This document shows positions 1 to 64,000 of a stretch of DNA of 64,000 nucleotides, piece by piece. The stretch covers positions 18,664-82,663 of the forward strand of contig JAJRXX010000005.1 in the NCBI GenBank assembly GCA_024276075.1, given 5' to 3'. Made by a program: the position numbers and the translations under genes. The notes under the pieces are model-generated. The model was not told the DNA's origin, did not search any database, and worked only from the letters and a program-made list of their open reading frames with translations. Numbering within the stretch: the first letter of the stretch is position 1; each line of letters starts with the position of its first letter. Origin of the DNA: Planctomycetota bacterium. GTDB taxonomy: Bacteria; Planctomycetota; Phycisphaerae; Phycisphaerales; Phycisphaeraceae.

Positions 1-825
1 CGAAGAGCCGCCGATGAGTCCCTGGACGTCACGGTCATCATCCCCGGCGTCCCTGCTGTGTCCTACCTGTCGCCAATTCGCACCTTCGGGGATCGAGAGG
101 ATGTAGTTCTTCATGAAGTGATGGGAAAAATTAATCACACTGTCTTTTTTGATGGGGTATGCGTTGTCGCTGGAGGAAAAATAGCCGGCGTGCGGCACAT
201 GGATATACGGGAAAATGGGGATCATTGATACAGGGTCTGAGGTGTGGTAGACACGATAAATGTTTTCACTGCCCACACGTTTTGTGAGTCCCATGGAAAA
301 ATCGAGGAACCCGACGCGTGGGCATCCGAAGGTATATAGCTTGACGTTGTAGCCTTTTTTGCTGAGCAGGCTGGCTGCGAGCGTGGCCAGTGCGCCGCCC
401 AGGCTATGCCCGATGCAGTGGACACACGTAGGCCTTCTGGAATCTATGTATTCAACAACGTTGCTTTTGAAGCTCTGGAAGGTGTCGTTGAACCCCGCGT
501 GTACGATGTGGCCACAAGAGCTCAGAGATGAACCGATCTTGGCGTCGGTGATCCAGTCGGCGATGGTCTTGGTCCCGCGCGTGGCGACGATGGCTTCGCC
601 GGCCCTGCTCGAGGTGCCTTTGGCGCGAGCGAAATATCCGAATCCGGATTTTTTGGCCGCGAACTCGAAGCCGGATTGCCCTTCAAACTTGTGTGCGCGG
701 TAGAAGGTGCTGGTGTCGAGGCCGACGCTGGAGGTGCCTCCAGCGTCTTGGATGGAGTCTTCTCGGAGTTTGTAGACGTCACGCGCGATCTGCGCGGCTT
801 CGCGCGGCGTAAGAGGCTGGACCAT
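1..825 (-). CDS. class 3 lipase-like alpha/beta hydrolase, N-terminal part (C-terminus lies beyond the window edge)
   Basis: Hand translation of the minus frame from ATG (complement of 823-825) stays open for 275 codons down to base 1: MVQPLTPREAAQIARDVYKL...TCVHCIGHSLGGALATLAASLL (GxSxG nucleophile elbow typical of Lipase_3). Missing from the ORF track because there is no stop codon inside the window. Confidence 0.75.
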   Translation of the reverse strand, partial: MVQPLTPREAAQIARDVYKLREDSIQDAGGTSSVGLDTSTFYRAHKFEGQSGFEFAAKKSGFGYFARAKGTSSRAGEAIVATRGTKTIADWITDAKIGSSLSSCGHIVHAGFNDTFQSFKSNVVEYIDSRRPTCVHCIGHSLGGALATLAASLLSKKGYNVKLYTFGCPRVGFLDFSMGLTKRVGSENIYRVYHTSDPVSMIPIFPYIHVPHAGYFSSSDNAYPIKKDSVINFSHHFMKNYILSIPEGANWRQVGHSRDAGDDDRDVQGLIGGSS

Positions 826-1046
826 GATCTCTTCCTTTCTCTCTTCTGGCGTCCAAGTGTTAAAACATGCCTTGCAAGCGTTGCGAAACGAGTCTGAGGG
901 CAGCGGTTTCTTCACCGAACAAATAACTGAACCCGGGCGTTACCTAAGTTACCGACAATTCATCACTGCGCCTAGCTTTATTTTCATTGTTTGCACACGT
1001 TCCGCTCCTACACACCGCCTGCTGATACGCTAAGCTGACCGACGCC

Positions 1047-2138
1047 GTGGAACACCTGATCCCCCAGTACTGGTTCGACGGGTTGTCACAGCCGATGCTG
1101 CTGGTGATCGGCGCCTTCGCTACCGCTATGCTGATCAAGGGCGCCGACTGGATTGTCGAGAGCGCTTCTGCCATTGCGCTCCGCGCGGGGCTGCCGAAGA
1201 TCGTCGTAGGCGCAACGATCGTCTCCCTGGGCACAACCAGTCCGGAGTGCGCAGTATCTGTGATGGCGGCGTGGGCGGGTGAGCCGGGTTTGGCACTGGG
1301 TAATGCCGTCGGGTCGATCGTGGCTGACACAGGCCTAATCTTCGGGCTCGGGTGTCTGTTGGTAGCGCTTCCTGCAGACCGTTTTGTGCTAAACCGACAG
1401 GGCTGGATTCAGTTCGCCGCGGGCCTTCTGCTGGCGTGCCTCTGCTATGGCGCCTATGCGCGTCAGGGTGATCACGCTGTGTTAGGGCGTCCGATCGGCG
1501 TGCTTATGCTCGTCCTGCTGGCGGGATACCTATACGTCTCTGTAAAATGGAGCCGGACGCATCCCCACGGCGAGCCGTTTCAAACACCGGATACGATCGC
1601 GGAAATGCCCGTGGTCAAAGCCGCCATCGTGCCTGAAACGACACATCAGGAAGCCCGCCGCTCCGCCATTTACTTGATCGGGGTCATGCTCGCGGGGCTA
1701 GTCTTCGTCGTTTTCTCTAGCCGTGTACTGGTGTGCTGTGTAACGACTCTAGCTCAACGCTGGGGTGTGCCGCAGGTGGTCATCGCAGCCACGCTGGTAG
1801 CACTTGGAACTTCGCTGCCCGAGCTGGTGGTGGGCCTGACCAGCATATTGAAAGGCCACAAAGAAATCCTCGTGGGCAACATCATCGGAGCTGACATTCT
1901 CAATGTACTGTTCGTCGTGGGTGCCTCCGCTTGTGCTGCCGAGCTACCGATCGTCGAGGACGGCCAACGTATATTCCTGTACCTCCATCTACCCGCTGTG
2001 CTGCTCGTGCTGGCACTGTTTCGGCTGTTTACATTTTCCGCTATTAAGCGGGGACATTTCAGCAGATGGAACGGGGTGCCGTTATTGGTGTTGTACGTGG
2101 GCTACGTCGTGTTGCAGTTCGTTGCAACGCGAGGATAA
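1047..2138 (+). CDS. Ca2+/Na+ antiporter, CaCA (YrbG-like) sodium/calcium exchanger membrane protein
   Basis: 363 aa polytopic membrane ORF with both alpha-repeat motifs GNAVGSIVADTGLIFG and GNIIGADILNVLFVVG; GTG start. Confidence 0.8.
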   Translation: MEHLIPQYWFDGLSQPMLLVIGAFATAMLIKGADWIVESASAIALRAGLPKIVVGATIVSLGTTSPECAVSVMAAWAGEPGLALGNAVGSIVADTGLIFGLGCLLVALPADRFVLNRQGWIQFAAGLLLACLCYGAYARQGDHAVLGRPIGVLMLVLLAGYLYVSVKWSRTHPHGEPFQTPDTIAEMPVVKAAIVPETTHQEARRSAIYLIGVMLAGLVFVVFSSRVLVCCVTTLAQRWGVPQVVIAATLVALGTSLPELVVGLTSILKGHKEILVGNIIGADILNVLFVVGASACAAELPIVEDGQRIFLYLHLPAVLLVLALFRLFTFSAIKRGHFSRWNGVPLLVLYVGYVVLQFVATRG

Positions 2139-2350
2139 TTCGCATTCTGATTAACCCCCGTGCTTCAATCACAGTAAAGAGGTCCGCTTGCTGACGCGCG
2201 AGGATCGCTGAGAATCCCCCATGCGAAATCAGAAAACGCTCTAAATAAGATAAACGCCAACGAGTGATGCACATCTCCCGCATCGAATTTATCTTTCGTT
2301 AAATATTGACGTGACAAACAATCTCTTCGAGCATCGCTTAGCTAAACGCT

Positions 2351-4555
2351 TTACCCGATGATGTCGCAACTGGCGGGCCCGCCATGGACGATCACAGGAT
2401 CGGATTCACTCTCGATAAAAACGTTGCCGATACTGTCGACGACACACACAGGAACGCGTGCGGCCTTCCAATCCGCCAACGGCAGCAGAGGCCACCGCTG
2501 AGGTATGTGTCGGTTCGGCTCAACACTGATACGCGTACCGCCCGGCGCAAGACGATCGATCACGAGCCGTGGCCCCGCCAATAGGAACCCAAAACAGACC
2601 GCGCCACAGGGATCGAACGGCGTGAGGTGAGCGACATACGAGTCGCAATAACCCTGGCTCTGAAGGTGCGTGTTGCTAGTGACCTGCAAGTCCCAGTACC
2701 GCTGCGCCCTGGTGGTATAGCCGGCGCCGAGGTAAACCGATAGGTGATCTCGCCAGACGTTTTGGCTAATCCAGATATCCTCGATGTCATCGGACGTGCT
2801 CCCGCAGCCATAAGCCGCCAGCGTCTCGCGCGCCGCACTGACCAGATCAATCCGCAACCGAGTCGGATCGAGGATCAGAGGCTGTGCCGTGATCGCGGGC
2901 AGCAGCAACGCGTTACCGGTATTGATCGAGTAGGCCTCACGAACGGGTGTACCCGCGATCGGAGCGAGGGCGCCACCCATCGACGGAGCGTCTCCAACCC
3001 AGGCGCCGGGCATGAGCGCGGTGTCCTGATCGAGGCACAGCGCGTAATGATCACGCAGCCAAATCTTCTGCTCAAGCTTGTTGGTGTCAGCGTCGACCGT
3101 ATTTTGGCACCGCCCAGCCGTAGCTGTGTGACCACTCCTCGCCAACATATCCGCAGCAGCCTGGAGCGCAGCCAATCGCTTGACAGCAAGGTGGGTCTGC
3201 TTGCCCGCGTCAATCAGAGGCGTGTCGGGATCATCAGCGGAAGCGGCGGAGGCAATAGAGGGAAACCCGCTGTCGTCACGATCGGCCCATGTAAGATAAG
3301 CAGCCAGACGATCGATCCGTTGCGCGTGCTGCTGTACCAGCGTCAGATCGGCGGTCCAGTGTGTGTAGGCCTGTGCGGCTAACAGGTAATTACAGGTGGT
3401 CTCAAGAGGGTCTTCACGGTCGAGCAGCTTGACGTGGTTGACACGCTTAACCGGCGCATTATCACGCAAATATCCGCCCGACGATGGCTCATGAGATACC
3501 TCATAACGCGCCCACTGATCGAGTTGCATAGCCAACAAGCGAGGCCACAACGCGAGATACAACGGCGAACTGTAATACCCCACCGTAATAGCGGATTGAT
3601 GATTGTATGGGTTTCCCCAAGTACCAAACCACTGCGAGCCGTCAGGCCGCTGACACCAACAAGTATTCGATAAAAAAGTCTGGAATGACTGATTGAGCAG
3701 ATGTCGTTGTGCCATGCTCAGCGGTGCCTGGTCGATCAGCCGTTCGAGCCGACGCGAATGCGCTAAACGATCGTCACGCAGACGAATGGCGTCATCCATC
3801 ACGGCATCAAGATCGGGCCAATGTTGTAGATAGCGCAACGACGCTGTGCCCTGCACGGGTCCCACGGATCCGATTGGGCTATCACAGTGGGCACCCCAGA
3901 CCAGCCGCCACTTGATACCCGAGCCCGGCTCCGTCACCGGCACCTCAAGCGTCAGGCCACAACCGTCGGCATCAGGTGTGGGGCCTGGGTTTAGACTGAC
4001 GATGCGCTCACGCACATCGACGGGGGCTTGATCATCACCGTCGCGCGCGGGAGGCAACGTACACCGATACGCAAGGTCGATACTCGCGTTCTTGCCATCG
4101 GAAGCAGCGGCGATATGCGTGTCGGACCGGTGCAACCGTATGAATAATTTAGCACGCTTGGGAATAGGCCCCGTCGGTTTGAGGTTCTGCACCGTGCGTA
4201 CGGGATTGACACGCATCTCAAGGTAAAACGCCGGCATCGAACACAGCTCCTCATCTTGCGGGTAGAAGACGCTGTGTACGTTGAACTCAAACCGCAAGCG
4301 GTACCGCTCACTAAAGCCGCGGAATGTAATTGAATTGAGCCGCTCAAATTGCTCGGGGTTGTACAGCGGCACGCCCTGCATGGTGAAGGGCAAAACGCGC
4401 TCGGTACCGTCCGGATCCACCAGACCGACCTTGAGATCACTGGGCTGGTCGAAAAATCGTCCCAGCGCGGAATGCCGGATACGGCGGTGCTGGGGCTCAA
4501 ACATCAAACTAAATCGACTACCAAGCCGAGCGAGCGTCCACGTCATTAGCTGCAT
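2351..4555 (-). CDS. large cytoplasmic glycoside-hydrolase-like protein (GH52-like layout, (alpha/alpha)6-barrel type); function uncertain
   Basis: 734 aa uninterrupted ORF with no signal peptide. Segments AFYLEMRVNP, TCNYLLAAQAYTHWTADL and DSGFPS...THLAVKRLAALQAA resemble the layout of GH52 beta-xylosidases as I remember them. Not verified by any search. Confidence 0.45.
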   Translation of the reverse strand: MQLMTWTLARLGSRFSLMFEPQHRRIRHSALGRFFDQPSDLKVGLVDPDGTERVLPFTMQGVPLYNPEQFERLNSITFRGFSERYRLRFEFNVHSVFYPQDEELCSMPAFYLEMRVNPVRTVQNLKPTGPIPKRAKLFIRLHRSDTHIAAASDGKNASIDLAYRCTLPPARDGDDQAPVDVRERIVSLNPGPTPDADGCGLTLEVPVTEPGSGIKWRLVWGAHCDSPIGSVGPVQGTASLRYLQHWPDLDAVMDDAIRLRDDRLAHSRRLERLIDQAPLSMAQRHLLNQSFQTFLSNTCWCQRPDGSQWFGTWGNPYNHQSAITVGYYSSPLYLALWPRLLAMQLDQWARYEVSHEPSSGGYLRDNAPVKRVNHVKLLDREDPLETTCNYLLAAQAYTHWTADLTLVQQHAQRIDRLAAYLTWADRDDSGFPSIASAASADDPDTPLIDAGKQTHLAVKRLAALQAAADMLARSGHTATAGRCQNTVDADTNKLEQKIWLRDHYALCLDQDTALMPGAWVGDAPSMGGALAPIAGTPVREAYSINTGNALLLPAITAQPLILDPTRLRIDLVSAARETLAAYGCGSTSDDIEDIWISQNVWRDHLSVYLGAGYTTRAQRYWDLQVTSNTHLQSQGYCDSYVAHLTPFDPCGAVCFGFLLAGPRLVIDRLAPGGTRISVEPNRHIPQRWPLLPLADWKAARVPVCVVDSIGNVFIESESDPVIVHGGPASCDIIG

Positions 4556-4670
4556 GGTTGGGCACCCTATCGTCGGTCTCTGAATCCAGCCTCAAACACG
4601 TTCATAGCGTGTTCACGCGGGTGAAAGCCCTATCCTAGCGATAAGCACAGCCACTGGTAAAGGCCATTTC

Positions 4671-5942
4671 CTATAAAGGAGCTATCGGCAATGTCTTCGC
4701 CAGCTTTTTGACGACGTCGGCGACGAGTTCCACAGCCCGGTCGATTTCCTGATCGGTCGTATGCCGGCTCAATGAAAACCGCACAGCCCCGTGCGCAACA
4801 GGCTCCGGGATACCCATCGCCAATAGGACGGGCGACGGATCAAGCGATCCTGAGGAGCACGCCGCCCCCGCCGAAGCGCACAAACCACGCTCACTGAGAG
4901 CCACGAGCACCGCTTCGGCCTCAAGGTGTGGGAACGCGATATTCGAGGTGTTCCACAACCGACGCTGATCAGGCTCGCCGCTCTCAAGGTCGCGATCGGA
5001 GTTGGCCGGCTTCGCGATGATGACAGCCCGCGACACCGCACCCACAACACCCTGTTCAAATCGATCACGCAACGACCCCAAGTGATCAATCCGATCCGTG
5101 TCCGTGAGAAATGCCTCAGCGAGTTCCGCCGCCACGCCCATGCCCACAATGCCGGGCGTATTTTCCGTACCGCCGCGTCGCTCACGTTCCTGCGGGCCGC
5201 CAAGGTTCTGCGTGTGAAGGCGCACACCCGAACGAACAAAAAGCGCCCCGACACCCTTGGGGCCGTGAAATTTGTGCGCCGAAAACGTCAGCAGATCGAC
5301 GGGGGTCTGCGCTAGGTCGATAGCGATCTTGCCAACAGCTTGGGTGGCGTCGGTGTGAAAATACACGCGGCTACGACTGGATTGGCCGTCGCTATGGGCA
5401 CGACAACAAGCAACAAGATCATCAATTGGTTGGATAGCGCCGGTCTCATTATTCGCCCAGTGAATACTCGCAAGCGTGATGCAACCGGGATCGGTCGCGT
5501 GACGGCCCAGCGCATCGGTGAGGTCCTGAGGGTCAACTCGGCCCAACAAATCAACGGGCAGGTATACCACGCGTATTCCAAATTTGGCGAGTTGCTGGGC
5601 GGGCTCACGTATGGCGGCGTGCTCGACCTGGGTCGTGATCAACAATCCTCGAGGAGAGGACGCCGTCGGTACGGCGAACAGTGCTCGATCGAAGACACCA
5701 CGCAACGCTAGATTATTCGACTCTGTGCCCCCGGAGGTGAATATCAGTTCACGATCACGACAGTTGATCAGCCGGGCGAGGCTCGCGCGGGCCAACTCGA
5801 CGCGCTGACGCGCCATCTGGCCAAACCGATGCACGCTAGACGGATTCGCCCAGTGCTGCTCGTTGACCTCCCCCACCGCAGCAACCACCTCGGGAGCGGG
5901 TTGGGTCGTGGCGTTGTTATCCAGGTATATCCGCTGTGTCAT
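4671..5942 (-). CDS. cysteine desulfurase (NifS/IscS-like class V aminotransferase)
   Basis: RIYLDNNATTQP N-terminus, SAHKFHGPKGVGALFVR (PLP lysine), SAGAACSSGS active-site Cys loop. Start moved to the internal ATG (MTQRIYLDNNATT) from track ORF 4671..6002. Confidence 0.85.
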   Translation of the reverse strand: MTQRIYLDNNATTQPAPEVVAAVGEVNEQHWANPSSVHRFGQMARQRVELARASLARLINCRDRELIFTSGGTESNNLALRGVFDRALFAVPTASSPRGLLITTQVEHAAIREPAQQLAKFGIRVVYLPVDLLGRVDPQDLTDALGRHATDPGCITLASIHWANNETGAIQPIDDLVACCRAHSDGQSSRSRVYFHTDATQAVGKIAIDLAQTPVDLLTFSAHKFHGPKGVGALFVRSGVRLHTQNLGGPQERERRGGTENTPGIVGMGVAAELAEAFLTDTDRIDHLGSLRDRFEQGVVGAVSRAVIIAKPANSDRDLESGEPDQRRLWNTSNIAFPHLEAEAVLVALSERGLCASAGAACSSGSLDPSPVLLAMGIPEPVAHGAVRFSLSRHTTDQEIDRAVELVADVVKKLAKTLPIAPL

Positions 5943-6131
5943 ACCAATCCTCAAAAAGAATGTCGTATGGTCCGTGTACGTGGGAGCAGATGTCACAACC
6001 ACTAATTACTTACACGACGCGGTCAAAACATACGCGGATGCGTATCACGGGGTATTGTATGGGTCAGCCTAGCTGTGCGCACAGCCTAGACCTACAAGAT
6101 TCATGGATAGCGGACAGCTATACTCACAGCC

Positions 6132-6692
6132 ATGCCAGGCGCCAGCATCAGAACGGACATCGTGGAGGTCTACGCGTTCAGCGTTCAGGCTCTGTCCGAG
6201 AACGACCGCAGCGTGTGCCCCGAAGTGTCATTCCTGCAATTACGACGCAGCAAGGGCCAAATGTCAGGTTCCTGGCAACCCGTCATGGGACACGTCGAGG
6301 AAAACGAAACAAGCACCGACGCAGCCCTGCGCGAGCTAAAGGAAGAAACCGGGTACGCCCCCAACCACGGCTTGATTCGTTTGTGGCAGCTCGAATCGGT
6401 AAACACCTATTTCCTGGCAACCGACGATAGCGTCATGATGAGCCCCGGCTTCGCCGCACTCGTAGTACCAAACATTGCGCCCCGTTTGGACGACGCACAC
6501 GACGGCTTCCGATGGGTAAAACGAGACCACGCAGATCGGCTATTCATCTGGCCCGGACAACGCACCGCCATCGATCAGATCGTACGCGACATCGTGCCAA
6601 CGGTTGCAAGCGGTGATGCCGCCAAACAACTCGGTCCCGATACAAACACATCCATAGAGGAAGCGCTACGCGTGAAACTAAAAGATCAATGA
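6132..6692 (+). CDS. NUDIX hydrolase
   Basis: Nudix box GHVEENETSTDAALRELKEETGY (GX5EX7REUXEEXGU). Confidence 0.85.
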   Translation: MPGASIRTDIVEVYAFSVQALSENDRSVCPEVSFLQLRRSKGQMSGSWQPVMGHVEENETSTDAALRELKEETGYAPNHGLIRLWQLESVNTYFLATDDSVMMSPGFAALVVPNIAPRLDDAHDGFRWVKRDHADRLFIWPGQRTAIDQIVRDIVPTVASGDAAKQLGPDTNTSIEEALRVKLKDQ

Positions 6693-6725
6693 TGAATTGG
6701 CCAGGTGAGAGATGACTCGTAGATA

Positions 6726-7487
6726 TCAGCGAGCTTGTAACCGGCGGCGAGAAGATACAATACACATCAGCCCAATCGCACCGAGAAGAACGCCCGTAGC
6801 TGGCTCAGGGACCACCGCCGTCGTCGTGCTGAGATTGAGGGTCAAATTGCCCGCAACACTCGAGCCCTGAAAAGAAATGTTGCCTCCCCCAAAGTAGATG
6901 CCCGGATTCTGATCGTTGACGCCGGTGATGACCAACTCATCGGATGATGCCGTCGTGGAGAAAGCCGCTTGGCCTGTGAGCGTAAAACTCTGCGTCCCGA
7001 AAGGGACAACCTGCGAGGTAGCGACATCGACCAACTGGATGTCCACAAACACGGTGCCGGACGCGGTGGCCGTCCCGGTTCCACCGCTTTCGATGATATT
7101 AGACACCACCCCAACGCTTGAAGCAGAAGACGAAAGCGTAACGAACAAATAATTTGGCTTGGAATTAAACATAACAGGGTCTACACTGCGAAGCGACATC
7201 GCAACGAGTTCGATATCAACCGTGTCGGAGGTGTTGGGAGTAAAAGTGTTCTTTCGCTCAATGATCGCGTGGGTACCGCCGACATCTTGGACACCGATGC
7301 TCCCGCCAAAGTCGTGCGTACCCAAGGGGATACCCATAAGCGGGATACTTGGTGAACCAATCAAGTCGATGGAACTGTCGGTCTGCAACTGAAGCAGGTT
7401 GTACCCCGGCATAATGGCCCCGTGACACAACGCCGCAGGCGCGAGCACCGCTAAAACAACGACAAACGATAAGTTTTTCCGCGCCAT
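6726..7487 (-). CDS. PEP-CTERM sorting-domain secreted protein
   Basis: Signal peptide MARKNLSFVVVLAVLAPAALC. C-terminal VPEPATGVLLGAIGLMCIVSSRRR (PEP motif + TM + basic tail). Start trimmed to an internal ATG. Confidence 0.8.
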   Translation of the reverse strand: MARKNLSFVVVLAVLAPAALCHGAIMPGYNLLQLQTDSSIDLIGSPSIPLMGIPLGTHDFGGSIGVQDVGGTHAIIERKNTFTPNTSDTVDIELVAMSLRSVDPVMFNSKPNYLFVTLSSSASSVGVVSNIIESGGTGTATASGTVFVDIQLVDVATSQVVPFGTQSFTLTGQAAFSTTASSDELVITGVNDQNPGIYFGGGNISFQGSSVAGNLTLNLSTTTAVVPEPATGVLLGAIGLMCIVSSRRRLQAR

Positions 7488-7797
7488 GCAAGTCCCTTCC
7501 GGCTCCCCCAAAAGCGCTAAAACCACATTGTCACGCTTACCTCAAAGGTACCGCTGGTATGAGTTGGAGTCAAAATATAAATCGTGTTTTCCCGTAATAA
7601 TTATAGATCGCCTAAAACATCCCTATCTTACCTATCTTACGTAATTTATCGTCTGGCAAATGATGGTTTTAATGGACGGAAAGATGCCCTCTGCCGTATG
7701 CGGTGAGACACAGACGGGTTGGGGTGTGTAAAAGCTGTGTTTGGCCGGCTAGTGACGGTCGCACTATCATCACGGACCCTGCCAATCCTTACTAGGA

Positions 7798-9114
7798 GTG
7801 ATTTGCGTGGATCATTTTGAGTACCGTGACGGCGAGTTGTGGTGCGAGGGCGTCGACTTGACCGAACTGGCCGGCCGCGTGGGCACACCACTCTACGTCT
7901 ACTCGCGGCGGACACTAGAAGACCACTACGACCGTCTGGTTAAAGCCTTCGCACAACTCGACCCTCTGATCTGCTACTCGATCAAGAGCTGCGGGAACGT
8001 GAACCTCTGCCGCATCCTCGCGGGTCGGGGCGCGGGCATGGATGTAGTTAGCGGAGGCGAACTGTTCCGGGCGCAGCAAGCGGGCGTACGTATGGACAAG
8101 ATCGTCTACGCCGGCGTGGGCAAGACCGACGCCGAGATCCGCGACGCCATCACCGCCAAGATCGGGTGGTTTAATATCGAATCCGAAGCGGAGTTTGAAA
8201 ACATCGCTTCGATCGCAAAACAGATGGGCGCGCAGGTACGAGCGGCACTACGAATCAACCCAGACGTAGACCCCAAGACACACGCTAAAACCACCACGGG
8301 TAAAAAGGAAACCAAATTCGGCGTCGACATCGAACGCGCCCGACGATTCTTCGAACGATACGGACAAGACGAACACGCCCTGCTCCGGGCTGTGCACCTG
8401 CACATCGGGTCGCCGGTCTACAGCCCCGAGCCTTACGTACAAGCGATCGACAAGGCACTGACGCTGATCGAAAAGCTCCGCCACCAGGACTACCAGATCG
8501 ACGCGATCGACATCGGTGGCGGATTCGGCGCCGACTACGAATCAGGCCAATCGCCTTCCTTCGCGGATTACGCCTCCGAGATTGTGCCCACGCTCAAAAA
8601 ATTCCACGACGACGGCGGGCAGGTCATACTCGAGCCCGGCAGGACAATCGCCGCCAACGCAGGTGTACTGCTCACACGTGTGCAATACATCAAAATGGGT
8701 GGTTCCAAAAAATTTGTCATCATTGACAGCGGCATGCACCACCTCATCAGGCCTACGCTATACGATTCATTCCACTTTATTTGGCCCACGAAAGTCGCGC
8801 CCATGCACCAACCCGACAAAGGTCAGCGTCGGCTGGAAATGGACCTGCCGGGCCTTGAGCCCTGCGAAGTGGTGGGACCCGTCTGCGAAAGCGGCGACTA
8901 CCTCGCAAAGGCCCGCCGTCTACCACCCGTGGCCAGGGGGGACGTCCTGTGCGTCTTCAGCGCGGGCGCCTATGGCATGGTCATGGCCAGCAACTACAAC
9001 GCGTTCCCTCGCCCTGCCGAGGTACTCATCAACGACAAGCGCGTCACCCAGATCCGCCGCCGCGAGACATACCAGGACCTCGTCGCCGGCGAGCTTGAGC
9101 CGACCGAGTTGTGA
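7798..9114 (+). CDS. lysA: diaminopimelate decarboxylase
   Basis: 438 aa; GTPLYVYS, YSIKSCGN (PLP Lys region), GGGFG and CESGD motifs of fold-III PLP decarboxylases in the LysA layout. Confidence 0.9.
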   Translation: MICVDHFEYRDGELWCEGVDLTELAGRVGTPLYVYSRRTLEDHYDRLVKAFAQLDPLICYSIKSCGNVNLCRILAGRGAGMDVVSGGELFRAQQAGVRMDKIVYAGVGKTDAEIRDAITAKIGWFNIESEAEFENIASIAKQMGAQVRAALRINPDVDPKTHAKTTTGKKETKFGVDIERARRFFERYGQDEHALLRAVHLHIGSPVYSPEPYVQAIDKALTLIEKLRHQDYQIDAIDIGGGFGADYESGQSPSFADYASEIVPTLKKFHDDGGQVILEPGRTIAANAGVLLTRVQYIKMGGSKKFVIIDSGMHHLIRPTLYDSFHFIWPTKVAPMHQPDKGQRRLEMDLPGLEPCEVVGPVCESGDYLAKARRLPPVARGDVLCVFSAGAYGMVMASNYNAFPRPAEVLINDKRVTQIRRRETYQDLVAGELEPTEL

Positions 9115-9166
9115 CGCCGGGCCTTCACAGCCCAAGAGGCTCCGTTGAAACCCTGCTCAAGGGTGC

Positions 9167-9189
9167 CACTGGCGGCTCGTCCGCCAGTG
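9167..9189 (+). terminator. perfect 9-bp hairpin downstream of lysA (possible terminator, no clear U-run)
   Basis: cactggcgg-ctcgt-ccgccagtg, about 50 nt after the lysA stop; followed by cttggttg rather than a T tract. Confidence 0.3.
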
Positions 9190-9328
9190 CTTGGTTGACT
9201 CATTCCCGTAACGACGTGTATTTCTCGCCAACAAGCACCGCCACCCAAGCAAGGGTTTCAGCAGAGCCAATCCAAGGCAGTAGAATGCAAACCGCCGACG
9301 CCACAGGCCAACCGCATCAGTCTCACCC

Positions 9329-10408
9329 ATGGCAAAGGAACGTATCATCTCGAGCCACGCCGCGGACGAGCGCGAGGAACTGCTCAACCTCTCACTGCGC
9401 CCCCAGCACATGGCCGATTACATCGGCCAGTCAAAGCTCGTCGAAAAACTACTGATTACGCTACAAGCTGTGAAGGAACGCAGCGAACCCATGGAGCACG
9501 TCCTATTGCACGGGCCGCCTGGTCTGGGCAAAACTACGCTCGCGCACATCATCGCAAACGAGATGGGCACGCACCTGACCGTGACCTCTGGCCCCGCGCT
9601 GGTGCGACCGACCGACCTGGTAGGCACCCTCACCAAGCTACAAGAAGGCGACGTCCTGTTCATCGACGAGATACACAGGCTCAGCCCTATCGTCGAGGAG
9701 TACATCTACCCCGCTATGGAGGATTTTAAGATCGACGTCACCGTCGACTCCGGCATGCACGCACGCACCATCACGCTACCCGTCAAGCCCTTCACGCTCA
9801 TCGGCGCCACCACACGCGCTGGGCTGCTCTCCGGGCCCATGCGGTCCAGGTTCGGCGTCTCACACAGCTTCGAATACTACAGCAGAGAGGAACTACTCGA
9901 AATCCTACGCCGAAGCGCGTCGCTGTTGAAAATGGGTGGCGTCAGTGCCGGCAAAAGCGGCGACGGCCTCCAAATCGAGAGCCTCCAATCGCTGGAAATG
10001 ATCGCGTCACGAGCGCGAGGCACGCCCCGTGTCGCCAACCGGCTGCTACGACGTGTACGCGACTTCGCACAGGTACGCGCCAGCGGACGCATGACACCGG
10101 ACGTCGTCGATGTATCGCTTCGGCTCGAAGGCGTCGACGACTTGGGCCTCGACGAACTCGACCGGAAGTACCTCTCCATCATCGGCCAGGTCTACAACGG
10201 CGGGCCCGTAGGACTCGAAGCCATCGCCGCCACACTGGGCGAGGATTCGGGCACACTCGAAGAGGTCGTCGAGCCGTACCTGTTGCAGGTCGGCTTCCTC
10301 GCACGCACCCGCAAGGGACGACAGCTCACCACCGCAGCAGCAGCGCACGTCGGCATCACCCTCAAACCCAACGAACAAAATAACGACGGGCTGTTCGAGG
10401 ACGAGTGA
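9329..10408 (+). CDS. ruvB: Holliday junction branch migration DNA helicase RuvB
   Basis: LRPQHMADYIGQ, Walker A HGPPGLGKTTLA, FIDEIHRL Walker B; length 359 aa. Confidence 0.95.
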   Translation: MAKERIISSHAADEREELLNLSLRPQHMADYIGQSKLVEKLLITLQAVKERSEPMEHVLLHGPPGLGKTTLAHIIANEMGTHLTVTSGPALVRPTDLVGTLTKLQEGDVLFIDEIHRLSPIVEEYIYPAMEDFKIDVTVDSGMHARTITLPVKPFTLIGATTRAGLLSGPMRSRFGVSHSFEYYSREELLEILRRSASLLKMGGVSAGKSGDGLQIESLQSLEMIASRARGTPRVANRLLRRVRDFAQVRASGRMTPDVVDVSLRLEGVDDLGLDELDRKYLSIIGQVYNGGPVGLEAIAATLGEDSGTLEEVVEPYLLQVGFLARTRKGRQLTTAAAAHVGITLKPNEQNNDGLFEDE

Positions 10409-10422
10409 AAATCGCGTTGTCT

Positions 10423-10527
10423 TAGAGCAACTTGCGTAATTATTCTCCATCTCCCCAAGAAGAAGGCAGGTCAATGACCTGCCCTACTCCAGAACTGACA
10501 TGGCGATTATTTATGCAAGGTGCTCTA
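10423..10527 (+). mobile_element. MITE-like element, type B copy 1 (105 bp, terminal inverted repeats, central hairpin)
   Basis: tagagcaacttgcgtaattatt...aattatttatgcaaggtgctcta termini are inverted repeats. Core hairpin ggcaggtcaatgacctgcc. The reverse complement differs from 37908-38012 at a single base. Confidence 0.85.
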
Positions 10528-10564
10528 ACGCCGCCAACTCGTAAATAATCACATTAATATCAGT

Positions 10565-11725
10565 TCACGCTGACCCGAGGATCGGTAGCGTCACGCGAGA
10601 GGTGTCACCCGCCTGCGATGCGTGGTAGGTCGCGGGCTTGGGCGGCATGGGTGTGCCAGGATTGGGAGAAGAGTCAGCCTCACCCACAACACCCGCGGGG
10701 TCGGCGTCGTGTTCCACTTCGTCAAACGTGACAAACGGCAGGCCCAGGTCACGCAGCATCTGGTGATCCTGCTGGGGTGTTCTGCCAAACGTGGTCAGGT
10801 AGTTGCCGATCAGGAAGCTCGAACCGCCGGCAAAGAATATCCAGCTCTGCATGTCACGGAGAATCTTCTCCCGGCCCCCAGCGATCTTCAGCTCACGGTC
10901 GGGCAGGATGAACCGATACACCGCGATGATCTTAAGCGCCTGCATCGGTTCCAATTCCGGCTGTTTGCCGTACAAGGGCGTGCCTTGGATAGCGGTCAGA
11001 AAATTGATCGGCACGACGTCCGCGCCCAGGTCGCGCAGCTCAAACGCCATATCCAGCCGGTCTTCCCAGTCCTCGCCCATGCCGAAGATACCGCCCGAGC
11101 AGATCGAGAGGCCCGCTTCCTTGGCGATCTTGATCGTACGCACACGGTCCTCGTAGGTATGTGTCGAGACGATGTGGGGGAAGTGTCGTCGGCTGGTCTC
11201 AAGGTTGTGGTTGACGCGCTGCACACCCATATCCTTGAGACGGCTAGCCTGCTCGACAGTCAACTCACCGAGCGTGGCGCAAGGACGGATCCTGCCCTGC
11301 TGCGCGGTGGCTTTGAAGAACGGCTCCATCCAATCGAGCTCGGCGTCGGTGGGACCTCGGCCGGCGTTGACGATGCCGAAGCTCGACGCACCGTTGCCCG
11401 CAGCCTCCACAGCGGTGGCATGCATGTCATCGACACTCAGCTTCGTCGGTGCTACGTGCGTTTTATGAAACTTCGACTGCGAGCAATAACCGCAGTCCTC
11501 GCTGCACGCGCCGACCTTGGCAGCGAGGATCGAGCAAAATTTGACCTGCCGACCCACATATCGCACTCGGATTTTGTTTGCCCAGTAAAACAGGTCGTAC
11601 AGATCGTCGCCCTGGGCATTGCATAGCTCACGGGCCTCATCGCGGGTGATCACATGGCCACCGAGCACGCGCCGACCCAGGTCGGCGATCCGATCGGTCA
11701 GCGTGTCGGCGTGGGTCTGAATCAT
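10565..11725 (-). CDS. bioB: biotin synthase (radical SAM) with Pro-rich C-terminal tail
   Basis: CSEDCGYCSQS radical-SAM cluster motif, BioB-like length plus a tail of about 50 aa. Confidence 0.9.
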   Translation of the reverse strand: MIQTHADTLTDRIADLGRRVLGGHVITRDEARELCNAQGDDLYDLFYWANKIRVRYVGRQVKFCSILAAKVGACSEDCGYCSQSKFHKTHVAPTKLSVDDMHATAVEAAGNGASSFGIVNAGRGPTDAELDWMEPFFKATAQQGRIRPCATLGELTVEQASRLKDMGVQRVNHNLETSRRHFPHIVSTHTYEDRVRTIKIAKEAGLSICSGGIFGMGEDWEDRLDMAFELRDLGADVVPINFLTAIQGTPLYGKQPELEPMQALKIIAVYRFILPDRELKIAGGREKILRDMQSWIFFAGGSSFLIGNYLTTFGRTPQQDHQMLRDLGLPFVTFDEVEHDADPAGVVGEADSSPNPGTPMPPKPATYHASQAGDTSRVTLPILGSA

Positions 11726-11755
11726 GACAAATATCTCGTGTCGATCGATAGTCGG

Positions 11756-12079
11756 TCAGCGGCCGCGGCGGTCACGCTGCTTCTCGGTACCGCCCTCTGA
11801 AAACAGCTTCGGCAGATCGGCGGCGCCGGCGAGTTCAAGCTGTCTCTTGGCCAAATTGAGCCGGTAGATTAGCAGCTTCTCATTGAGGTTATCGAGGATA
11901 AACAACGCCTCTTCATCCCTACGCGTCTGAGCTGTCAGGAGTGTAAGCGTCTCCTTGTTGAGCACGACACCCGCCTGTGCCTGAGGGGTAACCGACATGG
12001 GCCATGATGTAATCAGTAGCCCCGTAAGCGCAAACGCCGACGCGATCAGACAGCAGCAAGCTAGTTGTATTCGGCTCAT
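11756..12079 (-). CDS. small membrane-anchored/secreted protein, paralog 1 (unknown function)
   Basis: Start at MSRIQLACCCLIASAFALTGLLI (signal/anchor). Shares a D-EA-(F/Y)ILD...K(L/M) core with the neighbouring gene. Confidence 0.5.
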   Translation of the reverse strand: MSRIQLACCCLIASAFALTGLLITSWPMSVTPQAQAGVVLNKETLTLLTAQTRRDEEALFILDNLNEKLLIYRLNLAKRQLELAGAADLPKLFSEGGTEKQRDRRGR

Positions 12080-12146
12080 AACCGATCTCCCTAGGGTTTT
12101 AGACAACTCAAAACATACCCGGTACCGAGGCCTATCACGAAGACCG

Positions 12147-12437
12147 TCAGCGTGACGGGCCCACACGCAAGTCGTTGCTGACCAAGCGACCGGCAACGGG
12201 CTCGAGCTTATTGGTACGAGTGTCAAACAGCAGCGTGATCATCTTCTGGCTCTTGAGGTCGAGTATGTACACCGCTTCCTGGTCGCTGCGGCCGGTGACG
12301 TCACCGGCAACCATGACGTAATCGCCGCGTAGCCCAAACTGAGCAATCGCTGGCGCGGCTGATAAACTCACCACTACCAGCGCGGCTAGCAGTATCGCAT
12401 TAATCGCCACCAACGCGCCCAAAGAACGCCTGTTCAT
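12147..12437 (-). CDS. small membrane-anchored/secreted protein, paralog 2 (unknown function)
   Basis: Start at MNRRSLGALVAINAILLAALVVVSLSAAPAIA. The core SDQEAVYILDLKSQKM aligns with RDEEALFILDNLNEKL of the downstream gene. Confidence 0.5.
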   Translation of the reverse strand: MNRRSLGALVAINAILLAALVVVSLSAAPAIAQFGLRGDYVMVAGDVTGRSDQEAVYILDLKSQKMITLLFDTRTNKLEPVAGRLVSNDLRVGPSR

Positions 12438-12616
12438 AATGGCACCTCTCTGCGCACAGCCGCCCGTGTCCGTCTCAACGCCACGATCCACACAGGCTTG
12501 CTCATGCTGTTGATTGCCCTGTTCATATAACAATGACCGTATAAATCATAACGGCGTATCCCAGTGCTGCCAATCACCTGGGATGCGGTCACGGCATGGC
12601 CTGATACGATGAACGC

Positions 12617-13267
12617 ATGCAGGACTGGCGCCTATGGGTATTGGTGAGCTACCTGTGCGGATCGGTGCCGTTCGGCTTGCTGATCGGTCTGGCTTGGGGT
12701 GTTGACATCCGCAAATCGGGCAGCGGAAACGTGGGCGCCACCAACGCCAGCCGAGTGCTGGGACGAAATTGGGGCATCACCTGCTTCCTCTTGGACGTGT
12801 CAAAAGGAGCCGCTCCCGTGCTCGGCGCCGGGTGGGCGATGGGCCTGCTGGGTGGAGACCTATCCGCTGGACAAGCATGGCAATGGCTCGCCGTCGCTGC
12901 AACAGCCATACTGGGACATATCTATCCGATCTGGCTGCGGTTCAGGGGCGGCAAAGGGGTCGCCACCGGCTTGGGTGTGCTGCTGGGACTGTGGCCCGTG
13001 CTGACGCTCGCTGCGGTTATGTCATTAGTAATCTGGGTCGTGACGGTATCCGTATCACGATACGTCAGCGTGGCGAGCATGGCGGCGGCGGTGAGCATCC
13101 CCACGGTGTTGGTAATCACCACCGTGTTCTGCCCACGCCACGGGTACGACGCACAGCCCTTCTTGATCGCGACCACGGGGCTAGCGGCACTAGTAGTCGC
13201 ACGACACCGATCCAATATCGCGAGGCTGCGCGCAGGCACGGAACCGAAAATAGGTAAACGGGGGTAA
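12617..13267 (+). CDS. plsY: glycerol-3-phosphate acyltransferase PlsY
   Basis: GSGNVGATNASRVLG motif, HIYPIWLRFRGGKGVAT, 5-6 TM helices. Confidence 0.9.
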   Translation: MQDWRLWVLVSYLCGSVPFGLLIGLAWGVDIRKSGSGNVGATNASRVLGRNWGITCFLLDVSKGAAPVLGAGWAMGLLGGDLSAGQAWQWLAVAATAILGHIYPIWLRFRGGKGVATGLGVLLGLWPVLTLAAVMSLVIWVVTVSVSRYVSVASMAAAVSIPTVLVITTVFCPRHGYDAQPFLIATTGLAALVVARHRSNIARLRAGTEPKIGKRG

Positions 13268-13352
13268 ACGTGTGCGGTGTGACAGCGGGCCGATTAACCG
13301 CTGGCTACTGATTCACGCGCGAAGCGCCCTTGATGCGCTACGCGGCTCGTGG

Positions 13353-13736
13353 CTACATCAGCCGTTCTTTGACACGATCCAGGATCAGCATGCTCGCGGC
13401 GGTGTCGCCGAACGAACCCACACGAATGGAGATGTGGCTGACGTTGTTATCCTGACGGGTGATGATGATCTTGATGTTCTTTTCCTGTGCCGTCCGCGCA
13501 AGCACTCTACCGTCGAGCCCCGTGGACTCGGCGGAAATCAGGATCAGCTTCATGTCTTCGATAACGGACTTGGCAGCACCGGTGACATCTTCGGGACTGG
13601 CGGCGATCAACGCCTGGATCGAGCCGACGTTGTTCGTCACGCCCGGGCTGACAACTTGGCACCCACCGGTAAAGGCTAAAGCAATTAATAGGAAAAATGA
13701 CAGGACCAATGTACCGCGTCTGCTATCCGCTTTCAT
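13353..13736 (-). CDS. lipoprotein (DUF3568-like)
   Basis: MKADSRRGTLVLSFFLLIALAFTGGC lipobox; start trimmed from track ORF 13353..13850. Confidence 0.6.
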   Translation of the reverse strand: MKADSRRGTLVLSFFLLIALAFTGGCQVVSPGVTNNVGSIQALIAASPEDVTGAAKSVIEDMKLILISAESTGLDGRVLARTAQEKNIKIIITRQDNNVSHISIRVGSFGDTAASMLILDRVKERLM

Positions 13737-13953
13737 GAAAACTCTCCTCTTGGCTTGGGCATAGCCCCGTTCCAAACTAAGCCTACCGTTCCAAACCCTC
13801 TGGGCAATATCTCTCAAATTCGCCAATTTATCCGCGTATGTGAGCGGCAACGGGTTTTATCGGCTAACAATCTACATCGCGATCACGGTGCAGGAAGATG
13901 ACCGTTACCCTACAATCACCGGTCGCTTTATATACATCGGATGGACTCGGGGC

Positions 13954-15606
13954 ATGCCTGAACCAAACTCCAAACCCTTTGTGCTAATTATCCGTGACGG
14001 CTGGGGGGTCAATCCGCACCCCGAACATGACGCGTTCAACGCCGTCAAACTCGCTCAGACCCCGAATTGCGACAAATTATTGGACCAGTACCCCTGGACT
14101 CTGATCCATACCAGCGGCGAAGACGTCGGCCTACCCAAAAGGACCATGGGCAACAGCGAGGTCGGCCACCAGAACCTCGGCGCCGGCCGAATCGTGGATC
14201 AGGACTCCGTGCGAATCAGCAAGGCGATCCGTCAAGACAAACTGGTCGATAACCACGTCTTGGTCGACGCGATCAAACAAGCACAAGCCAACAACAAATA
14301 CGTCCACCTGCTAGGCATTGCCTCGGACGCCGGGGTCCACGGCCTGCTCACGCACCTGTACGCCTGCCTGGAGTTATGCAAGCAACTGGACCACGACCGC
14401 GTCGCGCTGCACCTTTTCACCGACGGGCGAGATACCGGCCCGTTTACAGGCAAACAGTACGTCGCCGACATTGAGAGCCGATGCAACCAACTCGGCGTGG
14501 GCCGGATCGGAAGCGTCTGCGGGCGGTTCTACGCCATGGACCGCGACAACCGCTGGCAACGCGTCGAGCAGGCCTACTCTTGCCTGACCGGTATCCACGC
14601 ACGCAAGCTGGAACTGCCCTGGGCCGCGTCGGCAGACGAAGCCATACAACGTTACTACGACCAGCCCATCAGCCAGACACAGAAGGGCGACGAATTTATC
14701 ACCCCCACGATGATCGGGTCCTCGCTCGACGATTGCCTATCACGCCGAATCAGCGACGGTGACACCGTCATCTTCTACAACTACCGCGGCGATCGGCCGC
14801 GTGAGATTGTCAAGGCTTTTACACTCCCCGACGAGCAGTGGTCTTCGGTACCGCCCTCACCCGAAAACGGGCAGCAAGGCTTCAACCGCACCAAACAGAT
14901 CACCCTGACGTTCGTCACCATGACCGCGTATGAACAAGGCCTGCCGGTGCAGGTCGCATTCCCAAAGCTGTCGAAGATGGCCGACATCGCCGGCCAGTAC
15001 CTCAGCGACAAGGGTTTTAGACAATTCCGCTGTGCCGAAACGGAAAAATTCCCGCACGTGACGTTCTTCTTCAACGACTACCGCGAGCAACCGTTTCCCG
15101 GTGAATCACGACAGATGGCGCAATCGCCTAAAGTCTCCACATACGATCAACAACCCGAGATGAGCGCGTATGAAATATGTGAACTCGTGCTCAAACGTCT
15201 CGACGCGCCCTACAGCCCGGAAGCCGGATGCGAGGACTTCATCCTTGTGAATTTCGCCAACGGCGACATGGTCGGCCACACCGGAAATCTTGACGCTACG
15301 GTCAAAGCGATCGAGACGGTAGACCGGTGCGTAGGCAGGATTGTCGAGGCCACACTCGCACGCCACGGCGTGCTGATCGTCACCGCCGATCACGGCAACG
15401 CGGAGCAGATGTTCGACCCTCAGACCAAATCGCCTCACACCGCGCACACCTTATACGACGTCGAGTGCATCATTGTCGCACCCAACCGACCTAGCGCAAC
15501 ACTACGCAAAAATGGACGACTCGCCGACGTCATGCCCACGATGCTCGACCTGATGGGCCTGCGTAAACCCGATGCCATGACCGGGCAGTCACTGCTAGCC
15601 ACCTGA
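13954..15606 (+). CDS. gpmI: 2,3-bisphosphoglycerate-independent phosphoglycerate mutase
   Basis: LIIRDGWG, MGNSEVGHQNLGAGR, NFANGDMVGHTG, TADHGNAE motifs. Start at ATG 13954 (MPEPNSKPF). Confidence 0.9.
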   Translation: MPEPNSKPFVLIIRDGWGVNPHPEHDAFNAVKLAQTPNCDKLLDQYPWTLIHTSGEDVGLPKRTMGNSEVGHQNLGAGRIVDQDSVRISKAIRQDKLVDNHVLVDAIKQAQANNKYVHLLGIASDAGVHGLLTHLYACLELCKQLDHDRVALHLFTDGRDTGPFTGKQYVADIESRCNQLGVGRIGSVCGRFYAMDRDNRWQRVEQAYSCLTGIHARKLELPWAASADEAIQRYYDQPISQTQKGDEFITPTMIGSSLDDCLSRRISDGDTVIFYNYRGDRPREIVKAFTLPDEQWSSVPPSPENGQQGFNRTKQITLTFVTMTAYEQGLPVQVAFPKLSKMADIAGQYLSDKGFRQFRCAETEKFPHVTFFFNDYREQPFPGESRQMAQSPKVSTYDQQPEMSAYEICELVLKRLDAPYSPEAGCEDFILVNFANGDMVGHTGNLDATVKAIETVDRCVGRIVEATLARHGVLIVTADHGNAEQMFDPQTKSPHTAHTLYDVECIIVAPNRPSATLRKNGRLADVMPTMLDLMGLRKPDAMTGQSLLAT

Positions 15607-15659
15607 CCCGATGACACTACCGCCACATGCTTGGCGCGTCTTGAACCGGTGTCCATAAG

Positions 15660-16958
15660 ATGACGCATTCTCCCCCGACGATCATGCTGATTCTCTGGTC
15701 CGCGTGGGTAATGCAGGCGGTGCTGTCTGCGTGGAAAGTACGTCAATTCCGTCGGCTGTACGATCGGCCCCGACGTGAAGCACTTCAAAGTCACTGCCCT
15801 TCAACTGCGGTGATCGTGCCGTTCAAGGGCGTCGACCAGGACCTCGTCAACGGCATCGCCGGGCTGTGCGAACAGGATTACCCCAGCTACGAATTGCTCG
15901 CCGTCGTGGAATCACCCGAGGACCCCGCTCATCGCGTGTTGACAGAGCAATTCAAACGTTACCCACACCGCCATACCCGGGTGCTCATCGCCGGGCCCGC
16001 AGGCCCCAACGAGGGACAGAAAGTACACAACCAGTTGTTTGCGATCGATCACCTGCTATCGCAAGACCCGGGTCAAGGTGCCCAGCCGGAGGTGTGGGCC
16101 TTCGCCGATAGCGACGCGGTACCCGGGCCCAATTGGCTCCGCGACTTGGTCGGACCGCTGCTTCAGGAAGACAAGACCGGCGTCACCACCGGCTACCGCT
16201 GGCTGATTCCCGTGCCGCCCGAAGCCCCCACGGAAACAGACGCCTTCGCAACCGGCCATTCCTATGACGGCGCCACGATCTGGTCGCACCTGGCTAGCAT
16301 TATGAATAGCTCAGTCGCCTGCCTGATGGGTAAAGACCGTTTTAGCCACGCATGGGGCGGGTCGATGGCGCTGACAGCAAAAACCGCTAAACGGGGTGAC
16401 CTTCGCGGTCGGTTGGCCGGGGCGCTGTGCGATGACTACCAATTCAGCAGGCTGGGCCGTGACCTGGGTCTGCGCATTTACTTCGCACCCCGGTGCCTGG
16501 TGGCGACGCCGGTCAATTTTGATTTAGCGGGTCTGATCAATTTTGCGCATCGTCAGTATTTGCTCACCCGCGTCTACGCACCGGGCTTGTTCATACTGGC
16601 CCTGGCTATGACGAGCCTCTACATCATCGGGTGGACCAGCGCGACCGCGTGGCTATTGGCGAGTGTGCTGACCGACCCCAGCAGTGGCGGTTGGCGGTGG
16701 CCCACGGCGGCGATCGCTTGTGTATTCACAGCCAACCAAGTCCGGTCATCTCTGCGTAGACAGGTCGTGAGCAAAGCGCTCGGCAACCAGGTGATCGACC
16801 AACTCCGCACTACATTGCGCATCGAGCGGTGGGCACCTTTTATTTGGATGACACTGCACTGGCTATTAATCGTGTGTTCGGCGTTCGGTCGAACCATGCG
16901 CTGGCGAGGCATCCGCTACAGACTCTGGGCACCCCAGCGCGTCGAGCGCATCGACTAG
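15660..16958 (+). CDS. membrane glycosyltransferase, GT2/GT21-like (ceramide glucosyltransferase / HpnI-like fold)
   Basis: N-terminal TM, VIVPFKG...DYPSYELLAV, DSDAVP (DxD), multiple C-terminal TM helices. Its TAG stop (16956-16958) is the first 3 nt of the adjacent repeat. Confidence 0.7.
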   Translation: MTHSPPTIMLILWSAWVMQAVLSAWKVRQFRRLYDRPRREALQSHCPSTAVIVPFKGVDQDLVNGIAGLCEQDYPSYELLAVVESPEDPAHRVLTEQFKRYPHRHTRVLIAGPAGPNEGQKVHNQLFAIDHLLSQDPGQGAQPEVWAFADSDAVPGPNWLRDLVGPLLQEDKTGVTTGYRWLIPVPPEAPTETDAFATGHSYDGATIWSHLASIMNSSVACLMGKDRFSHAWGGSMALTAKTAKRGDLRGRLAGALCDDYQFSRLGRDLGLRIYFAPRCLVATPVNFDLAGLINFAHRQYLLTRVYAPGLFILALAMTSLYIIGWTSATAWLLASVLTDPSSGGWRWPTAAIACVFTANQVRSSLRRQVVSKALGNQVIDQLRTTLRIERWAPFIWMTLHWLLIVCSAFGRTMRWRGIRYRLWAPQRVERID

Positions 16959-17036
16959 AGCAACTGGCGTAATTAATTTCCATGACCGGGTGGCACGGCT
17001 TGCTTGCAAGCCGTGAAATACAGATGTCGGTTATAC
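16956..17036 (+). mobile_element. MITE-like element, type C copy 1 (left terminus and core only; right end replaced by the A module)
   Basis: tagagcaactggcgtaattaatttccatgaccgggtggcacggcttgcttgcaagccgtgaaatacagatg... matches the reverse complement of 58297-58422 up to the shared junction caatcaagat. Confidence 0.8.
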
Positions 17037-17111
17037 CAATCAAGATTAATACTTGCGCGGTATCTGCGAACGTGAAGGCAAAACAGACAATCACTTATAC
17101 GCAATGCGTAT
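17037..17111 (+). repeat. A-module repeat copy 1 (75 bp, carries a 25-nt internal deletion)
   Basis: caatcaagattaatacttgcgcggtatctgcgaacgtgaaggcaaaacagacaatcactta/tacgcaatgcgtat; lacks catcctttacaacgcgatagaacta, which is present in the other three copies. Confidence 0.85.
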
Positions 17112-17143
17112 TACAATCCACAAAAAGGCCCGCTCCTTCACGA

Positions 17144-17638
17144 TCAAAGCAAACCCGTTTGATCCGTCGCGTTATCTCCCAAATCGTTCTCACCCAAGAG
17201 CGTGAACATCTTCCTGCGGAGGATCTGACCAGCCAACACCTGATCGTCTGTGTGCAGCGCAATCGTGGGCATGCCGTGGGGGCGCACCATCAACGGGTAG
17301 GCGTAATGGATGTTCAGCTCAGCCGACAGCAGCGAGATGCACAACTTGCTGAGCGTGTGCTCATACCCCAACTCCACGACCAGGATATCCGCCTCGCTGA
17401 ATGGAATTTCGTGGCGCCCCAACAGCCTCCTGGCTAAATCGGCACGCGACGTAACGATACGAACAACCGCGTGATCCACTGAATCAATCACACTCAGCGC
17501 GACCAGGCTCAACGCGTGGCCGTCGAAAATCTCGACCAGCTCCAGCAGCTTGCCGCAACGGTTATCCAGGAAAACGCTGAACTGTACGTTCCGAGGCAAT
17601 TCATAGCCCTGGGCCACGTAATCGTCTATCTGGGACAT
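17144..17638 (-). CDS. tandem ACT-domain (amino-acid-binding) regulatory protein
   Basis: 164 aa with two beta-alpha-beta-beta-alpha-beta-like halves (FSVFLDNRCGKLLELVEIF... / ILVVELGYEHTLSKLCISLL). The family call is from pattern only. Confidence 0.5.
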   Translation of the reverse strand: MSQIDDYVAQGYELPRNVQFSVFLDNRCGKLLELVEIFDGHALSLVALSVIDSVDHAVVRIVTSRADLARRLLGRHEIPFSEADILVVELGYEHTLSKLCISLLSAELNIHYAYPLMVRPHGMPTIALHTDDQVLAGQILRRKMFTLLGENDLGDNATDQTGLL

Positions 17639-17718
17639 GCCTTAAGTGTAACTTTTATTCCGGCGAAAGGGTAAGCGCAAACTGCCATTTTACTCGATAC
17701 ACGCCCAATCCCATCCGC

Positions 17719-18726
17719 TTAAACCGCCTGTCGGTACCAAGCTGCCGTAGCCGCCAGCCCCAAACGAAAGTCCACAATGGGCTCGTACCCCAGCACCGAC
17801 CGTGCCTGTGTCAGATCGGCCAACGAGTGCTTGACGTCACCCGCGCGCTCGGCTTCGTACACCGGTTTCAGGTCCGGCTTACCGAGCACCTCAGCCATAA
17901 TCTGGGCGAGTTCGTTTAGATCGACACGTCTTCCGCATGCGATATTGACCACCTGCCCCCGCACCGGCTCAGCGCAACGCGCTGCTAACAGGTTTGCGTG
18001 CACCGCGTTGTCCACGAACGTGAAGTCACGCGACTGAGTGCCGTCTCCGAAGATAATCGGGTTCTTACTCTCCAACAACGCCTTGGCAAACGCGGCGATC
18101 ACCGCGGCGTAGGCGCTGTTGGCGTTCTGACGCGGACCGAAAATATTGAAATACCGCAACGCAGCGGTATCGAGACCGTAGCTGGCGCTATATGCGCGCA
18201 TCAGGTGTTCGCAGGCGAGCTTGGTCGCCGCGTACGGGCTCTTGGGCATCGGGGGCATCGACTCGATCTTGGGTAGCGTCTCCGAGTCGCCGTAGGCGCT
18301 GGAGCTAGCAGCAAATGTCACGCGTTCGACACCCGCTTTGCGTGCCGCTTCGAGCACGTTCAATGTGCCGGTGGTGTTGACCTCATTAAACAGCCGGGGC
18401 TCCGCCACGCTGCGCGGCACCGATCCCAATGCCGCTTGGTGAAACACATACCTACAACCAGCCACGCAACGCGCCAAAGTTGGTTGATCGAGGATTGACC
18501 CCTCGACAAACTCCAAACGGTCACCCGCCTGGGCTGCGAACCCCTCAAGATTAACCCGATCGCCGCCGGACAGGTCGTCCAAAACGACCACCTTCGCATT
18601 GAGCCGTACCAGTGCCTCGGCAAGGTGCGAACCGATAAACCCCGCGCCGCCCGTCACCAGCACGCGCGCGTTGGAAAAAAAGCTATCGTGAAAATTCTGC
18701 CAATCGGTCATAGGTCTATCTGTCAT
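17719..18726 (-). CDS. NAD-dependent nucleotide-sugar epimerase (UDP-GlcNAc/UDP-glucuronate 4-epimerase-like SDR)
   Basis: VLVTGGAGFIGSH Rossmann motif, YAATKLACE (YxxxK), RYFNIFGPRQ. Confidence 0.85.
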   Translation of the reverse strand: MTDRPMTDWQNFHDSFFSNARVLVTGGAGFIGSHLAEALVRLNAKVVVLDDLSGGDRVNLEGFAAQAGDRLEFVEGSILDQPTLARCVAGCRYVFHQAALGSVPRSVAEPRLFNEVNTTGTLNVLEAARKAGVERVTFAASSSAYGDSETLPKIESMPPMPKSPYAATKLACEHLMRAYSASYGLDTAALRYFNIFGPRQNANSAYAAVIAAFAKALLESKNPIIFGDGTQSRDFTFVDNAVHANLLAARCAEPVRGQVVNIACGRRVDLNELAQIMAEVLGKPDLKPVYEAERAGDVKHSLADLTQARSVLGYEPIVDFRLGLAATAAWYRQAV

Positions 18727-18772
18727 CGGGCACCAGCCCGCTCAATGTTTAATCCGCATCACCCTGGATCGC

Positions 18773-19189
18773 CTAATACCGTGGCACCGCCGGATCGATG
18801 TCCATCGACCAGATGTCGATACCGCCGGCCATCGACCGCACATCGCAAAACCCACCTTGCCGAAGCATCATGGTCATCCGCAGCGACCGCATCCCATGGT
18901 GGCAGTACACGACGACCCGACCATTCGCGTGCTCGGCCAACTCACCGAAACGGCTCTGAATCTCCTGCAACGGCAGCAGCGTAGCACCCTCGATCCGAGC
19001 CGCACGGTACTCCTGGTCTGTACGACAATCGATCAGCAGAAAGTCTTCACCCGCATCGAGCATGGCTTTAACACGCCTGGGCATAATCTCCCAATCGTCC
19101 CGAAAAACATACCCCTGAGGCAACCCGGGCTCACTGAGTCCAGATCGGTCACAATCCCTAGTTTTATTGGAACCCTGATCCATCACCAC
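18773..19189 (-). CDS. rhodanese-like sulfurtransferase domain protein
   Basis: LLIDCRTDQEYRAARIEGA...VVYCHHGMRS active-site loop (CHHGMRS). Confidence 0.85.
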   Translation of the reverse strand: MVMDQGSNKTRDCDRSGLSEPGLPQGYVFRDDWEIMPRRVKAMLDAGEDFLLIDCRTDQEYRAARIEGATLLPLQEIQSRFGELAEHANGRVVVYCHHGMRSLRMTMMLRQGGFCDVRSMAGGIDIWSMDIDPAVPRY

Positions 19190-19278
19190 CCGATCCTCCC
19201 GCCTACACCGCTACCACACACGCCAGCGCGTCGGCGTCGTGACCCGAAAATCTCATACACTACACACCCCATCACCTA

Positions 19279-19644
19279 TCACGCCGCGTCGGCAGCACCC
19301 TCCTGATCCTCAGGCACGGCTTCTTTCACAATCTCAGCACCGTCATTCGACAACGGTACCGACGAATCCGCTTCCTCCAAGACCTCCACGCGGGTGTATG
19401 GATCGAGGTTGCACACGACGATCTCGCCGTCGTCTTTGCGCACCGTCAGACGATCCAGCCAGAGTTTGTGATCCTTAGCATGAGCGTACCACGACCCGGT
19501 CTTCCGCTGCTCGTAACGCTCCACGCTGCCGGCGACTCGCGTAGACCAGACCCCCTCACCATGCGGGATCTGCTGGATCACGATCACCCGCTGACCCGGC
19601 CGGTAGCGGTCCGTTGTTTTAGACACGGTTAGCCCTTTCACCAA
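19279..19644 (-). CDS. hypothetical protein with acidic C-terminal tail
   Basis: 121 aa ORF with coding-like composition; no motif recognised. Confidence 0.45.
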   Translation of the reverse strand: MVKGLTVSKTTDRYRPGQRVIVIQQIPHGEGVWSTRVAGSVERYEQRKTGSWYAHAKDHKLWLDRLTVRKDDGEIVVCNLDPYTRVEVLEEADSSVPLSNDGAEIVKEAVPEDQEGAADAA

Positions 19645-19804
19645 TCAGCAAAACAATATCTCAAATCGCCGTCACATAAAAGCGCAAACCCTCTACACCC
19701 CATCGGTCCACGTTGCCATCCGATCAAGCACGCGGTTTGACAGCCTAGAATCCGTGTGCCAGGATAATTTTCGCATACCCGTCTCGCCGATGAAATAAAC
19801 ACCA

Positions 19805-19892
19805 GGAGAGGTGTCCGAGCGGTTTAAGGAGCCGGTCTCGAAAACCGGTGTGCGGCTTTGCCGTACCGTGGGTTCGAATCCCACCCTCTCCG
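19805..19892 (+). tRNA. tRNA-Ser (anticodon CGA)
   Basis: ggagagg acceptor pairing with cctctcc+g, anticodon arm ccggt-ctCGAaa-accgg, long variable arm, T-loop gttcgaatc; 88 nt, no encoded CCA. Confidence 0.9.
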
Positions 19893-19971
19893 TTTACCAG
19901 CGCAAGCGAAGCTTGCCAATAGTCTAACGCGGGGTGGGATGAGAACACACCGCACCGCGATAGCGGGGCCT

Positions 19972-20028
19972 CGTGGGTTCGCTCCTCCGGCTCCGTGCCC
20001 CAGGCACGCAATCCCACCCTCTCCGTTT
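19972..20028 (+). other. disrupted duplicate of the tRNA-Ser 3' end (att-like remnant)
   Basis: cgtgggttcg (19972-19981) plus aatcccaccctctccgttt (20010-20028) together equal tRNA positions 19867-19895, split here by a 28-nt insert. Confidence 0.8.
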
Positions 20029-20094
20029 CGATATTTTAAGCTCCCACGCAAACAATATCGCTTTGCATGGATTGATCAAAATCTCCGCACAACA

Positions 20095-21648
20095 TCACCT
20101 TTTGCCCTTCGTCCTACGGCTCACCTGAAATGACGACGTGGCTAACGTTTCCCAATTATCAATCTTTGTTTTACGCTTATCCCGAGACAGCGTAGCAATC
20201 GCGGCGTCTTCGTAATACGAATCATTGTTGAAATGTGTCGTAGACACCTCTTCAAAAATAGCGCCGTCTAGCGTGTGAAACTTGTGCCAAACGCCTGGGG
20301 AGACGGTGATGATGTCGCCTGGCTGCAACTTTGAACGGTGGCCGTCTAGCTCGATTTCAAGGTCGCCGTGCAGCAGTTGGAAGGACTCTTCCTTCTTCTG
20401 GTGATGGTGATAGGGGTGTTTTTGGCGGGGTAGCTGGATGATTAGTTTTTTGCAATAGGAACGATTAATGCAGTCGACGATAACACACCCAAACTCGCGG
20501 AACCGTTCCAGGCCGTAGTGGTGCGAAACCTCAATCTTGCTCTTTGGGCTAACGGATAGCTTCGCGTCGTTTAGCATGGCCCGGGTCTGTAGAACGATTC
20601 GCGATAGCAGTTCTTGTTTTGAAGTATCCGTTTGAGCGATGGTCGAATCGATGGGCTCACCGGGCGCGTAATCACGATTGGCTGTCAGCCCCCGGCCCCA
20701 GTGGCTGGCGTCTAGCTGATGGTCCTGCAATGGCATGGCGAATTGGACGTTGTCGGTAAAAATTACCTGGCCTTTTTGGATAGGTGTCTTAGCCCAAACG
20801 CCACGCATCAAAGATTTGAGCGATAGCCGTTCTTCGGAACACCCCGGTGCCCGGTAATCGCCGCCACAGGCCTGCACAGCCCGTTTGTAGGCATTAAGCC
20901 AGTGGTCGATTTGTTCGGGCGTGGACGAATAACTGTTTAATTGGTATTGCTCGGTGGGCAATCCGACGTGGCGCTCGAACATGCGCGCGCCCAGTGCATA
21001 AGCGATCTGCACAGGTTCGGTGGCAGCGGGGTCTTCGTGTGTGGACCAGCCGATGGGAACACCGGGGTATCGCGATCGGAGCAGACGGATTTGGTTTAGG
21101 CTTAATTTATCGTTGGGCGTGGGGTACATCGCGACACAATGCATAATGCCAAAGGGCACGTTCCTGTGCTGGAAGTAGCTGACCAGGCGATCGATTTGGC
21201 TCAGCGCCAGGCCCGCGGTGGAAACGATAACGGGGCGGTTGGCTCTGGCAACACGCTCGACCAGGGGGCGGTCGGATGCGGAACAACTGGCAATCTTGAT
21301 GACCTGGATATCGAGGTCGAGCAGGTGATCGACAGATGTTTCGTCGAAGGGCGTACAGATAGTGGTCATGCCGGCGTCGCGGACGACTTGGGTCATCTTG
21401 GCGTAGTCATCCAGGCTCAGCCTCGTGCTGATAAAACGAGGGATGTGCTTGACGTCGTTTCGGTTTTTGTAATCAGGATGGATGAGGGTATCGAGGTGCC
21501 GGAACTGGAATTTCAGGCCGGCGCGGACGCGGTGCTTGTGCGCAGCTTTGGCGATATGATCGATAATGGCCAGGCCGTGCTTTAGATCGCCTTGATGGTT
21601 GTTGGCGAGATCGAAAACAAATAGACCTTCAAAATCAAACGCTTGCAT
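20095..21648 (-). CDS. NeuB-family ulosonic-acid synthase fused to a SAF domain and a C-terminal lyxose-isomerase-like cupin
   Basis: FVFDLANNHQGD, IKIASCSASD and GWSTHE (NeuB/PseI/LegI family); RGVWAKTPIQKGQVIF (SAF-like); HPYHHHQKKEESFQLLHGDLEIELDG...PGVWHKFH...FEEVST (cupin, D-lyxose/mannose isomerase-like). ATG at 21648; the track ORF starts at TTG 21660. Confidence 0.75.
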   Translation of the reverse strand: MQAFDFEGLFVFDLANNHQGDLKHGLAIIDHIAKAAHKHRVRAGLKFQFRHLDTLIHPDYKNRNDVKHIPRFISTRLSLDDYAKMTQVVRDAGMTTICTPFDETSVDHLLDLDIQVIKIASCSASDRPLVERVARANRPVIVSTAGLALSQIDRLVSYFQHRNVPFGIMHCVAMYPTPNDKLSLNQIRLLRSRYPGVPIGWSTHEDPAATEPVQIAYALGARMFERHVGLPTEQYQLNSYSSTPEQIDHWLNAYKRAVQACGGDYRAPGCSEERLSLKSLMRGVWAKTPIQKGQVIFTDNVQFAMPLQDHQLDASHWGRGLTANRDYAPGEPIDSTIAQTDTSKQELLSRIVLQTRAMLNDAKLSVSPKSKIEVSHHYGLERFREFGCVIVDCINRSYCKKLIIQLPRQKHPYHHHQKKEESFQLLHGDLEIELDGHRSKLQPGDIITVSPGVWHKFHTLDGAIFEEVSTTHFNNDSYYEDAAIATLSRDKRKTKIDNWETLATSSFQVSRRTKGKR

Positions 21649-21690
21649 TGCCACAGACAACCTTTAATCAATACGTAGAGACGAACCTCG

Positions 21691-22470
21691 CTACAGTGAT
21701 TTTCCGATCTCATACACCCGCTCGGTGTGCTGATAGTATTGGCCCCGGTGTGTATTAACTTGGTCGGGTCGTTGACAGAGGTAGGCTACACGCGTCTTTG
21801 CCAACACCCTGCTTTGTCGGTAATGACAACTTGATTTTTGTATGTTCTCAAAGTCCACCATTTCGAGCCAAGACCGTATCGCGAGGCTGCTGGGCAGGTG
21901 CGTGACGTTATTCGACACGTGGTATTTTTTCTTGTTGTCTTGTGAGGGTGGGTGCAGTATCTGAACGCAATTTTGGTTTCGAAGCAACGGCTCACGTGTG
22001 GTAGCAGATTCGATGACGAACCAGCCCCGCGGTTTTAGCAAATCGAATAGGCGTTTAATCATCCTCAGCTGTTCGGGATTGTGGTACAGGACGCCTGTGC
22101 ACCAGATGACATCGAATGACGATTCCTCAAACAAGCGGTCATACATCACGTTGGCTGTGTGGTATACGATTTGGGTGCGTGATTGGCCTAGCTTCTTGAG
22201 CCAACGCTGATTCGATTTTTCTTTGTCTTTTAGGTCGACGAGGTCCAGCCGCGCGGGCTTGAGCGTTAGCAGACGCTCTGTGTCCTGCCCGTCTTTTGGC
22301 CCGATCTCTAAAAACCTGCGGCCAGAGTCGCACTCGCCCATGAGTAGCCTAAGCTCTTCAAACAATGACTGCCGATAGTCTTGCCCGGTAACACCTGGGT
22401 GCAACCGATCCAGCGCAATCACGACGTTGGTTCTGAACGGCCGTTTGAGGATATTTGCTAAATGAGCCAT
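21691..22470 (-). CDS. class I SAM-dependent methyltransferase
   Basis: RFLEIGPKDGQDTERL (motif I-like), VIWCTGVLYH, LKPRGWFVIE. Confidence 0.7.
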   Translation of the reverse strand: MAHLANILKRPFRTNVVIALDRLHPGVTGQDYRQSLFEELRLLMGECDSGRRFLEIGPKDGQDTERLLTLKPARLDLVDLKDKEKSNQRWLKKLGQSRTQIVYHTANVMYDRLFEESSFDVIWCTGVLYHNPEQLRMIKRLFDLLKPRGWFVIESATTREPLLRNQNCVQILHPPSQDNKKKYHVSNNVTHLPSSLAIRSWLEMVDFENIQKSSCHYRQSRVLAKTRVAYLCQRPDQVNTHRGQYYQHTERVYEIGKSL

Positions 22471-22525
22471 GGTCCGGTGCGTCTCGGGTGTCGATTGATT
22501 GTCACTTTTTCACGACGAGGTGACG

Positions 22526-22645
22526 CTATGCTTTCTGTCCAATAAAGGTGTAGTGAAAATCACTGCCCTGACCTTCTCGATATCTGGCGTCGTAGTATCC
22601 AACGTGTACGTTCATGAACATACGAATTGGTGAAGCAGAACTCAT
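22526..22645 (-). CDS. possible 39-aa small ORF between the oxidoreductase and methyltransferase genes
   Basis: ATG at the complement of 22643-22645, 1 nt after the upstream stop codon (22647-22649): MSSASPIRMFMNVHVGYYDARYREGQGSDFHYTFIGQKA*. Below the ORF-track length cutoff; no homology evidence. Confidence 0.2.
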   Translation of the reverse strand: MSSASPIRMFMNVHVGYYDARYREGQGSDFHYTFIGQKA

Positions 22646-22646
22646 A

Positions 22647-23765
22647 TTATGGGCTTAAACATGCCTCTGCCACGTCTGTGATATTAGCGGGTGTGTAGGT
22701 GTGGCCGCGATGGACCTGGACCGTCTTGTTTACCTCGTTGGATTGATACGCAGCGGCTATGATGAGCATGGTGTCGAGGCCACGGTACAGGGAGACGGGT
22801 GAATCCTGCACAGCACCGCTTAGGATGTCGTGGACGTGTTGGACTTCACCTTTGAAGTCGTCGGGTCGGGACTTGGGAAAGAGTTTTTTGGTTGTAACCC
22901 CATCAACAGCGTGAATCACCGCGTCGTGGTTTGCGTCGTAGTTCACGTGCCACTCGAGTGACCCTTCAGACCCTTGGACCCGGAGGGTCTTGACAGGTGG
23001 CTGCGTGACGACGTCTTGTATGACGTATCCGATCAGGCCCGCGTCTGTTTTTAGGTGCAGTTGAGCGATGCGATCATATTGGGCGCCGTGGTCCTGGACG
23101 ACGTCCATCATGGCGTGCACCTGCGAGACGTGCCCGGCACCTAATGCGTGCGCGAAATGCTGCCAAATGTTGATCCCGTGGGAATGCTCACCGCAAGCAC
23201 CCCCGCCACGTGATGCATGGCCCAGGTAAGAGTCACTAGGCCCAGCCAACCAGGGGTGAGCTGCAAATATGCCGCCCCAGTGCTCGGTCCACCGAACGGC
23301 GATAGTCTGCGGCTGACCGAGGAGCCCGGTACTGAGGAGTTCCTGCGCGTAGAGCGTGTGCGGCGTGAGGACGTGGTTGTATCCCACACCGACGAATGCG
23401 CCAGCCGACTGCGCCTCTTCAAGGAGTTGATCGCAACCCTTGAGGGAAGGGTCGCAAGCGGGCTTTTCAATCATGACCACTCTGGGGCAATGAAGACGGA
23501 TCGCCTCTCGTGCGAGTGCGATGTGCGAGTCGGGTGGCGTGCCGATAAACACCGCATCGTAACGGCCTTGGGAGGCTTGCTCGGGCGTGGCGAGTTCGAT
23601 CGCGTCGTCCCATTGCCCGTAACGGGACGGATAGATCGAAGTGCGTGTGCGGTCCAGGGCCCCGGGATCGGTATCACAGATCAGAACACCCCATCCCCGG
23701 CATCGACACGCGTGGGCCAAATGATTGCCGATCGAGCCGGCACCGTAGATTTTGACTTTGTACAT
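22647..23765 (-). CDS. Gfo/Idh/MocA-family NAD(P)-dependent sugar oxidoreductase
   Basis: MYKVKIYGAGSIGNHLA Rossmann start, VFIGTPPDSH, VMIEKP motif. Start trimmed to ATG 23765. Confidence 0.75.
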   Translation of the reverse strand: MYKVKIYGAGSIGNHLAHACRCRGWGVLICDTDPGALDRTRTSIYPSRYGQWDDAIELATPEQASQGRYDAVFIGTPPDSHIALAREAIRLHCPRVVMIEKPACDPSLKGCDQLLEEAQSAGAFVGVGYNHVLTPHTLYAQELLSTGLLGQPQTIAVRWTEHWGGIFAAHPWLAGPSDSYLGHASRGGGACGEHSHGINIWQHFAHALGAGHVSQVHAMMDVVQDHGAQYDRIAQLHLKTDAGLIGYVIQDVVTQPPVKTLRVQGSEGSLEWHVNYDANHDAVIHAVDGVTTKKLFPKSRPDDFKGEVQHVHDILSGAVQDSPVSLYRGLDTMLIIAAAYQSNEVNKTVQVHRGHTYTPANITDVAEACLSP

Positions 23766-23949
23766 GGATGGGGTCCCGATCGAGAAAAGCTGAAACGGTC
23801 TTATCAAAGCCAGAGGCAATCATCAAATTCACGGACAACCGCATATATACGTAAATTACTTCAAATGACGATGATACGGACATTCCCCTGATCGCCGATG
23901 CGTATGACCTCTGGTCGGACCGATCAACTAAGCCTATTTTGTGTTGTAT

Positions 23950-24660
23950 ATGAAAATCGGCTTTCTTTCATCGATCAAGAGCCCGCTTCTGGGGTATTAC
24001 CTTCGCGGGTTTTTCGACCGTGGCGTGCCAGTCGAAGCGGTGCTGCTGGATGAAAAGACATTTTCCGCTAAGGAGGAGGGACTCTTCCAGGAGCGTACAC
24101 GTGGGCAGTGGTGTGTGGAGACGCTTTATGATCTCGAAAAATTGGCGGTTCCATTTTACTTTGTGAAGGACCACAACGGTGACGCATGTATCGATTTGAT
24201 CAAACGGCTCGGGCTTGATTTGCTTGTCAATGCGACGACGCTACGGATCCTAAAGCACCCGGTGCTTGATGCTGCCCCGCGGGGTGTGTTGAATTGCCAC
24301 CCTGGCATGCTGCCGGGGTATCGCGGGTGCACGTGTGTGGAGTGGGCGATCTATGAAGACCAGCCCGTCGGGAATACAGCACATTTTATGTCACCCGGGA
24401 TCGACGAAGGGCCTATCGTGTACCAGGAGAGCATTCGGTTTTCCAAACAGGACGACTACCATGCGGTCCGCCTGAAGGTGTATCGCCAAAGCTTGGGTGT
24501 ATTGGTCAAAGCGGTGCGTCGGATCGAGCGTGAAAACTTAACGTGTGCAAACACGCCCGCGCAAGCCCAGGGGCGGTACTACCGGGTGATCGACGACAAG
24601 AAACTACACACGGTGAAAGACAAGTTGAAAACGGGTTCGTACACCTATCAAGGTGACTAG
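23950..24660 (+). CDS. sugar N-formyltransferase-like protein (Formyl_trans_N fold)
   Basis: LNCHPGMLPGYRGC corresponds to the HxSLLPxxRG motif of Fmt/PurN-type formyltransferases, followed by GIDEGPIV. An alternative GTG start lies at 23941. Confidence 0.65.
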   Translation: MKIGFLSSIKSPLLGYYLRGFFDRGVPVEAVLLDEKTFSAKEEGLFQERTRGQWCVETLYDLEKLAVPFYFVKDHNGDACIDLIKRLGLDLLVNATTLRILKHPVLDAAPRGVLNCHPGMLPGYRGCTCVEWAIYEDQPVGNTAHFMSPGIDEGPIVYQESIRFSKQDDYHAVRLKVYRQSLGVLVKAVRRIERENLTCANTPAQAQGRYYRVIDDKKLHTVKDKLKTGSYTYQGD

Positions 24661-24680
24661 CTCGGAAACGATCGCATATC

Positions 24681-26294
24681 ATGACGCTAAGTATCCAACG
24701 AGTTAAGCGTATTGTCCGTCAAATCGACCCCCGGATTCGATACCGCATCGAGCGAGACCGCCGAATCCGATCGGCTTACGACGCCAAGCTCGATCAACTG
24801 GGACGAGCATCCAAGCAGCGATTCGAGGGGACGATCTTGGTCGACGGGAAGTGGGATAACCCCCACTACTGGTTTCGATATGCGCTGCTGCGTGCTGGGT
24901 TGGGCTTATCACACGGAAAGGAGGTGGGCCTACTCGGAGCCCACCGACGCCGCGAACAAACCCGGACGATGAAGCAACTGGGCTTTGCGGACGTCGTTGA
25001 TCTGCAACGGTACAAACCGAACCGTAAAATCAAAAATCTAGCTGACCGACTCATTGAAACAATCGGATCGCCGGACGATATCCTTCGGCTCAACCTTCCA
25101 TACGAGTTCCCCGCAGGCACGTTCTACGACTGTATTCTTAAGCAGCAGCGCCAAGCGTTTGTGCAGATCGATCACCCCGAGTTTCGGAATGCGTTGATTG
25201 AATACCTTGTGAGTCTTGAAGCCGCAGACGACCTACTAAAAAAACATCGCCCTAGACTCGTGGTCTCGAGCCACGCGATAGGCTCCCACGCATGCCTCGT
25301 CTGGCTAGCGCTGCGGCACGGCATCCCCACAATTATCCCGTTTGGTGACGTAGGCATCTCTCGGTTTTGGCGACCTCAAAGCAACGGAGAGTTCTTCGAC
25401 TTTTTTGACCGGGTAACGTGGGAAGAATATCTATCACTCTCGAAGACGCGACAGTCAACGGCACAACAAACGGGCAGCGCCTATTTGATAAAGCGTTTTG
25501 GTGGAGACCTATCAAATCTGGGCGCGCATTATGCGTATAAAAAACGGGAGCGTCGATTTGACCGAGAGACAGCGTGTCGGCAATTCGGCTGGGACTTGGA
25601 TCGGCCGATCATCACGGTCTACGCATCAAACTGGTTTGACTTCCCGCACTCAACGGGGATGAAGGGGTTTCGTGATTATTACGACTGGATGCTCGAAACG
25701 ATCGGTGTTGCTCGAAAACGGATGGACATTAATTGGTTATTCAAAAGCCATCCCTTGAACGAGTGGTACGGGGGCCTCACCCTGGAAGACGCGGTGGGAC
25801 CCCTGGACTCGCAACACATCCGCATGGCAGACACTAGCTGGAATGGCCTATCGATGCTCCAAGGCGTCGATGGGATCGTGACGTTTCAAGGCACAATCGG
25901 GGTAGAAGCCCCAGCGATGGGCACGCCTGTGCTGACTGCGCAGCGGGGTTGGTACGGGGACTGGCAATTCGTCACCGCTGCTGACGATCGGGATTCGTAC
26001 CTAGAGAAGTTGCGTACAAATTGGTGGGAGCAATCGCCTACCCAACAGGAAGAACGGAAACGGCGTGCCCTGGCGTTTGCGTGCTTATACTGGGCACGTC
26101 CCGAATGGCAAGACGGTTTTTTGCTGCGGGACGATAGCGAGCAATGGTCGCTGTATGGACCAGTGATGGATCTGATAGATCGCTGCCCCGGGCAAATCGA
26201 CCGTGAAATCGATCTAATCGGGCAGTGGTACGACTCGGAGCATGGACACTTCCATGCATACAAGATGCTCCGAACGTCAAAGTGGATTGTCTAG
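24681..26294 (+). CDS. KpsS/KpsC-like (Capsule_synth-type) putative ulosonic-acid glycosyltransferase
   Basis: 537 aa. LFKSHPLNEW and DGIVTFQGTIGVEAPAMGTPVLTA resemble the HP and TinStvGlEAl..GkPV signatures of capsule beta-Kdo transferases. From memory only. Confidence 0.4.
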   Translation: MTLSIQRVKRIVRQIDPRIRYRIERDRRIRSAYDAKLDQLGRASKQRFEGTILVDGKWDNPHYWFRYALLRAGLGLSHGKEVGLLGAHRRREQTRTMKQLGFADVVDLQRYKPNRKIKNLADRLIETIGSPDDILRLNLPYEFPAGTFYDCILKQQRQAFVQIDHPEFRNALIEYLVSLEAADDLLKKHRPRLVVSSHAIGSHACLVWLALRHGIPTIIPFGDVGISRFWRPQSNGEFFDFFDRVTWEEYLSLSKTRQSTAQQTGSAYLIKRFGGDLSNLGAHYAYKKRERRFDRETACRQFGWDLDRPIITVYASNWFDFPHSTGMKGFRDYYDWMLETIGVARKRMDINWLFKSHPLNEWYGGLTLEDAVGPLDSQHIRMADTSWNGLSMLQGVDGIVTFQGTIGVEAPAMGTPVLTAQRGWYGDWQFVTAADDRDSYLEKLRTNWWEQSPTQQEERKRRALAFACLYWARPEWQDGFLLRDDSEQWSLYGPVMDLIDRCPGQIDREIDLIGQWYDSEHGHFHAYKMLRTSKWIV

Positions 26295-26375
26295 ATTTTT
26301 ACGGTGCCAAAGGGCGTTTCCCAGGCTTGGGTGGGGTGTGTACACTCGGACGTGAATTTTCTTGCAGGCGTATAA

Positions 26376-27353
26376 ATGGGCTTATTTGACGACAAAACCG
26401 TGCTTGTCACCGGCGGGACCGGGTCATTCGGGAAGGCCTTTATCCAAACGCTGCTCTCGACGACGCGGGTAAAACGGCTAATCATCTTGAGCCGAGACGA
26501 GTACAAGCAATTCGAGATGGCGCAGATGTATCCCGATGAGGATCGCCTGCGGTTTTTTATTGGTAACGTCCGGGACAAGGAACGGCTGTACCGCGCATTT
26601 TCAGGCGTGGACTATATCGTTCATGCCGCCGCGTTGAAGCAGGTACCAGCAGCGGAGTACAACCCCTTTGAAGCGGTGAAGACGAATATCCACGGCGCTC
26701 AGAACGTGATCGACGCGGCGATCGACGCGGGCGTGAAAAAAGTGATTGCGCTATCGACGGATAAGGCCAGCAGCCCGATCAACCTATACGGCGCCACGAA
26801 GCTGGTAAGCGACAAACTATTTGTGGACGGAAACGCATACGCGGGTTCTAGCGAGACGACGTTCTCGGTGGTGCGCTACGGAAACGTGGTGGGCTCGCGT
26901 GGCAGTGTGATCCCGTTTTTCAAGCGGATCGCACACACAGGTGAGCTACCGATTACGGATAAAAACATGACGCGGTTCTGGCTCACACTAGACAAAAGCG
27001 TGGAGATGGTGATCCACGCGTTCGAATTGATGGCGGGCGGGGAGGTCTTTGTGCCGAAGATCCCGAGCATGAAGGTAATCGACCTTGCCAGGGCAATCTC
27101 GTCAACAGCAAAAATCAAGATCGTCGGCATTCGGCCGGGCGAAAAGGTCCACGAGGAACTAATCAGCATCAACGACGCCAGACGCACCATCGACATCGGC
27201 GAATACTATGTCATTCAGCCTGAAGTGGAATGGTGGAGCAGCAACGAGCGGATACAGGGCAATCCAGTCACGGAGGGATTCCGGTACGGCAGCGACAACA
27301 ATACGCAGTGGCTAAGTGTCGATGATCTGCGCGAAATGATTGAGGATGTCTAA
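26376..27353 (+). CDS. pseB: UDP-N-acetylglucosamine 4,6-dehydratase (inverting), PseB
   Basis: KTVLVTGGTGSFGKAF, LIILSRDEYKQ, FFIGNVRD, HAAALKQVP, STDKASSPINLYGATK: the FlaA1/PseB signature set. Confidence 0.9.
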   Translation: MGLFDDKTVLVTGGTGSFGKAFIQTLLSTTRVKRLIILSRDEYKQFEMAQMYPDEDRLRFFIGNVRDKERLYRAFSGVDYIVHAAALKQVPAAEYNPFEAVKTNIHGAQNVIDAAIDAGVKKVIALSTDKASSPINLYGATKLVSDKLFVDGNAYAGSSETTFSVVRYGNVVGSRGSVIPFFKRIAHTGELPITDKNMTRFWLTLDKSVEMVIHAFELMAGGEVFVPKIPSMKVIDLARAISSTAKIKIVGIRPGEKVHEELISINDARRTIDIGEYYVIQPEVEWWSSNERIQGNPVTEGFRYGSDNNTQWLSVDDLREMIEDV

Positions 27354-28494
27354 GCGACATTACCCCTACGGCCGACAGACGATCGATCAGAGCGATATCG
27401 ATCACGTGGTCCGTGTGCTGCGTAGCGATTACCTGACGACAGGGCCCGCAATAGAAACATTTGAGGAAGACCTGTGCGCCTACACGGGTGCTGGGCACGC
27501 GGTTGCGGTGAGCTCCGGGACCGCTGCGCTGCACGCGGCATATCACGGGGCTGGCCTTGGGCCTGGCGACGAGGTCATCACGTCGCCGTTGACGTTCACG
27601 TCAACGGCAAACGCAGCGTTGTTCCTCGGAGCAACGGTCCGATTCGTTGACGTAGACGCCCAGACCGGCTTGATCGACCCAGCAGGTATCGAGTCAGCGA
27701 TCACCAAACGGACACGGTTGATCGTGCCGGTCGATTATGCCGGCATCCCCGCTGACTACGACCGGATCAACGCGATCGCCAAGCAACACGGGTTGGCTGT
27801 GATCGCCGACGGCGCGCATTCCCTCGGTGCGTCGTATCACGGCCGGCATGTAGGCGTACTGGCGGATGCGACGGCTACGAGCTTCCATCCGGTTAAACCG
27901 ATCACCACAGCCGAGGGCGGAGCGGTACTGACAAACGACAACAAAATCCATCAGCGTGCAGCGGCATTTCGCACACACGGCATCACGCGCGACGCGAAGC
28001 AATTCACCAAACAAAATACGGGGCCTTGGTTCTATGAAATGCACGAGCTGGGTTACAACTACCGGCTATCCGATCTACACGCAGCACTCGGAATCAGCCA
28101 AATACGCAAGATCGATCAGTTCATCGCTCGACGACGGGCTATTGCGGGGCTATACGATCAGATGCTTGGAGGTATAGACGGGTTGACCGTTCCCGCTCGT
28201 GTGGAAGGTGTCGAATCAGGTTGGCATCTCTACGTGATCCGGGTGGCCAACGCGACACGACGTGGCGCATTCTTTGAAAAACTCAAATCGCTACACGTGG
28301 GTGTACAGGTACACTACATCCCGGTTTATTATCACCCCTATTACCAGGGGCTGGGGTATCGCAAGGGATTGTGCCCCGTGGCGGAGGACTTTTATGACCG
28401 CTGCGTTTCGCTGCCTATCTACCCGTCGCTAACCGACGACGACGTGGCGTGCATCGCGGACCGTGTCCGCCAAGCGGCAGGCGCATCCTTGTGA
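27346..28494 (+). CDS. pseC: UDP-4-amino-4,6-dideoxy-N-acetyl-beta-L-altrosamine transaminase, PseC
   Basis: YGRQTIDQSDIDHVVRVLRSDYLTTGP, SFHPVKPITTAEGGAVLTND (PLP Lys); DegT family. The ATG at 27346 overlaps the pseB stop by 8 nt. Confidence 0.9.
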   Translation: MSKRHYPYGRQTIDQSDIDHVVRVLRSDYLTTGPAIETFEEDLCAYTGAGHAVAVSSGTAALHAAYHGAGLGPGDEVITSPLTFTSTANAALFLGATVRFVDVDAQTGLIDPAGIESAITKRTRLIVPVDYAGIPADYDRINAIAKQHGLAVIADGAHSLGASYHGRHVGVLADATATSFHPVKPITTAEGGAVLTNDNKIHQRAAAFRTHGITRDAKQFTKQNTGPWFYEMHELGYNYRLSDLHAALGISQIRKIDQFIARRRAIAGLYDQMLGGIDGLTVPARVEGVESGWHLYVIRVANATRRGAFFEKLKSLHVGVQVHYIPVYYHPYYQGLGYRKGLCPVAEDFYDRCVSLPIYPSLTDDDVACIADRVRQAAGASL

Positions 28495-28496
28495 CG

Positions 28497-29546
28497 CTAT
28501 TGACACAAGTCCCAAGCCATGGGCGTGCCTCTTTTGACTTCACGAGTCGCTTTCTTGCCCAGGATTTGGTGCAGGTGCTTGGGGGGCAGCCCGTAACCAG
28601 GGCGTATCGAGCGGAGATTCTCCTCGGTAAAGGTTTCTCCAGCGAGCACGTCCTGCACGACGAACAATGACCTGCGAAAGACCCTGCTTGGCTCTTCTTG
28701 CTGCGACGGGCTTAGCTCGGTTGTGCCGAGTGCTTTTTCGGTTTCACGGACGGCTTGGACCATGTCCTTGAATTCGCCCGGTTCAAGGGAAAATGGCGAA
28801 TCGGGTCCAGGGTCGTCACGGGACAGGGTCAAATGCTTTTCAATGATGCTCCCGCCTAATGCGACGGACGCAATCGCCGCGGCCAGGCCCATGGTGTGAT
28901 CCGATAAGCCCGCGACGGCGTCAAACCGCTCAGCGAGATACGGAATCGCGTGGAGGTTCATCGATCGCGGGTCAGCGGGGTAGGCACTGGTGCACTTGAG
29001 CAGCGCAAGGTGGGGACAGCCCGACTGGCGCAGCGCGTCGACAGCTTCTTGGACCTCTTGTTCGTCGGCCATCCCGGTAGAAAGAATGACGGGCTTCTTG
29101 GTCTGCCCGATCAACCGCAACAGAGACACATCGACGAGCTCAAAGGACGCCACCTTGTAAGCGGGCACGTTTAGCCCCTCTAAGAACGCCACTGCGGAAG
29201 CATCGAAAGGGGTCGAAAAGCAGTCGATGCCGATGTCTCGTGCGAGGTCCATCAGCTTTGGCTGCCACTGCCAAGGGGTATATGCCTCGCTGTATAACTG
29301 GTATAGATTCTTGCCCTCCCAGATGGTGCCCTTGCCTATTCGGAAGTGCTCATTGTCACAATCGATGGTCATGGTATCGGGCGTGTAGGTTTGTAGTTTG
29401 ACAGCATCGGCGCCGGCGTCCTTGGCGGCGTGGACGAGCTGCACAGCTTGCTCGAAGTCCTGGTGATGGTTAGCAGATAGCTCGGCGATGATGTAAACGG
29501 GTTGACCTTGCCCGATTAAGCGTTGGTTAATTGAAAAAGGGGACAT
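28497..29546 (-). CDS. pseI: pseudaminic acid synthase, PseI
   Basis: YIIAELSANHHQDFEQA, DAVKLQTY, canonical NeuB-family length with a C-terminal SAF domain. Start at ATG 29546 (MSPFSIN). Confidence 0.9.
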   Translation of the reverse strand: MSPFSINQRLIGQGQPVYIIAELSANHHQDFEQAVQLVHAAKDAGADAVKLQTYTPDTMTIDCDNEHFRIGKGTIWEGKNLYQLYSEAYTPWQWQPKLMDLARDIGIDCFSTPFDASAVAFLEGLNVPAYKVASFELVDVSLLRLIGQTKKPVILSTGMADEQEVQEAVDALRQSGCPHLALLKCTSAYPADPRSMNLHAIPYLAERFDAVAGLSDHTMGLAAAIASVALGGSIIEKHLTLSRDDPGPDSPFSLEPGEFKDMVQAVRETEKALGTTELSPSQQEEPSRVFRRSLFVVQDVLAGETFTEENLRSIRPGYGLPPKHLHQILGKKATREVKRGTPMAWDLCQ

Positions 29547-29647
29547 GATGGCGATTCCCTGCAAGGGGCGTTAGGTGCACAACGGGCTATAACCGAGGGG
29601 GGGGCTGCACGCTATGTTAAGGGTAACGGCCACGCGTCAGATGATTG

Positions 29648-30328
29648 CTACCGCACCTGACGCACAACGGTGAACGCCTCGGCCGCCTCTACACCCGCCT
29701 GTGACCCGCGCCACGCTGCCAGCGATCGCAGCGATTCGGGTGAACGGGGGTGCGGGGACGGTCGTGATTCGGATTCATAGGTTTGCATAGCCTGAATTTT
29801 TACGTCCAGTGTCTGGGTGATATCCACAAACCGCTGGGGCGCAAAAGCAGGTGCGAATTGTCCAAAAGACCATTCAGTGGATGACGCGACTTCGTAGCTG
29901 TAGACCGATTTGACGGTGCCCCCTGCTGTAGGACGTGTGGCGGTGAGCGTGGCACGGAAGGTCGCTACATGGTCGACATTCAGGTCTCCCCCGTGCTGGG
30001 TGTAGACCGTGTCAGGCCCGAGACGATCAATCAACGATTCGATTTCCTTGACGATATCGAGCAACGCAACGGTATCGAAACGGTTGTCGGGCAGTTGGTG
30101 CATGAAAAGGTCGGCTGCACCTAAAAGCTTTGCCGCCTGATGTGCGTGTTCGTGGAGTTTTTTGAGTTGAGGCTGATGAGATTGATCGGGCGCAGCTGCG
30201 CGAGACGTGATGCCTTCGCCGAGGATGGCGATGTAGACTGCGGTGCCCTGCTGCGCCAAACGGGCGATGGTACCCCCGCAGCCTAGGACTTCGTCATCGG
30301 GGTGTGAAGCGATCACGAGGACACTCAT
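29648..30328 (-). CDS. PIG-L/LmbE-family N-deacetylase
   Basis: VLVIASHPDDEVLGCGGTIA motif. ATGA 4-nt overlap with the upstream formyltransferase-like gene. Confidence 0.85.
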   Translation of the reverse strand: MSVLVIASHPDDEVLGCGGTIARLAQQGTAVYIAILGEGITSRAAAPDQSHQPQLKKLHEHAHQAAKLLGAADLFMHQLPDNRFDTVALLDIVKEIESLIDRLGPDTVYTQHGGDLNVDHVATFRATLTATRPTAGGTVKSVYSYEVASSTEWSFGQFAPAFAPQRFVDITQTLDVKIQAMQTYESESRPSPHPRSPESLRSLAAWRGSQAGVEAAEAFTVVRQVR

Positions 30329-31056
30329 GGTTTCTGATCCTTGATGGGCTCGATGGTGACGTCAGCGTGGATTTTACTGCCATCGAGTGCTGCGTTTTGA
30401 AACGTGAAACGGTAGCCGTGGTGCTCGAAGTAGGCGTGGGGATAGGTCTCAGCGTCGAGCATACGGATAAAATCATAGAGCGATTCGGGCGATCCCGTAT
30501 CGGCGATGCGGCTGTCGGCGGGGGTTCGCCGTGAAAAGTGCGTGGGCGGGCCCTCTTGCGGGGTCGGGGTCGGGTGTGTGTCGATGATCTTGCGGATCAT
30601 CTGGGCGGCGGTCTCGGTGGCACGCTTGTAAATATCCTCTGCTCGACCCGCCAGCGACAGAGGCGATTTTGCATAAATAGGGCCTGCATCCATTTCTTCG
30701 ACCATCCTGAGAGCTGAGAGCATGGTCTGCTTGTGCCCGCGAAGGATCAGGTTCTGAAGCGGGCTGCCCCCTCGACCAAAGGGCAGGTCGGTCATGTGGA
30801 AACAGACACACTCGTAGGCATCGACGAGGTGCTGCTCGACCCGCCAAGACCAGTGCAAAAAGAACAAGTAGCGCGGGTGGATCGAATCAACATAATCGTG
30901 GGTGAGCGTGACGGGATCATCGGCGTAGTGCCATCGGCCTGGGAAGGCCCTGATGGTGCTCTCGAAGATTTCCCTGCACCAGGGTTTGCAGCCAGCCACG
31001 ATGTACGCGGGGTCAGTCATTTCGTCAGGGTCGCTGTACGGCGTGTTCAGGATCAA
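30325..31056 (-). CDS. formyltransferase-fold protein (Fmt-like, Pse-cluster associated)
   Basis: FHMTDLPFGRGGSPLQNLI matches the HxSLLPxxRG..P region; MVEEMDAGPIYA. TTG start at 31056 or ATG at 31020. Confidence 0.65.
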   Translation of the reverse strand: MILNTPYSDPDEMTDPAYIVAGCKPWCREIFESTIRAFPGRWHYADDPVTLTHDYVDSIHPRYLFFLHWSWRVEQHLVDAYECVCFHMTDLPFGRGGSPLQNLILRGHKQTMLSALRMVEEMDAGPIYAKSPLSLAGRAEDIYKRATETAAQMIRKIIDTHPTPTPQEGPPTHFSRRTPADSRIADTGSPESLYDFIRMLDAETYPHAYFEHHGYRFTFQNAALDGSKIHADVTIEPIKDQKP

Positions 31057-31092
31057 TCGTGGTATTTTACTTGATGGGCAAGCGACATTTTT

Positions 31093-32598
31093 TCAGAGCC
31101 GGGCGGGGCGAAATACGTAACGTTTGGCTGGCACCCCGTTGACCTGGAGGTCCTGGTCGAATCGAAACCCTGATCGGCGAAAAGCATTCAAGGAAGCGGT
31201 GTTTGCGGGTTTGATCAGAGCATAGACGCCACAAGGGTGGGCGTCGGTAAGGAATTGGCACAGGGCTTTGCGGATCATGGCGCCGCCGACGCCTCGGCCT
31301 CGCAGGTCTTGGCGAATGTTGATCGTCACAAACGTCTGGCCTGATTGAACGTCGAACCTGACTTGGCCCAACGGGTCGTGATCCTGATCCTCACAGATGT
31401 AAAAGAAGCAGTCAGGATCGTTTAGGCGGCGCTGATACCAGGCCACGTGATCGTCCCAAACAATGGGGTCGGTGGAAAAGGCGTTTTGACGAACCGTGCG
31501 GTCATTCGACCATTGGTATACCCGTTTCACATCGTCAGACGCCGCGCGCCTGATACGCATCGACGCACAGAGCATCTCATCAAGCACGCGATTGGCTCCC
31601 AAGCCGTCGATCATCTCGCGGCCTTTACGACTCATGGCGGCGCATGCGGCGGGGTCGCGAATAAGTCGTGCGAGCTGTTGTGCGCAAACGTGGGTATCGA
31701 GCTCATAATGCCACCCCAGCGACACAGCTTGACCCCGGTCGTGCAGCCCCGCGGCGATGGGCTGTTGGTTGTCTGCTATCACGACGACAAGGTGCGGCAC
31801 ACCCATGTAGGCGAGCTCCCAGCAGGTGCCCCCCGCCGCTGATACCGCTACATGGGCCCAGTGCATCAGATCGGGCATCGACGAGGGATTGTGTATGAGC
31901 TGAACATCGTGCGGGCAGGACTCGACAGCGTGCTGAAAATCGTCGTCGTGAGACTGTGCCAAGCCGACCACAACCTTGATTTCAAGCGGTGCGCCTTGAA
32001 GTGACGCCGCCGCGTGGATGATCTTTGTGAGCACTTGATGATGGGTCGCACCGCCGAGCGTGACGAGCAGGTGAAATTCCTTTGACGCGGGCTGATTACT
32101 GGCCCCTTGGCACTGACGAAACTCGCGTCGGATCATGGCGTATTGAGAGCCCAATAGAAACACAGTCTCCCCAGGCGGATCGGGGTACATAGCAAGGTCA
32201 GCGTAGATGTTCTGATTAACCACGATATCCACGTGCTCGATGGGGGCGTGGGCGTAGTCGTCGATCCAGACGATCTTGTAGCCGTGCTGCTTCAGGGCTA
32301 ATTGGTAATCCTCCTGGAAGGCGTACCCATCGACGACGACCCAGTGCGCGCCTAGGTTTTGAGCGATCCGCGAAAGGTGCTGGGCATCTTGGATTGACCC
32401 AGACGCGCCTTGGGCGTGGTGGATGGGTATACCGCTTTCCCGCAAGCGATGTTCGAGAGCCTCGAATCCGGACCCAGTAACGAAGACCGCTTGCCCACCA
32501 CGGCCCTGCCACGCCTGCGCCAGGGCCAGGCAACGCATCGCGTGACCAGCTCCGATCTGTTGATTCGCGTCGGCACGGATGAGCAGCGGCTGAGTCAA
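31093..32598 (-). CDS. pseG-pseH: fused PseG (UDP-2,4-diacetamido-2,4,6-trideoxy-beta-L-altropyranose hydrolase) and PseH (GNAT N-acetyltransferase)
   Basis: N-terminus LLIRADANQQIGAGHAMRCLALAQAW (PseG signature). C-terminal GNAT region QVRFDV...IRQDLRGRGVGGAMIRKAL. TTG start. Confidence 0.85.
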   Translation of the reverse strand: MTQPLLIRADANQQIGAGHAMRCLALAQAWQGRGGQAVFVTGSGFEALEHRLRESGIPIHHAQGASGSIQDAQHLSRIAQNLGAHWVVVDGYAFQEDYQLALKQHGYKIVWIDDYAHAPIEHVDIVVNQNIYADLAMYPDPPGETVFLLGSQYAMIRREFRQCQGASNQPASKEFHLLVTLGGATHHQVLTKIIHAAASLQGAPLEIKVVVGLAQSHDDDFQHAVESCPHDVQLIHNPSSMPDLMHWAHVAVSAAGGTCWELAYMGVPHLVVVIADNQQPIAAGLHDRGQAVSLGWHYELDTHVCAQQLARLIRDPAACAAMSRKGREMIDGLGANRVLDEMLCASMRIRRAASDDVKRVYQWSNDRTVRQNAFSTDPIVWDDHVAWYQRRLNDPDCFFYICEDQDHDPLGQVRFDVQSGQTFVTINIRQDLRGRGVGGAMIRKALCQFLTDAHPCGVYALIKPANTASLNAFRRSGFRFDQDLQVNGVPAKRYVFRPARL

Positions 32599-32738
32599 CG
32601 GTATTCCCTATAATCCACACACGGTTGCCGCAAGGTTAAACGGTATCTTATGGACGACAGCATCATCATGGGGTATCGATCAACGATGCGGGCACGGTTT
32701 CGTGTGAACAGCTTGCGGGGGATACAGGGTACATCGAG

Positions 32739-33434
32739 ATGAACATCGCGATCATACTTGCCCGGGGCGGTAGCAAACGCATACCCAGGAAGAATATAAA
32801 GCTGTTCTCGGGTAGGCCCATCATCGAATACCCGATCATGACAGCGAAACGCAGCGGCCTATTCGATCGGGTCATCGTCTCAACGGATGACACCGAGATC
32901 GCTCAGGTAGCTGCTGCTGCCGGTGCGGAGGTCCCGTTCGAGCGTCCCGCGGCATTGGCGGATGATTATACGCCCACAGCAGACGTCGTTGCCCACGCAA
33001 TCAAGACCCTCAACAAGGCCGGCCCGACGATCAAACATGCCTGCTGTATCTACGCGACGACCCCTTTCTTAAAAGAACAGTATCTTCGAGAAGGGTTCCA
33101 GACCCTCACAACCACCGATGCGGGCTGTGTCTTTTCCGTGACCACTTTTGACTTCCCGATATACCGTGCGTTGAAAATCGATAGCGAGGGACAAGTCGGC
33201 ATGGTTTGGCCCGAGCACGAACTGACGCGATCGAATGACCTATCGGCTGCGTACCACGACGCGGGGCAGTTTTACTGGGTGAAGGCATCGACGTTTTTGC
33301 AAACACCTCGGCTATACAGCCCGGGGGCACGAGCGGTGATCATCCCGCGTTACCTCGCTCAGGACATCGACACACCCGAAGACTGGGAAACAGCCCAAAG
33401 GCTGTACGCCGCCAATCAATGCGTAGATTCGTAG
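32739..33434 (+). CDS. pseF: pseudaminic acid cytidylyltransferase, PseF
   Basis: NIAIILARGGSKRIPRKNIKLFSGRPII, CMP-sugar synthetase (NeuA/PseF) fold, 231 aa. Confidence 0.9.
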   Translation: MNIAIILARGGSKRIPRKNIKLFSGRPIIEYPIMTAKRSGLFDRVIVSTDDTEIAQVAAAAGAEVPFERPAALADDYTPTADVVAHAIKTLNKAGPTIKHACCIYATTPFLKEQYLREGFQTLTTTDAGCVFSVTTFDFPIYRALKIDSEGQVGMVWPEHELTRSNDLSAAYHDAGQFYWVKASTFLQTPRLYSPGARAVIIPRYLAQDIDTPEDWETAQRLYAANQCVDS

Positions 33435-33648
33435 CCCTACGTTTCTGCAGGCGTTAGGTGGAAACAAGTCTAGACAACGGAACTGGCGTTTGCGGCAAGT
33501 TCGCCCCCGGGTAACACTCGATGGGGTTGACGATTACGTGCTGACCAACCGCTTGTTTAAGGCGCTTTACCCCACCGATTTGGCCTTTACCTGCGCTGAC
33601 ATGTCATGTATCGACGCCAACACCCCGATCGACTCAAGATCAACGCCC

Positions 33649-34656
33649 ATGTACAACAGCGTGGTTATGAATCAAGCAAACCCCATGCGGGCGATCGTCA
33701 TTGGGCTGGGTCGCATCGGCCTGCTCTACGACGCCCAGCTTGACCCCGATAGCGATTGGGTCTTGACGCACACCCGTGCGTGCATGACACATCCAAGCAT
33801 TTATTTAGTAGGTGGCGTGGACCCGGACGCCCAGCGGCGCGAAACGTTCAGCCGAGTGACGGGGCAAACGGCGTTCGCTTCGGTCGCACAAGCCGTCTCG
33901 TCGGTCAAGGAGGCAGACATCGTCATCATCGCAACCCCCACGGGACTTCGTGAGATGGTCATTGCGTCGTGTTGGCAGTTGAATCCGAAACTAGTGCTGA
34001 TAGAAAAACCCCTCGCCACGACACTCGAAGAAGCCCAGCGAATTGTTCAGGCATGCGAAGAGAAAAACGTACAATTAGCGGTCAATTATCAGCGTCGGTT
34101 TGATCCAGCGTTCCAAGAGCTAAGGCAGTTTTTGCGGGAGGGGCAAATCGGCCAACTGTGTGGTGGATACTGCTATTACACTGGTGACGCCTTAAATCAC
34201 GCTTCACACTTCGTTGACTTGATGATCTATCTAATAGGAAAACCGCTTAGCGTTGAATGTATCCCGGGGCACAGCAGCGAATACGGACATTCTTTCCTGT
34301 GTCGGTATGAACGTGCCAGCATCTATTTCATCCCCCTCGACACAGAATACGGCATGGCGGAAATGGATTTATTGTTTGAACACACGAGGGTTCGGCTGGA
34401 GAATTACAGCAGAAATATCCAGGTATACCGCCCCGAAGAAGACTCCATCTTTGCAGGCCACCAGCGACTAGGGCCTAACCAAGACGTATTGACGATACCG
34501 GATAGCACGCGGTATCAATACCAGGTAATCGACGGCCTGCTAAAAAATATGGCACGATCAGAACAGCCCGTATCTAATGGAGTAACCGCAATGGCGACAT
34601 TGGCGTGTTGCCTGAAAGGGACCCATGCCACGCAGGGTGTTTATTGTCAGCCATGA
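33649..34656 (+). CDS. Gfo/Idh/MocA-family oxidoreductase
   Basis: MRAIVIGLGRIGLLYD Rossmann region, VIIATPT, VLIEKPLA. The track ORF begins at TTG 33490; ATG 33649 or 33667 is more plausible. Confidence 0.7.
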   Translation: MYNSVVMNQANPMRAIVIGLGRIGLLYDAQLDPDSDWVLTHTRACMTHPSIYLVGGVDPDAQRRETFSRVTGQTAFASVAQAVSSVKEADIVIIATPTGLREMVIASCWQLNPKLVLIEKPLATTLEEAQRIVQACEEKNVQLAVNYQRRFDPAFQELRQFLREGQIGQLCGGYCYYTGDALNHASHFVDLMIYLIGKPLSVECIPGHSSEYGHSFLCRYERASIYFIPLDTEYGMAEMDLLFEHTRVRLENYSRNIQVYRPEEDSIFAGHQRLGPNQDVLTIPDSTRYQYQVIDGLLKNMARSEQPVSNGVTAMATLACCLKGTHATQGVYCQP

Positions 34657-35566
34657 CGCGGGTGGTGCCGAGATTCTCTCCGCCTGGTGTAAAACGCATG
34701 CTGACCGGTACGACATGACAGTATGTGTAGACGGTCCCGCCAGGGTTATTTTTGAGCGTGACCACCCCGACGCTAAGCACGCAAGCCTTCAAGACATCTT
34801 GTTGCTCAACCGGGACGACCTCGTCTTAACAGGTACTAGCCTGCGATCAGACCACGAACGCCAGGCCATTCGACTGGCCCGTCAATGCCGTGTTCCTAGC
34901 GCCAGTTTCCTGGATCATTGGGTCAATTACCGTCGGCGTTTTGGCTCGGCTGACGATTGGCGCGACGGCCTGCCCGACGAGATTTGGATCGGCGATGCGT
35001 TCGGCGTCGAATACGCCCGGTCAGAAGGGTTCCCCGCGTAACGAATCAGAGAGGTGGCGAACCCCTACTTCGAAAAAGTACGCCACAGTGCCCGAAACCG
35101 TAACAGTGGCTTCGCAGTTGACGGCAAGGTATCAATATTATTTATCGGCGAGCCGTTTAATCACACGCTTCGAGCCAAATTCGGTGAGCAATGGACCGAC
35201 TACGATGATGAGAATAAAAATCTAAATGGTTTTTTTTGCGCAACGGACCGATTTCGAGATCGTGTCCACCGCGTCACGCTGCGTCCACATCCGTCGGAAG
35301 ACCCGTGCAAATACATCGACGCTGCCAGGCCGTTTCATGAACGACTGCCAATCATGCAATCCAATAAACCCTTGTTTGACGACATTGCTCAGCACGACGC
35401 GGTCGTGGGGATCGAGAGTATGGCGTTGGTCGTGGCTACGATCATGCGCAAACCCGCATTTAGCTGCGTCACGGGTCGGCCCTGGAAGATATCGCTGCCC
35501 CACCGCGAGATTGTGCACATCAGTGATTACGATACAGTATTTGAACGGGTGCTTAGCAATGACTAG
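34625..35566 (+). pseudogene. GT-B-like/capsule-biosynthesis-like gene interrupted by one in-frame TAA
   Basis: Track ORFs 34625..35041 and 35054..35566 are in the same frame and separated only by TAA at 35039-35041: ...ARSEGFPA*RIREVANPYFEKV.... The sequence reads as one protein of about 313 aa. Confidence 0.7.
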
Positions 35567-35582
35567 AACTGGTTTCATAACT

Positions 35583-35603
35583 CCCCTCCCTTTCAGGGAG
35601 GGG
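35583..35603 (+). repeat. G/C-rich 9-bp hairpin (cccctccct-ttc-agggagggg)
   Basis: Perfect inverted repeat read directly; sits between the split gene and the DegT gene. Confidence 0.7.
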
Positions 35604-35655
35604 CAGGGGGAGGGTAGAGTGTCCGTGATTAACGAGGCTTTCACCCCTCACCCAA

Positions 35656-35683
35656 CCTCTCCCCTCAAGGGGAGAGGGGTTTT
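35656..35683 (+). terminator. G/C-rich 9-bp hairpin followed by GGTTTT (terminator-like)
   Basis: cctctcccc-tcaa-ggggagagg then ggtttt; 24 nt upstream of the next start codon. Confidence 0.45.
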
Positions 35684-35706
35684 GAAACAGCTTCCAGGGG
35701 TATCCG

Positions 35707-37005
35707 ATGCGTCTTGCGATAGCGGGTGGCCAACCCGTGCGAACGAAAAAATTTCCCGCGTACCGGTTTATCGGCGACGAAGAAAAGCAAGCCGTCGCCA
35801 GGGTACTCGACTCGGGCGTGCTGTCGCGATACCTGGGCTGCTGGCACGACGACTTTTACGGCGGGCCCGAAGTTCAAGCCCTTGAGCGGCAATGGGCAGA
35901 CTATTTCGGCGTGAAGCACGCTGTGGCAGTGAACTCGTGCACGTCCGGGATTCAATGCGCTGTGGGCGCGATCGGCACGGAGCCTGGAGACGAGGTCGTC
36001 GTCAGCCCGTACAGCATGTGCATCTCAGCAACCGCGCCCCTGCTGTATGGAGCTGTCCCCGTCTTCGCCGATATTGAGGATGAGTATTTTTGTCTCGATC
36101 CTGATCGGGTTGAGGCCGCGATCACGTCACGGACCCGAGCAATCATTGCGGTAGACCTGTTTGGTCAGCCGTACGACGTCGAGGCGATCAACGCGATCGC
36201 AAAGCGACACGGGCTCTATGTGATCGAAGACGCCGCCCAAGCACCCGGCGCGACGTACCAAGGACAACACGCGGGCACGCTCGGTGATATCGGCGTCTTT
36301 TCGCTCAATTATCACAAACACATCCATTGCGGCGAGGGAGGCGTCGTAACGACGGACAGCGACGAGCTAGCGGAAAAGGTGCGCCTGATCCGCAACCACG
36401 CTGAAGCGGTCGTCCAAGGCAAGGGCCACAAAGACCTGACGAACATGCTGGGCTTCAACTTCCGCATGACCGAAATCGAAGCAGCTATCGCCAGTTGCCA
36501 GCTACGCAAGCTCAACAGCCTGATCGAGCGCCAACGAGCAAACTGCGACTACTTGGCCAACCGACTCGGGGAGATACCCGCCCTGACGCCGCAAAAAACA
36601 CGCCCCGGTGCGGAACACTCATATTATGTACACGCATTTAAGTTTGACGAACGCGTCGCGGGTGTGCCGCGGGATGCGTTCATCGACGCCGTGGCTGCAG
36701 AGCTTCCGGTTACAGAACTGCGTGAAGGGGAAGGCGTAAAAATTTGCAACGGATACGTCAAGCCTCTGTATCTTTTGCCGTTGTTCCAGGAGCGGATCGC
36801 GATAGGCTCTAAAGGCTACCCCTTTACTGGACCCGACCACACCAGCGAGGTGTGCTACGACCGTGGCATCTGCCCCGTGGTAGAACGGGTAGAGAGTAAA
36901 GAGCTTTTTGGCCACGAGCTGATGCGCCCGCCTGTCACGCAGGAAGACATGGACGACGTGGCAAATGCATTCGAAAAAGTCTGGACATTGCGCGACCAGC
37001 TTTGA
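35707..37005 (+). CDS. DegT/DnrJ/EryC1/StrS-family sugar aminotransferase (second in the island)
   Basis: GDEEKQAVARVLDSGVLSRY, AVNSCTSGIQCAV, SLNYHKHIHCGEGGVVTTD (PLP Lys), 432 aa. Confidence 0.85.
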   Translation: MRLAIAGGQPVRTKKFPAYRFIGDEEKQAVARVLDSGVLSRYLGCWHDDFYGGPEVQALERQWADYFGVKHAVAVNSCTSGIQCAVGAIGTEPGDEVVVSPYSMCISATAPLLYGAVPVFADIEDEYFCLDPDRVEAAITSRTRAIIAVDLFGQPYDVEAINAIAKRHGLYVIEDAAQAPGATYQGQHAGTLGDIGVFSLNYHKHIHCGEGGVVTTDSDELAEKVRLIRNHAEAVVQGKGHKDLTNMLGFNFRMTEIEAAIASCQLRKLNSLIERQRANCDYLANRLGEIPALTPQKTRPGAEHSYYVHAFKFDERVAGVPRDAFIDAVAAELPVTELREGEGVKICNGYVKPLYLLPLFQERIAIGSKGYPFTGPDHTSEVCYDRGICPVVERVESKELFGHELMRPPVTQEDMDDVANAFEKVWTLRDQL

Positions 37006-37077
37006 CGCCCCGTAGCGGGTATGGGTGTGAGACAAGACCACACGCGAGATGCTGTGCCACAGCAGGAATAAAAGATC

Positions 37078-37902
37078 GTGGGTGTAGACGCCATGGGTGA
37101 ACGAAGACTCTACGACGAACAAAACCGCCGGCTTGTCTATCTCGTTCAAAAAGCGACCCCCGACTATTGGGACCAGCTCTGGACCGACTCCCAACTCGTA
37201 AAACACCTCGAGGAGAGCACCGACCGCTGGCTATTAAAAATCACAAAAAAATTCCTGCCCAACACGTCGAGCCGAATCCTCGAAGGCGGCTGCGGCACCG
37301 GCGGGAAGGTCTACACGCTCCACCAAGCGGGATACACCGCGACGGGAATTGACTTTGCCCAGAAGACAATCGCTGCTGTGAAGCAAGCCGTGCCAGACTT
37401 GGACGTGCGCATCGGCGATGTAAGACACCTGGACTTTGCCGACGAATCTTTTGAAGGCTACTGGTCACTGGGTGTGATCGAACACTTTTGGGAGGGGTAT
37501 GGCAAAATCCTTTCGGAGATATACCGCGTCTTGACGCCGGAAGGGTATTTGTTTTTGACAGTGCCGCAGCTATCGCCTTGGCGACGATACCAGGCAGCGC
37601 GAGGCCGATACGCGATGTTTGAGCCCGGAGCCGACAACGGTGAGCCAAACGGGTTTTATCAGTTCGCCATCCCGCCACGAACCATCATCAGGGACCTTCG
37701 GGAAGCAGGGTTTTCTGTGTTGCGTCACCACGGGGTCGACGGACTGCGTGGCATCAAGAACGATGTGTGTGGGCTGGCCCCTTTCGTTGCCCCAATCGTG
37801 GAGCCGCGCACGCTAACCGCTAAAGTCTTGCGCAGAGGTCTGAATGTCGCTTGCTCTCCCGTCTTCGGGCACATCCGCCTCTACATTGCCCGCAAATCGT
37901 AA
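37078..37902 (+). CDS. class I SAM-dependent methyltransferase
   Basis: ILEGGCGTGGKVYTLHQAGYTATGIDFA (motif I and post-I), LTPEGYLFLTVP. GTG 37078 or ATG 37093. Confidence 0.8.
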   Translation: MGVDAMGERRLYDEQNRRLVYLVQKATPDYWDQLWTDSQLVKHLEESTDRWLLKITKKFLPNTSSRILEGGCGTGGKVYTLHQAGYTATGIDFAQKTIAAVKQAVPDLDVRIGDVRHLDFADESFEGYWSLGVIEHFWEGYGKILSEIYRVLTPEGYLFLTVPQLSPWRRYQAARGRYAMFEPGADNGEPNGFYQFAIPPRTIIRDLREAGFSVLRHHGVDGLRGIKNDVCGLAPFVAPIVEPRTLTAKVLRRGLNVACSPVFGHIRLYIARKS

Positions 37903-37907
37903 ACCTC

Positions 37908-38012
37908 TAGAGCACCTTGCATAAATAATCGCCATGTCAGTTCTGGAGTAGGGCAGGTCATTGACCTGCCTTCTTCTTGGGGAGATGGAGAATAATTACA
38001 CAAGTTGCTCTA
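37908..38012 (-). mobile_element. MITE-like element, type B copy 2 (inverted relative to copy 1)
   Basis: 105 bp; the reverse complement of 10423-10527 differs at one position (ttacacaag vs ttacgcaag). Confidence 0.85.
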
Positions 38013-38112
38013 ATACGCATTGCGTATAGTTCTAGCGCGTTGTAAAGGATGTAAGTGATTGTCTGTTTTGCCTTCGCGTTCGCAAATGCCGCGCAAGTAT
38101 TAATCTTGATTG
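38013..38112 (-). repeat. A-module repeat copy 2 (100 bp, inverted), abutting B copy 2
   Basis: The reverse complement reads caatcaagattaatacttgcgcggcatttgcgaacgcgaaggcaaaacagacaatcacttacatcctttacaacgcgctagaactatacgcaatgcgtat; 3 mismatches to copy 4. Confidence 0.85.
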
Positions 38113-38202
38113 GTATAATACGGTTTCAGATTAATGGGTGCGTATTGAGGATCAACAAGAAGAAGCCCACACATTGCAATACGTGGGAACACCCCCTACT
38201 TA

Positions 38203-38226
38203 GCCACGGGTGATGACACCCGTGGC
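38203..38226 (-). terminator. perfect 10-bp hairpin downstream of the MCP gene (possible terminator, no U-run)
   Basis: gccacgggtg-atga-cacccgtggc, 66 nt past the MCP stop. Confidence 0.3.
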
Positions 38227-38291
38227 ATCCTGGCAGTAAAAATTCGCAACCCGCCGACCGCCCGGTACGCTGATCACTCAAAGATTCTGGC

Positions 38292-40262
38292 CTACCCCTC
38301 TTGTGAAAGCGGCTCGATGTTGAATCTGTTGACCAAGTCTCGAAGTGTTTCAGATTTCGATTCCAACTGTAATGTTAGAGAAGCCGCTACATCACTCAAT
38401 TCGGTCGTCTGACGGGTAAGATCAGCTACGGAAATAATGTTACTGCTGACCATCTCTGCCGCTTTAGCCTGCTCGTCAGTCGTAGCGGAAATAGCTTGAA
38501 CTAAAGCCTGCACACCCTCGGTACTGGAAACGATCTTTTTCAGGCTTTGGCCAGCCGCGGATGCACGGTCAAGGCCATTGGAAACCTGCTTCGTACCCTC
38601 AGCCATTCGGTCAACTGCTTGGGCGGTTTCTGTCTGAATGGCCTTGATTGACGTGGAAATCTCATCCGTAGCCTTGGTCGTACGATCTGCAAGTTTGCGG
38701 ACCTCGTCAGCCACAACCGCAAAACCGCGCCCAGCCTCACCGGCACGGGCAGCCTCAATGGCGGCATTCAACGCAAGCAAATTCGTCTGATCCGCGATGT
38801 CATTTATCACACCTATGATCTGACCAATCTGTTCTCCGCGTTCACCCAATTCGGTTACCGCGGCGGAGGTTGTGGTTACAGCCTCACTGATATCCTCCAT
38901 GCCCCGAATCGTTTGCTCCACCACTTCGCCACCTTCCTTAGCCATACTCCCAGATTGGCTGGATTGGGCAGCGGTCTCTTCAGACTTGCGAGCAATCTCG
39001 ACGACTGAACAAGACAACTGTTCCATTGCCGAGGAGATCGAATCTACTTGCCCACTCTGCGAGTTCATATTGGTAGCGATTTCACCATTCGAGGTGGCGA
39101 TATGCTTCGACGCATCGCTAACCTCATGTGCCGCTTTGTTTATCTCGGAAACGATCCCGCCTAACGCAGACCCCATTTCATTGATTGATGCGGTTAGCTG
39201 CCCAAGCTCGTTGCGAGTCGTAACTGGCAGCGGCGACCCCGATAAGTCGCCCCCGGCTATGGCCTGGGCCCGCTCGGCGACAGCCAAAATCGGTTTGGTA
39301 AACCGGCTGCTGACGTAAAGTGAAACCGCAATCAATATCACCGCAACGACACCCGTGATGGCGACTGCCGCATAGGTGGCTCTGGCGACAGGGGCAAAGA
39401 CTTCGCTCCTATCGATTTCCACACACAGCACCCACGGGTATTCATCCTGATGCAGATACATACCCAGAACAGGAGTACCGAGGTGATCTACAAATTCACC
39501 GACGACGTGGTGCTCCTCGATAGCCTGAAAGATACCCGAGTGTTCCAACGGGGGCTCCTGTTCGTCCTTCCCATTGACAATCTTTTGTCCATCCATCGTG
39601 ACCATGAAAATCTTGCCGGACTCTCCTAGCTCGACGTTGCTGGCCAGCAGTTCCATTTGATGGGCAATCACGACCTCGACGATGACAACACCGACGACAG
39701 TCTGACCGCCTGCGTCTTTGATCGGCTCCATATAAAGCTGATGGAAATGAGTCTTTTCGGAGAATCCAAAAAAGTCCGTGACCACCGATTGCCCCTGCAA
39801 GGCCGTCTTGATCCCAGGATGCTCGACCTCGTCGCCCAGGTGCGAGCCTTTTGAATCGCCATGCGGAGGGCTCAACACAACGCGCCCGTCAGTATCCGTG
39901 ATGAAGACATGGTGCAGCTTACCCCATGACGCTTCCTGATAGTTTCGGATGACGTGAAGCGCGTGTTGGTAGTTCTCTGACTCAGACCATTCATCGTGGG
40001 TTTCGCTCTCCCCCGCTTTGTACTGCACCAAGCCATTGATGAGGTAATCATTATTCGCCAAAGCCTTGCAGCCTTCCGCAATCGTAGTCAAGCTTCGATG
40101 CAGCGTGTCTTGTTTAACATTCGCAATCGCATCAAATCGCTCGAAGATGTCGCTCCTGACCTGATGACGCGTATTGATTACAAAGTATGTAGAGAGTGCG
40201 ATTAGAGGTATCACGCTCGACAAAATAAACATCGCAATATATTGAGACCTGATAGATTTCAC
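38292..40262 (-). CDS. methyl-accepting chemotaxis protein (Cache-type periplasmic sensor, HAMP, MA domain)
   Basis: Two TM helices flank a sensor of about 270 aa. HAMP region (IAGGDLSG). Highly conserved signalling hairpin [32 protein letters not shown]. Confidence 0.9.
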
Positions 40263-40578
40263 GGCCGTACACCTTTATGTTTATTGGACCACCGTTGTCG
40301 ACAGGACTCCACACCCCCTACATTTCATTTGCGACACGGAGTCTTAATATTTATCGGTGAGGCTCGAATAAGACTAAAGGGGTAATAACCAGCCCTTCCC
40401 CCCATGGCTGCCCCCTTTGTCCGCTGCGCCGGATGTCTTCGCTAGCTCAAACCTCTTCGGGATAATAAAAACATTCGGGGTGACCCATCGGTAGGGTTTA
40501 GGAGTCCGGTAATTGGCCACACGGATGGAGGACCGACCGCCCTGGACGAGACCCGGAGCTACGAAACATCCGAGTCAA

Positions 40579-40651
40579 AGCGGGCGACCGGGGTCGAACC
40601 GGCAACATTCAGCTTGGAAGGCTGACACTCTACCAATTGAGTTACGCCCGC
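40579..40651 (-). tRNA. tRNA-Gly (anticodon UCC)
   Basis: The reverse complement gcgggcg-ta-actcaattggtagagt-g-tcagccTTCCAAgctga-atgtt-gccggttcgaccccggt-cgcccgc-t folds as a 73-nt cloverleaf. Confidence 0.9.
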
Positions 40652-40818
40652 AGCGGGAGTGGTCTAGAGCCAAATTGTCCCTGCTACGCCATCGGTGTCA
40701 ACGCGGATTCGCACAACTACGTAAAAAGTAGACATATAGGAAAGGCTGCGGCGGTTTGGGTTGGCATCGGGCGAGGGTTGCCTAAAATATGGGCTCCATT
40801 GACTATTGAAGGTGTATT

Positions 40819-41568
40819 ATGGCTGGTCACAGCAAATGGGCGAACATCAAGCACAAAAAGGCCCGCAACGACGCCAAGCGCGGCAAGATGTGGAGCAAGT
40901 GCGCCCGAGCGATCATCGTGGCAGCGAAAAACGGCGGCGGGGACCCAGCCACGAACCTGACGCTGCGCTACGCGGTTGACGACGCCAAAGCCCAGAACAT
41001 GCCCAAAGACACGATCGCCAACGCGATCAAGAAAGGTTCCGGGGAACTCGCCGCCCAGCAATACGAGAGCGTCATCTACGAGGGTTACGGGCCCAACGGC
41101 GTGGCGATCTTGCTAGAGACCCTCACCGATAATCGCAACCGAACGGTACCCGAGATCAAACGTATTTTTGAGAAATACGGCGGCAACCTTGGCACGTCCG
41201 GATGCGTGTCTTATATCTTCCAGACACACGGCGAGGTCTTTGTCACCAAGTCCCAAGCCGACGAAGACAAACTCATGACGATCGTCCTTGAAGCGGGTGC
41301 TCAGGACGTCATCGACAGCGACGACTCGTGGCAAGTGCTGTGCGAGCCTGGCGGATTGCTGGCGGTGCGCAATGCCGTCGGGGAGGCAGACATCAGCATC
41401 GAGTCTTCCGGGTTAACCATGATCCCAAACACGACGGTAGCGTGCGCCGGTGACGATGCGAGGAAGGTGTTGGTCCTCATGGAGGCATTGGAGGATCACG
41501 ACGACGTGCAGAAGGTCCACGCCAACTTTGAGATTCCAGACGAAGAAATTGCGGCGCTAAGCGAGTGA
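40819..41568 (+). CDS. yebC: YebC/PmpR-family DNA-binding transcriptional regulator
   Basis: MAGHSKWANIKHKKARNDAKRGK N-terminus is diagnostic; 249 aa. Confidence 0.9.
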   Translation: MAGHSKWANIKHKKARNDAKRGKMWSKCARAIIVAAKNGGGDPATNLTLRYAVDDAKAQNMPKDTIANAIKKGSGELAAQQYESVIYEGYGPNGVAILLETLTDNRNRTVPEIKRIFEKYGGNLGTSGCVSYIFQTHGEVFVTKSQADEDKLMTIVLEAGAQDVIDSDDSWQVLCEPGGLLAVRNAVGEADISIESSGLTMIPNTTVACAGDDARKVLVLMEALEDHDDVQKVHANFEIPDEEIAALSE

Positions 41569-41623
41569 TTGCGTTGGGGGAGAAAGAGGGGAGACAGGCG
41601 TCGCGTCTACTGATTCGTATGCT

Positions 41624-41908
41624 ATGGTTCGCTTCACCGTTCACTTCTGCGGTCAGGTCCAGGGCGTTGGGTTTCGCTACACCACAGCCCAGATCGCCTG
41701 CCAACACAGCGTATCGGGATACGTGCGGAACCTGCCAGACGGCCGAGTCCTATTGGTAGCCGAAGGGGAACGCGATCAGACAAAGGCCTTTGTGAACGAA
41801 GTCGTCACAACGATGGATGCGTTTATTAATGACTGCTCAACCGACGAAAGTACTGCGACGGGTGAGTTCGGCACACCGGGCACCGATCGCTTTAGCATCC
41901 GCTATTGA
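41624..41908 (+). CDS. acyP: acylphosphatase
   Basis: VHFCGQVQGVGFRYTT and GYVRNLPDGRV motifs; 94 aa. Confidence 0.85.
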   Translation: MVRFTVHFCGQVQGVGFRYTTAQIACQHSVSGYVRNLPDGRVLLVAEGERDQTKAFVNEVVTTMDAFINDCSTDESTATGEFGTPGTDRFSIRY

Positions 41909-41919
41909 TAAGTCTAACG

Positions 41920-43413
41920 TTAGGCAGCCGGATTGGCTGAGGTGCTGCGGCCCTTGTCATGTGAGCGCGTATGGCGATCAAGTATTGATAAGAGCAACGA
42001 TTTTTTAACCGGTTTCGTCACAAAAACATCGCAGCCCGCGTCGAGGCAATTCTGGCGATCCTCTTCCAATGCATGAGCTGTCAAAGCAATAATCGGGTGG
42101 GTGTACCCTGCTTTCCGCAGCAGCCGCGTCGCTTCGTAGCCGTCCATCACGGGCATCTGCATATCCATGAGGATGGCATCAAACGGATTGCCTTCGCGCA
42201 TGGCCGCTTGCGCCTTATCCACAGCGTGGCGACCGTCACTAGCGAGTTCCACCTCAGCGCCAGCTCTTCGTAATACAAATGCTAAGAGACGTTGTATACC
42301 CGTGTCGTCTTCAGCGATGAGAATACGCCGTGTAAGCGACACGTCAGGCTGCGGCTGAATGTCCGGTTGGCTTATCTGGCCTACGGTCTGCTGAGCACCA
42401 TCGACCATATCCACCCCATCGAGCGGACCGGTCTCGATCGTCACGAAAAACGAGCTGCCTACACCCTGCTTACTCGATAGGGTGATATCGCCCCCAAGCA
42501 TCTCCGCAAGCCGTTTAGATATTCTCAGCCCTAGACCGCTGCTCCCCTGATGCCCCGTGTTGCCCGTGGCGGCGCCAAATGGCCGAAAAAGATGCTTCTG
42601 CTGCTTTTCGGATAGCCCAATCCCGGTATCCGTCACTTCAACACAGAGATGGGCGTGTTTATCCGACGATGCAGCCATGAGCTTTGTGACTATCTTGACG
42701 CCCCCCGTCTCGGTGTGTCGAACCGCGTTGTCAACCAAGTTGTACAACACCCGGCGCATCAGATCAGGGTCGGTGCGGATGACACTGGGGATCGGGCCTG
42801 TGAATTCGCTTTCCAGCTTGATACCTTTTTCTACTGCCGCGTTATGCAAATCATCCACTACACCCGCAACGACGCCGATCGCCGAACAAGGCTTTGCCTC
42901 GACCATGACCTTTGCAGATTCGAGTTTGGATATGTTCGTGACGTCATCAATGAGCAGCATCAGGTGTTCGCCGTTTTCATAGATCGTCTTCATGACATGA
43001 TCTTGATCGAGTGCAGCATCACCGTCACCACTTCCGTGCAGCATCAACTCCGTGTAACCGAGGATAGTCATCATGCGTGCACGAACCTCGTGGCTGAGGC
43101 TCGCGATAAATTCATGCTTCGCCTGAACCGCGCTGCTTGCCTTCCCACGCGCCTGCTCAAACTCTCGCACAAATTGGGTAACTTGCCCGTACGCGCTGTA
43201 CAGGAGAATCCCCGCCGCAACAACAACAGCCAGGATCACAAACGTGTTTGATTTGAAGTTGGCTTCAAAGTCCCCCCCGTCCACGTAGACAAGAACCGCG
43301 GTGAGCCCGATCACGCTCAACAGCAGTACAGCCATCCAGGCAGTGGGTTTCAGTAATTTTGTACGAAGATTCATGATGAAAAACGGGATGTAAAAAACAG
43401 CCCCCGTTGCCAT
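41920..43413 (-). CDS. hybrid sensor histidine kinase/response regulator
   Basis: 2 N-terminal TM helices, H-box FIASLSHEVRARM, HATPase N/G boxes (DNAVRHT, DTGIGL, GSSGLGL), C-terminal REC (ILIAEDD...DMQMPVMDG...ALTAHA). Confidence 0.9.
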   Translation of the reverse strand: MATGAVFYIPFFIMNLRTKLLKPTAWMAVLLLSVIGLTAVLVYVDGGDFEANFKSNTFVILAVVVAAGILLYSAYGQVTQFVREFEQARGKASSAVQAKHEFIASLSHEVRARMMTILGYTELMLHGSGDGDAALDQDHVMKTIYENGEHLMLLIDDVTNISKLESAKVMVEAKPCSAIGVVAGVVDDLHNAAVEKGIKLESEFTGPIPSVIRTDPDLMRRVLYNLVDNAVRHTETGGVKIVTKLMAASSDKHAHLCVEVTDTGIGLSEKQQKHLFRPFGAATGNTGHQGSSGLGLRISKRLAEMLGGDITLSSKQGVGSSFFVTIETGPLDGVDMVDGAQQTVGQISQPDIQPQPDVSLTRRILIAEDDTGIQRLLAFVLRRAGAEVELASDGRHAVDKAQAAMREGNPFDAILMDMQMPVMDGYEATRLLRKAGYTHPIIALTAHALEEDRQNCLDAGCDVFVTKPVKKSLLLSILDRHTRSHDKGRSTSANPAA

Positions 43414-43673
43414 ACAGGCCTAGATATTCGTATCGGTAGGTTTCTTAAGACGCTTGATGCACACAGTTGTGCACCAGCGTAATGCTCTGTAATTACTACA
43501 AAATGCTTAACCTCAAGACGTAGCCCATAGCCGACCAGGCAGCCCCGTAAAACAGCAACACATAGGCATCAGCCGTGACGCGGCGTGCCTTGGTTGTGGG
43601 CTCGATGGGGTCTGCTAGAATTAGGCCGGAAAATCAATATTACCGGACTGTTTGCAACCACAAACAATGCTCT

Positions 43674-43764
43674 GGAGAGGTGGCCGAGCGGCTGAAGGCA
43701 ACGGTTTGCTAAACCGTCGTAGGGGGTATTCCTCTTACCGCGGGTTCGAATCCCGCCCTCTCCG
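43674..43764 (+). tRNA. tRNA-Ser (anticodon GCU)
   Basis: ggagagg...cctctccg acceptor, anticodon loop ttGCTaa, long variable arm, T-loop gttcgaatc; 91 nt. Confidence 0.9.
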
Positions 43765-44031
43765 TTTTTCGATATGTGATCTTTTCACGTCAACACAGGC
43801 GCCCTGGTGAATCGATCAACAGCTTTACTTAATTGACAATGTGCTGCAAACGCATAGCGATCGTACCACTCGACGACAGATCAAGTGCAACAGGCTGATT
43901 CCTATCCCCTTTTCGACAGGCGAATCCGTCACGCTACATTTGAACGGCCTTGTAGAAAACAATCCAATATCAGTAGCGTGGAGGCCATCGAAAAAAAAAC
44001 ATGAAAACACGAGGCGACGCACACCTAATAT

Positions 44032-44131
44032 CAATCAAGATTAATACTTGCGCGGCATCTGCGAACGCGAAGGCTAAACAGACAATCACTTACATCCTTT
44101 ACAACGCGATAAAACTATACGCAATGCGTAT
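44032..44131 (+). repeat. A-module repeat copy 3 (100 bp)
   Basis: caatcaagattaatacttgcgcggcatctgcgaacgcgaaggctaaacagacaatcacttacatcctttacaacgcgataaaactatacgcaatgcgtat; 3 mismatches to copy 4. Confidence 0.85.
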
Positions 44132-44235
44132 AAGCTTGCGTTGTGGCAGCGGGCTACCGTGAAAAAACCGAATTGATAAAAATAGTTGGGAATTGACGGA
44201 TAAAAGTCTTCACGCAGCCCGCGGCTGGCGGTACC

Positions 44236-44931
44236 ATGACAAGCAGTGAATCTTTGCCGGTGTTGGCGGAGATTTATGGGAAACGTCAGTTTTTCAGTGT
44301 CCAGGCAACAACGGGTGAGTGTGTTATGGGTTGGGTATTAACTGCGGATGATCTTGTGATAGAAATCCCCGACGCGACTGGTGCAATTGGAACAGAAGTA
44401 TTACACGGCGGCACGGTTCCCGGTATTCTCGTGGGGCTTGGCGCTGGCCCAACACCAACTCCGGCGCAGGACATGGCCGCTGCGGTTCCAAACAAACAGG
44501 AACTTCAAGTGTTAATTCGAAACGCCAGTAGACTCGGAGGCGTACTTTCCAGGCACCGGAATTTCAATAGCCATTTCAATTCGCATAAGAAACTTCTGGA
44601 AAATGCATTGAATACAAGCTATTCCCATGATCGTGCTGGCGAGGACGCATTCTTGCAAGACTTGGGAAAACTCATTGCCTACAAAAAACTTACTCCGGTT
44701 GGCATCGTAACACTCGGTAAAAACCAACGCATGGCATTCGCGTACCAAGGTTTTGTCAACACAACGCCATTGACCGCAGTAGTGTTTCCCTCGGGTGAAT
44801 GGAACACGCTGTTGATGTCATACAAAGGCAAGGCATCTGGCTTTTTCTACCAAATGAAATTCGCCGGCAATTTCCCGTTTCCATTTATGTCACTCAATGC
44901 GAGTGGTGGTTTTAATCGTCAATTCTTGTAA
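44236..44931 (+). CDS. orphan hypothetical protein (231 aa) in a low-G+C spacer
   Basis: Only long ORF between the two direct A repeats. No signal peptide and no recognised motif. Composition is visibly A+T-richer than the neighbouring genes. Confidence 0.55.
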   Translation: MTSSESLPVLAEIYGKRQFFSVQATTGECVMGWVLTADDLVIEIPDATGAIGTEVLHGGTVPGILVGLGAGPTPTPAQDMAAAVPNKQELQVLIRNASRLGGVLSRHRNFNSHFNSHKKLLENALNTSYSHDRAGEDAFLQDLGKLIAYKKLTPVGIVTLGKNQRMAFAYQGFVNTTPLTAVVFPSGEWNTLLMSYKGKASGFFYQMKFAGNFPFPFMSLNASGGFNRQFL

Positions 44932-45098
44932 TGGGACGATTGAGGTTCGCGCCTGTAGAAACTGTGACAGACACGGATGCCCACTATCGAAAGGGAAACC
45001 CCATATCTCGTCAAAGCGAGCAGAAGCGATGCACACGGGCCTCCAACAACTTCTGCATTTTGATGATACAGGGCTGGCCACATCGATAGGTGTCGTAC

Positions 45099-45198
45099 CA
45101 ATCAAGATTAATACTTGCGCGGCATCTGCGAACGCGAAGGCAAAACAGACAATAACTTACATCCTTTACAACGCGATAGAACTATACGCAATGCGTAT
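45099..45198 (+). repeat. A-module repeat copy 4 (100 bp)
   Basis: Direct repeat of 44032-44131, same orientation, 3 mismatches counted by eye. Confidence 0.85.
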
Positions 45199-45487
45199 CA
45201 CACCTAAAATAATCTCGTCGGTTCGATAGACGCGGGTTCTGACCAGAAGCTTACCGAGTCTGCCGAACGATGCTTGTCGACAGTTGATACGTTTAATTCA
45301 ATAGCCGCGCGGATGGGCTGACATTGTCGTAATATGTGAATAAGGTCAACGTGGCTTTTTTCCGATGCCTTAATCGTGGTTTCGTTCTTTGTTTTAGGTA
45401 TTTAGCGTGGACAGGCGTGCAAAGATGTGATCGCGTGTTTAAAGTCAATTTTATAGATTCGCGTTACCCGTGATAATAGTGACTGTT

Positions 45488-45561
<74 letters not shown>

Positions 45562-45628
45562 TTCTCAGACGATTGGCGTTGGGGCAAGCTCATCGTCAAA
45601 CATTCACAACAAGAAAAGAACACCCGCT

Positions 45629-47899
45629 GTGCAACGTTTATTGAAAGTGGCCATTGGAGCTTCCGGCGGTGTGCTGATCGCCTGGGCGTTCATGACGATA
45701 CGATTCCGCGACGTCGAGGGGTTTCTCGATGGGCGTTTTTGCTTACCGCTGACTGCGGGTATCTCGGTGATCGTTTTGGCAGCGGCGATAGGCACAAGGT
45801 GGCTGCACGCGGCGCTCTGGTTGGTGGTGTGTGCTTTGGGGCAAGCAATCTCACTACAGATGATCGATGCGGGTAATCGCATCCACTACCAGCACTACAT
45901 CCCTATCACCGAATTAATCGACAACGGGCAATGGCCTCTCCTGGCAATGCTAGGTGCTCAACTGCTGATCGTGTCAGCGGGTCTGTGGCGTGGCCGACAC
46001 GAAATCCGCGCCTCGCTGGGGTGTGCGTTTAAACCGTGGCAGATCGTGGCCATCGCATGCGCTTTCTATGCTTTCAACGCAGCACCTTCCCGCGATGCCC
46101 CGTTCTACGCCTACGAACTGGTCTTCGCCGGGCTGATCCAAACGGTAAACCTGGGCGCCTTGCTGCTGCTGGCGATGGCGCTGCCGGACCGAGCCCTCGA
46201 TCGGCTAAAGGGATGGTTCGATACATCCGACGAGTCGCACACGACAGAGGCGCCCGCCCAAGTGCCGCCCAGACGCGGCATCAGCATCTCGCTGCTGGTC
46301 GCCGCCGCTTGTGTCACTGCTGTCACCGCTTTCTTAAGCGTCGTGTCATACCAGTGCCACCCACACCTGCAAGATGAGGTCGGATACTTTTACCACGCAA
46401 AGTACTTCGCCGCTGGTCTTGTCGCATTGCCGCCACCACCAACGCCCAAAAGTTTCGAAATCTATCTCATGGCCCTCGACGGGGGACACTGGTACTCCAT
46501 TTTTCCACCCGGTTGGCCCGCTGCGTTGGCGGTGGGGTTCTGGATCGGCGTGCCCTGGCTGATTAACCCTATCCTCGCAGGGGTAAACGTCGTGCTGGTC
46601 TATCTGCTGGCACGTGACCTGTACGACCGCGCTACAGCACGGCTGGTTACCTGCTTATTTTGTAGCTCGCCCTGGTTTGTGTTCATGGGCATGAGCTTTA
46701 TGTCCCACACGCTTGCGCTGGCGTGTGTGCTGGCCGCTTGCCTCGCTGTCTCACGTGCCAGAAAAACGAAACGTGCACGGTGGGCTGCGATCGGCGGCGC
46801 TGTGATGGGCGTCATCTTCCTGATCAGACCACTCGACGGGGCTCTCGTCTCGGTGCTGGTGGGCTTATGGGCGATCGGCGTCGGTGCGCGCGCCCTGAAA
46901 CTCAACGCTACCGCGGCGCTCGTTCTGGCCACCGCAGCGGTAGCCAGCCTCCACCTGATATACAACCACCAACTCACCGGCAACCCAGCGTCATTTCCAC
47001 TCGAAACCTACTATGAGCAAAACTTCGGACCAGGCACAAACGCATTAGGATTCGGGCCCGAACGCGGGCTGGGATGGGGGCTCGACCCCTACCCGGGGCA
47101 CAGCCCATTAGACGCCGCGATCAACGCCGTCCTCAATTTATCTTCGATCAGTACCGAGTTGCACGGCTGGGGCATCGGATCGCTGCTGTTCGTGGCGGTG
47201 ATCGTCTTCTCACGGGCAATGCACCGAACGGATCGTCTCATGCTAGGCGTCATCGCAGCATTCATGGCCACGTATTCGTTGTATTGGTTTAGTGGCGGTC
47301 CCGACTTTGGCGCACGCTACTGGTATCTCGCAATCTTTCCGCTCGTGTGCCTGACCGCACGCGGGGTCCAGCACCTGGGCAACGTCTTAAACGCCCCTGC
47401 GACACCTTCCTCTCGAGCTGGCGGGCGCGTCGTGGCAGTTGTCATAGCCCTGATGGCGTTGACCTTGATCAATTATTTCCCTTGGCGCGCAATCGATAAA
47501 TACCATCACTATCTAAACATGAGACCCGATATCCCGAAGCTGGCCGCCCAGCACCAGTTCGGCAGGAGCCTCGTGCTCATACGGGGAGCAGAGCACCCCG
47601 ACTTCGCTTCCGCATTTGCATACAACCCCATCAACCTACGCGCCGACGCGCCCGTCTACGCCTTCGCAAATGACCCACACACGCAATCACAAGTCCTAAC
47701 CGCATACCGCGACCGGCCCATCTGGGTCGTCGATGGCCCAACGCTCACCGGCAAAGGATTTGAGGTCGTCGCTGGCCCACTGTCAGCCGATGCGATGCTT
47801 GCCCAACCACCCCTGATCGATGACGCCATAACACCGCTTGATTCGCAAGACACGTCCAAATCCCTGATTCCCGCGCACAAAAAAACCGGCGGGGGTTAA
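45629..47899 (+). CDS. GT-C-fold membrane glycosyltransferase (ArnT/PMT-like) with an extended N-terminal membrane region
   Basis: 756 aa with more than 12 predicted TM helices. DEVGYFYHAKYF...WPAALAVGFWIGVPWLINPILAGVNVVLVYLLARDLY resembles the ArnT/GT39/GT83 loop-1 region. GTG start. Confidence 0.6.
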   Translation: MQRLLKVAIGASGGVLIAWAFMTIRFRDVEGFLDGRFCLPLTAGISVIVLAAAIGTRWLHAALWLVVCALGQAISLQMIDAGNRIHYQHYIPITELIDNGQWPLLAMLGAQLLIVSAGLWRGRHEIRASLGCAFKPWQIVAIACAFYAFNAAPSRDAPFYAYELVFAGLIQTVNLGALLLLAMALPDRALDRLKGWFDTSDESHTTEAPAQVPPRRGISISLLVAAACVTAVTAFLSVVSYQCHPHLQDEVGYFYHAKYFAAGLVALPPPPTPKSFEIYLMALDGGHWYSIFPPGWPAALAVGFWIGVPWLINPILAGVNVVLVYLLARDLYDRATARLVTCLFCSSPWFVFMGMSFMSHTLALACVLAACLAVSRARKTKRARWAAIGGAVMGVIFLIRPLDGALVSVLVGLWAIGVGARALKLNATAALVLATAAVASLHLIYNHQLTGNPASFPLETYYEQNFGPGTNALGFGPERGLGWGLDPYPGHSPLDAAINAVLNLSSISTELHGWGIGSLLFVAVIVFSRAMHRTDRLMLGVIAAFMATYSLYWFSGGPDFGARYWYLAIFPLVCLTARGVQHLGNVLNAPATPSSRAGGRVVAVVIALMALTLINYFPWRAIDKYHHYLNMRPDIPKLAAQHQFGRSLVLIRGAEHPDFASAFAYNPINLRADAPVYAFANDPHTQSQVLTAYRDRPIWVVDGPTLTGKGFEVVAGPLSADAMLAQPPLIDDAITPLDSQDTSKSLIPAHKKTGGG

Positions 47900-47981
47900 C
47901 CCACCGGCCTTGAAGGTGCCTTAATTATTTGACGGAAGGCCTTCGTGTCCCCCCGGATCAAATCAACGGATGCTCTGTCAG

Positions 47982-48527
47982 CTATCGCGCCGCGGTCCGA
48001 ACCTCGGAGTTAGGACTGGGGTTGGCAGCATAGGCAGCCCGGACCACTTCAACCCGCTCAGCAGTACGCATAGCCTCGACAGCTACATCGCGGTCATCCG
48101 TCAGAACAGCGACGGCGATAGGATTCTGCGCCAACAGCTTAGCCGCCTGACCGGTGATGAATAACTGGCCGCTGTTGCTCTTGGCCTTGTCGGGCTTCGC
48201 TTGGGCTTGCTTGTGGCCGTTCATCTTCACGATCACCGAGTAAGCCTCGTCTCGATAATTCGCCGTAACCGTCTTGGTACGCACGATCGAGCCATTGTTG
48301 TCATAAGTCACCGATAGACCTTCTGAATACACCGGGTTCATCAACCCCTCAGAACGGTTGTAACCCAGGATCGCCTTGGCCGGCGTCGCCGCCTTTGAGT
48401 CAAACGTCAACTCAAACCCAATCGTCGTGTCCGTAAACAGACTCAGCGACCGGTCGGCGTTGCTGCACCCCGTAACGAACGCGCAACCCAGCGCGGCCGC
48501 CGTCATAAAAATGTTCTTCCTTCGCAT
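47982..48527 (-). CDS. lipoprotein, unknown function
   Basis: MRRKNIFMTAAALGCAFVTGC lipobox; last gene of a three-gene minus-strand operon. Confidence 0.65.
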   Translation of the reverse strand: MRRKNIFMTAAALGCAFVTGCSNADRSLSLFTDTTIGFELTFDSKAATPAKAILGYNRSEGLMNPVYSEGLSVTYDNNGSIVRTKTVTANYRDEAYSVIVKMNGHKQAQAKPDKAKSNSGQLFITGQAAKLLAQNPIAVAVLTDDRDVAVEAMRTAERVEVVRAAYAANPSPNSEVRTAAR

Positions 48528-48541
48528 TACGATTCCTCCCG

Positions 48542-48946
48542 TCAATAGGTGTGTGAAAAAGACAAATCTTCCGAAAGTGCGATCCGATCAGCCTCACCCC
48601 CCACCGCGATCTGCGCTAAGGGCGTGTCGATGCTATAACTGCGGTCGTCGAGACGAGCGGCCACCAACTGCTCATCGGTAAATCCCAGCGACACACGCGT
48701 ACCCGTCACCAGCAGCCCGACCCCCGTGATCTGCCGATAAGCCACGTCGTCGGTGATCTGCTGGCTCTCCACCCGGAACAAGCCCAGGCCAAACCAATCC
48801 TCACCCACCGTAATCGGTGTGACGCAGCCGAACACAAACGTCGTCAACACCACCAACCCCAACAGGCTCCGACCCGTAGCGCCCGGCAAAACGCAGCGAC
48901 GGATACGACGACCAAGTTGTGCAATCGCGTGGCGTAACATAATCAT
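48542..48946 (-). CDS. small lipoprotein/membrane-anchored protein, unknown function
   Basis: LLGLVVLTTFVFGC lipobox-like signal; 134 aa. Confidence 0.55.
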   Translation of the reverse strand: MIMLRHAIAQLGRRIRRCVLPGATGRSLLGLVVLTTFVFGCVTPITVGEDWFGLGLFRVESQQITDDVAYRQITGVGLLVTGTRVSLGFTDEQLVAARLDDRSYSIDTPLAQIAVGGEADRIALSEDLSFSHTY

Positions 48947-48989
48947 CTCTCACCGACCGAGGCGTAACCATGATCCGGGTCGGATCATC

Positions 48990-49625
48990 TCACTGTTTAC
49001 TCGCGGTGGCGTTCTCTGCCGCATCACTATTCGTCAAAACAAAATCGTCGAACACGATGGTCTCGGTGTATTCGCCCTCGATGTTTCTAAAATCAAAACC
49101 GATGCTCCGCACACCCCCTATCACCGCTTCAAAGCTGTCGCTGCCATTGGTGCGCACCATGCTGGCCCGGTCCATCTGAAAAGCAAAATCCTGTTTCTGA
49201 CCCGTCAGCGCATGCTCTGTGATCGAAACGAAAGTGGTCAGCCCATTACTCACCGCGAGCATGGCGTGCGTGTGGGTACCGGTCCGGTCCGACCTCATCT
49301 TCACGGTGGCGGAGTTGAACTCACTCAGATCGTTCGCTTCGTCGTAAATACGTCGCACCGCGCCAAAAGGTGCCGGCCAAACCACGCCGTACAACGCGCT
49401 GCGGGTTCCGGTCATGTTCCATCGATCGTGACCCGTAGCGGTAACGTTGTCATTCGTCGCACCGCCAAAACGGCGCCAAGGGGTCGACGTCGCGGTCAGC
49501 CCGACAATCTGGCCATCCGCGTAGGACTCGAAGTCATCGACCACCTGATCGCCCCACGCACTGGGACCGATGGCGATCACTCCAGCGGCGCACACAACGA
49601 CGATCATTCGGGTTAATACGTGCAT
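48990..49625 (-). CDS. secreted protein with CBM/CIA30-like beta-sandwich features
   Basis: Signal peptide MHVLTRMIVVVCAAGVIAIGPSAWG, followed by DQVVDDFESY, which is typical of carbohydrate-binding/CIA30-like modules. The family call is tentative. Confidence 0.55.
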   Translation of the reverse strand: MHVLTRMIVVVCAAGVIAIGPSAWGDQVVDDFESYADGQIVGLTATSTPWRRFGGATNDNVTATGHDRWNMTGTRSALYGVVWPAPFGAVRRIYDEANDLSEFNSATVKMRSDRTGTHTHAMLAVSNGLTTFVSITEHALTGQKQDFAFQMDRASMVRTNGSDSFEAVIGGVRSIGFDFRNIEGEYTETIVFDDFVLTNSDAAENATASKQ

Positions 49626-50005
49626 AGCTGATCGATCCGTATCAATACGTATGTGTTCGATATGTCTGGAAACACTTTCTCTACAAAGCGCTTATCGACC
49701 CGATTGAGCCGGCAATTCAGGGCATGTCCCCAAGGGCTCATACGCAATTTCCCCTATAGGAATCAGGAGCACTGCGGAAGTGAGGATTACTCTTGCCGCT
49801 CAGTGAGGGGCCGCCCGACTCAATTGGCAATGAAATTGAGAATAAATTGAAAGTGGCCATGACGATACAAGTCGCCTTGCTGAACTTAAGAGCCTATATA
49901 TCAATTATTTACAAATCAATGTGCGTATATTTGAACACAGCCGCAACGTTATCGGACTATCTGTCTGTGCCGGAGACTGCCACACATCCTCACTCGGTCC
50001 AAGTG

Positions 50006-50034
50006 AAAAAACTACGCATAGGGACTATGCGTAG
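50006..50034 (-). terminator. rho-independent terminator of flgM
   Basis: The minus strand reads ctacgcata-gtccc-tatgcgtag followed by tttttt, about 60 nt after the flgM stop. Confidence 0.75.
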
Positions 50035-50093
50035 CGAGTAAATCTATCCTTAAAAGGTATATGCGAATTTTGGGCCCTAGACCCTAGCTCTGA

Positions 50094-50378
50094 TTAGGCC
50101 AAGTCCTCTAATAGGTTATCCATCAGGGCGTCGACTTTTTCAGGTGTATCGTACGACCCCGAATCAATCTCAGAACGCACGCGATCGACCAAATCCTGAC
50201 GGATTTCAGGTAACTGGGCGATCTTGCTTAATAGCTGCGCACGAGGCGATAGCTCGACTTGGTCCTGACCGCGAGGGGCGACGGCGGGCGACGCTTGGCT
50301 ACTATTAGCCCGATCAGATCGACCCAGCAACGCGGGATTAGGCCGACCAATTGGTGAAATATTGCTCATCTGTTCCAT
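50094..50378 (-). CDS. flgM: anti-sigma-28 factor FlgM
   Basis: 94 aa; VELSPRAQLLSKI...IRQDLVDRVRSEIDSGSYDTPEKVDALMDNLLEDL matches the FlgM C-terminal domain pattern. Confidence 0.8.
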   Translation of the reverse strand: MEQMSNISPIGRPNPALLGRSDRANSSQASPAVAPRGQDQVELSPRAQLLSKIAQLPEIRQDLVDRVRSEIDSGSYDTPEKVDALMDNLLEDLA

Positions 50379-50693
50379 ACTCCTACCTCACCCACGGGCA
50401 ACCGTGCCAACAGTCTGTTTGATCTTCCTTGATCCGTTCTCTTCTGGGCAAGCTGTTAGCTTTTGTTTACAGCCCCGATACAACCCGAAGCCGCTGTCCA
50501 CAACACATATCGCCAAACCGTGCGAGTTTGCTTGAAAGGATTCTATAACGCGCGATGACGGATATCTAACTTTCTGCAAAATACAAACTTAGAAACCCCT
50601 CACAGATTATCCGCTTAACGGCTGACCTCATACAAGATAAACCCTTTAATTTGGCGGGTTGTGGCCGACTCTGCGACCGATGTATCGGCTTGG

Positions 50694-51572
50694 CTACGAG
50701 CCGGTGCCCGCCGCCACAATCGACCACGCGGTATCGGCGGCGTTGCGGTTGGCGAGCACGTCATGGACACGGAAAAGACCCACGCCAGCGGCAACACCCA
50801 GAGCGGTGGTCGCACACGTCGCCGCGATTAAATCACTCAGTTCCGGCCCATCGCCCTTACTCAACCCTCGACAAACGTGCGTAAGCACACTCTTGCGGCT
50901 GGCACCTAACAACACGGGGAATCCGGCAGCAACGAGCCGATCCAGGTGCAGCAGTAGCAGGAGGTTATGCTCAACCGTCTTGCCGAAGCCGATACCCGGG
51001 TCGATCACGATCTGCTGCTGTGCGACGCCGACACGGATGGCCGCCTTGGCACGCTCGACCAGGAACGACTCGACCTCGCTTACCACGTCGTTGCTGTACT
51101 GCGGGTCGTTTTGCATATCCCCAGGTGTGCCTTGCATGTGCATCAGCACAAGCGGAACACCTATCTGCGCGGCAAGCTCAAACATCTCAGGGTCGTCACG
51201 ACCAGCGGAGACGTCGTTGATGATCGCCGCACCTGCGTCGATCGCAGCACGCGCCACAGACGCCTGTGTGGTGTCGATACTCACGATCACATCGGGCATG
51301 CGACGGCTCAACCCCTCGATGACGGGTGTCACGCGCCGAATCTGCTCATCAACAGATACACGCTGCGCGCCGGGGCGGGTCGACTCACCACCCACGTCGA
51401 TGATGTCAGCCCCGTCTACGATCATCGACACCGCATGGTCGATCGCTGTGTCGGGGTCCTGGTATCTGCCGCCGTCTGAAAAGCTGTCGGGCGTGACGTT
51501 CAGGATGCCCATGATGACGGGCCGGTCGAACCGCCGCATTCGGCCATCGGGTAATTGAAGGCTAAGCACCAT
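50694..51572 (-). CDS. folP: dihydropteroate synthase
   Basis: IMGILNVTPDSFSDGGRY, IIDVGGESTRPGA, GASRKS motifs. Confidence 0.9.
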   Translation of the reverse strand: MVLSLQLPDGRMRRFDRPVIMGILNVTPDSFSDGGRYQDPDTAIDHAVSMIVDGADIIDVGGESTRPGAQRVSVDEQIRRVTPVIEGLSRRMPDVIVSIDTTQASVARAAIDAGAAIINDVSAGRDDPEMFELAAQIGVPLVLMHMQGTPGDMQNDPQYSNDVVSEVESFLVERAKAAIRVGVAQQQIVIDPGIGFGKTVEHNLLLLLHLDRLVAAGFPVLLGASRKSVLTHVCRGLSKGDGPELSDLIAATCATTALGVAAGVGLFRVHDVLANRNAADTAWSIVAAGTGS

Positions 51573-51635
51573 ACAGGCTAGTGTAATGTGACAGGGTACG
51601 ATCCTAAAAAAGCTGACGCCTGGAAACGATCCGCG

Positions 51636-53093
51636 TTACACCTGTACCTTAACCCACCCGCCATGCAAGAACCGCGCAGCAAAAATCACGCCTCGGAAAA
51701 CCAACTCGCCACAGAGTGCCAACCAGACGCCAGGCAAGCCCCAACCCCAAGCAATGCCCAACAGGTACGCGCTGGGCAGGCGGATCAGGTAAACCGAAAC
51801 CGTGGTCATCCACATGGCCGCTCGCGTATCACCCGTGCCTCGCAGGGCACCGGCTAGCACCATCTGCGTGGCGAAGAATATCTGGATCGGCCCGCAGATG
51901 CGGATCGGCGTCACGCTCTGCTCGACCAGCAACGGGGCATCGGTGATTAACCCGACAAACACCTCGGGCACGGTCAGGAACGCCACGCCCAACGTAGTCA
52001 TGATGACGGCAGCGGCGGCCCAGCAGACCATCACAGCGTGGCGGGCACGGCGTGGATCGCCCAGGCCCAGGTACTGACCAGCGAGCGTAGCGGCGGCGGT
52101 GCTCAGGGCATAACCCGACAAAAAACTCAACGACTCAATCCGAATCGCGATCATGTGCGCGCCGATGACCCCCTGGGTAGCCAAGCGGCCGACGATCATC
52201 AGGACCATATAGTTTGCGACCCACATGCCCGCGACGGATTCGAGCATGTTCGGCGTGCCGACGCGGATGATGCGTCGCAGCGTATGTGTGTGTGGCCGCA
52301 GACGGTGGCGGTGTAGACGGATAGGGCCGCTGCTGCGCATTAACATCACCAAGATCGTCAACGCGCCGACGCACCATGCGATAACCGTACCCACAGCGAT
52401 TCCCGCCACGCCGTGCCCGCCGATCGGATCGGGGCCGTAGACCAGCAGATAGCTCGTCGCAACATTAACGATATTGACCACGACCATGACGACGAATGGC
52501 GTGCGTGTATCACCCGCGCCGCGCAGGCAGGCGGCACCGACCATGAGAATAGCGCTGAACGGCGCAGCCACCGCGACGATGCGCAGGTATGTGACAGACA
52601 GCATCAAGCTCTGATCGGTTAACCCTGCAAGTGCGCCGATCGGGTGCGCACCCGCAAATACCAAGGCACCCACAACAACACCTGCGACCACAGCGAGTAT
52701 CAGCGACTGCCCCAATGCCGCGTTTGCCAGACCACGGTGCCTGCCGCCGATCGCGCGTGCGATCAGTGCCGCAGATCCGATACCGACGGCCATATGGATC
52801 ATGTGCATCAACCACGTAACGTAACTGGTGACCCCCAGCGCGTCGGTGGCGGAAACCTGCAGGGACTGAGGGTCGAGGTGGCCCGCCAGCGCCAAATCAA
52901 CCGTGCCAACCATGTATGACATGAACTGTTCGAGCAAAGGCCACAACGCGAGCGCAAACACTTGACGCGGGATCGACAGACCAGCAAGTCGTCCCTGTAA
53001 CTGTCGCGCCGACGGCAGCACAGAGTCACGATCCTGACGGCCCGTCGGCTCGCCCACCAGTGCAGCGGGTTGGTCGGTCTGTGTGTCGGCCAT
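51636..53093 (-). CDS. MATE-family multidrug/toxin efflux transporter
   Basis: 485 aa, 12 TM helices, ALRGAGDTRTPF and ALRGTGDTRAAM repeats typical of NorM-type MATE. Confidence 0.85.
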   Translation of the reverse strand: MADTQTDQPAALVGEPTGRQDRDSVLPSARQLQGRLAGLSIPRQVFALALWPLLEQFMSYMVGTVDLALAGHLDPQSLQVSATDALGVTSYVTWLMHMIHMAVGIGSAALIARAIGGRHRGLANAALGQSLILAVVAGVVVGALVFAGAHPIGALAGLTDQSLMLSVTYLRIVAVAAPFSAILMVGAACLRGAGDTRTPFVVMVVVNIVNVATSYLLVYGPDPIGGHGVAGIAVGTVIAWCVGALTILVMLMRSSGPIRLHRHRLRPHTHTLRRIIRVGTPNMLESVAGMWVANYMVLMIVGRLATQGVIGAHMIAIRIESLSFLSGYALSTAAATLAGQYLGLGDPRRARHAVMVCWAAAAVIMTTLGVAFLTVPEVFVGLITDAPLLVEQSVTPIRICGPIQIFFATQMVLAGALRGTGDTRAAMWMTTVSVYLIRLPSAYLLGIAWGWGLPGVWLALCGELVFRGVIFAARFLHGGWVKVQV

Positions 53094-53246
53094 GGTGTGG
53101 TAACTTGCGGTAGAACGGAGCGGGGACGGATCACGGGATTAGGCTAATCATAGCGTGCCTCAACAACACAGACGACCACCCGCACACCGGCTCGATACGC
53201 TACGATTGAAGCGCACAACGAACATCGCCGCTTTTGAGAACAAGAC

Positions 53247-54200
53247 ATGGCCGAAACAAGCAAACGTTCGACTAGCGACAGCAGCAGCACCGTGCGCATC
53301 GGACTCGTTCAACACGCCTGCCAACCCGGCACCGAGGCGAACCTAGACAAGACCATCGAAATGATCCGCGACGCGGCTACGCAAGGCGCCCAGATCGTCG
53401 CCACACAAGAACTATTCGCAAGCCGATACTTCCCGCAGATCGAAGATGCCAAACACTTCGAATCAGCCGAGACGATCCCCGGACCGACCAGCGAGCGGCT
53501 GCGTGCATTGGCAGCAGAATTGGGTGTCGAGATCACAGCATCACTTTTCGAGAAACGCGCGCAAGGTATCTACCACAACACATCGATCATGATCAGCCCC
53601 GACGAGGGTGGCAGGATCATCGGCCTGTACCGCAAGATGCACATACCAGACGACCCTCGTTTTTACGAGAAATTTTACTTCACACCCGGCGACGCGCCCG
53701 GTCACGCAATACATCCCTCCCCCACATCCGCAGACCGCGCCGGCTGGCAGGTGCAGCAGACGCGATCCGCCAAGACCGGCATGCTCGTGTGCTGGGACCA
53801 GTGGTTCCCCGAAGCAGCACGCCTCACCGCGCTCAAAGGGGCTCAGATACTGTTCTACCCCACCGCCATCGGGTGGTGCCGCAGCGAGACGACACAAGAG
53901 CGTGCACGACAAAAGGATGCCTGGATAACAATCCAACGGTCGCACGCAATCGCCAACGGCGTGTTCGTCGCCGCGATCAACCGCGTGGGCACCGAAGACG
54001 ACCTGGCGTTCTGGGGATCGAGCTTCGTGGCCGACCCCGGCGGCACGATCATCGCTCAAGCAACCGACGACAAAGAACAGGTCCTCATCGCCGACTGCGA
54101 CCTGTCGCTGATCGATGAGCATCGCGAGGGTTGGCCGTTCCTACGCGACCGCCGCGTCGACGCCTACAGCCAAATCACACAGCGATACCTGAGCGACTGA
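53247..54200 (+). CDS. aguB: N-carbamoylputrescine amidase (nitrilase superfamily)
   Basis: VATQELF (Glu), YRKMHIPD (Lys), LVCWDQWFPEAAR (Cys) catalytic triad context. Adjacent to aguA. Confidence 0.85.
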   Translation: MAETSKRSTSDSSSTVRIGLVQHACQPGTEANLDKTIEMIRDAATQGAQIVATQELFASRYFPQIEDAKHFESAETIPGPTSERLRALAAELGVEITASLFEKRAQGIYHNTSIMISPDEGGRIIGLYRKMHIPDDPRFYEKFYFTPGDAPGHAIHPSPTSADRAGWQVQQTRSAKTGMLVCWDQWFPEAARLTALKGAQILFYPTAIGWCRSETTQERARQKDAWITIQRSHAIANGVFVAAINRVGTEDDLAFWGSSFVADPGGTIIAQATDDKEQVLIADCDLSLIDEHREGWPFLRDRRVDAYSQITQRYLSD

Positions 54201-55246
54201 TGGGCACGAACGAAACCAACACGAGCGACCGAGTGGCTCAGCTAAATCAATCTGCACGTACACTCGGATACCGCATGCCCGCCGAATGGGAACCGCTCAC
54301 GCGCGTCTGGGTGACACCGCCGCACAACAGCGACACTTGGCCCGGCTGCCTCGATCACGCGCAACAACAATTCGACAACCTGATCAAAATAATGTCCGCC
54401 CACGTCGAGGTGCGCACGACACAAAGCCAGGGAATCGCGACGAACGATTCGTGGATACGCGACTATGGCCCGATCTTCGTCGTCAACAAATCAGGCAAGC
54501 TGGCGTGCCACGACTTCGTCTTCAACTGCTGGGGTGACAAGTACGAGCCTTACCGCGACGACGACGCGGTGCCTCTGCACATCGCCGCGAAGCTGGGCAT
54601 ACCCGTGTGGGAACACACACTCGTGCTCGAAGGCGGGTCGATCGAGGTCAACGGCTCGGGCACCGGCATGACCACACGCCAGTGTCTGCTAAACTCGAAC
54701 CGCAACCCGAGCATGACGCAAACACAGATCGAGCAAGCCCTACACGACACGCTGGGCACGCGACACACCGTTTGGCTACCCGGCGGGATCGAGGGCGACG
54801 ACACGGACGGCCACATCGACGACGTGGCACGGTTCATCAACCCCGACACCATCGCTGCGGTGCGCACACCCCACGGACACCCCGACCACGACGTGCTCGA
54901 ACAGAACTGGCGTACGTTAAAAGACGCACGCGACCAAGACGGGAGAAAGTTCAACCTCGTCGAGCTGCCCGCACCCGAGCCGATGTGGTACGACTACCCC
55001 GCCGATCAATTCGGTCCAGGCGGGCGCAAAGCACTACCCACAAGCCACGCGAATTTTCTGATCGCCAACGGCGCAGTGTTCGTCCCCACCTTCGGCCAGC
55101 ACAGCGACGACACCGCCATGCGCGCACTCGAACGCGCGATGCCGAATTACAAGATCATCGGCGTGCGTTGCGAGCACCTGGTCGTCGGCTTGGGCGCGAT
55201 CCACTGCCTGACCATGGGGCAACCAACGGTCTGTGATGAACGGTAA
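54200..55246 (+). CDS. aguA: agmatine deiminase
   Basis: YRMPAEWEP, WIRDYGP, EGGSIEVNG, DGHIDDVARF, AIHCLT (catalytic Cys). ATG shares one nt with the aguB TGA (TGATG). Confidence 0.9.
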   Translation: MGTNETNTSDRVAQLNQSARTLGYRMPAEWEPLTRVWVTPPHNSDTWPGCLDHAQQQFDNLIKIMSAHVEVRTTQSQGIATNDSWIRDYGPIFVVNKSGKLACHDFVFNCWGDKYEPYRDDDAVPLHIAAKLGIPVWEHTLVLEGGSIEVNGSGTGMTTRQCLLNSNRNPSMTQTQIEQALHDTLGTRHTVWLPGGIEGDDTDGHIDDVARFINPDTIAAVRTPHGHPDHDVLEQNWRTLKDARDQDGRKFNLVELPAPEPMWYDYPADQFGPGGRKALPTSHANFLIANGAVFVPTFGQHSDDTAMRALERAMPNYKIIGVRCEHLVVGLGAIHCLTMGQPTVCDER

Positions 55247-55411
55247 GAAGCCTATGTACGATCGAATACCTGCCCGTGCTGCATCGGTAGTAAAATAGCG
55301 ATGCCAGGAATCACCCGCCTATGAGATACGACTGGACAGCATGGCTGAAACCACTCATCTCGATCTTTGTAATCGAGAACCCCATCGAGGGGTTCCTATC
55401 TTGACGCCCTT

Positions 55412-56716
55412 ATGACCGACCAAGACCAGCAGCAAACCCTGGGACTGCCCGAGTTGATCGCTATGGGTGTGGGCGGGATGATCGGCGGTGGCATCTTCTC
55501 GGTCCTGGGTATGGCGGTCAGTATCACCGGGCACGCAGCCCCATTCGCGTTCGCCCTGGGCGGACTGGTCGCGATGTTGGCAGGCTATTCGTATATCAAG
55601 CTGGCTCTTGCGTACCACAGTGACGGTGCCAGTTTCACGTACCTGGAACGGGCATTCCCATCGCATCCGAACACCGCGGGGCTAGCGGGGTGGACGGTCG
55701 TCGTGGGCTATGTGGGCACACTCGCGCTCTACGCCTTTACCTTCGGAGCGTATGGGGCACATCTATTAGGTAGCTCAGACTCCCTGATACTAAGAAGAGT
55801 TCTGTCGACAGGTGTTTTGCTCTTTTTCATGGTCGTCAATCTTCGAGGTGCCAAGGCCAGCGGCGTGACGGAAGACCTGATCGTATACGGCAAGATCATT
55901 CTTCTGAGCCTGTTCGCAATTGCGGGGCTGTTCGCCGTCAAGAGCGATCATCTCATCCCGGCGTTCGACCGGGGAGCCCCTTCTGTCCTTATTGCGGGAG
56001 CCCTGATCTTTGTCGCATATGAAGGGTTCCAATTGATTACCAATGCCGTGGTGGAAACGAAGCATCCCGAAAAAAACATCCCCCGAGGCATTTACGGTTC
56101 GATCATCATCACATCGGGGATATATATCACCCTTTCGGTAGTAGCAGTCGGCAGTTTGACGGTGAGCGAACTGATCGCCGCCGAAGAATACGCGCTTGCC
56201 GTCGCAGCGCAGCCGGTGCTCGGCTACGCCGGACAGGTATTGGTCGGGGTCGCGGCACTGATGGCCACATCATCAGCGATTAACGCCACATCATTCGGCG
56301 CCTCCAGAATGATGGCCGAGATGGCCACCGAACAGACCATGCCGAAAGTGTTTTCGTTTCGTAATCGGACGCGCGTGCCGTGGGTGGCTGTGGTGGTACT
56401 CACCTTGGTATCAATTGTTTTTTCGCTGTTTGGCGGGCTTGAGACCATCGCGGCTTTTTCAAGCATGACGTTTCTCGTGGTATCCGTAGCCGTTTCGATC
56501 GCTAACTTTAGATTACGATCAAAGACCCACAGCAACCCGTGGATGGTGCTTTCGGGAACGGCATTGATGGCTCTAACAATCGTGCTTCTGCTGGCGTATC
56601 TGTGGCTTCATCAACGGCAAACATTTCTCTGGATCGCCGTGCTTTACACCGTCATCACCGTCACGGAATTCGTGTTCTGCAAACGAGCTTGCTCAATCGA
56701 AAAAGCAGATGCGTAA
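55412..56716 (+). CDS. APC-superfamily amino acid/polyamine permease
   Basis: 434 aa, 12 TM helices, GVGGMIGGGIFSVLG N-terminal signature. Confidence 0.8.
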   Translation: MTDQDQQQTLGLPELIAMGVGGMIGGGIFSVLGMAVSITGHAAPFAFALGGLVAMLAGYSYIKLALAYHSDGASFTYLERAFPSHPNTAGLAGWTVVVGYVGTLALYAFTFGAYGAHLLGSSDSLILRRVLSTGVLLFFMVVNLRGAKASGVTEDLIVYGKIILLSLFAIAGLFAVKSDHLIPAFDRGAPSVLIAGALIFVAYEGFQLITNAVVETKHPEKNIPRGIYGSIIITSGIYITLSVVAVGSLTVSELIAAEEYALAVAAQPVLGYAGQVLVGVAALMATSSAINATSFGASRMMAEMATEQTMPKVFSFRNRTRVPWVAVVVLTLVSIVFSLFGGLETIAAFSSMTFLVVSVAVSIANFRLRSKTHSNPWMVLSGTALMALTIVLLLAYLWLHQRQTFLWIAVLYTVITVTEFVFCKRACSIEKADA

Positions 56717-56809
56717 ACAAACTCAACGTTAACGCTCGACATCACGATCCGACCCATTCCTTGATAATCGTGACTCATAACGATAATGCAGGGACAAATT
56801 TGATCCGTA

Positions 56810-57928
56810 TCAGTCCATCTCCACGTTGACGTCCATACGTTGCATGAGCGCATCGAACTGGTCGAGGCTGTAGAACTCGATCGACAAGGTACCCGAGCCT
56901 TTCTTGCGACCCGACCGCAGCTTGGCTTTGGTGCCCAGTTGCCTGCCGATCTGCTGCTCCAGGTCGCGTAAATGTGTAGGCGTGGCGGACTTTGGCCTGC
57001 CGGGCAGCGCCGCGCCGGCCACACCCCCCTGCCCCGCCACGATCCGACGGACTTCCTGCTCGACCTGACGCACGGACCAGCCCTGTGCAACGATCCGCTG
57101 TGCCAGTAGCTGTTGCTGCTCGTGGTCGGTGACTGCCAACAGCGCCTTCGCCTGTCCCGCTGACAACAGCCCATCGCGGATCAGCCGCTGCGCATAATCA
57201 CATAAATTAAGCAACCGAAACAAATTAGATACAGTCGATCGCTCGATACTCACCTGCTGAGCAATCTCGTCGTGGCTCAGGCCAAACTGATTTTGAAGGC
57301 TTTGGAACGCTTGGGCACGATCGATGGGGTTCAAATCCTCGCGTTGGAGGTTCTCGACTAGAGCCCACTGAGCGGATTGACGGTCGTCGAGTGGACGCAC
57401 GATGGCGGGAAGCTGCTTGAGCCCAGCGATTTGCGCTGCCCGCAAACGTCGTTCACCAGCGACTAATTCGTAACCCCTCACGCCGAGTGATCTTCGTTCA
57501 TTTTCATGCTCCGATCCCGTTGTGTCTCTATTACCTGATCTTATTGGCCGAACGATAATCGGCTGCATTAGGCCGTCGGCGCGGATCGAGTCGGCGAGAC
57601 GTTGGAGGGCCTCCCCAGGAAATGATTGGCGGGGCTGGTGCGGGTTCGGACCAATCGCGTCGAGAGTGATATAGGTCAATCCGGCTGTTTTTGGGTCTGT
57701 GGCCGTAGGCTGACCTGAGCTCTGCGATGAGACCGTGTGGGGCTGCGTTGTGGTCGAATCGGTTGCCCCTGTGGATGGGGTGTCAGCGGACACGGGCGGG
57801 AAGGCCTGGACCGGATGGGCCATCAGTGCGCTGAGACCCTTACCCAGACGGGTGGGTTTGCGTGCAGTAGGGGGTGCGTCTTGGGCCTTCGCGGTCTTTT
57901 TACTGACCTGAGATTTTGCCTTTGACAT
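56810..57928 (-). CDS. parB: ParB/Spo0J chromosome partitioning protein
   Basis: IGPNPHQPRQSF (box I), YELVAGERRLRAAQIAG (box II / GERR arginine patch), HTH, LVENLQREDLNPID. Long low-complexity N-terminus. Confidence 0.9.
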   Translation of the reverse strand: MSKAKSQVSKKTAKAQDAPPTARKPTRLGKGLSALMAHPVQAFPPVSADTPSTGATDSTTTQPHTVSSQSSGQPTATDPKTAGLTYITLDAIGPNPHQPRQSFPGEALQRLADSIRADGLMQPIIVRPIRSGNRDTTGSEHENERRSLGVRGYELVAGERRLRAAQIAGLKQLPAIVRPLDDRQSAQWALVENLQREDLNPIDRAQAFQSLQNQFGLSHDEIAQQVSIERSTVSNLFRLLNLCDYAQRLIRDGLLSAGQAKALLAVTDHEQQQLLAQRIVAQGWSVRQVEQEVRRIVAGQGGVAGAALPGRPKSATPTHLRDLEQQIGRQLGTKAKLRSGRKKGSGTLSIEFYSLDQFDALMQRMDVNVEMD

Positions 57929-58123
57929 GGCGGGAAACCTCCATATTGATTTGATAAAGGGTTAGAGAGGGTAGTGTATGGGGATTCGCCTCGCCTGCCA
58001 AACAACGACTAAACTTAGGCAATCCAAGCTGCTGCGGACGGAAATATTCGCCGAGAAAAGCCAAGGTTGACACGTTGATCGACACTGACACGCGACAGTG
58101 GGTCATATGATTCTGCCATCGCA

Positions 58124-58139
58124 TGTTCCACGTGGAACG
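58124..58139. promoter_or_regulatory. parS-like centromere site
   Basis: TGTTCCACGTGGAACG vs the canonical parS TGTTNCACGTGAAACA: 14 of 16 positions match. Perfect 14-bp palindrome GTTCCACGTGGAAC, 196 bp upstream of the parB start. Confidence 0.7.
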
Positions 58140-58296
58140 CAACCTCTCATTGAGGCCCACGAATTTTCAACACGACGTTTAGCCAAATCTTGATATCCAT
58201 TGACATGGCCTACTAACAGACAAGCGCCGCAGCAAAATATCACTCATTGCGATCGCCCAATGACCGCCAATCAGATTGATTCGACTCCGCAACCTA

Positions 58297-58422
58297 TAGA
58301 GCAACTGGCGTCAATATTTACCATCTTGATTGTATGGTAGGTGTAACCAACATCTGTATTTCACGGCTTGCAAGCAAGCCGTGCCACCCGGTCAATGAAG
58401 ATTAATGACGTCAGTTGCTCTA
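58297..58422 (-). mobile_element. MITE-like element, type C copy 2 (126 bp, complete, long TIRs)
   Basis: tagagcaactggcgtcaatatttaccatcttgattg...caatgaagattaatgacgtcagttgctcta; core hairpin cacggcttgcaagcaagccgtg; TA on both flanks. Confidence 0.85.
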
Positions 58423-58704
58423 AACGCCGCGATTTCTATAATTGAACTGAATTCACAACTCGCAACACTAATTTGAATTGGGTTCATTTGCGAGTGCGGG
58501 TGTTCGACAGCACCTGAAAATCGCAGTTTTTACCGTAACAACGAAGACGTGTGCAACCAGCGACCGCTGGTGGCAGACCCGGTGTGGCGGCGTTTTTATA
58601 GTCTCGCGTTGCACAGATTCGCCAGTGATATTGTTTGATAATCAATGCGGATTGCAACGGTCAAGACAAGGGTAGGGCTGTCCGATACCACCCTTGGTGA
58701 ACCG

Positions 58705-59541
58705 ATGCCGAATCCCTCTACACAGCCACACCCCGACCAACTCGCCAAGGTCGAACAACTACTCGAGCACTTCGAGCAGCTCGAAGCCCAACTCCAGCAG
58801 GTGCGCGACGGGCTAACCCATTCGCACCGCTTGGCGACTCTGGGGACCATCGCGTCGATCATCGCGCACGAATACAACAATATATTGACGCCGATCCTCA
58901 GCTACGGTCAGCTTGCCCTAGGGAACCCCGACGACCAAAAGATGATGCGCACCGCTGTGGAGAAGGCCGTGTCGGGCTCGGAGCGTGCAGCTAAGATCAG
59001 CTCGTCGCTTCTGGGCTTTGCACGTGAAGCGGATCAAGAACACGCTGCGGGCCTGCGGACAACAATCAACGACGCGCTGGCGTGTCTGGGTCGCGACCCG
59101 AAAAAAGATGGCGTCGACGTGACGATCGAGGTGCCCGACGTGCGTGTGACCATGTCGCCGTTAAAGCTCCAACAGGTGCTGCTGAACCTGATCCTAAACG
59201 CCAAAGACGCGATGCGGCGGACGGGCGGCTCACTTTGGATCACCGGCAGCGTGCAAGGCACATACGTACACGTAGACGTAGCGGACTCTGGCCCGGGCAT
59301 CCCCGAGCAGATCGTCGACCGTCTGTTTGAGCCTTTTGTGACGCACCGGCAATACCGAGCCGACGAGGATCAGCCCGACCGCAAGGGCACGGGGCTGGGC
59401 CTGTGTATATGCAGGGACCTGATCCGCAACGCAGGCGGCCGCATCAGCGTCGATAGCGTGCCGGGCAAGGGCGCGACGTTCCACCTGACAATCCCGCTGG
59501 CTGAGGACCTGTTCGAGCCGCCTGTGAAGAAGAAGGGCTGA
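58705..59541 (+). CDS. soluble sensor histidine kinase (HisKA + HATPase_c)
   Basis: Coiled-coil N-terminus, H-box LGTIASIIAHEYNNILTPI, N box LNLILNAKDAM, G boxes DSGPGI and GTGLGL. ATG 58705 preferred over track start 58645. Confidence 0.85.
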   Translation: MPNPSTQPHPDQLAKVEQLLEHFEQLEAQLQQVRDGLTHSHRLATLGTIASIIAHEYNNILTPILSYGQLALGNPDDQKMMRTAVEKAVSGSERAAKISSSLLGFAREADQEHAAGLRTTINDALACLGRDPKKDGVDVTIEVPDVRVTMSPLKLQQVLLNLILNAKDAMRRTGGSLWITGSVQGTYVHVDVADSGPGIPEQIVDRLFEPFVTHRQYRADEDQPDRKGTGLGLCICRDLIRNAGGRISVDSVPGKGATFHLTIPLAEDLFEPPVKKKG

Positions 59542-59596
59542 GGCGGTTTGCGGTTTGGTTCACGAGCGGGGCGTTGATTTCGTCAGTATCGAAAAG

Positions 59597-59660
59597 AAAC
59601 GCCGGGGCGATGTGCGAGGGCTGTAGGCATGCCCTGTGCGCAGCGCGACCGGCGTTTTTT
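59597..59660 (+). terminator. long-stem rho-independent terminator after the kinase gene
   Basis: aaacgccgg...(internal agggc/gccct hairpin)...ccggcgttt running into a T6 tract. Confidence 0.6.
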
Positions 59661-60333
59661 AGGTAACACGAAGTGTAAACCGTCCGTGGCGTTCTGTCGG
59701 CGTCGCTTGGCCCCAAATCGCTCTTGCCGGGAGAGGTCGGCCGATCGCGCAGAGTCGCTGGTGTCGGGTCGGGTCACACAACTTGCGTATAAGCAAGTCG
59801 TGCGGCCCGACCCACGCATTGTGATGCGTGGGCTTCGAATCATCCGTGTGGTCGAGAAGAGGACCGCTTGCTAACGCGCGCGGCTCGTCGCGGTGACGCA
59901 CGGATTGATCTGGTCCCGACGGGGCTCGGTTCACGAGGGGTTCTTAGGCCCCAAGGCTTCCGGCCCGTGCCCAGAGCAACCAAGTCTGCTGACCCGCTTT
60001 TTTTTGTCCCGCTCGCAGCTCGTTGGTCCTCTCCGAAGGCTACCCGTACGAGGTTGTTGAGCGAAACATGGCGGAGCCGTCAAACGGACCCCGGAAGATC
60101 GCAAACGACCGCCGGGGCTTTCACTATGGGGCGAAGGGGCGCGTTTGTGCGCACGAGGCAGGGTGCCCCCGGTGATTCACCGGGGGCTAAATGGGGTATG
60201 ACGGGTGTATTGGGGTGTTCGGCTGGGAGGTGCCCCAGCTGCTGATGCAGCGAATAAGAAGCCGATCGTTCAAGCACCGAAGCCGTGTGAATGATCCGCT
60301 TGACTGGCTATGGGGAGAGTAGGTTCGTTTGTT

Positions 60334-60410
60334 CAGCACAGCCAATATTTACGAGATGGCAGGTCGTCGACCTGCCCTACCACCTATACCGTTATTTATG
60401 GGCAGCCTGC
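60334..60410. repeat. degenerate type-B-like MITE remnant
   Basis: The core ggcaggtcgtcgacctgccctac and the flank gttatttatgggcagc resemble ggcaggtcaatgacctgccctac and gattatttatgcaaggtgc of the B element. The termini are diverged. Confidence 0.4.
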
Positions 60411-60447
60411 ATATCGCGTCAACAGCCCGCAGGTCCATGTCCTACAG

Positions 60448-62214
60448 TTACGCGGGGCGTGTGGCTTTGAGCCACTTAACTAGCGCGGTGCGTGGCATGG
60501 CGTTGACGACGTTGTCTTTTGTAGCGCCGGCGCGTTGAGCGGTGAGGATGCCATAGATGAGTTGATCGAAGTCGCCCGGGCCGTGTGCGTCGGTGTCGAT
60601 CGCGAGCATGACCCCCGCGTCGATGGCGGCACGGGCGTTGACATCGTTCAAGTCGAGCCGCCAATTGTTTGCGTTGATCTCTAGGGCAATACCACGCTCG
60701 GCTGCTGCTGCGATAACCTGCTTCATGTCGGGGCTCATGCCTTGGCGTCGATTGATAAGCCTCCCGGTAGGGTGGCCGACGATGGTGACGTAGGGGTTGT
60801 GGATGGCTTTGACGAGCCGTTTGGTGGCTTTGGCGGGTTCCTGCGACAAGCCTGAGTGCGGCGATGCGACGACGAGGTCGAGCTCTTTGAGCAAGGCGTT
60901 GGGGTAGTCGAGCGAGCCGTCGGCGAGGATGTCGACCTCGGACCCCGCTAGGACGGTGATGGTCTGTTTCAGCTCGTCGGCGACGCTGCGGATGGCTTGG
61001 ACGTGCTGTTCTAAGCGATTATTTGACAATCCGTTAGCGATGGCTTGGCTGCGTGAGTGGTCGGTGACGGCGATGGTGTGAAATCCGCGCTCGGCAGCGG
61101 TCAGAGCGAGGTCGCGTATGGACCATCGCCCGTCGCTGGCGTCGGTGTGCGCGTGCAGCTCGGCTTTGATGTCGGGTAACTCGATGAGCGTGGGCAGTTG
61201 GTCTTTTTGGGCTAGCGTGATCTCGCCTCGGTCCTCGCGCAGTGTGGGTGGGATGTAGGTGAGGCCTAGTTTTTTGTAGACGTCCTGCTCGGTGCGGCTG
61301 GCGATGGGGCGGTCGTTTTTCTGGAGGCTGTATTCGTTTAAGCGTGCGCCCTGGTCGATGGCGAGCTGTCGCAGTGCGACGTTGTGCTCTTTTGAGCCTG
61401 TGAAGTACAGCAGCGCTGCACCGAAACTGTCGGGGGTCACGACGCGCAGGTCGACTTGGATAGCGTGTTTGTCGCCGGCGATGCGCACGGAGGTCTTGGT
61501 GGGGCCCTTGACGAGGACGTCGGTGACGGGTTCGAGCTTGACGAATGCGTCGCTGACGGCTTGGGCGGCTTTGTCGGGGTGCTTGGGGTTTGGCTGCATG
61601 GCGACGATCAGGTCGATGTCGCCTATGGTTTCCTTGCCACGGCGTAGACTGCCCGCATATGCGGCGTGCTTGACGCCTTGGATTTGGCGAAGTTGATCGA
61701 CGAGCCACAGTGCCAGCGGTAATGCTTGACCGAGACGAACGCGTTGGCCTGAGGTCTGAGCAAATTTGATGCTCTTGCGTAGGTTTTCGAGTTTCTTGGT
61801 ACCCAGGCCGGGCAGTTGGGCTAGTTCGTCGGTGCGGAGCTTGGCTTTGAGGTCGTCGAGGCTCTCGATGCCCGCCTGCTTCCAGAGCAGAGCGATGGTC
61901 TTAGGCCCCAGGCCTGAGATGTCCAGCAATGCGGGTAGGCCCTTGGGCAGCTTGGCGAGTAGGTCGGCGTGTTCCTTGATCTTGCCGGTGTCGAGGAACT
62001 GTGCGATGCGCTGCGCGGTGCCCTTGCCGATGCCCTCGATTTTGGCGATCTCTTTGACGTCGGGGCCGATGCTGGCCAGGTCGTCGGGCAGATCGTCGAT
62101 GACGCGAGCGGCTCGCTGGAATGCGTTGATGCGGAAACGGTCGCCGCTGAGGATCTCGAGCACAGCGGCCATCTGTTCGAACAGCGCAGCGAGTTGTTTG
62201 TTTGCGTTAGGCAT
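60448..62214 (-). CDS. polX: DNA polymerase X family protein with C-terminal PHP phosphoesterase domain
   Basis: N-terminus NKQLAALFEQMAAVLEILSGDRFRINAFQRAARVI, HhH motifs (GIGKGTAQRI, GLGPKTI), GSLRRGKETIGDIDL, PHP HAHTDASDG. Confidence 0.9.
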   Translation of the reverse strand: MPNANKQLAALFEQMAAVLEILSGDRFRINAFQRAARVIDDLPDDLASIGPDVKEIAKIEGIGKGTAQRIAQFLDTGKIKEHADLLAKLPKGLPALLDISGLGPKTIALLWKQAGIESLDDLKAKLRTDELAQLPGLGTKKLENLRKSIKFAQTSGQRVRLGQALPLALWLVDQLRQIQGVKHAAYAGSLRRGKETIGDIDLIVAMQPNPKHPDKAAQAVSDAFVKLEPVTDVLVKGPTKTSVRIAGDKHAIQVDLRVVTPDSFGAALLYFTGSKEHNVALRQLAIDQGARLNEYSLQKNDRPIASRTEQDVYKKLGLTYIPPTLREDRGEITLAQKDQLPTLIELPDIKAELHAHTDASDGRWSIRDLALTAAERGFHTIAVTDHSRSQAIANGLSNNRLEQHVQAIRSVADELKQTITVLAGSEVDILADGSLDYPNALLKELDLVVASPHSGLSQEPAKATKRLVKAIHNPYVTIVGHPTGRLINRRQGMSPDMKQVIAAAAERGIALEINANNWRLDLNDVNARAAIDAGVMLAIDTDAHGPGDFDQLIYGILTAQRAGATKDNVVNAMPRTALVKWLKATRPA

Positions 62215-62400
62215 AGCGCAGCGTGGATGATTCTAGCGGGGCAATGCCAGCTAATGGAGTTCGACGACCCGCGTGGTTGATTTTGTAGTGTTACGCCCTG
62301 AAATCAATGGGCTGCGGGCATGGTCGAAGTTTGCGTGGCCTTGCTGTAGACTCTTTGGTCTTGGCTGGGGAAGGGAAAAATGTGTACGGGAAGGGCGGCG

Positions 62401-63768
62401 ATGGACTATGTACAGATCACAAAACCGCAGCGGCGGGCGATGCTCGACGCAATCGGTGTGGACGAGGTCGAAGACCTATACGCGAACCTAGCGGATGAAT
62501 ACCGGCTCAAGGAATCGGTGACACTCGAGGGGCTAGACAACGGTCTAAGCGAGCTTGAGCTGATCGATCGGCTCGACGAGATGGCGCGAGAAAACCGTCC
62601 CACAGGCGCGTCGGGTTGGAGCTGTTTTTTGGGTGGGGGTGCGTACGATCACTTTATCCCCACGGTAGTGGACCATCTAGCGGGGCATGGCGCGTTCCTG
62701 ACAGCGTACACACCTTACCAAGCGGAGGCGTCGCAGGGATCGTTGCAGGCGTTTTTCGAGTTCCAGACACAGGTATGTCGGCTGACGGGTCTGGGTGTGG
62801 CCAACGCATCGTTATACGAGGGCGCGACCGCGGTGGCGGAAGCGGTGGTCATGGCGCTGAACACCACGGGCAAACGCCGTGTGCTTGTGGCGTCGACGGT
62901 GCACCCGCACTACCGCCAAGTGGTGCACACGCATCTGTCAGACCTGCCGGTGGAGTTAATCGAACTGCCTGCGTGCGCACAGACAGGGACGATCGAAATA
63001 GGCGCACTGGCAACCGCGCTGGGGCCGGGTGATACCGCGTGCGTGGTGGTCCAGTCGCCGAACGTGCACGGGTTGATCGAAGATTGGTCGGAACTATTCG
63101 CCGCGGCGCACGGCGAAGACAAGACGCTGGCGGTGGCGGTGTTTAACCCAATCGCGTGCGGGCTTCTGAAGCGGCCGGGCGATTGCGGGGCTGACATCGC
63201 CGCGGGCGAGGGCCAACCGCTGGGCACACCGATGCAGTACGGCGGACCGTATTTGGGGTTATTCGCTGCACGGCAATCGCTGATGAGAAAAATGCCGGGC
63301 CGACTGGTCGGCCAAACGACGGACAACCAGGGCCAGCGTGGCTATTGCCTGACACTACAAACACGCGAGCAACACATCCGCGGAGCCAAAGCGACGAGTA
63401 ATATTTGCACAAACCAGGGCTTGCTGGCGCTACGAGCAACTATTTATATGAGCACGATGGGCCAATCGGGTCTGCGTGAAGCAGCCAGCCAGTGCTACCA
63501 CAAGGCGCACCACGCTGCACAACAGATCACTGGGATCGAAGGATACTCGCTGGCATATGCGGGATCGTTCTTTAACGAGTTCGTGGTCAACTGCCCGGTA
63601 CCAGCGGCACGGATCATCGAGCTTGGACGAGAGCGAAGCATCGGGCCGGGGCTAGACTGCGCGAGCCTGGGAACGGGCACGGATAACCAATTACTCGTTG
63701 CGGTAACGGAGAAGCGCACAGCAGCGCAGATCGGCGCGCTGGCGGAGCTATTAAAGGACGCATCGTGA
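62401..63768 (+). CDS. gcvPA: glycine dehydrogenase (aminomethyl-transferring) subunit 1
   Basis: MDYVQITKPQRRAMLDAIGV, FLGGGAYDH, YTPYQAEASQGSLQ, TREQHIRGAKATSNICTNQ motifs. Confidence 0.9.
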   Translation: MDYVQITKPQRRAMLDAIGVDEVEDLYANLADEYRLKESVTLEGLDNGLSELELIDRLDEMARENRPTGASGWSCFLGGGAYDHFIPTVVDHLAGHGAFLTAYTPYQAEASQGSLQAFFEFQTQVCRLTGLGVANASLYEGATAVAEAVVMALNTTGKRRVLVASTVHPHYRQVVHTHLSDLPVELIELPACAQTGTIEIGALATALGPGDTACVVVQSPNVHGLIEDWSELFAAAHGEDKTLAVAVFNPIACGLLKRPGDCGADIAAGEGQPLGTPMQYGGPYLGLFAARQSLMRKMPGRLVGQTTDNQGQRGYCLTLQTREQHIRGAKATSNICTNQGLLALRATIYMSTMGQSGLREAASQCYHKAHHAAQQITGIEGYSLAYAGSFFNEFVVNCPVPAARIIELGRERSIGPGLDCASLGTGTDNQLLVAVTEKRTAAQIGALAELLKDAS

Positions 63769-63782
63769 CGCGAAGCGCAACC

Positions 63783-64000
63783 ATGGAATCGACGTCAACC
63801 CCACAACGTGAAAAGACAACGACGCACGGGGCGGGTTCCGACCGCAGCGGCGACGGCGTGACGCTGATCTTTGAGCGTTCGACACCAGGGGTCTGCGCGG
63901 TAGATCTACCCGCATTGGACGTGCCCGAAGCACCGGCGGGACAAGGATTATTCGCCGACGAGGCCCCGGACCTGGGGCATATCGGTCAGCTTGATCTGGT
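63783..64000 (+). CDS. gcvPB: glycine dehydrogenase subunit 2, N-terminal fragment (runs off the window end)
   Basis: Hand translation from ATG 63783: MESTSTPQREK...GVTLIFERSTPGVCAVDLPALDVPEAP, the LIFE.S..G...P..DVP start typical of GcvPB. Open to base 64000; not in the ORF track. Confidence 0.75.
   Translation, partial: MESTSTPQREKTTTHGAGSDRSGDGVTLIFERSTPGVCAVDLPALDVPEAPAGQGLFADEAPDLGHIGQLDL

Follow-up and report, generated by a model that had tools for sequence, protein, structure and literature searches.

The repeat and its relatives in the window

The window analyzed here is a stretch of 64,000 nucleotides (C14:18664-82663) from a 2.88-Mb draft genome of a member of the Phycisphaeraceae (G000), which is assembled in 77 contigs and 96% complete. 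It carries two copies of a 105-bp repeat, A105, as well as copies of a 126-bp sister family, B126, and of an unrelated dispersed repeat of about 104 bp. The features that matter for what follows are listed in order of position.

9329-10408: ruvB gene (RuvB)
10423-10527, plus strand: A105 copy 1, 100% identical to the genome-wide master sequence and to 42 other copies
10465-10483: central palindrome of A105 copy 1, GGCAGGTCAATGACCTGCC, followed by CTAC (GTAG on the opposite strand)
10565-11725, minus strand: radical-SAM/BATS gene
15660-16958: ORF that ends in the truncated B126 copy
16956-17037, plus strand: truncated B126 copy (positions 1-83), passing into one of the copies of the repeat listed next
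17031-17136, 38013-38116, 44029-44134 and 45096-45198: copies of the unrelated repeat of about 104 bp
37078-37902: methyltransferase gene
37908-38012, minus strand: A105 copy 2, with one substitution, at element position 13
38292-40262: chemotaxis receptor gene
58297-58422, minus strand: full-length B126 copy with TAGAGCAACTGGCGT termini as in A105, a different central hairpin (CACGGCTTGCTTGCAAGCCGTG) and 96% identity to the family consensus
60354-60400, plus strand: hairpin GGCAGGTCGTCGACCTGCC-CTAC plus TTATTTATG, found by nhmmer with the A105 profile (E = 7.7e-4, 15 bits, profile positions 39-93, envelope 60334-60413)
60448-62214: PolX gene

The initial annotation of this DNA had described the two A105 copies as an inverted, near-identical pair, and both the sequence and a repeat finder confirmed this. 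The reverse complement of 37908-38012 differs from 10423-10527 by a single change, from C to T at element position 13, and the arms returned by the finder (10419-10527 and 37908-38016) span 109 nt with 98% complementarity. Copy 1 lies 14 bp past the stop of ruvB and 37 bp from the stop of the convergent radical-SAM/BATS gene. Copy 2 lies 5 bp past the stop of the methyltransferase gene, whose convergent neighbor encodes the chemotaxis receptor, and it abuts one of the copies of the unrelated repeat. RuvB, the methyltransferase, and PolX are thus the gene neighbors that had been named before.

Copy 1 reads TAGAGCAACTTGCGTAATTATT...GGCAGGTCAATGACCTGCC...TTATTTATGCAAGGTGCTCTA. Its duplicated target TA occupies 10423-10424 and 10526-10527, leaving an element proper of 101 bp (10425-10525; GAGCAAC...GGTGCTC). 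The terminal inverted repeats, earlier described as imperfect and about 22 bp long, agree at 18 of 22 positions, or at 23 of 28 when a longer stretch is compared, and the central hairpin was found where it had been noted. As RNA, the element is predicted to fold into one long hairpin with a central stem-loop cap at -42.5 kcal/mol (z = -6.9 relative to shuffled sequences), a stability reached by 0 of 200 shuffles. The 105 bp have no coding capacity, as the sole ORFs that cross them are long antisense ORFs of the neighboring gene region. A search of the element against Rfam at permissive thresholds gave only a chance-level match (E = 0.35; 19.6 bits, where the gathering score is 79), and a simple scan of the element for a sigma-70-like promoter and for a stem-plus-T-tract terminator found neither.

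Both copies of the 126-bp sister family in the window were absent from the initial annotation. The first bases of the truncated copy (TAG, 16956-16958) are the stop codon of the ORF at 15660-16958, and the insertion of B126 at this position may have replaced the original 3' end of that ORF. The unrelated repeat (ATCAATCAAGATTAATACTTGCGCGG...ACTATACGCAATGCGTATAA) is dispersed as well, with about 122 copies in the genome at 76% to 95% identity, and the TTAA or ATTAAT inside it is a recurrent target of MITEs with TAGAGC termini.

A dispersed superfamily and its target site

Searching the genome with the element by BLAST returned 72 full-length A105 copies at 75% identity or above, on 40-odd contigs. 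Forty-three A105 copies, including copy 1 of the window, are identical and 17 more differ at one base, and the flanks are different each time. The terminal motif occurs about 300 times, with paired ends either 105 bp (58 to 59 pairs) or 126 bp (41 to 47 pairs) apart, and the second of these peaks indicates a sister family with the same termini. The catalogue was compiled with consensus sequences for A105, for B126 with its own central hairpin, and for a variant, C126. The sister families with TAGAGCA termini comprise 86 plus 8 full-length and 64 partial copies, and the superfamily as a whole amounts to 230 non-overlapping loci, 166 of them full-length, or 0.81% of the genome. The whole-genome self-search that had been proposed as a check on copy number therefore yielded a high and dispersed count, both for A105 itself and for the superfamily. 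As to the near-identity of the window pair, for which either recent mobility or gene conversion had been suggested, the 43 identical copies in unrelated flanks favor recent mobility.

A degenerate pattern for the terminus has 275 matches in this genome, against 0 for a reversed control. The same pattern was found in 17 of 144 genomes of the family, representing 13 of 70 genera, and its reversed control was again without a match. Since the counts elsewhere reach at most 32 per genome, against 275 here, the expansion is specific to this lineage. None of the 31 relatives and 144 family genomes used for comparison is of the same genus as the source. Two public sequencing runs that share words with the locus contained only relatives at about 90% identity, on short contigs, with no joint spanning the element, and as an exact pattern the element center had 0 matches in the JGI metagenome contigs scanned. 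Contigs of our draft end inside MITE copies in several places (the end of C14, and C24, C30, C56, C76, and C77), and the MITE repeats are a main cause of breaks in this assembly.

Whether the TA at each end is a target duplication or part of the repeat had been ambiguous in the initial annotation. It is a true target duplication, which four sets of observations establish. TA stands on both sides of both window copies and at both ends of 152 of the 163 full-length copies, and beyond TAGAGC...GCTCTA the flanks of the copies have nothing in common. For 33 elements, the target of which is itself a repeat, a paralogous uninterrupted site is available for comparison. A reconstruction of left flank, TA, and right flank aligned without a gap across the junction in 24 of these 33 cases, with exactly TA at the junction in 20 of the 24. 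In the best of these empty sites, C58:18919 compared with C33:22144-22225, 82 of 82 positions are aligned at 97.6% identity, and the junction reads cgtgatTAacgagg.

Second, elements that abut one another overlap by exactly one TA (C3 7320/7321, C40 32922/32923, and C49 27123/27124), as would happen if the later element had inserted at the flanking TA of the earlier one. Third, an A105 copy is nested in a TA inside a B126 terminus at C7:58003-58230 (126 + 105 = 231 bp), which makes A105 the younger family. Fourth, the target logo from 155 sites is Y-TA-R and palindromic, with G never found at -1 and C never at +1. IS630 is known to prefer CTAG as its target, a preference that fits this logo. 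Median identity is 100% for A105 and 93% for B126, and the 126-bp families are older than A105. With its 43 identical copies, A105 itself looks like the product of a very recent burst.

An IS630-family IS with the same termini

A search for a full-length IS with the termini of A105, which had been recommended earlier, was carried out by scanning 185,579 species genomes for TAGAGCAACTKGCGTAAT. Eight matches came from one MAG of the Phycisphaeraceae (CBDCYN01, G010) and single ones from six unrelated MAGs. In G010, TAGAGCAACTKGCGTAAT is the left end of a TA-flanked IS of 1014 bp that is present in eight copies and has the right end ...CACGCAATATGCTCTA. ISs of about 1015 bp that begin with TAGAGCAACTGGCGTAATTAAT or a similar sequence are present in G010, in a second related genome (G143; L050 281-1296, with TA on both flanks), and in our own genome, where the homolog at C45:76050-77064 has 77% nucleotide identity. 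The search thus identified an IS630-family IS in two related genomes and one decayed copy of it in the genome under study.

The conceptual protein of the G010 IS has 316 amino acids when its reading frames are joined across two frame changes. It matches the model NF033545 for "IS630 family transposase" with 188 bits (cut-off, 100), over model positions 2 to 298 of 299, and contains PF13358 (DDE_3, 4e-37) and PF01710 (HTH_Tnp_IS630). Every IS copy that we examined has its DNA-binding and catalytic parts separated by a frameshift. At the -1 frame change, an invariant 22-nt sequence, TCGCTYAAAAGAAGTCGCTGAT, is shared by the copies at L011 6378-7391, in G143, and on C45, which differ by about 23% elsewhere, and the IS of another genome, G016, has the same frame change. 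That this sequence has been kept amid such divergence, together with the G016 case, suggests that the frameshift is old and probably programmed; the likely mechanism is programmed frameshifting or else slippage of transcription at a short run of A. The 4.4-Mb genome G010 has an unusually heavy IS630 load in general, with the IS630 transposase model matching it more than 113 times across several sublineages.

The copy on C45 is dead: its left terminus has decayed to CAGACCACC, in place of TAGAGCAAC, and a TAA interrupts its reading frame. As this decayed copy is the sole one in the 96%-complete draft, which holds no intact transposase with matching termini, the elements of this assembly are non-autonomous, as had been supposed from the window. 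The transposase behind the A105 burst may lie in the unassembled 4%, a location suggested by the several contigs that end inside MITEs, or it may have been lost. A105 and the G010 IS match at 19 of the first 20 positions of their left ends and less well at their right ends, and the MITE termini are not identical to those of any IS that we found. In G143, the IS and a 105-bp MITE of A105 design occur together in one genome.

Several other loci were considered as full-length parents or partners and rejected. A pair of termini 1.3 kb apart at C39:2095-3411 turned out to be an A105 copy that is split in its central hairpin by an IS3-family IS of about 1.2 kb, which has two overlapping frames and appears to have duplicated CAAT. 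C74:1335-2313, C68:7-159, and C76:16280-17326 are IS630-like remnants with different termini, or fragments. The first of these is the remnant of a second IS630-family lineage (…LHLPPYSPELNPIERLW…) and is interrupted by an A105 copy at 1595-1699, and contig C68 starts with the same IS fragment.

That A105 is the substrate of an IS630-family transposase is the best reading of its IS-like termini, its duplicated TA, and its target logo. We put at roughly 0.9 the probability that the 105-bp repeat is a non-autonomous MITE of the IS630/Tc1-mariner type, with its transposase supplied in trans by an IS630-family IS of about 1015 bp that has the same termini. Judged by sequence, A105 displays every feature expected of an IS630-derived MITE. 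The presumed parent IS is built like IS630 and like ISY100, an IS of 947 bp: it is about 1 kb long, has inverted termini, duplicates TA, and encodes a product with DDE_3, an N-terminal HTH_Tnp_IS630 domain, and a match to NF033545. The 105-bp element itself differs from these ISs in its lack of coding capacity. Two further differences concern the parent type, whose TAGAGCA..GCGT termini are, among the hits examined, tied to a full-length IS in Phycisphaeraceae genomes only, and which carries the conserved frameshift site between its DNA-binding and catalytic parts.

For ISY100, a bacterial member of the IS630 family, it has been demonstrated that the transposase uses its N-terminal helix-turn-helix domain to bind the terminal repeats and that no further protein is needed for excision, through double-strand cuts, or for insertion, which takes place almost only at TA and duplicates it (PMC2170065). 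By analogy with IS630 and ISY100, we propose a cut-and-paste model for A105. First, the transposase of an IS of about 1015 bp with TAGAGCA...GCGT termini would be supplied in trans and would bind and cleave at the imperfect terminal inverted repeats of about 28 bp, its predicted sites. Following excision by double-strand cuts, the element would be reinserted at a TA, preferably within Y-TA-R, and the TA would be duplicated. The step that assigns the movement of A105 to a transposase of the TAGAGCA type is one that we infer from the termini.

Short elements of this design are familiar from other bacteria. RUP is linked to an IS of the IS630 type (IS630-Spn1), and Correia elements duplicate TA. 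RUP of Streptococcus pneumoniae and Correia/NEMIS of Neisseria are listed as bacterial MITEs, as is Nezha of cyanobacteria (PMC3733652). A105 shares with them a length of about 100 to 150 bp, inverted termini of 20 to 30 bp, TA duplication, folding into a long hairpin, and tens to hundreds of copies that are mostly intergenic and near genes. This is a likeness of design in a different host lineage, and no sequence relation is expected. The A105 superfamily departs from all three in that at least three families of different length and sequence share one terminus type, and in that the scan of the element revealed no promoter or terminator motif. A matching full-length IS is identifiable for A105, whereas we know of none for Correia elements. 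In the literature searched, no description of MITEs or IS630 elements in Phycisphaerae was found. The kind of element is well known, and what sets A105 apart is that it is unusually prolific.

Gene placement and the central palindrome

To describe the surroundings of the elements, we relied on crude gene calls of our own (ORFs scored by codon usage), which gave 2135 genes and 82% coverage. By these calls, A105 lies in convergent spacers 33 times, in tandem spacers 29 times, in divergent spacers twice, and inside a gene once, against shares of 20%, 57%, and 22% of the intergenic base pairs for convergent, tandem, and divergent spacers, respectively (chi-square p = 2.6e-10). B126 follows the same trend (p = 5e-5) despite its different hairpin. 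About 72% of all TA dinucleotides are genic, and the near-absence of genic copies therefore reflects the loss of such insertions. The bias toward gene 3' ends would accordingly be a product of selection rather than of targeting: insertions in genes and in promoter spacers would be purged, so that the surviving copies are nearly all non-coding and downstream of genes. In tandem spacers, no orientation bias relative to the upstream gene was found (12 versus 16 for A105 and 22 versus 16 for B126), and on these counts we rejected a strand-specific function of the element.

The center of A105 has a distribution of its own. On the minus strand of the element it reads GTAG-GGCAGGTCATTGACCTGCC, a short GTAG-tagged palindrome. 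Of about 80 good copies of this palindrome in the genome, 74 lie inside A105 and some six stand alone. Elsewhere in the family, in different genera, the palindrome is scattered through the genome on its own, with 32 copies in G018 and 14, partly in tandem, in G003. Examples of the free form, GTAGGGCAGGTC(N3)GACCTGCC, are found at G003:C1:1816100-1816400 (L048) and at the G018 loci L002, L005, and L007, and the tandem arrays of G003 consist of units of about 50 to 70 bp that join the palindrome to a second hairpin, GCCGGCCGAAGGCCGGC, and look BIME-like.

The free palindrome bears on the site next to the PolX gene, where a decayed third copy of the 105-bp element had been proposed at 60334-60410. 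The similarity to A105 consists of just the central hairpin and nine further bases (TTATTTATG), and this part of the proposal stands; homology of the remainder was not demonstrable, and we reject the site as a homolog of the whole element. For the segment at 60354-60400 there are two readings, an ancient remnant of the family and a GTAG-tagged palindrome on its own, and given the free palindromes of other genera, the second may apply.

GTAG-tagged REP palindromes (Di Nocera et al. 2013) have been reported in Planctomycetes, among other phyla (PMC3733652). The center of A105 resembles these in its GTAG tag and in occurring as the same unit, free, in G018 and G003. It differs from them in that the palindrome is almost always embedded in a MITE in our genome. 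Unlike a REP or REPIN, moreover, the 105-bp unit duplicates TA and ends in termini of the IS630 type, and for these reasons the whole element is not a REP. The best Y1_Tnp matches lie at G000:C55:136218-136562 (57.8 bits) and in G018:C438 (35 bits). No copy of the palindrome was found in the loci of about 3 kb around this best (RAYT-like) match of each of the two genomes, and an association of the palindrome with a RAYT was rejected at these two loci.

The 105-bp MITE of G143 is identical to A105 at 86 of 105 positions, and the differences are unevenly placed. The 29-bp center (positions 37-65) is invariant between the two genomes while 19 of the other 76 positions differ, a distribution that random placement would give with a p of about 0.02. 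The center of A105 may thus be a captured REP-type module. This invariance across two genera, together with the free palindrome in other Phycisphaeraceae, leads to a further hypothesis, in which A105 is a chimera whose cargo is a REP-type palindrome with a GTAG tag and in which an IS630-type MITE serves to spread a functional hairpin to sites downstream of genes. We consider this rather unlikely. If it were true, the hairpin could be a protein-binding site, a stabilizer of transcript ends, or a terminator, and the chimera would join two classes of small repeats that are usually treated separately.

A related possibility, which would add to the MITE reading rather than replace it, is that the element has been co-opted by its host. 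The central GTAG hairpin, or the long hairpin formed by the termini, would then act downstream of genes, for instance as a barrier to 3' exonucleases, as a transcription stop, or as a site for a host protein, which would help to explain the retention of copies at 3' ends. The invariant center, the dispersal of the palindrome by itself in G018 and G003, and the enrichment of copies at gene 3' ends are all in keeping with such a role, and there are reports of bacterial MITEs that are co-transcribed and change the stability of mRNA (PMC3733652). However, purifying selection alone would give the same 3' bias, the 126-bp family shows that bias with a different hairpin, and a canonical terminator was not found in the element. 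The balanced orientations also speak against co-option, though a palindrome would work either way round. On the whole, we regard co-option as distinctly improbable.

A more radical alternative would dispense with transposition and make the repeat a structural or regulatory palindromic unit (REP-like, a terminator, or an mRNA stabilizer) that is kept at gene 3' ends, with TA as part of the repeat. Its strong bias to 3' ends and convergent spacers, its very stable fold, and a central palindrome that exists alone in other genera and belongs to a type known in Planctomycetes (PMC3733652) could all be accommodated by this explanation. It fails to account for paralogous empty sites with a single TA, for the TA shared by abutting copies, for nested insertions, and for termini held in common with an IS630-family IS. 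Nor do the even orientations relative to the upstream gene, the Rfam, promoter, and terminator searches of the element, or the absence of the hairpin from the loci of about 3 kb around the best Y1_Tnp match of G000 and of G018 agree with it, and we judge it highly improbable. Spread by recombination, through segmental duplication or gene conversion among pre-existing repeats, deserves almost no credence: gene conversion would also explain 43 identical copies, and many copies do lie inside or beside other dispersed repeats, but homology ends exactly at TA on both sides of essentially every copy, flanks are mutually unrelated except where the target is a repeat, the precise 103-bp insertions relative to paralogous sites are an outcome of transposition and not of duplication, and the Y-TA-R logo would be left unexplained.

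With A105 read as an IS630-type MITE, the current understanding of MITEs is unchanged, and the consequences concern this genome and its family. For annotation, one MITE superfamily explains about 230 loci, or 0.8% of a 2.9-Mb genome, as well as several contig breaks, and in at least one gene the stop codon comes from an element terminus. The GTAG palindrome inside A105 offers a small but testable lead on the exchange of modules between REP-like hairpins and MITEs. In conclusion, the repeat points to an IS630-type MITE that multiplied in a very recent burst within a lineage of the Phycisphaeraceae, and the presence of the parent-type IS in related genomes means that transposase and substrate can be paired experimentally.

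Follow-up and report, generated by a model that had tools for sequence, protein, structure and literature searches.

A pseudaminic acid gene cluster of a widespread uncharacterized type, combined with other recurrent glycan modules, in a planctomycetal genome

Results

On balance, we read the ~18-kb locus at positions 20095–37902 of a 64,000-nt stretch of planctomycetal DNA (the whole stretch is further referred to as the window) as a functional cluster for CMP-pseudaminic acid synthesis that belongs to a widespread but biochemically uncharacterized type and is combined with three other recurrent glycan modules. Judging from the gene content, its product is most likely CMP-pseudaminic acid whose N-acyl groups have been edited (formyl and/or a free amine), and it is very unlikely that the locus makes plain Pse5Ac7Ac alone.

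The genes form two divergent operon pairs, that is, four operons, and the pairs converge at 28494/28497, where the ends of pseC and pseI are 2 bp apart. This layout, proposed in the preliminary description, is borne out by the ORF positions; all ORFs named there are present, at the same coordinates or within a few codons of them, and the ten further genes interleaved with the pse genes likewise agree with that description. The left landmark of the locus is a tRNA-Ser(CGA) gene (19805–19892, + strand; ARAGORN; Rfam tRNA, 58 bits), the distance to the locus start being 203 bp, close to the earlier estimate of about 200 bp. A 19-nt perfect copy of the tRNA 3′ end (source 19877–19895) is found at 20010–20028 (+ strand), with 0.02 matches expected by chance, and in sequence it resembles an att-site scar. 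The locus had also been described as less G+C-rich than its flanks, which holds for the direction of the difference but not for its size: the G+C content is 0.559 in the locus, 0.580 and 0.566 in the left and right flanks, respectively, and 0.568 in the whole window, a dip of only about 1–2 points, while GC3 of the locus genes overlaps that of the flanking genes. The case for a horizontally acquired island, consisting of this dip and one 19-nt tRNA-end repeat, is weak. No flagellin, Maf, or export genes were found within the window.

NCBIfam equivalog models with curated cut-offs were used as the standard for Pse assignments. According to them, five core proteins are encoded and, judging by the sequence, intact: the inverting UDP-GlcNAc 4,6-dehydratase PseB (26376–27353, + strand; TIGR03589, 521 bits, cut-off 408), the aminotransferase PseC (27346–28494, + strand; TIGR03588, 464 bits, cut-off 423), the pseudaminic acid synthase PseI (28497–29546, – strand; TIGR03586, 488 bits, cut-off 340), the UDP-sugar hydrolase PseG (31093–32598, – strand; TIGR03590, 213 bits, cut-off 154), and the CMP-pseudaminic acid synthetase PseF (32739–33434, + strand; TIGR03584, 319 bits, cut-off 206). 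The PseG match covers the N-terminal two-thirds of its ORF, and the C-terminal part is a fused GNAT acyltransferase domain (PF13302, E 2e-11), which reaches 26 bits with the PseH model (cut-off 93) and whose PDB matches at E ≤ 1 include no PseH structure. Hence, out of the six canonical CMP-pseudaminic acid steps, all considered covered in the preliminary description, five are predicted at the equivalog level, and the sixth, that of PseH, rests on a fused generic GNAT. Compared to the canonical Pse5Ac7Ac pathway PseB-C-H-G-I-F of Campylobacter jejuni and Helicobacter pylori, the five enzymes are the same and a GNAT is available for N-acetylation, but a PseH equivalog is missing, pseG and pseI are separated by two inserted genes, the genes ahead of pseBC encode a formyltransferase and a KpsC-like glycosyltransferase, and flagellin or Maf genes are not nearby.

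The two inserted genes encode a PIG-L/LmbE-family de-N-acetylase with an HPDDE motif (29648–30328, – strand; PF02585, 89 bits), whose closest relatives of solved structure are the GlcNAc de-N-acetylases diacetylchitobiose deacetylase and BshB, and FT2, a 231-aa formyltransferase-fold protein of the PF21553 (Formyl_trans_C_2) family (30325–31020, – strand). FT2 has a shortened N-terminal half and retains the catalytic His and Asp, with Cys at the position of the catalytic Asn, as in at least 90% of the aligned sequences; it may be independent of N10-formyl-THF or may be no transferase at all. Scanning of genomes with the FT2 alignment, one genome per species, confirmed at least 565 relatives among 599 stretches listed, and PseG–GNAT, FT2, PIG-L, and PseI constitute an operon conserved in at least 565 species from many phyla. 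In the best 80 of these at least 565 loci, which belong to Planctomycetota, Acidobacteriota, Verrucomicrobiota, Cyanobacteria, Chloroflexota, Nitrospirota, and Peribacteria, as well as Methanoregula, PIG-L is present in 79, adjoining FT2, PseI in 75, PseG in 73, PseC in 60, and PseB in 54; 46 loci have the order PseG, FT2, PIG-L, PseI, and 45 have the PseG–GNAT fusion. Among the matches listed, the best ones for FT2, PIG-L, and PseI are planctomycetal.

Another candidate for N-acylation is FT1 (23941–24660, + strand; PF00551, Formyl_trans_N, 66 bits), a stand-alone protein of the sugar N-formyltransferase type, in which the catalytic N-x-H...D motif can be read (in translation, LNCHPGMLPGYRG and GIDEGPIV) and whose PDB matches are PurN, ArnA, PseJ, and sugar formyltransferases. 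Its gene points in the same direction as pseB and pseC and apparently shares one operon with them, and the co-orientation with pseBC is also seen in the closest syntenic contig (L001). As in the PseJ route (PDB 6CI2/6CI4), a stand-alone Formyl_trans_N enzyme with this motif is encoded together with pseB and pseC and could formylate the 4-amino intermediate; however, the match of FT1 to PseJ is weak (E 3e-7 over ~77 residues) and no better than those to PurN or ArnA, and for FT2, PseJ is not among the matches.

Between FT1 and pseB lies the gene of a 537-aa GT-B protein (24681–26294, + strand), which resembles KpsC/KpsS by its fold and family profile and has an HP motif. It yields no match in the Pfam and NCBIfam profile search, PF05159 included, while a few of its 111 homologue clusters do match PF05159. 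Its AF2 model (pLDDT 94) has the top TM-scores with KpsC, and the family profile also matches KpsC, with aligned K-x-HP and G-x-EA...GKPV motifs. Relative to the KpsC/KpsS beta-Kdo transferases (PDB 6MGB, 6MGC, 8FUW) and the Acinetobacter baumannii Pse transferase KpsS1, the location in a nonulosonate cluster and the GT-B fold are shared, but the similarity to KpsC is marginal (profile E 0.008, TM ~0.5) and the protein is ~200 residues larger than the KpsC domain. A homologue is found inside a Leg-type cluster of Nitrospirota. As modeled, this protein is probably a CMP-nonulosonate (pseudaminyl) transferase.

At the left end of the locus, a NeuB-family synthase is fused to a metal-binding cupin (20095–21648, – strand; 517 aa from ATG; PF03102, 130 bits, and Cupin_2). 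The fusion protein falls well short of the equivalog cut-offs for NeuB and PseI, has more than 3600 homologues at ~60% identity, and its top PDB match is 3G8R (E 1e-94). It is accompanied by the GFO/IDH/MocA oxidoreductase GFO1 (Pfam; 22647–23819, – strand; probable true start 23765) here, in six other loci (L001–L004, L087, L088), and in 60 out of 80 metagenome loci. Identity to L001 is 79% for NeuB–cupin and 76% for GFO1, and across phyla, ~60% and ~51%, respectively. By homology, this pair is two-fifths of a widespread cassette, which elsewhere comprises GFO, NeuB–cupin, a HAD phosphatase, CTP_transf_3, and a TIGR04396 protein; the latter three are encoded along with NeuB–cupin in 55, 48, and 17 of the 80 loci, respectively, many of these loci being truncated, and no HAD phosphatase, second cytidylyltransferase, or TIGR04396 protein was found in the window by tblastn. 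In two loci (L118, L145), the cassette is interleaved with pse genes, while in L002–L004 the pair resides in a lipid/phosphonate-type neighborhood without a cytidylyltransferase, and so the product of the pair may be something other than a CMP-sugar. In other genomes the cassette follows the enzyme order of the Kdo/Kdn logic (isomerase, PEP-condensing synthase, phosphatase, cytidylyltransferase) with an isomerase-like cupin, a NeuB-type synthase, HAD, and CTP_transf_3; it differs in having NeuB rather than KdsA, a cupin rather than a SIS isomerase, HAD_2 rather than KdsC, and an extra GFO oxidoreductase. The SAM methyltransferase MT1 (21691–22470, – strand; Methyltransf_23 by Pfam), encoded between these two genes, is a mere remnant in L001.

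The right end of the locus encodes another GFO/IDH/MocA oxidoreductase, GFO2 (33490–34656, + strand; PF01408 from residue 67; probable true start 33649–33685), with weak matches to UDP-GlcNAc 3-dehydrogenase (62 bits, cut-off 450) and inositol dehydrogenase and PDB matches 3MOI, 3Q2K, and 3Q2I. The next gene, X (34625–35566, + strand, ~313 codons), has a GT-B/UDP-sugar 2-epimerase-like fold and, by its sequence, is one gene broken by a single in-frame TAA at 35039–35041: the halves 34625–35041 and 35054–35566 share the reading frame, an intact 294-aa homologue from the Nitrospirota locus L085 aligns across the TAA, and the C-terminal half corresponds to residues ~140–305 of ~300-aa proteins. 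An R-x-HP motif is invariant, and the AF2 model of the intact homologue (pLDDT 94.6) matches WbpI-type, WecB, and NeuC epimerases. These are followed by DegT2, a 432-aa second DegT/DnrJ/EryC1 aminotransferase (35707–37005, + strand; PF01041, 292 bits), which falls below the PseC and LegC cut-offs (LegC-family model, 186 bits vs. 420), and by the SAM methyltransferase MT2 (37078–37902, + strand; Methyltransf_11 by Pfam). The best PDB match of DegT2 is 8GYH, the next ones being KdnA and 2-deoxy-scyllo-inosose aminotransferases, and WbpE is matched with E 6e-42. The GFO2/X/DegT2 module is also found alongside nonulosonate clusters of Methanoregula, Nitrospirota, and Alphaproteobacteria, and looks like an independent 3-amination/2-epimerase branch of the WbpB/WbpE/WbpI logic rather than Pse tailoring. 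A GFO dehydrogenase, a DegT protein, and a 2-epimerase-fold protein are likewise side by side in the WbpB/WbpE/WbpD/WbpI (WlbA/C/B/D) route to UDP-2,3-diacetamido-2,3-dideoxy-mannuronic acid, and the L085 module has an acetyltransferase as well; still, all similarities are remote, DegT2 is closer to aminotransferases of free keto sugars and cyclitols, and the module in the window contains an interrupted X, without an acyltransferase or a UDP-GlcNAc 6-dehydrogenase.

Discussion

In agreement with the preliminary description, no characterized pathway with this gene combination was found in the searchable literature. The accessory proteins have no characterized orthologues, and hence steps beyond the five core enzymes are inferred from folds, motifs, and gene neighborhoods. 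PseB and PseC would produce UDP-4-amino-4,6-dideoxy-L-AltNAc, whose new 4-amino group (later N7 of Pse) would be acylated by FT1, following the PseJ-like logic, or by the GNAT fused to PseG. After UDP removal by PseG, PIG-L would strip the GlcNAc-derived acetyl, the future N5 substituent, and the freed amine would be either re-acylated by FT2 or left free; condensation with PEP by PseI and activation by PseF to the CMP-sugar, transfer of the Pse sugar to an acceptor by the 537-aa protein, and, possibly, methylation by one or both methyltransferases would follow. As GNAT, FT1, and FT2 are three candidate N-acylating activities for two amino groups, the acyl pattern is not predictable; FT1 might just as well act in the GFO2/DegT2 branch, for which no dedicated acyltransferase is encoded here. 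That branch would oxidize, aminate, and 2-epimerize a nucleotide sugar destined for a different residue of this glycan, and would be impaired by the stop codon in X, while GFO1 and NeuB–cupin may be what is left of a distinct cassette that would supply a second CMP-ulosonic acid.

Several of these steps have published counterparts. According to PMC11040635, the product of PseJ is Pse5Ac7Fo, the transferase KpsS1 is specific for Pse, and PseF tolerates different N5 and N7 acyl groups; moreover, natural Pse7Fo5(3RHb) exists, and thus N5 re-acylation must occur in nature. For the planctomycete Ca. Kuenenia stuttgartiensis, the SugarBase preprint (bioRxiv 10.64898/2026.04.20.719630) reports the detection of CMP-nonulosonates bearing one free and one N-formylated amine, as well as O-methylated forms, which its authors link to a gene cluster encoding both a deacetylase and a formyltransferase. 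By its description, that planctomycetal cluster is similar to the present one in this pair of functions, but it is described as Leg-like (legB/legC/legG homologues), with genes assigned by neighborhood only.

It is improbable that the cluster yields ordinary Pse5Ac7Ac, with accessory genes building other residues or being unrelated, and with PIG-L and FT2 acting on a different amino sugar. The core set with the fused GNAT could suffice for that, GFO2, X, and DegT2 resemble a separate sugar branch, and glycan loci are often mosaic. Against this, PIG-L and FT2 are kept within the pseG...pseI operon in 46 to 79 of the 80 best loci, and such retention across distant phyla is hard to explain without a role in the Pse route; the sharing of an apparent operon by FT1 and pseBC, both here and in L001, points in the same direction. 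It is possible, if doubtful, that two ulosonic acids are made, a Pse derivative and a second keto-deoxy acid, the cupin isomerizing a sugar or sugar phosphate, NeuB adding PEP, GFO1 also taking part, and activation being left to the promiscuous PseF or to genes in other parts of the genome. The conservation and intactness of NeuB–cupin and GFO1, the interleaving of the cassette with pse genes in two loci, and the substrate tolerance of PseF speak for this, as does the complete cassette elsewhere, which would make, dephosphorylate, CMP-activate, and transfer a sugar; the absence of the three frequent partners from the window and the L002–L004 setting speak against it. Out of the products suggested earlier, a re-acylated or methylated Pse has gained ground, at least in being other than plain Pse, and a second ulosonic acid is possible but poorly supported.

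Assignment of the accessory genes to an already characterized legionaminic acid, dTDP-sugar, or UDP-ManNAc3NAcA route is hardly credible after a test at the sequence level; the preliminary description had named the first two as examples of routes that would refute its reading. The DegT2 scores with the LegC-family model and WbpE, the GFO2 match to UDP-GlcNAc 3-dehydrogenase, and the WbpI-type fold of X may hint at it, but both model scores are far below the cut-offs, no NeuC/LegG (Epimerase_2) or LegB-like dehydratase homologue was found in the window by tblastn with the L085 copies as queries, and RmlA-D-type genes are absent. The sole, weak match to the LegB model is an SDR epimerase outside the locus (17719–18726; 185 bits, cut-off 475), and LegI is absent, PseI and NeuB–cupin being the only matches to NeuB models.

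In the reading we favor, that of a CMP-pseudaminic acid cluster whose product has its N-acyl groups edited, the accessory genes do not form the single expanded, island-specific tailoring set proposed at first. They fall into four modules that recur separately in many uncultured microbes: FT2 and PIG-L with PseG–GNAT and PseI; FT1 with the 537-aa protein; GFO1 with NeuB–cupin; and GFO2, X, and DegT2 with a methyltransferase. The pseudaminic acid cluster itself is genuine, and is an uncharacterized but common variant rather than a one-off pathway.

Pseudaminic Acid Core and Genomic Context

The locus at 20095-37902 comprises 17 genes in four blocks of alternating orientation; a split in one gene brings the ORF count to 18. 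Core enzymes were assigned using the curated equivalog cut-offs of NCBIfam, and five enzymes of the pseudaminic acid (Pse) pathway exceed them: the inverting UDP-GlcNAc 4,6-dehydratase PseB (26376-27353; TIGR03589, 521 bits vs. cut-off 408), the aminotransferase PseC (27346-28494; TIGR03588, 464 bits vs. cut-off 423), the synthase PseI (28497-29546; TIGR03586, 488 bits vs. cut-off 340), the UDP-sugar hydrolase PseG, encoded by the N-terminal part of 31093-32598 (TIGR03590, 213 bits vs. cut-off 154), and the cytidylyltransferase PseF (32739-33434; TIGR03584, 319 bits vs. cut-off 206). The PseG protein ends in a GNAT domain (PF13302) that makes up its C-terminal third. This domain reaches only 26 bits against the PseH model TIGR03585 with the cut-off of 93, and its PDB matches with E ≤ 1 include no PseH structure; it is a plausible candidate for the sixth canonical step, PseH N-acetylation. 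The preliminary description listed all six canonical CMP-Pse steps; five hold at the equivalog level, and the sixth depends on the fused GNAT domain. The identities suggested there for the remaining genes agree with domain and model matches. The Pse core itself is an already known pathway, and pseudaminic acids have roles in flagella, capsules, S-layers, phage recognition, and immune evasion.

The tRNA-Ser(CGA) gene lies 203 bp to the left of the locus, in agreement with the distance of about 200 bp noted before. The locus is indeed less G+C-rich than its flanks, but the difference is negligible (0.559, compared to 0.580 in the left flank, 0.566 in the right flank and 0.568 in the whole window), and GC3 overlaps that of the flanking genes, which are housekeeping ones, e.g., those for RuvB, PlsY, iPGM, and YebC. 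Just left of the locus, the 3' end of tRNA-Ser(CGA) is repeated directly and without mismatch over 19 nt (19877-19895 and 20010-20028, 133 bp start to start), which looks like an att-site scar. The single copy is 133 bp downstream of the original, with none on the opposite side of the locus; elsewhere, similarity is limited to the tRNA-Ser(GCT) 3' end at 43749-43767. No integrase is encoded by the scanned ORFs in or beside the locus. The Rfam scan yielded four tRNAs and nothing else, and counts from the promoter and terminator scan are at or below those in shuffled sequence.

A low-G+C islet at 43673-45562 (G+C 0.47-0.49, GC3 0.48), bracketed by tRNA-Ser(GCT) and tRNA-Arg(CCT), is compositionally much more deviant than the pse locus; its two ORFs at 44236-44931 and 44897-45229 have no Pfam or NCBIfam match. 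Beyond the tRNA-Ser(CGA) gene, 17719-18726 (minus strand) encodes an SDR sugar epimerase/dehydratase, whose best match is TviC-like and which matches the LegB model with E 1.5e-54, both below the cut-offs, and 15660-16958 (plus strand) encodes an HpnI-like family-2 glycosyltransferase; thus, glycan-related genes extend to the left of the locus. At 8 kb to the right, 45629-47899 (plus strand) encodes a 756-aa membrane protein with the PMT_2 (GT-C) domain, weakly matching the putative glycosyltransferases LA_3751/LA_3752; it is possibly a glycan- or protein-glycosylating enzyme.

A Predicted De-N-Acetylase and a Formyltransferase-Like Protein in pse Operons

Two adjacent genes are inserted between pseI and pseG. 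The PIG-L gene (29648-30328; PF02585, 89 bits vs. cut-off 28) encodes a protein with the SHPDDE motif, that is, the HPDDE metal-binding type of LmbE/PIG-L zinc de-N-acetylases, and its closest solved structures are GlcNAc de-N-acetylases. The formyltransferase-fold protein FT2 (30325-31020) matches PF21553, is about 55-60% identical to over 7800 homologues, and is closest to the structure 1ZGH, an uncharacterised structural-genomics entry (E 8e-50). FT2 does not have the full Asn-x-His...Asp triad of N10-formyl-THF-dependent sugar N-formyltransferases (PseJ, ArnA, VioF type): its His and Asp align with H104 and D140 of ArnA, and at the position of the catalytic Asn the alignment contains Cys (in at least 90% of aligned sequences) or a gap. 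Its score against Formyl_trans_N is 18 bits with the cut-off of 26, and the N-terminal half is shortened. The replacement of Asn by Cys, together with the shortened N-terminal half, makes the chemistry of FT2 uncertain.

Scanning one genome per species with the FT2 alignment produced at least 599 stretches, at least 565 of them being confirmed relatives. In the best 80 of these at least 565 loci, searched within 10 kb by tblastn with the window proteins, PIG-L is present in 79, PseI in 75, PseG in 73 (fused to GNAT in 45), PseC in 60, and PseB in 54, and the exact order PseG, FT2, PIG-L, PseI on one strand is observed in 46. The hosts are Planctomycetota, having the best identities (57-66%), Acidobacteriota, Verrucomicrobiota, Cyanobacteria, Chloroflexota, Nitrospirota, Peribacteria, and the archaeon Methanoregula. 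Given this recurrence across phyla, the PIG-L/FT2 "expansion" represents a frequent and conserved form of pse operon rather than a peculiarity of the window. The searchable literature contained nothing relevant on PIG-L/LmbE with pseudaminic or legionaminic acid, nor on 1ZGH.

Canonical Formyltransferase and a Candidate Transferase Upstream of pseBC

Two further genes precede pseBC, and the same order, FT1, the 537-aa protein, PseB, PseC, is seen in the closest syntenic contig, L001 from a metagenome. FT1 (23941-24660; PF00551, Formyl_trans_N, 66 bits) has the motifs LNCHPGMLPGYRG and GIDEGPIV and carries the canonical Asn-x-His...Asp catalytic motif of sugar N-formyltransferases (PseJ, ArnA, VioF type); by its sequence, it is a canonical Formyl_trans_N enzyme, resembling PurN, ArnA and sugar formyltransferases, and PseJ weakly.

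The 537-aa protein (24681-26294) has no NCBIfam match and no Pfam match at E ≤ 0.01, the PF05159 model included; in its family of about 110 homologue clusters (111), eight match PF05159, and one homologue resides in a legionaminic-type cluster of Nitrospirota. The AlphaFold (AF2) model (pLDDT 94) has the GT-B fold, with top TM-scores for the KpsC beta-Kdo transferases (0.51-0.54 by KpsC length, 0.33-0.34 by query length). KpsC is also the only meaningful match of the family profile in PDB, with the invariant K-x-HP and G-x-EA...GKPV aligned; H357-P358, invariant in the family, aligns with KVHP of KpsC. Hence the protein shares the GT-B fold and the HP motif with KpsC/KpsS-type (Capsule_synth, GT107-like) transferases, but not the match to PF05159. 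The HP motif is common to GT-B enzymes with CMP-ulosonic acid donors. KpsS1 is a known Pse transferase (PMC11040635), and, given this precedent and the motif, the 537-aa protein is read, from its sequence, model and analogy, as a probable CMP-nonulosonate transferase.

The NeuB~Cupin Cassette

The fusion protein NeuB~cupin (20095-21648) belongs to the NeuB superfamily (PF03102) only, with no equivalog-level match to a characterised synthase: it scores 128 bits vs. the NeuB cut-off of 400 and 120 bits vs. the PseI cut-off of 340. Over 3600 homologues share about 60% identity with it, and the synthase half matches the PDB entry 3G8R. Elsewhere the gene is a part of a five-gene cassette, which comprises a GFO oxidoreductase, NeuB~cupin, a HAD phosphatase, a dedicated CTP_transf_3 cytidylyltransferase, and a ~468-aa TIGR04396 "surface carbohydrate biosynthesis protein" (L087, 6901-12411; L088, 6839-12432; L001, 4196-16112) and is widespread in metagenomes (578 relatives). 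Among 80 metagenome loci with NeuB~cupin, many of them incomplete, GFO1 is present in 60, HAD in 55, the cytidylyltransferase in 48, and pse genes in only 5-7. The cassette follows the logic of the Kdo/Kdn pathways, with an isomerase-like cupin, a PEP-condensing synthase, a phosphatase, a cytidylyltransferase, and a transferase; by this analogy, the order of enzymes suggests formation of an undescribed CMP-ulosonic acid, and the cassette looks like a self-contained route to it. The searchable literature on NeuB plus cupin contained nothing relevant.

The window retains GFO1 (22647-23819) and NeuB~cupin only, plus a methyltransferase; tblastn for the HAD, cytidylyltransferase and TIGR04396 genes in the 64-kb window identified nothing except PseF, and BLAST finds no similarity between the 537-aa protein and the ~468-aa TIGR04396 protein of the cassette. 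Synthesis of a second ulosonic acid at this locus is therefore the weaker reading, although possible. Two metagenome contigs (L118, L145) have a pseB-pseC-pseF-pseG-pseI block nested in the cassette, between the HAD gene and the cytidylyltransferase, and thus association of the Pse and NeuB~cupin pathways recurs. In three Thermodesulfobacteriota loci (L002-L004, about 300-20300), the GFO1/NeuB~cupin pair is found among sphingolipid-like genes (acyl-ACP synthetase, ACP, alpha-oxoamine synthase, SDR), in a lipid/phosphonate-like neighborhood also containing PLD, sulfatase, PEP mutase, and an APH-like protein, with no HAD phosphatase, cytidylyltransferase or TIGR04396 gene beside the pair. This hints at a lipid head-group role there; a literature search on the ceramide-phosphoglycerate pathway, an idea from this neighborhood, gave no link to a NeuB-like enzyme.

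The Module Downstream of pseF

Downstream of pseF are located GFO2 (33490-34656), X (34625-35566), the second DegT aminotransferase DegT2 (35707-37005), and the methyltransferase MT2 (37078-37902). What had been described as a split GT-B-like gene is indeed split, and is resolved as one gene, X, with a single in-frame TAA at 35039-35041: an intact 294-aa homologue from Nitrospirota (L085) aligns across the stop, and searching with the C-terminal half gave 425 matches, to residues ~140-305 of ~300-aa proteins. The R-x-HP motif is invariant in the family, and an intact member, modelled with confidence (pLDDT 94.6), is nearest in structure to UDP-2,3-diacetamido-2,3-dideoxy-glucuronate 2-epimerase, WecB, and NeuC (TM 0.60-0.66). 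GFO2 weakly matches UDP-GlcNAc 3-dehydrogenase and inositol dehydrogenases; its second and third PDB matches are 3Q2K and 3Q2I, which we take to be WlbA UDP-GlcNAcA 3-dehydrogenases. DegT2 is closest to 8GYH, on which the searchable literature contained nothing relevant, KdnA, and 2-deoxy-scyllo-inosose aminotransferases, matching WbpE at E 6e-42. The GFO2/X/DegT2 trio is also found next to nonulosonate clusters of Methanoregula (L043), Nitrospirota (L085, plus GNAT), and Alphaproteobacteria (L061, L072). It shares the logic of oxidation, amination and 2-epimerisation with the WbpB/WbpE/WbpI scheme, without being a member of that pathway. In the window, the module has no acyltransferase, and X is interrupted.

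Two G+C-rich palindromes lie in the 140 bp that separate the broken X from DegT2 (35567-35706), e.g., CTCCCCTCAAGGGGAG at 35659-35674, which occurs once in the window; they could be REP-like elements, or serve for termination or processing within the operon. The longest-ORF starts of both oxidoreductases are probably too far upstream, with the excess at 33490-33685 in GFO2, whose Rossmann domain starts at residue 67, and at 23766-23819 in GFO1, whose homologue in L001 is 18 residues shorter. Both the divergent and the internal intergenic regions would accordingly be longer than they look from the ORF list.

Discussion

The five-enzyme Pse core is intact, a GNAT domain is fused to PseG, and the partnership of PIG-L and FT2 is conserved. 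Beyond this core and partnership, we infer the mechanism from sequence and analogy. The PseC product would be N-acylated, receiving formyl from FT1 or acetyl from GNAT; PseG would remove UDP, and PIG-L would take off the GlcNAc-derived acetyl, the future N5 substituent. The N5 amine may then be left free or re-acylated by FT2, with PseI and PseF completing the CMP-sugar, to be transferred by the KpsC-like 537-aa protein. With FT1, GNAT and FT2 all candidates for acylating two amines, the exact product is not predictable.

Enzymes varying the N-substituents of Pse are largely unknown; still, PseJ leads to Pse5Ac7Fo, natural Pse7Fo5(3RHb) demonstrates that N5 is re-acylated in nature, and PseF accepts such N-acyl variants (PMC11040635). 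In the planctomycete Ca. Kuenenia stuttgartiensis, CMP-nonulosonates carrying an N-formyl group and a free amine were detected, along with O-methylated forms; the authors ascribe them to a cluster with a deacetylase and a formyltransferase (10.64898/2026.04.20.719630). The earlier suggestion of a re-acylated Pse derivative is reasonable.

The alternatives concern both the product and the origin of the locus. A legionaminic acid cluster is rejected, as the LegB and LegC models score far below their cut-offs, the window has no Epimerase_2 (NeuC/LegG) homologue, and no NeuB/LegI equivalog is found; model scores and the absent NeuC/LegG are also the grounds for rejecting a dTDP-sugar route. An island acquired horizontally by insertion at the tRNA is likewise rejected: the composition gap is too small for it, the scanned ORFs contain no integrase, and the repeat of the tRNA end is only local. 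The view of a unique expanded tailoring island is not a reasonable one: the extra genes form recurrent modules, one of them reduced to two genes and another having a broken gene. Part of the mosaic also exists in L001, a metagenome contig that is 69-82% identical along the left arm. All of the accessory modules have a wide distribution, and the searchable literature offered no characterisation of any of them.

A broader reading goes beyond the N5-edited Pse derivative proposed for this locus. The PseG~GNAT/FT2/PIG-L/PseI operon, which ranges from bacteria to methanogens over at least 565 species, would form a distinct and dominant environmental Pse branch, in which the N5-acetyl is removed and the amine is left free or its substituent replaced, and NeuB~cupin/GFO1 would belong to a second, undescribed CMP-ulosonic acid pathway with a sugar-phosphate isomerase-synthase fusion. 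We consider this reading speculative and rather unlikely as a whole. If the N5-editing branch is real, most "Pse clusters" outside model pathogens do not make Pse5Ac7Ac.

The value of these observations is in the widely distributed modules, the mosaic of the window itself mattering less. The conserved NeuB~cupin cassette is a candidate route to a new CMP-ulosonic acid, the KpsC-like 537-aa protein is a candidate pseudaminyl transferase, and the candidate de-N-acetylase/formyltransferase-like pair, present in pse operons of many phyla, could explain the free-amine and N-formyl nonulosonates of the anammox planctomycete.

Follow-up and report, generated by a model that had tools for sequence, protein, structure and literature searches.

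A widespread fusion of a NeuB-family synthase to a D-lyxose/mannose-type isomerase domain, normally encoded in a four-gene module with a proposed role in making an activated acidic sugar

Introduction

Why would a synthase of the NeuB family, which condenses a sugar with phosphoenolpyruvate (PEP), carry a sugar isomerase at its C terminus? The question is raised by one open reading frame on a contig of a Planctomycetota bacterium (JAJRXX010000005.1), of which we analyzed a stretch of 64,000 nucleotides, here referred to as “the window.” The original prediction, made from the letters of this stretch, read the frame as a NeuB-type synthase joined to a cupin resembling D-lyxose isomerases, and proposed that the isomerase supplies the aldose for a PEP condensation. 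To our knowledge, there is no earlier NeuB-family enzyme with a built-in substrate-generating domain, and the only characterized bacterial route to Kdn is that of Bacteroides (cited in PMC6200933). Searches of the literature on NeuB, sialic acid synthase, or nonulosonic together with cupin, on lyxose isomerase together with neuraminate synthase, and on TIGR04396 found nothing relevant on the fused architecture, and a phylogeny of NulO synthases (PMC8208679) contains no mention of a cupin or a fusion. Mass-spectrometric surveys find ulosonic acids of the Kdn/Neu type to be about as frequent as those of the Pse/Leg types (PMC8157484). Here, we report that the fusion is widespread and unstudied and that it is normally part of a module of four genes, probably devoted to an activated acidic sugar, of which the window holds a truncated version.

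A NeuB-type synthase and a complete isomerase fold in one protein

In the single protein encoded by the gene (Table 1), a NeuB-type synthase is followed by a complete isomerase of the D-lyxose/mannose type. All motifs quoted in the original prediction are present in its translation. We favor the ATG start over an alternative TTG at 21660 because homologues begin with MxxFDF and an AAAGG lies ~12 nt upstream. The short C-terminal tail arises from a CAG in the window at the site where relatives have their stop codon (TAG in locus L088, described below). A promoter and terminator scan of positions 19600-24100 found nothing above shuffled expectation.

In the N-terminal part, Pfam NeuB (PF03102) matches residues 45-262 (E = 1.3e-37; 130 bits, cut-off 22.1), and Foldseek returned 3g8r, 2wqp, and 8h2c, each at a probability of 1.00. 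Among solved structures, 3g8r is the closest (E = 1e-94), and NeuB and PseI come next. The metal ligands His204 and His227 align with H215 and H236 of Neisseria meningitidis NeuB (NmNeuB), and the PEP-site residues K46, K118, S121, S143, and S202 align with K53, K129, S132, S154, and S213 of that enzyme; all are invariant in 36 homologues. As judged from AF2 and Foldseek, a disordered linker (residues 263-275) leads to a SAF-like segment, which reaches 18.8 bits against Pfam SAF at 283-333, under the cut-off of 21, and in which the conserved SAF arginine (NmNeuB R314; “vlRPg” in SpsE) is replaced throughout the fusion family by an invariant Met305 (alignment to 1vli). Scores against the NCBIfam equivalog models fall far short of their cut-offs for both NeuB (TIGR03569; 128 versus 399.65) and PseI (TIGR03586; 120 versus 340.25).

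The C-terminal part gives both isomerase and cupin matches above cut-off, namely, Pfam Lyx_isomer (PF07385; 31.4 bits versus 20.8) and Cupin_2 at 407-459 (E = 1.6e-9), while the equivalog model for D-lyxose/D-mannose isomerase (NF051472) is not reached (19.2 versus a cut-off of 350). Foldseek covered the whole of the D-lyxose isomerase 2y0o (164 of 171 columns; rmsd, 1.8 Å; TM, 0.71) and also matched 7nzq, a D-lyxose isomerase with mannose bound. Profile scanning and structure prediction (Pfam, AF2, and Foldseek) upheld both domain identities, with NeuB, Cupin_2, and Lyx_isomer above their cut-offs and the isomerase fold matched whole. The boundaries first drawn were slightly off: the cupin of 130 aa is a domain of ~165 aa (338-500), whose first helix spans residues 344-361.

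Judged against the active-site residues listed for the Thermofilum enzyme (TsLI; PMC8378251), the domain retains the metal-binding and catalytic residues. Seven of the eight TsLI residues are matched by family-invariant ones (K401, H414, H416, K419, E421, H455, and E467, equivalent to TsLI K62, H75, H77, K86, E88, H143, and E156), so that the His-His-Glu-His manganese site, the catalytic Lys, and the second Glu are all kept. At the position aligned with TsLI D163 (474), the family varies between Asn and Asp, and an invariant Asp476 lies two residues downstream. Around the site are extra invariant basic residues that are absent from the lyxose isomerases: K400, K410, H411, K456, H458, and R492-K493. 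The AF2 model of the whole protein has a pLDDT of 83 and a pTM of 0.53, a value at which neither the relative placement of the two catalytic domains nor channelling between them can be read from the model. Enzymes of the NeuB type form domain-swapped dimers.

Table 1. Features of the fusion gene and its surroundings, in window coordinates
Feature	Position	Strand	Basis or remark
Fusion gene, 517 aa (NeuB-family PEP-condensing synthase, SAF-like segment, D-lyxose-isomerase-type cupin domain)	20095..21648	-	ORF, Pfam, homologues, AF2, Foldseek
NeuB TIM-barrel domain, aa 8-262	20863..21627	-	Alignments to NmNeuB, SpsE, and 3g8r; invariant columns
Degenerate SAF/AFP-like segment, aa ~276-337	20638..20823	-	Sub-cut-off Pfam SAF; alignment to 1vli
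D-lyxose/mannose-isomerase-type domain, aa 338-500	20149..20637	-	Foldseek to 2y0o and 7nzq; profile alignment to 7nzo
C-terminal tail, 10 aa (QVSRRTKGKR), and stop codon	20095..20127	-	DNA and protein alignments
Class I SAM methyltransferase, between Gfo gene and fusion gene	21691..22470	-	Pfam Methyltransf_23/12/11
Gfo/Idh/MocA NAD-dependent oxidoreductase, 372 aa from ATG	22647..23765	-	Pfam; GAGSIG and EKP motifs
tRNA-Ser(CGA)	19805..19892	+	ARAGORN; far edge of the stretch missing in the window
PseI	28497-29546		NCBIfam PseI
PseF	32739-33434		

The fusion across bacterial phyla

The same fused, full-length architecture is found in 120/120 of the best homologues, and end-to-end fusion recurs in at least 96 of the best 150 clusters at 50% identity, down to 33% identity. 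Relatives occur in at least 352 species-level genomes from many phyla, with carriers among Desulfobacterota, Bdellovibrionota, anammox Planctomycetota, Verrucomicrobiota, Hyphomicrobiales, Bacillota, and Actinomycetota; the nearest in species genomes are Desulfobacterota MAGs at ~63% identity. The original prediction would have lost its point had the architecture been both common and already assigned a function. Common it is, but no assigned function was found, and databases name these proteins only “N-acetylneuraminate synthase family protein.” Within the fusion protein, mean pairwise identity is highest in the isomerase domain (0.73 to 0.80, versus 0.67 for NeuB) and conservation is lowest in the SAF-like part.

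We give virtually no credence to the idea that two separate genes have been joined artificially, by misassembly or a frameshift. The gene is seen split in a few public contigs, but these cases are themselves frameshifts (the break in L089 lies within the SAF region, and many genes of L090 and L091 are fragmented), and the same continuous ORF of ~505 aa is present in hundreds of independent assemblies from many phyla. Conservation from end to end in hundreds of homologues excludes chance or misassembly as the origin of the fusion.

Stand-alone relatives of each half were also sought. A profile search for separate isomerase genes of this clade returned many short proteins, most of which lie on ~1-kb contigs and look like fragments, and three candidates inspected on long contigs (L089, L090, and L091) proved to be pieces of frameshifted fusion genes within the same cassette; the search and inspection together yielded no convincing stand-alone member of the isomerase clade. 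Of the representatives that seemed to have NeuB alone, P0288 is truncated where its contig stops; P0339 and P0368 are truly unfused and lie in other gene contexts.

Relation to characterized synthases and isomerases

The fusion family has in common with N. meningitidis NeuB (1xuu) and Campylobacter jejuni PseI (8h2c) the TIM barrel, the two-His metal site, the PEP Lys and Ser residues, the SAF-like segment, and association with a CMP-transferase. Compared with NeuB, PseI, and LegI, however, the protein is only 23 to 25% identical, has the invariant Met in place of the SAF Arg, carries an entire appended isomerase domain, and is partnered by Gfo and HAD genes, not by UDP-sugar-modifying enzymes. 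It further departs from NmNeuB (in the numbering of the latter) at E134 to S, N184 to A, and D247 to N. The structure 3g8r, from Chromobacterium violaceum, falls within the NeuB sub-clade of the fusion proteins (E = 1.4e-94 across residues 8-321 of the query) and likewise lacks the SAF Arg. It is a structural genomics entry named “putative spore coat polysaccharide biosynthesis protein E,” with function unassigned, and at 350 aa it has no isomerase domain; such unfused proteins make up the smaller part of the clade and occur in other contexts (L093 and L094).

With the D-lyxose/D-mannose isomerases Bacillus subtilis YdaE (2y0o), Thermofilum TsLI (7nzo-q), and Escherichia coli Z5688 (3kmh), the fusion domain shares the whole fold, the His/His/Glu/His metal site, and the catalytic Lys and Glu. 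It is 21 to 24% identical to them and is set apart by a short HxH-to-KxE spacing, the extra invariant basic residues, and a conserved RKT tail. The isomerase in the fusion is presumably biosynthetic rather than catabolic. In gene logic, the cassette resembles the Kdn systems of Bacteroides thetaiotaomicron (BT1714 synthase, BT1713 phosphatase, and CMP-Kdn synthetase) and Prymnesium parvum, in which there are likewise no amino-sugar steps; their Kdn-9-P synthases, however, are not fused to an isomerase, and no Gfo partner is described.

A conserved cassette and a candidate pathway

Across 80 genomes, the cassette has the order Gfo/Idh/MocA oxidoreductase, fusion gene, HAD phosphatase, and cytidylyltransferase, all adjacent and on the same strand. 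The most constant partner is the Gfo orthologue, directly upstream of the fusion gene in 73 to 74 of the 80 loci, followed by the HAD phosphatase (70/80) and the CMP-NeuAc-synthetase-like cytidylyltransferase (67/80); a TIGR04396-like surface-carbohydrate protein is encoded in 48/80. One carrier of the full cassette is Desulfofustis glycolicus DSM 9705 (locus L030). The conserved core of these 80 loci contains no aminotransferase, acetyltransferase, or NeuC-like gene. With respect to the carbon number of the acid, the cytidylyltransferase is nearer to CMP-Neu5Ac synthetases (E = 3e-24; nearest PDB match) than to KdsB (E = 1e-6). The HAD protein is of the capped HAD_2 type and has only a weak match, to the uncharacterized phosphatase 2ah5. 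For the Gfo protein, sequence matches in the PDB are weak, and although the AF2 model has a pLDDT of 93.6, Foldseek returned many sugar dehydrogenases of the Gfo family at equal similarity; matches this generic assign no substrate.

On balance, and by a modest measure, we favor a bifunctional enzyme of a large uncharacterized clade of the NeuB superfamily, in which the isomerase would feed the NeuB domain in a phosphorylated route to a Kdn-like acid. Our data establish the two domain identities, the conserved catalytic residues, the breadth of the fusion, and the cassette itself; how the steps are ordered, that the substrate is phosphorylated, and which sugar is involved we infer from the cassette as it is conserved elsewhere. 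The metal-dependent cupin domain would turn a 2-ketose, most likely a ketose phosphate (for example, fructose-6-P to mannose-6-P), into a 2,3-cis (“manno/lyxo”) aldose, which the NeuB barrel would condense with PEP at its two-histidine metal site to a 3-deoxy-2-ulosonic acid (phosphate). The HAD phosphatase would then take off the phosphate, the cytidylyltransferase would activate the acid, and the TIGR04396/BFO_1060-like protein would transfer it to a surface glycan, with the Gfo/Idh/MocA oxidoreductase either preparing the sugar or tailoring the product by oxidation or epimerization. There is precedent in B. thetaiotaomicron and Prymnesium, where Man-6-P and PEP give Kdn-9-P, followed by a phosphatase and a CMP-Kdn synthetase (PMC6200933).

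The presence of the HAD phosphatase points to this phosphorylated route rather than to free hexoses. The same chemistry could instead run on free sugars, if the HAD enzyme first dephosphorylated the ketose phosphate, the isomerase then acted on the free ketose (for example, fructose to mannose), and the NeuB domain made an unphosphorylated acid as NeuB, PseI, and LegI do. All characterized D-lyxose isomerases do take free sugars, not sugar phosphates (PMC8378251), which counts against the phosphorylated route; bacterial NeuB-type synthases normally use unphosphorylated aldoses (PMC6200933), and some cassettes consist of Gfo, fusion, and cytidylyltransferase genes with no HAD gene (L039 and L042). 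We nevertheless regard free sugars as unlikely, in that the HAD gene directly follows the synthase gene, as in pathways of the synthase-then-phosphatase kind, and the extra invariant basic residues at the isomerase site could bind phosphate.

Still less probable, in our judgment, is that the cupin domain does not feed the synthase at all, and instead acts in tailoring, together with Gfo, by ketol isomerization or epimerization of an oxidized intermediate or of the product, or serves as a sugar-binding lid that replaces the function of SAF. Such roles would fit the loss of the SAF Arg and the weak conservation of the SAF part, the constancy of the Gfo partner, and the inclusion among the structural neighbors of Gfo of YjhC (6o15) and RgNanOx (6z3b), members of the Gfo family whose action on sialic acids proceeds via a keto intermediate. 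These neighbors are unspecific, however, and the catalytic set of an aldose-ketose isomerase is invariant, including the Lys and Glu of enediol chemistry, whereas a purely structural lid would not require catalytic residues.

For the phosphorylated route with a feeding isomerase, the probable end product is a nonulosonic acid that resembles Kdn and contains no nitrogen, and that would often be modified further by O-methylation, sulfation, or carbamoylation. The aldose supply for a PEP condensation in the original prediction, and its Kdn-like acid, fit the gene context (the HAD phosphatase, the CMP-NeuAc-synthetase-like enzyme, and no amino-sugar enzymes). It overlooked the HAD gene and the constant Gfo partner, the latter of which makes it probable that the product is not plain Kdn. 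More tentatively, the module may make an undescribed CMP-activated ulosonic acid, either a Kdn isomer epimerized or oxidized by Gfo or a C10 acid from sedoheptulose-7-P via manno-heptose-7-P, with the isomerase handing the open-chain aldose to the synthase. Other points that sit uneasily with the main model are the role of Gfo, which it does not explain, the variable equivalent of TsLI D163, and the HAD subtype. The HAD_2 type of the cassette differs from the KdsC-like type of the Bacteroides Kdn-9-P phosphatase.

A truncated cassette in the window

In relatives, a synthase, a phosphatase, and a CMP-sialate-type cytidylyltransferase are encoded together; as a set they are absent from the window, which contains no HAD gene and no cassette-type cytidylyltransferase anywhere in its 64 kb. 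What remains of the cassette is the Gfo gene, the methyltransferase gene, and the fusion gene, which now adjoins the tRNA-Ser. The methyltransferase, a lineage-specific insert, probably O-methylates the product; other methyltransferases lie at or near the corresponding place in L004, L088, L095, L024, and L048. In L088, the closest relative, whose fusion protein is 79% identical and which has the same flanking synteny, ~6.7 kb that are missing from the window (blastn synteny) separate the fusion gene from the tRNA and hold the HAD gene, a methyltransferase, CTP_transf_3, a 258-aa gene, an ABC transporter, and a 467-aa gene.

Unless the resident PseF stands in or the genome encodes partners at another site, the pathway here is incomplete. 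Beside the cassette remnant, the window encodes a complete canonical pseudaminic acid pathway, and the canonical PseI foreseen as a separate gene scores 488 bits against the NCBIfam cut-off of 340. The further expectation that the organism makes a second ulosonic acid is weak: with the phosphatase, cytidylyltransferase, and exporter genes of the nearest relative missing, such an acid is doubtful here.

The gene in the window might then be an orphaned remnant, left by deletion of the downstream cassette and not yet degraded, that contributes nothing to a glycan. We consider this a serious but minority possibility. The absence of the six genes present in L088, the abutting tRNA-Ser, the missing phosphatase and cytidylyltransferase, and the mutated ancestral stop codon all speak for it. 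Against it, the ORF is intact and keeps every family-invariant residue; its 9 deviations at near-invariant columns are conservative and equal in number to those of the relative P0002; dN/dS relative to the closest relative is 0.06 overall and 0.03 in the isomerase domain; and the operon still has Gfo and the methyltransferase. Neither the near-invariant columns nor dN/dS gave any sign of decay in the fusion gene. Partners could also lie outside the window, and PseF might activate the product.

Significance

The significance for this organism is smaller than for the family, as the module is truncated here. For annotation, the warning is that genes of the fusion should not be counted as Neu5Ac synthases. 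The fusion matters for enzymology, where channelling of an acyclic aldose is at issue, and for chemoenzymatic synthesis of sialic acid analogues, and the module offers a defined set of genes, suitable for cloning, for what may be a self-contained pathway that starts from a central sugar phosphate and ends in a CMP-activated acidic sugar. If the module does make an undescribed acid, it would be a fourth major bacterial route of the nonulosonic type beside those to Neu5Ac, Pse, and Leg, and it could lie behind some of the signals of Kdn-type acids and of unassigned ulosonic acids with more carbons that environmental bacteria have yielded (PMC8157484; bioRxiv 10.64898/2026.04.20.719630).

Domain composition and active sites of the fusion protein

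The fusion gene encodes a protein in which a NeuB-type synthase, a SAF-like segment, and a D-lyxose/mannose-isomerase-type domain follow one another, and every motif quoted for it in the original prediction occurs in the 517-aa ORF. Its ATG start matches the N-terminus MxxFDF of homologues and has AAAGG about 12 nt upstream; a second possible start, TTG, lies 12 nt upstream of the ATG. Of the domains proposed from the sequence alone, Pfam recovers NeuB (residues 45-262, E = 1.3e-37), Lyx_isomer (31.4 bits versus a gathering score of 20.8), and Cupin_2 (residues 407-459, E = 1.6e-9), but not SAF, whose match (residues 283-333) is weak and below threshold. The protein scores 128 bits with the NCBIfam NeuB equivalog model (cutoff, 400) and 120 bits with that for PseI (cutoff, 340), and it fails the D-lyxose isomerase equivalog test. 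By these scores, it is a divergent superfamily member, neither a second NeuB nor a second PseI, and at the level of Pfam and fold it belongs to both superfamilies.

With 36 homologues as input, AlphaFold2 (AF2) yields a model of mean pLDDT 83 and pTM 0.53 in which residues 263-275 form a disordered linker; the single domains are well modeled, and their mutual placement is not. Searched against the PDB with Foldseek, the model falls into two parts. For the N-terminal ~335 residues, the leading match is 3g8r, a Chromobacterium violaceum “SpsE” of 350 aa that was solved by structural genomics and has not been assigned a function; NeuB, PseI, and SpsE come next. The C-terminal ~165 to 180 residues match whole D-lyxose isomerases, including 2y0o (164 of 171 columns, rmsd 1.8 Å, TM 0.71) and the Thermofilum enzyme TsLI (7nzo-q, mannose and fructose complexes included), so the second domain is a complete isomerase of ~165 aa rather than the bare cupin of 130 aa originally envisaged.

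The active site of the Thermofilum isomerase comprises K62, H75, H77, K86, E88, H143, E156, and D163 with Mn, and activity is lost when the counterparts of K86, E156, and D163 are mutated (PMC8378251). When the C-terminal domain of the family is aligned as a profile to 7nzo, the first seven correspond to invariant K401, H414, H416, K419, E421, H455, and E467; D163 aligns with a variable Asn/Asp at 474, two residues before an invariant Asp476. With this site in place, it seems improbable that the cupin serves in tailoring or as a lid. In the barrel, the metal ligands H204 and H227 and the phosphoenolpyruvate (PEP)-site residues K46, K118, S121, S143, and S202 align with their Neisseria meningitidis NeuB (NmNeuB) counterparts and are invariant. 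In contrast, NmNeuB E134, N184, and D247 are replaced by S123, A173, and N238, and the conserved SAF arginine (the R of SpsE “vlRPg”; NmNeuB R314) is replaced by an invariant Met305. These four NmNeuB positions presumably line the sugar site. From sequence and models, we predict that the protein combines the activities of a NeuB-type synthase and an isomerase of the lyxose/mannose type.

The fusion is widespread and conserved

The fusion is no product of a frameshift or misassembly, and the architecture is common. The best 120 matches among 5.8 billion proteins all share its Pfam architecture, with lengths of 502 to 544 aa and query coverage of 96 to 100%. A library clustered at 50% identity holds 308 representatives at E ≤ 1e-30; of the top 150, the match runs from end to end in 96, at identities down to 33%, and crosses the domain junction in 117. 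When each species was represented by a single genome, 352 genomes contained relatives. The 80 best-scoring are all full length and belong to Desulfobacterota, Bdellovibrionota, Planctomycetota (anammox), Verrucomicrobiota/Kiritimatiellia, Bacillota, Actinomycetota, Alpha- and Gammaproteobacteria, Bacteroidota, and Marinimicrobia. Conservation is highest in the isomerase domain (mean pairwise identity 0.73, core 0.80), lower in the barrel (0.67), and lowest in the SAF-like segment (0.57). Rough dN/dS values against the closest relative, with dS saturated, are 0.06 overall and 0.03 for the isomerase domain. The sequence record portrays a fusion that is real, old, and under selection.

A profile search also turned up short “stand-alone” isomerase proteins, most of which sit on ~1-kb contigs and resemble fragments. 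Three inspected on long contigs were parts of the fused gene broken up by frameshifts, within the same cassette; at one locus, L089, the frameshift falls within the SAF region. A minority of the clade is genuinely unfused (~340 to 355 aa, like 3g8r) and occurs in other contexts.

A conserved cassette and its proposed pathway

At 80 loci of relatives, tblastn with reference neighbors and, separately, unbiased clustering of every ORF up to 6.5 kb away agree on the same partners. A Gfo/Idh/MocA oxidoreductase (Gfo) lies directly upstream (73 to 74 of 80 loci), a HAD_2-type phosphatase directly downstream (70/80), and a CTP_transf_3 cytidylyltransferase of one clade next (67 to 68 of 80). A ~470-aa protein (48/80) and an ABC transporter (25/80) are also found nearby. 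The ~470-aa protein is an NCBIfam TIGR04396 “surface carbohydrate biosynthesis protein” resembling the BFO_1060 glycosyltransferase family. The cytidylyltransferase resembles CMP-Neu5Ac synthetases (6ifd, E = 3e-24) more closely than CMP-Kdo synthetases (E = 1e-6). Aminotransferase, N-acetyltransferase, NeuC-type epimerase, and 4,6-dehydratase genes are all absent from the conserved core. The neighbors that vary are O-decorating enzymes: sulfotransferases (L006, L091, L093), a carbamoyltransferase (L089), methyltransferases (the window, L004, L088, L024, L095), and kinase-like proteins (L001, L031, L034).

This anatomy fits a self-contained route that starts with a sugar phosphate of central metabolism and ends with a CMP-activated ulosonic acid free of nitrogen. 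The isomerase domain would convert a 2-ketose (phosphate) to a 2,3-cis aldose, most obviously fructose-6-P to mannose-6-P; the NeuB domain would condense the aldose with PEP, the HAD enzyme would remove the phosphate, the cytidylyltransferase would activate the acid, and the TIGR04396-like protein would transfer it. The scheme parallels the biochemically demonstrated Kdn-9-P route of Bacteroides thetaiotaomicron and Prymnesium parvum, in which Man-6-P and PEP give Kdn-9-P, Kdn, and then CMP-Kdn (PMC6200933). The domains, their intact catalytic residues, the fusion, and the cassette are established here, and from them we infer the step order, the phosphorylated substrate, and the hexose; an order of steps using free sugars is the less likely course, with a phosphatase so regularly adjacent.

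The cassette Gfo carries the GAGSIG and EKP motifs that mark active NAD enzymes, and AF2 models it with very high confidence (pLDDT 93.6). Its structural neighbors, numerous sugar dehydrogenases at equal distance, include two with sialic acid derivatives as substrates, YjhC and RgNanOx. Because Gfo may act either in preparing the ketose or in tailoring the product, a Kdn-like acid is expected rather than plain Kdn.

Some loci depart from this layout. In L044, from a Bdellovibrionales MAG, homologues of PseB, PseC, and PseF come immediately after Gfo and the fusion gene (8001-9491 and downstream), and a separate PseI is absent over 8 kb, so the fused synthase might serve a Pse-like pathway in some lineages. 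At L001-L003 and L020 (Thermodesulfobacteriota ORM2a, CP113000.1), a PLD-like protein, Gfo, the fusion gene, and a kinase-like (APH) protein occur in that order without HAD or cytidylyltransferase and adjoin acyl-AMP ligase, ACP, aminotransferase, and PEP-mutase genes, which hints at lipid- or phosphonate-linked use of the product.

The truncated cassette and its genomic setting

Features of the window
Feature	Position	Strand	Remark
tRNA-Ser (CGA)	19805-19892		
Fusion gene	20095-21648	-	517 aa, ATG start
Deacetylase/formyltransferase-like gene	23941-24660	+	Pse island
537-aa protein	24681-26294	+	glycosylation island
PseI	28497-29546		488 bits (NCBIfam)
Deacetylase/formyltransferase-like gene	29648-30328	-	Pse island
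Deacetylase/formyltransferase-like gene	30325-31056	-	Pse island
Second sugar-modifying module	33490-37902	+	downstream of PseF
Methyl-accepting chemotaxis protein	38292-40262		after the module
tRNA-Gly (TCC)	40579-40651		
tRNA-Ser (GCT)	43673-43765		
tRNA-Arg (CCT)	45487-45562		

The closest relative's locus, L088, encodes a protein 79% identical to the window's and shares the flanking PseC, PseB, 537-aa protein, formyltransferase, and Gfo. There, the fusion gene is followed by HAD, a methyltransferase, CTP_transf_3, a 258-aa gene, an ABC transporter, a 467-aa gene, and the same tRNA-Ser. In the window, this ~6.7 kb is absent: homology fades ~40 to 60 nt beyond the fusion gene, whose stop lies ~200 nt from the tRNA. 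The ancestral stop, TAG in L088 (9428-9430), is CAG in the window (20125-20127), which adds a 10-aa tail, QVSRRTKGKR. Neither HAD nor a cassette-type cytidylyltransferase is detectable anywhere in the 64-kb window, so the local pathway is incomplete if no partners are encoded beyond the window and PseF does not stand in for them. That the gene is an orphaned remnant in this genome is accordingly a sizeable possibility, even though every invariant residue is retained and deviations are not in excess. The proposed second ulosonic acid is therefore doubtful for this organism, while the idea stands at the level of the family.

The Gfo-fusion gene spacer is a hot spot of gene turnover. The window's methyltransferase gene is, in its 5' part (22253-22460), 65% identical to an apparently noncoding stretch just upstream of the L088 fusion gene (7634-7826), which looks like a remnant of the same gene, and L095 has yet another methyltransferase there.

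The separately encoded PseI is canonical, as are PseB, PseC, PseG (fused to GNAT), and PseF. The PIG-L-type deacetylase and two formyltransferase-like genes of this island suggest a Pse derivative with an N-formyl group or a free amine; a comparable pairing of deacetylase and formyltransferase has been described in a NulO cluster of Ca. Kuenenia (bioRxiv 10.64898/2026.04.20.719630). The 537-aa protein, with no match in Pfam or NCBIfam, lies between formyltransferase and PseB in L088 too and adjoins formyltransferase in L095; we regard it as a candidate for a new transferase within the glycosylation island. The second module holds another Gfo/Idh/MocA oxidoreductase, a 170-aa ORF without family, a DegT-type aminotransferase, and a methyltransferase. 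The island (about 20.1-37.9 kb; G+C 0.53 to 0.58, slightly below its flanks) ends on one side at tRNA-Ser (CGA), one of four tRNA genes in the window.

Implications

No paper in the literature searched describes the fusion or the cassette, and databases name the protein “N-acetylneuraminate synthase family protein.” Surveys record Kdn/Neu-type acids in prokaryotes about as often as Pse/Leg types, together with rare unassigned higher-carbon ulosonic acids (PMC8157484; bioRxiv 10.64898/2026.04.20.719630), which makes a widespread candidate pathway worth testing. The window itself holds only a truncated copy of the cassette. The idea is not radical and the function is predicted; the fusion family is an attractive and directly testable target.
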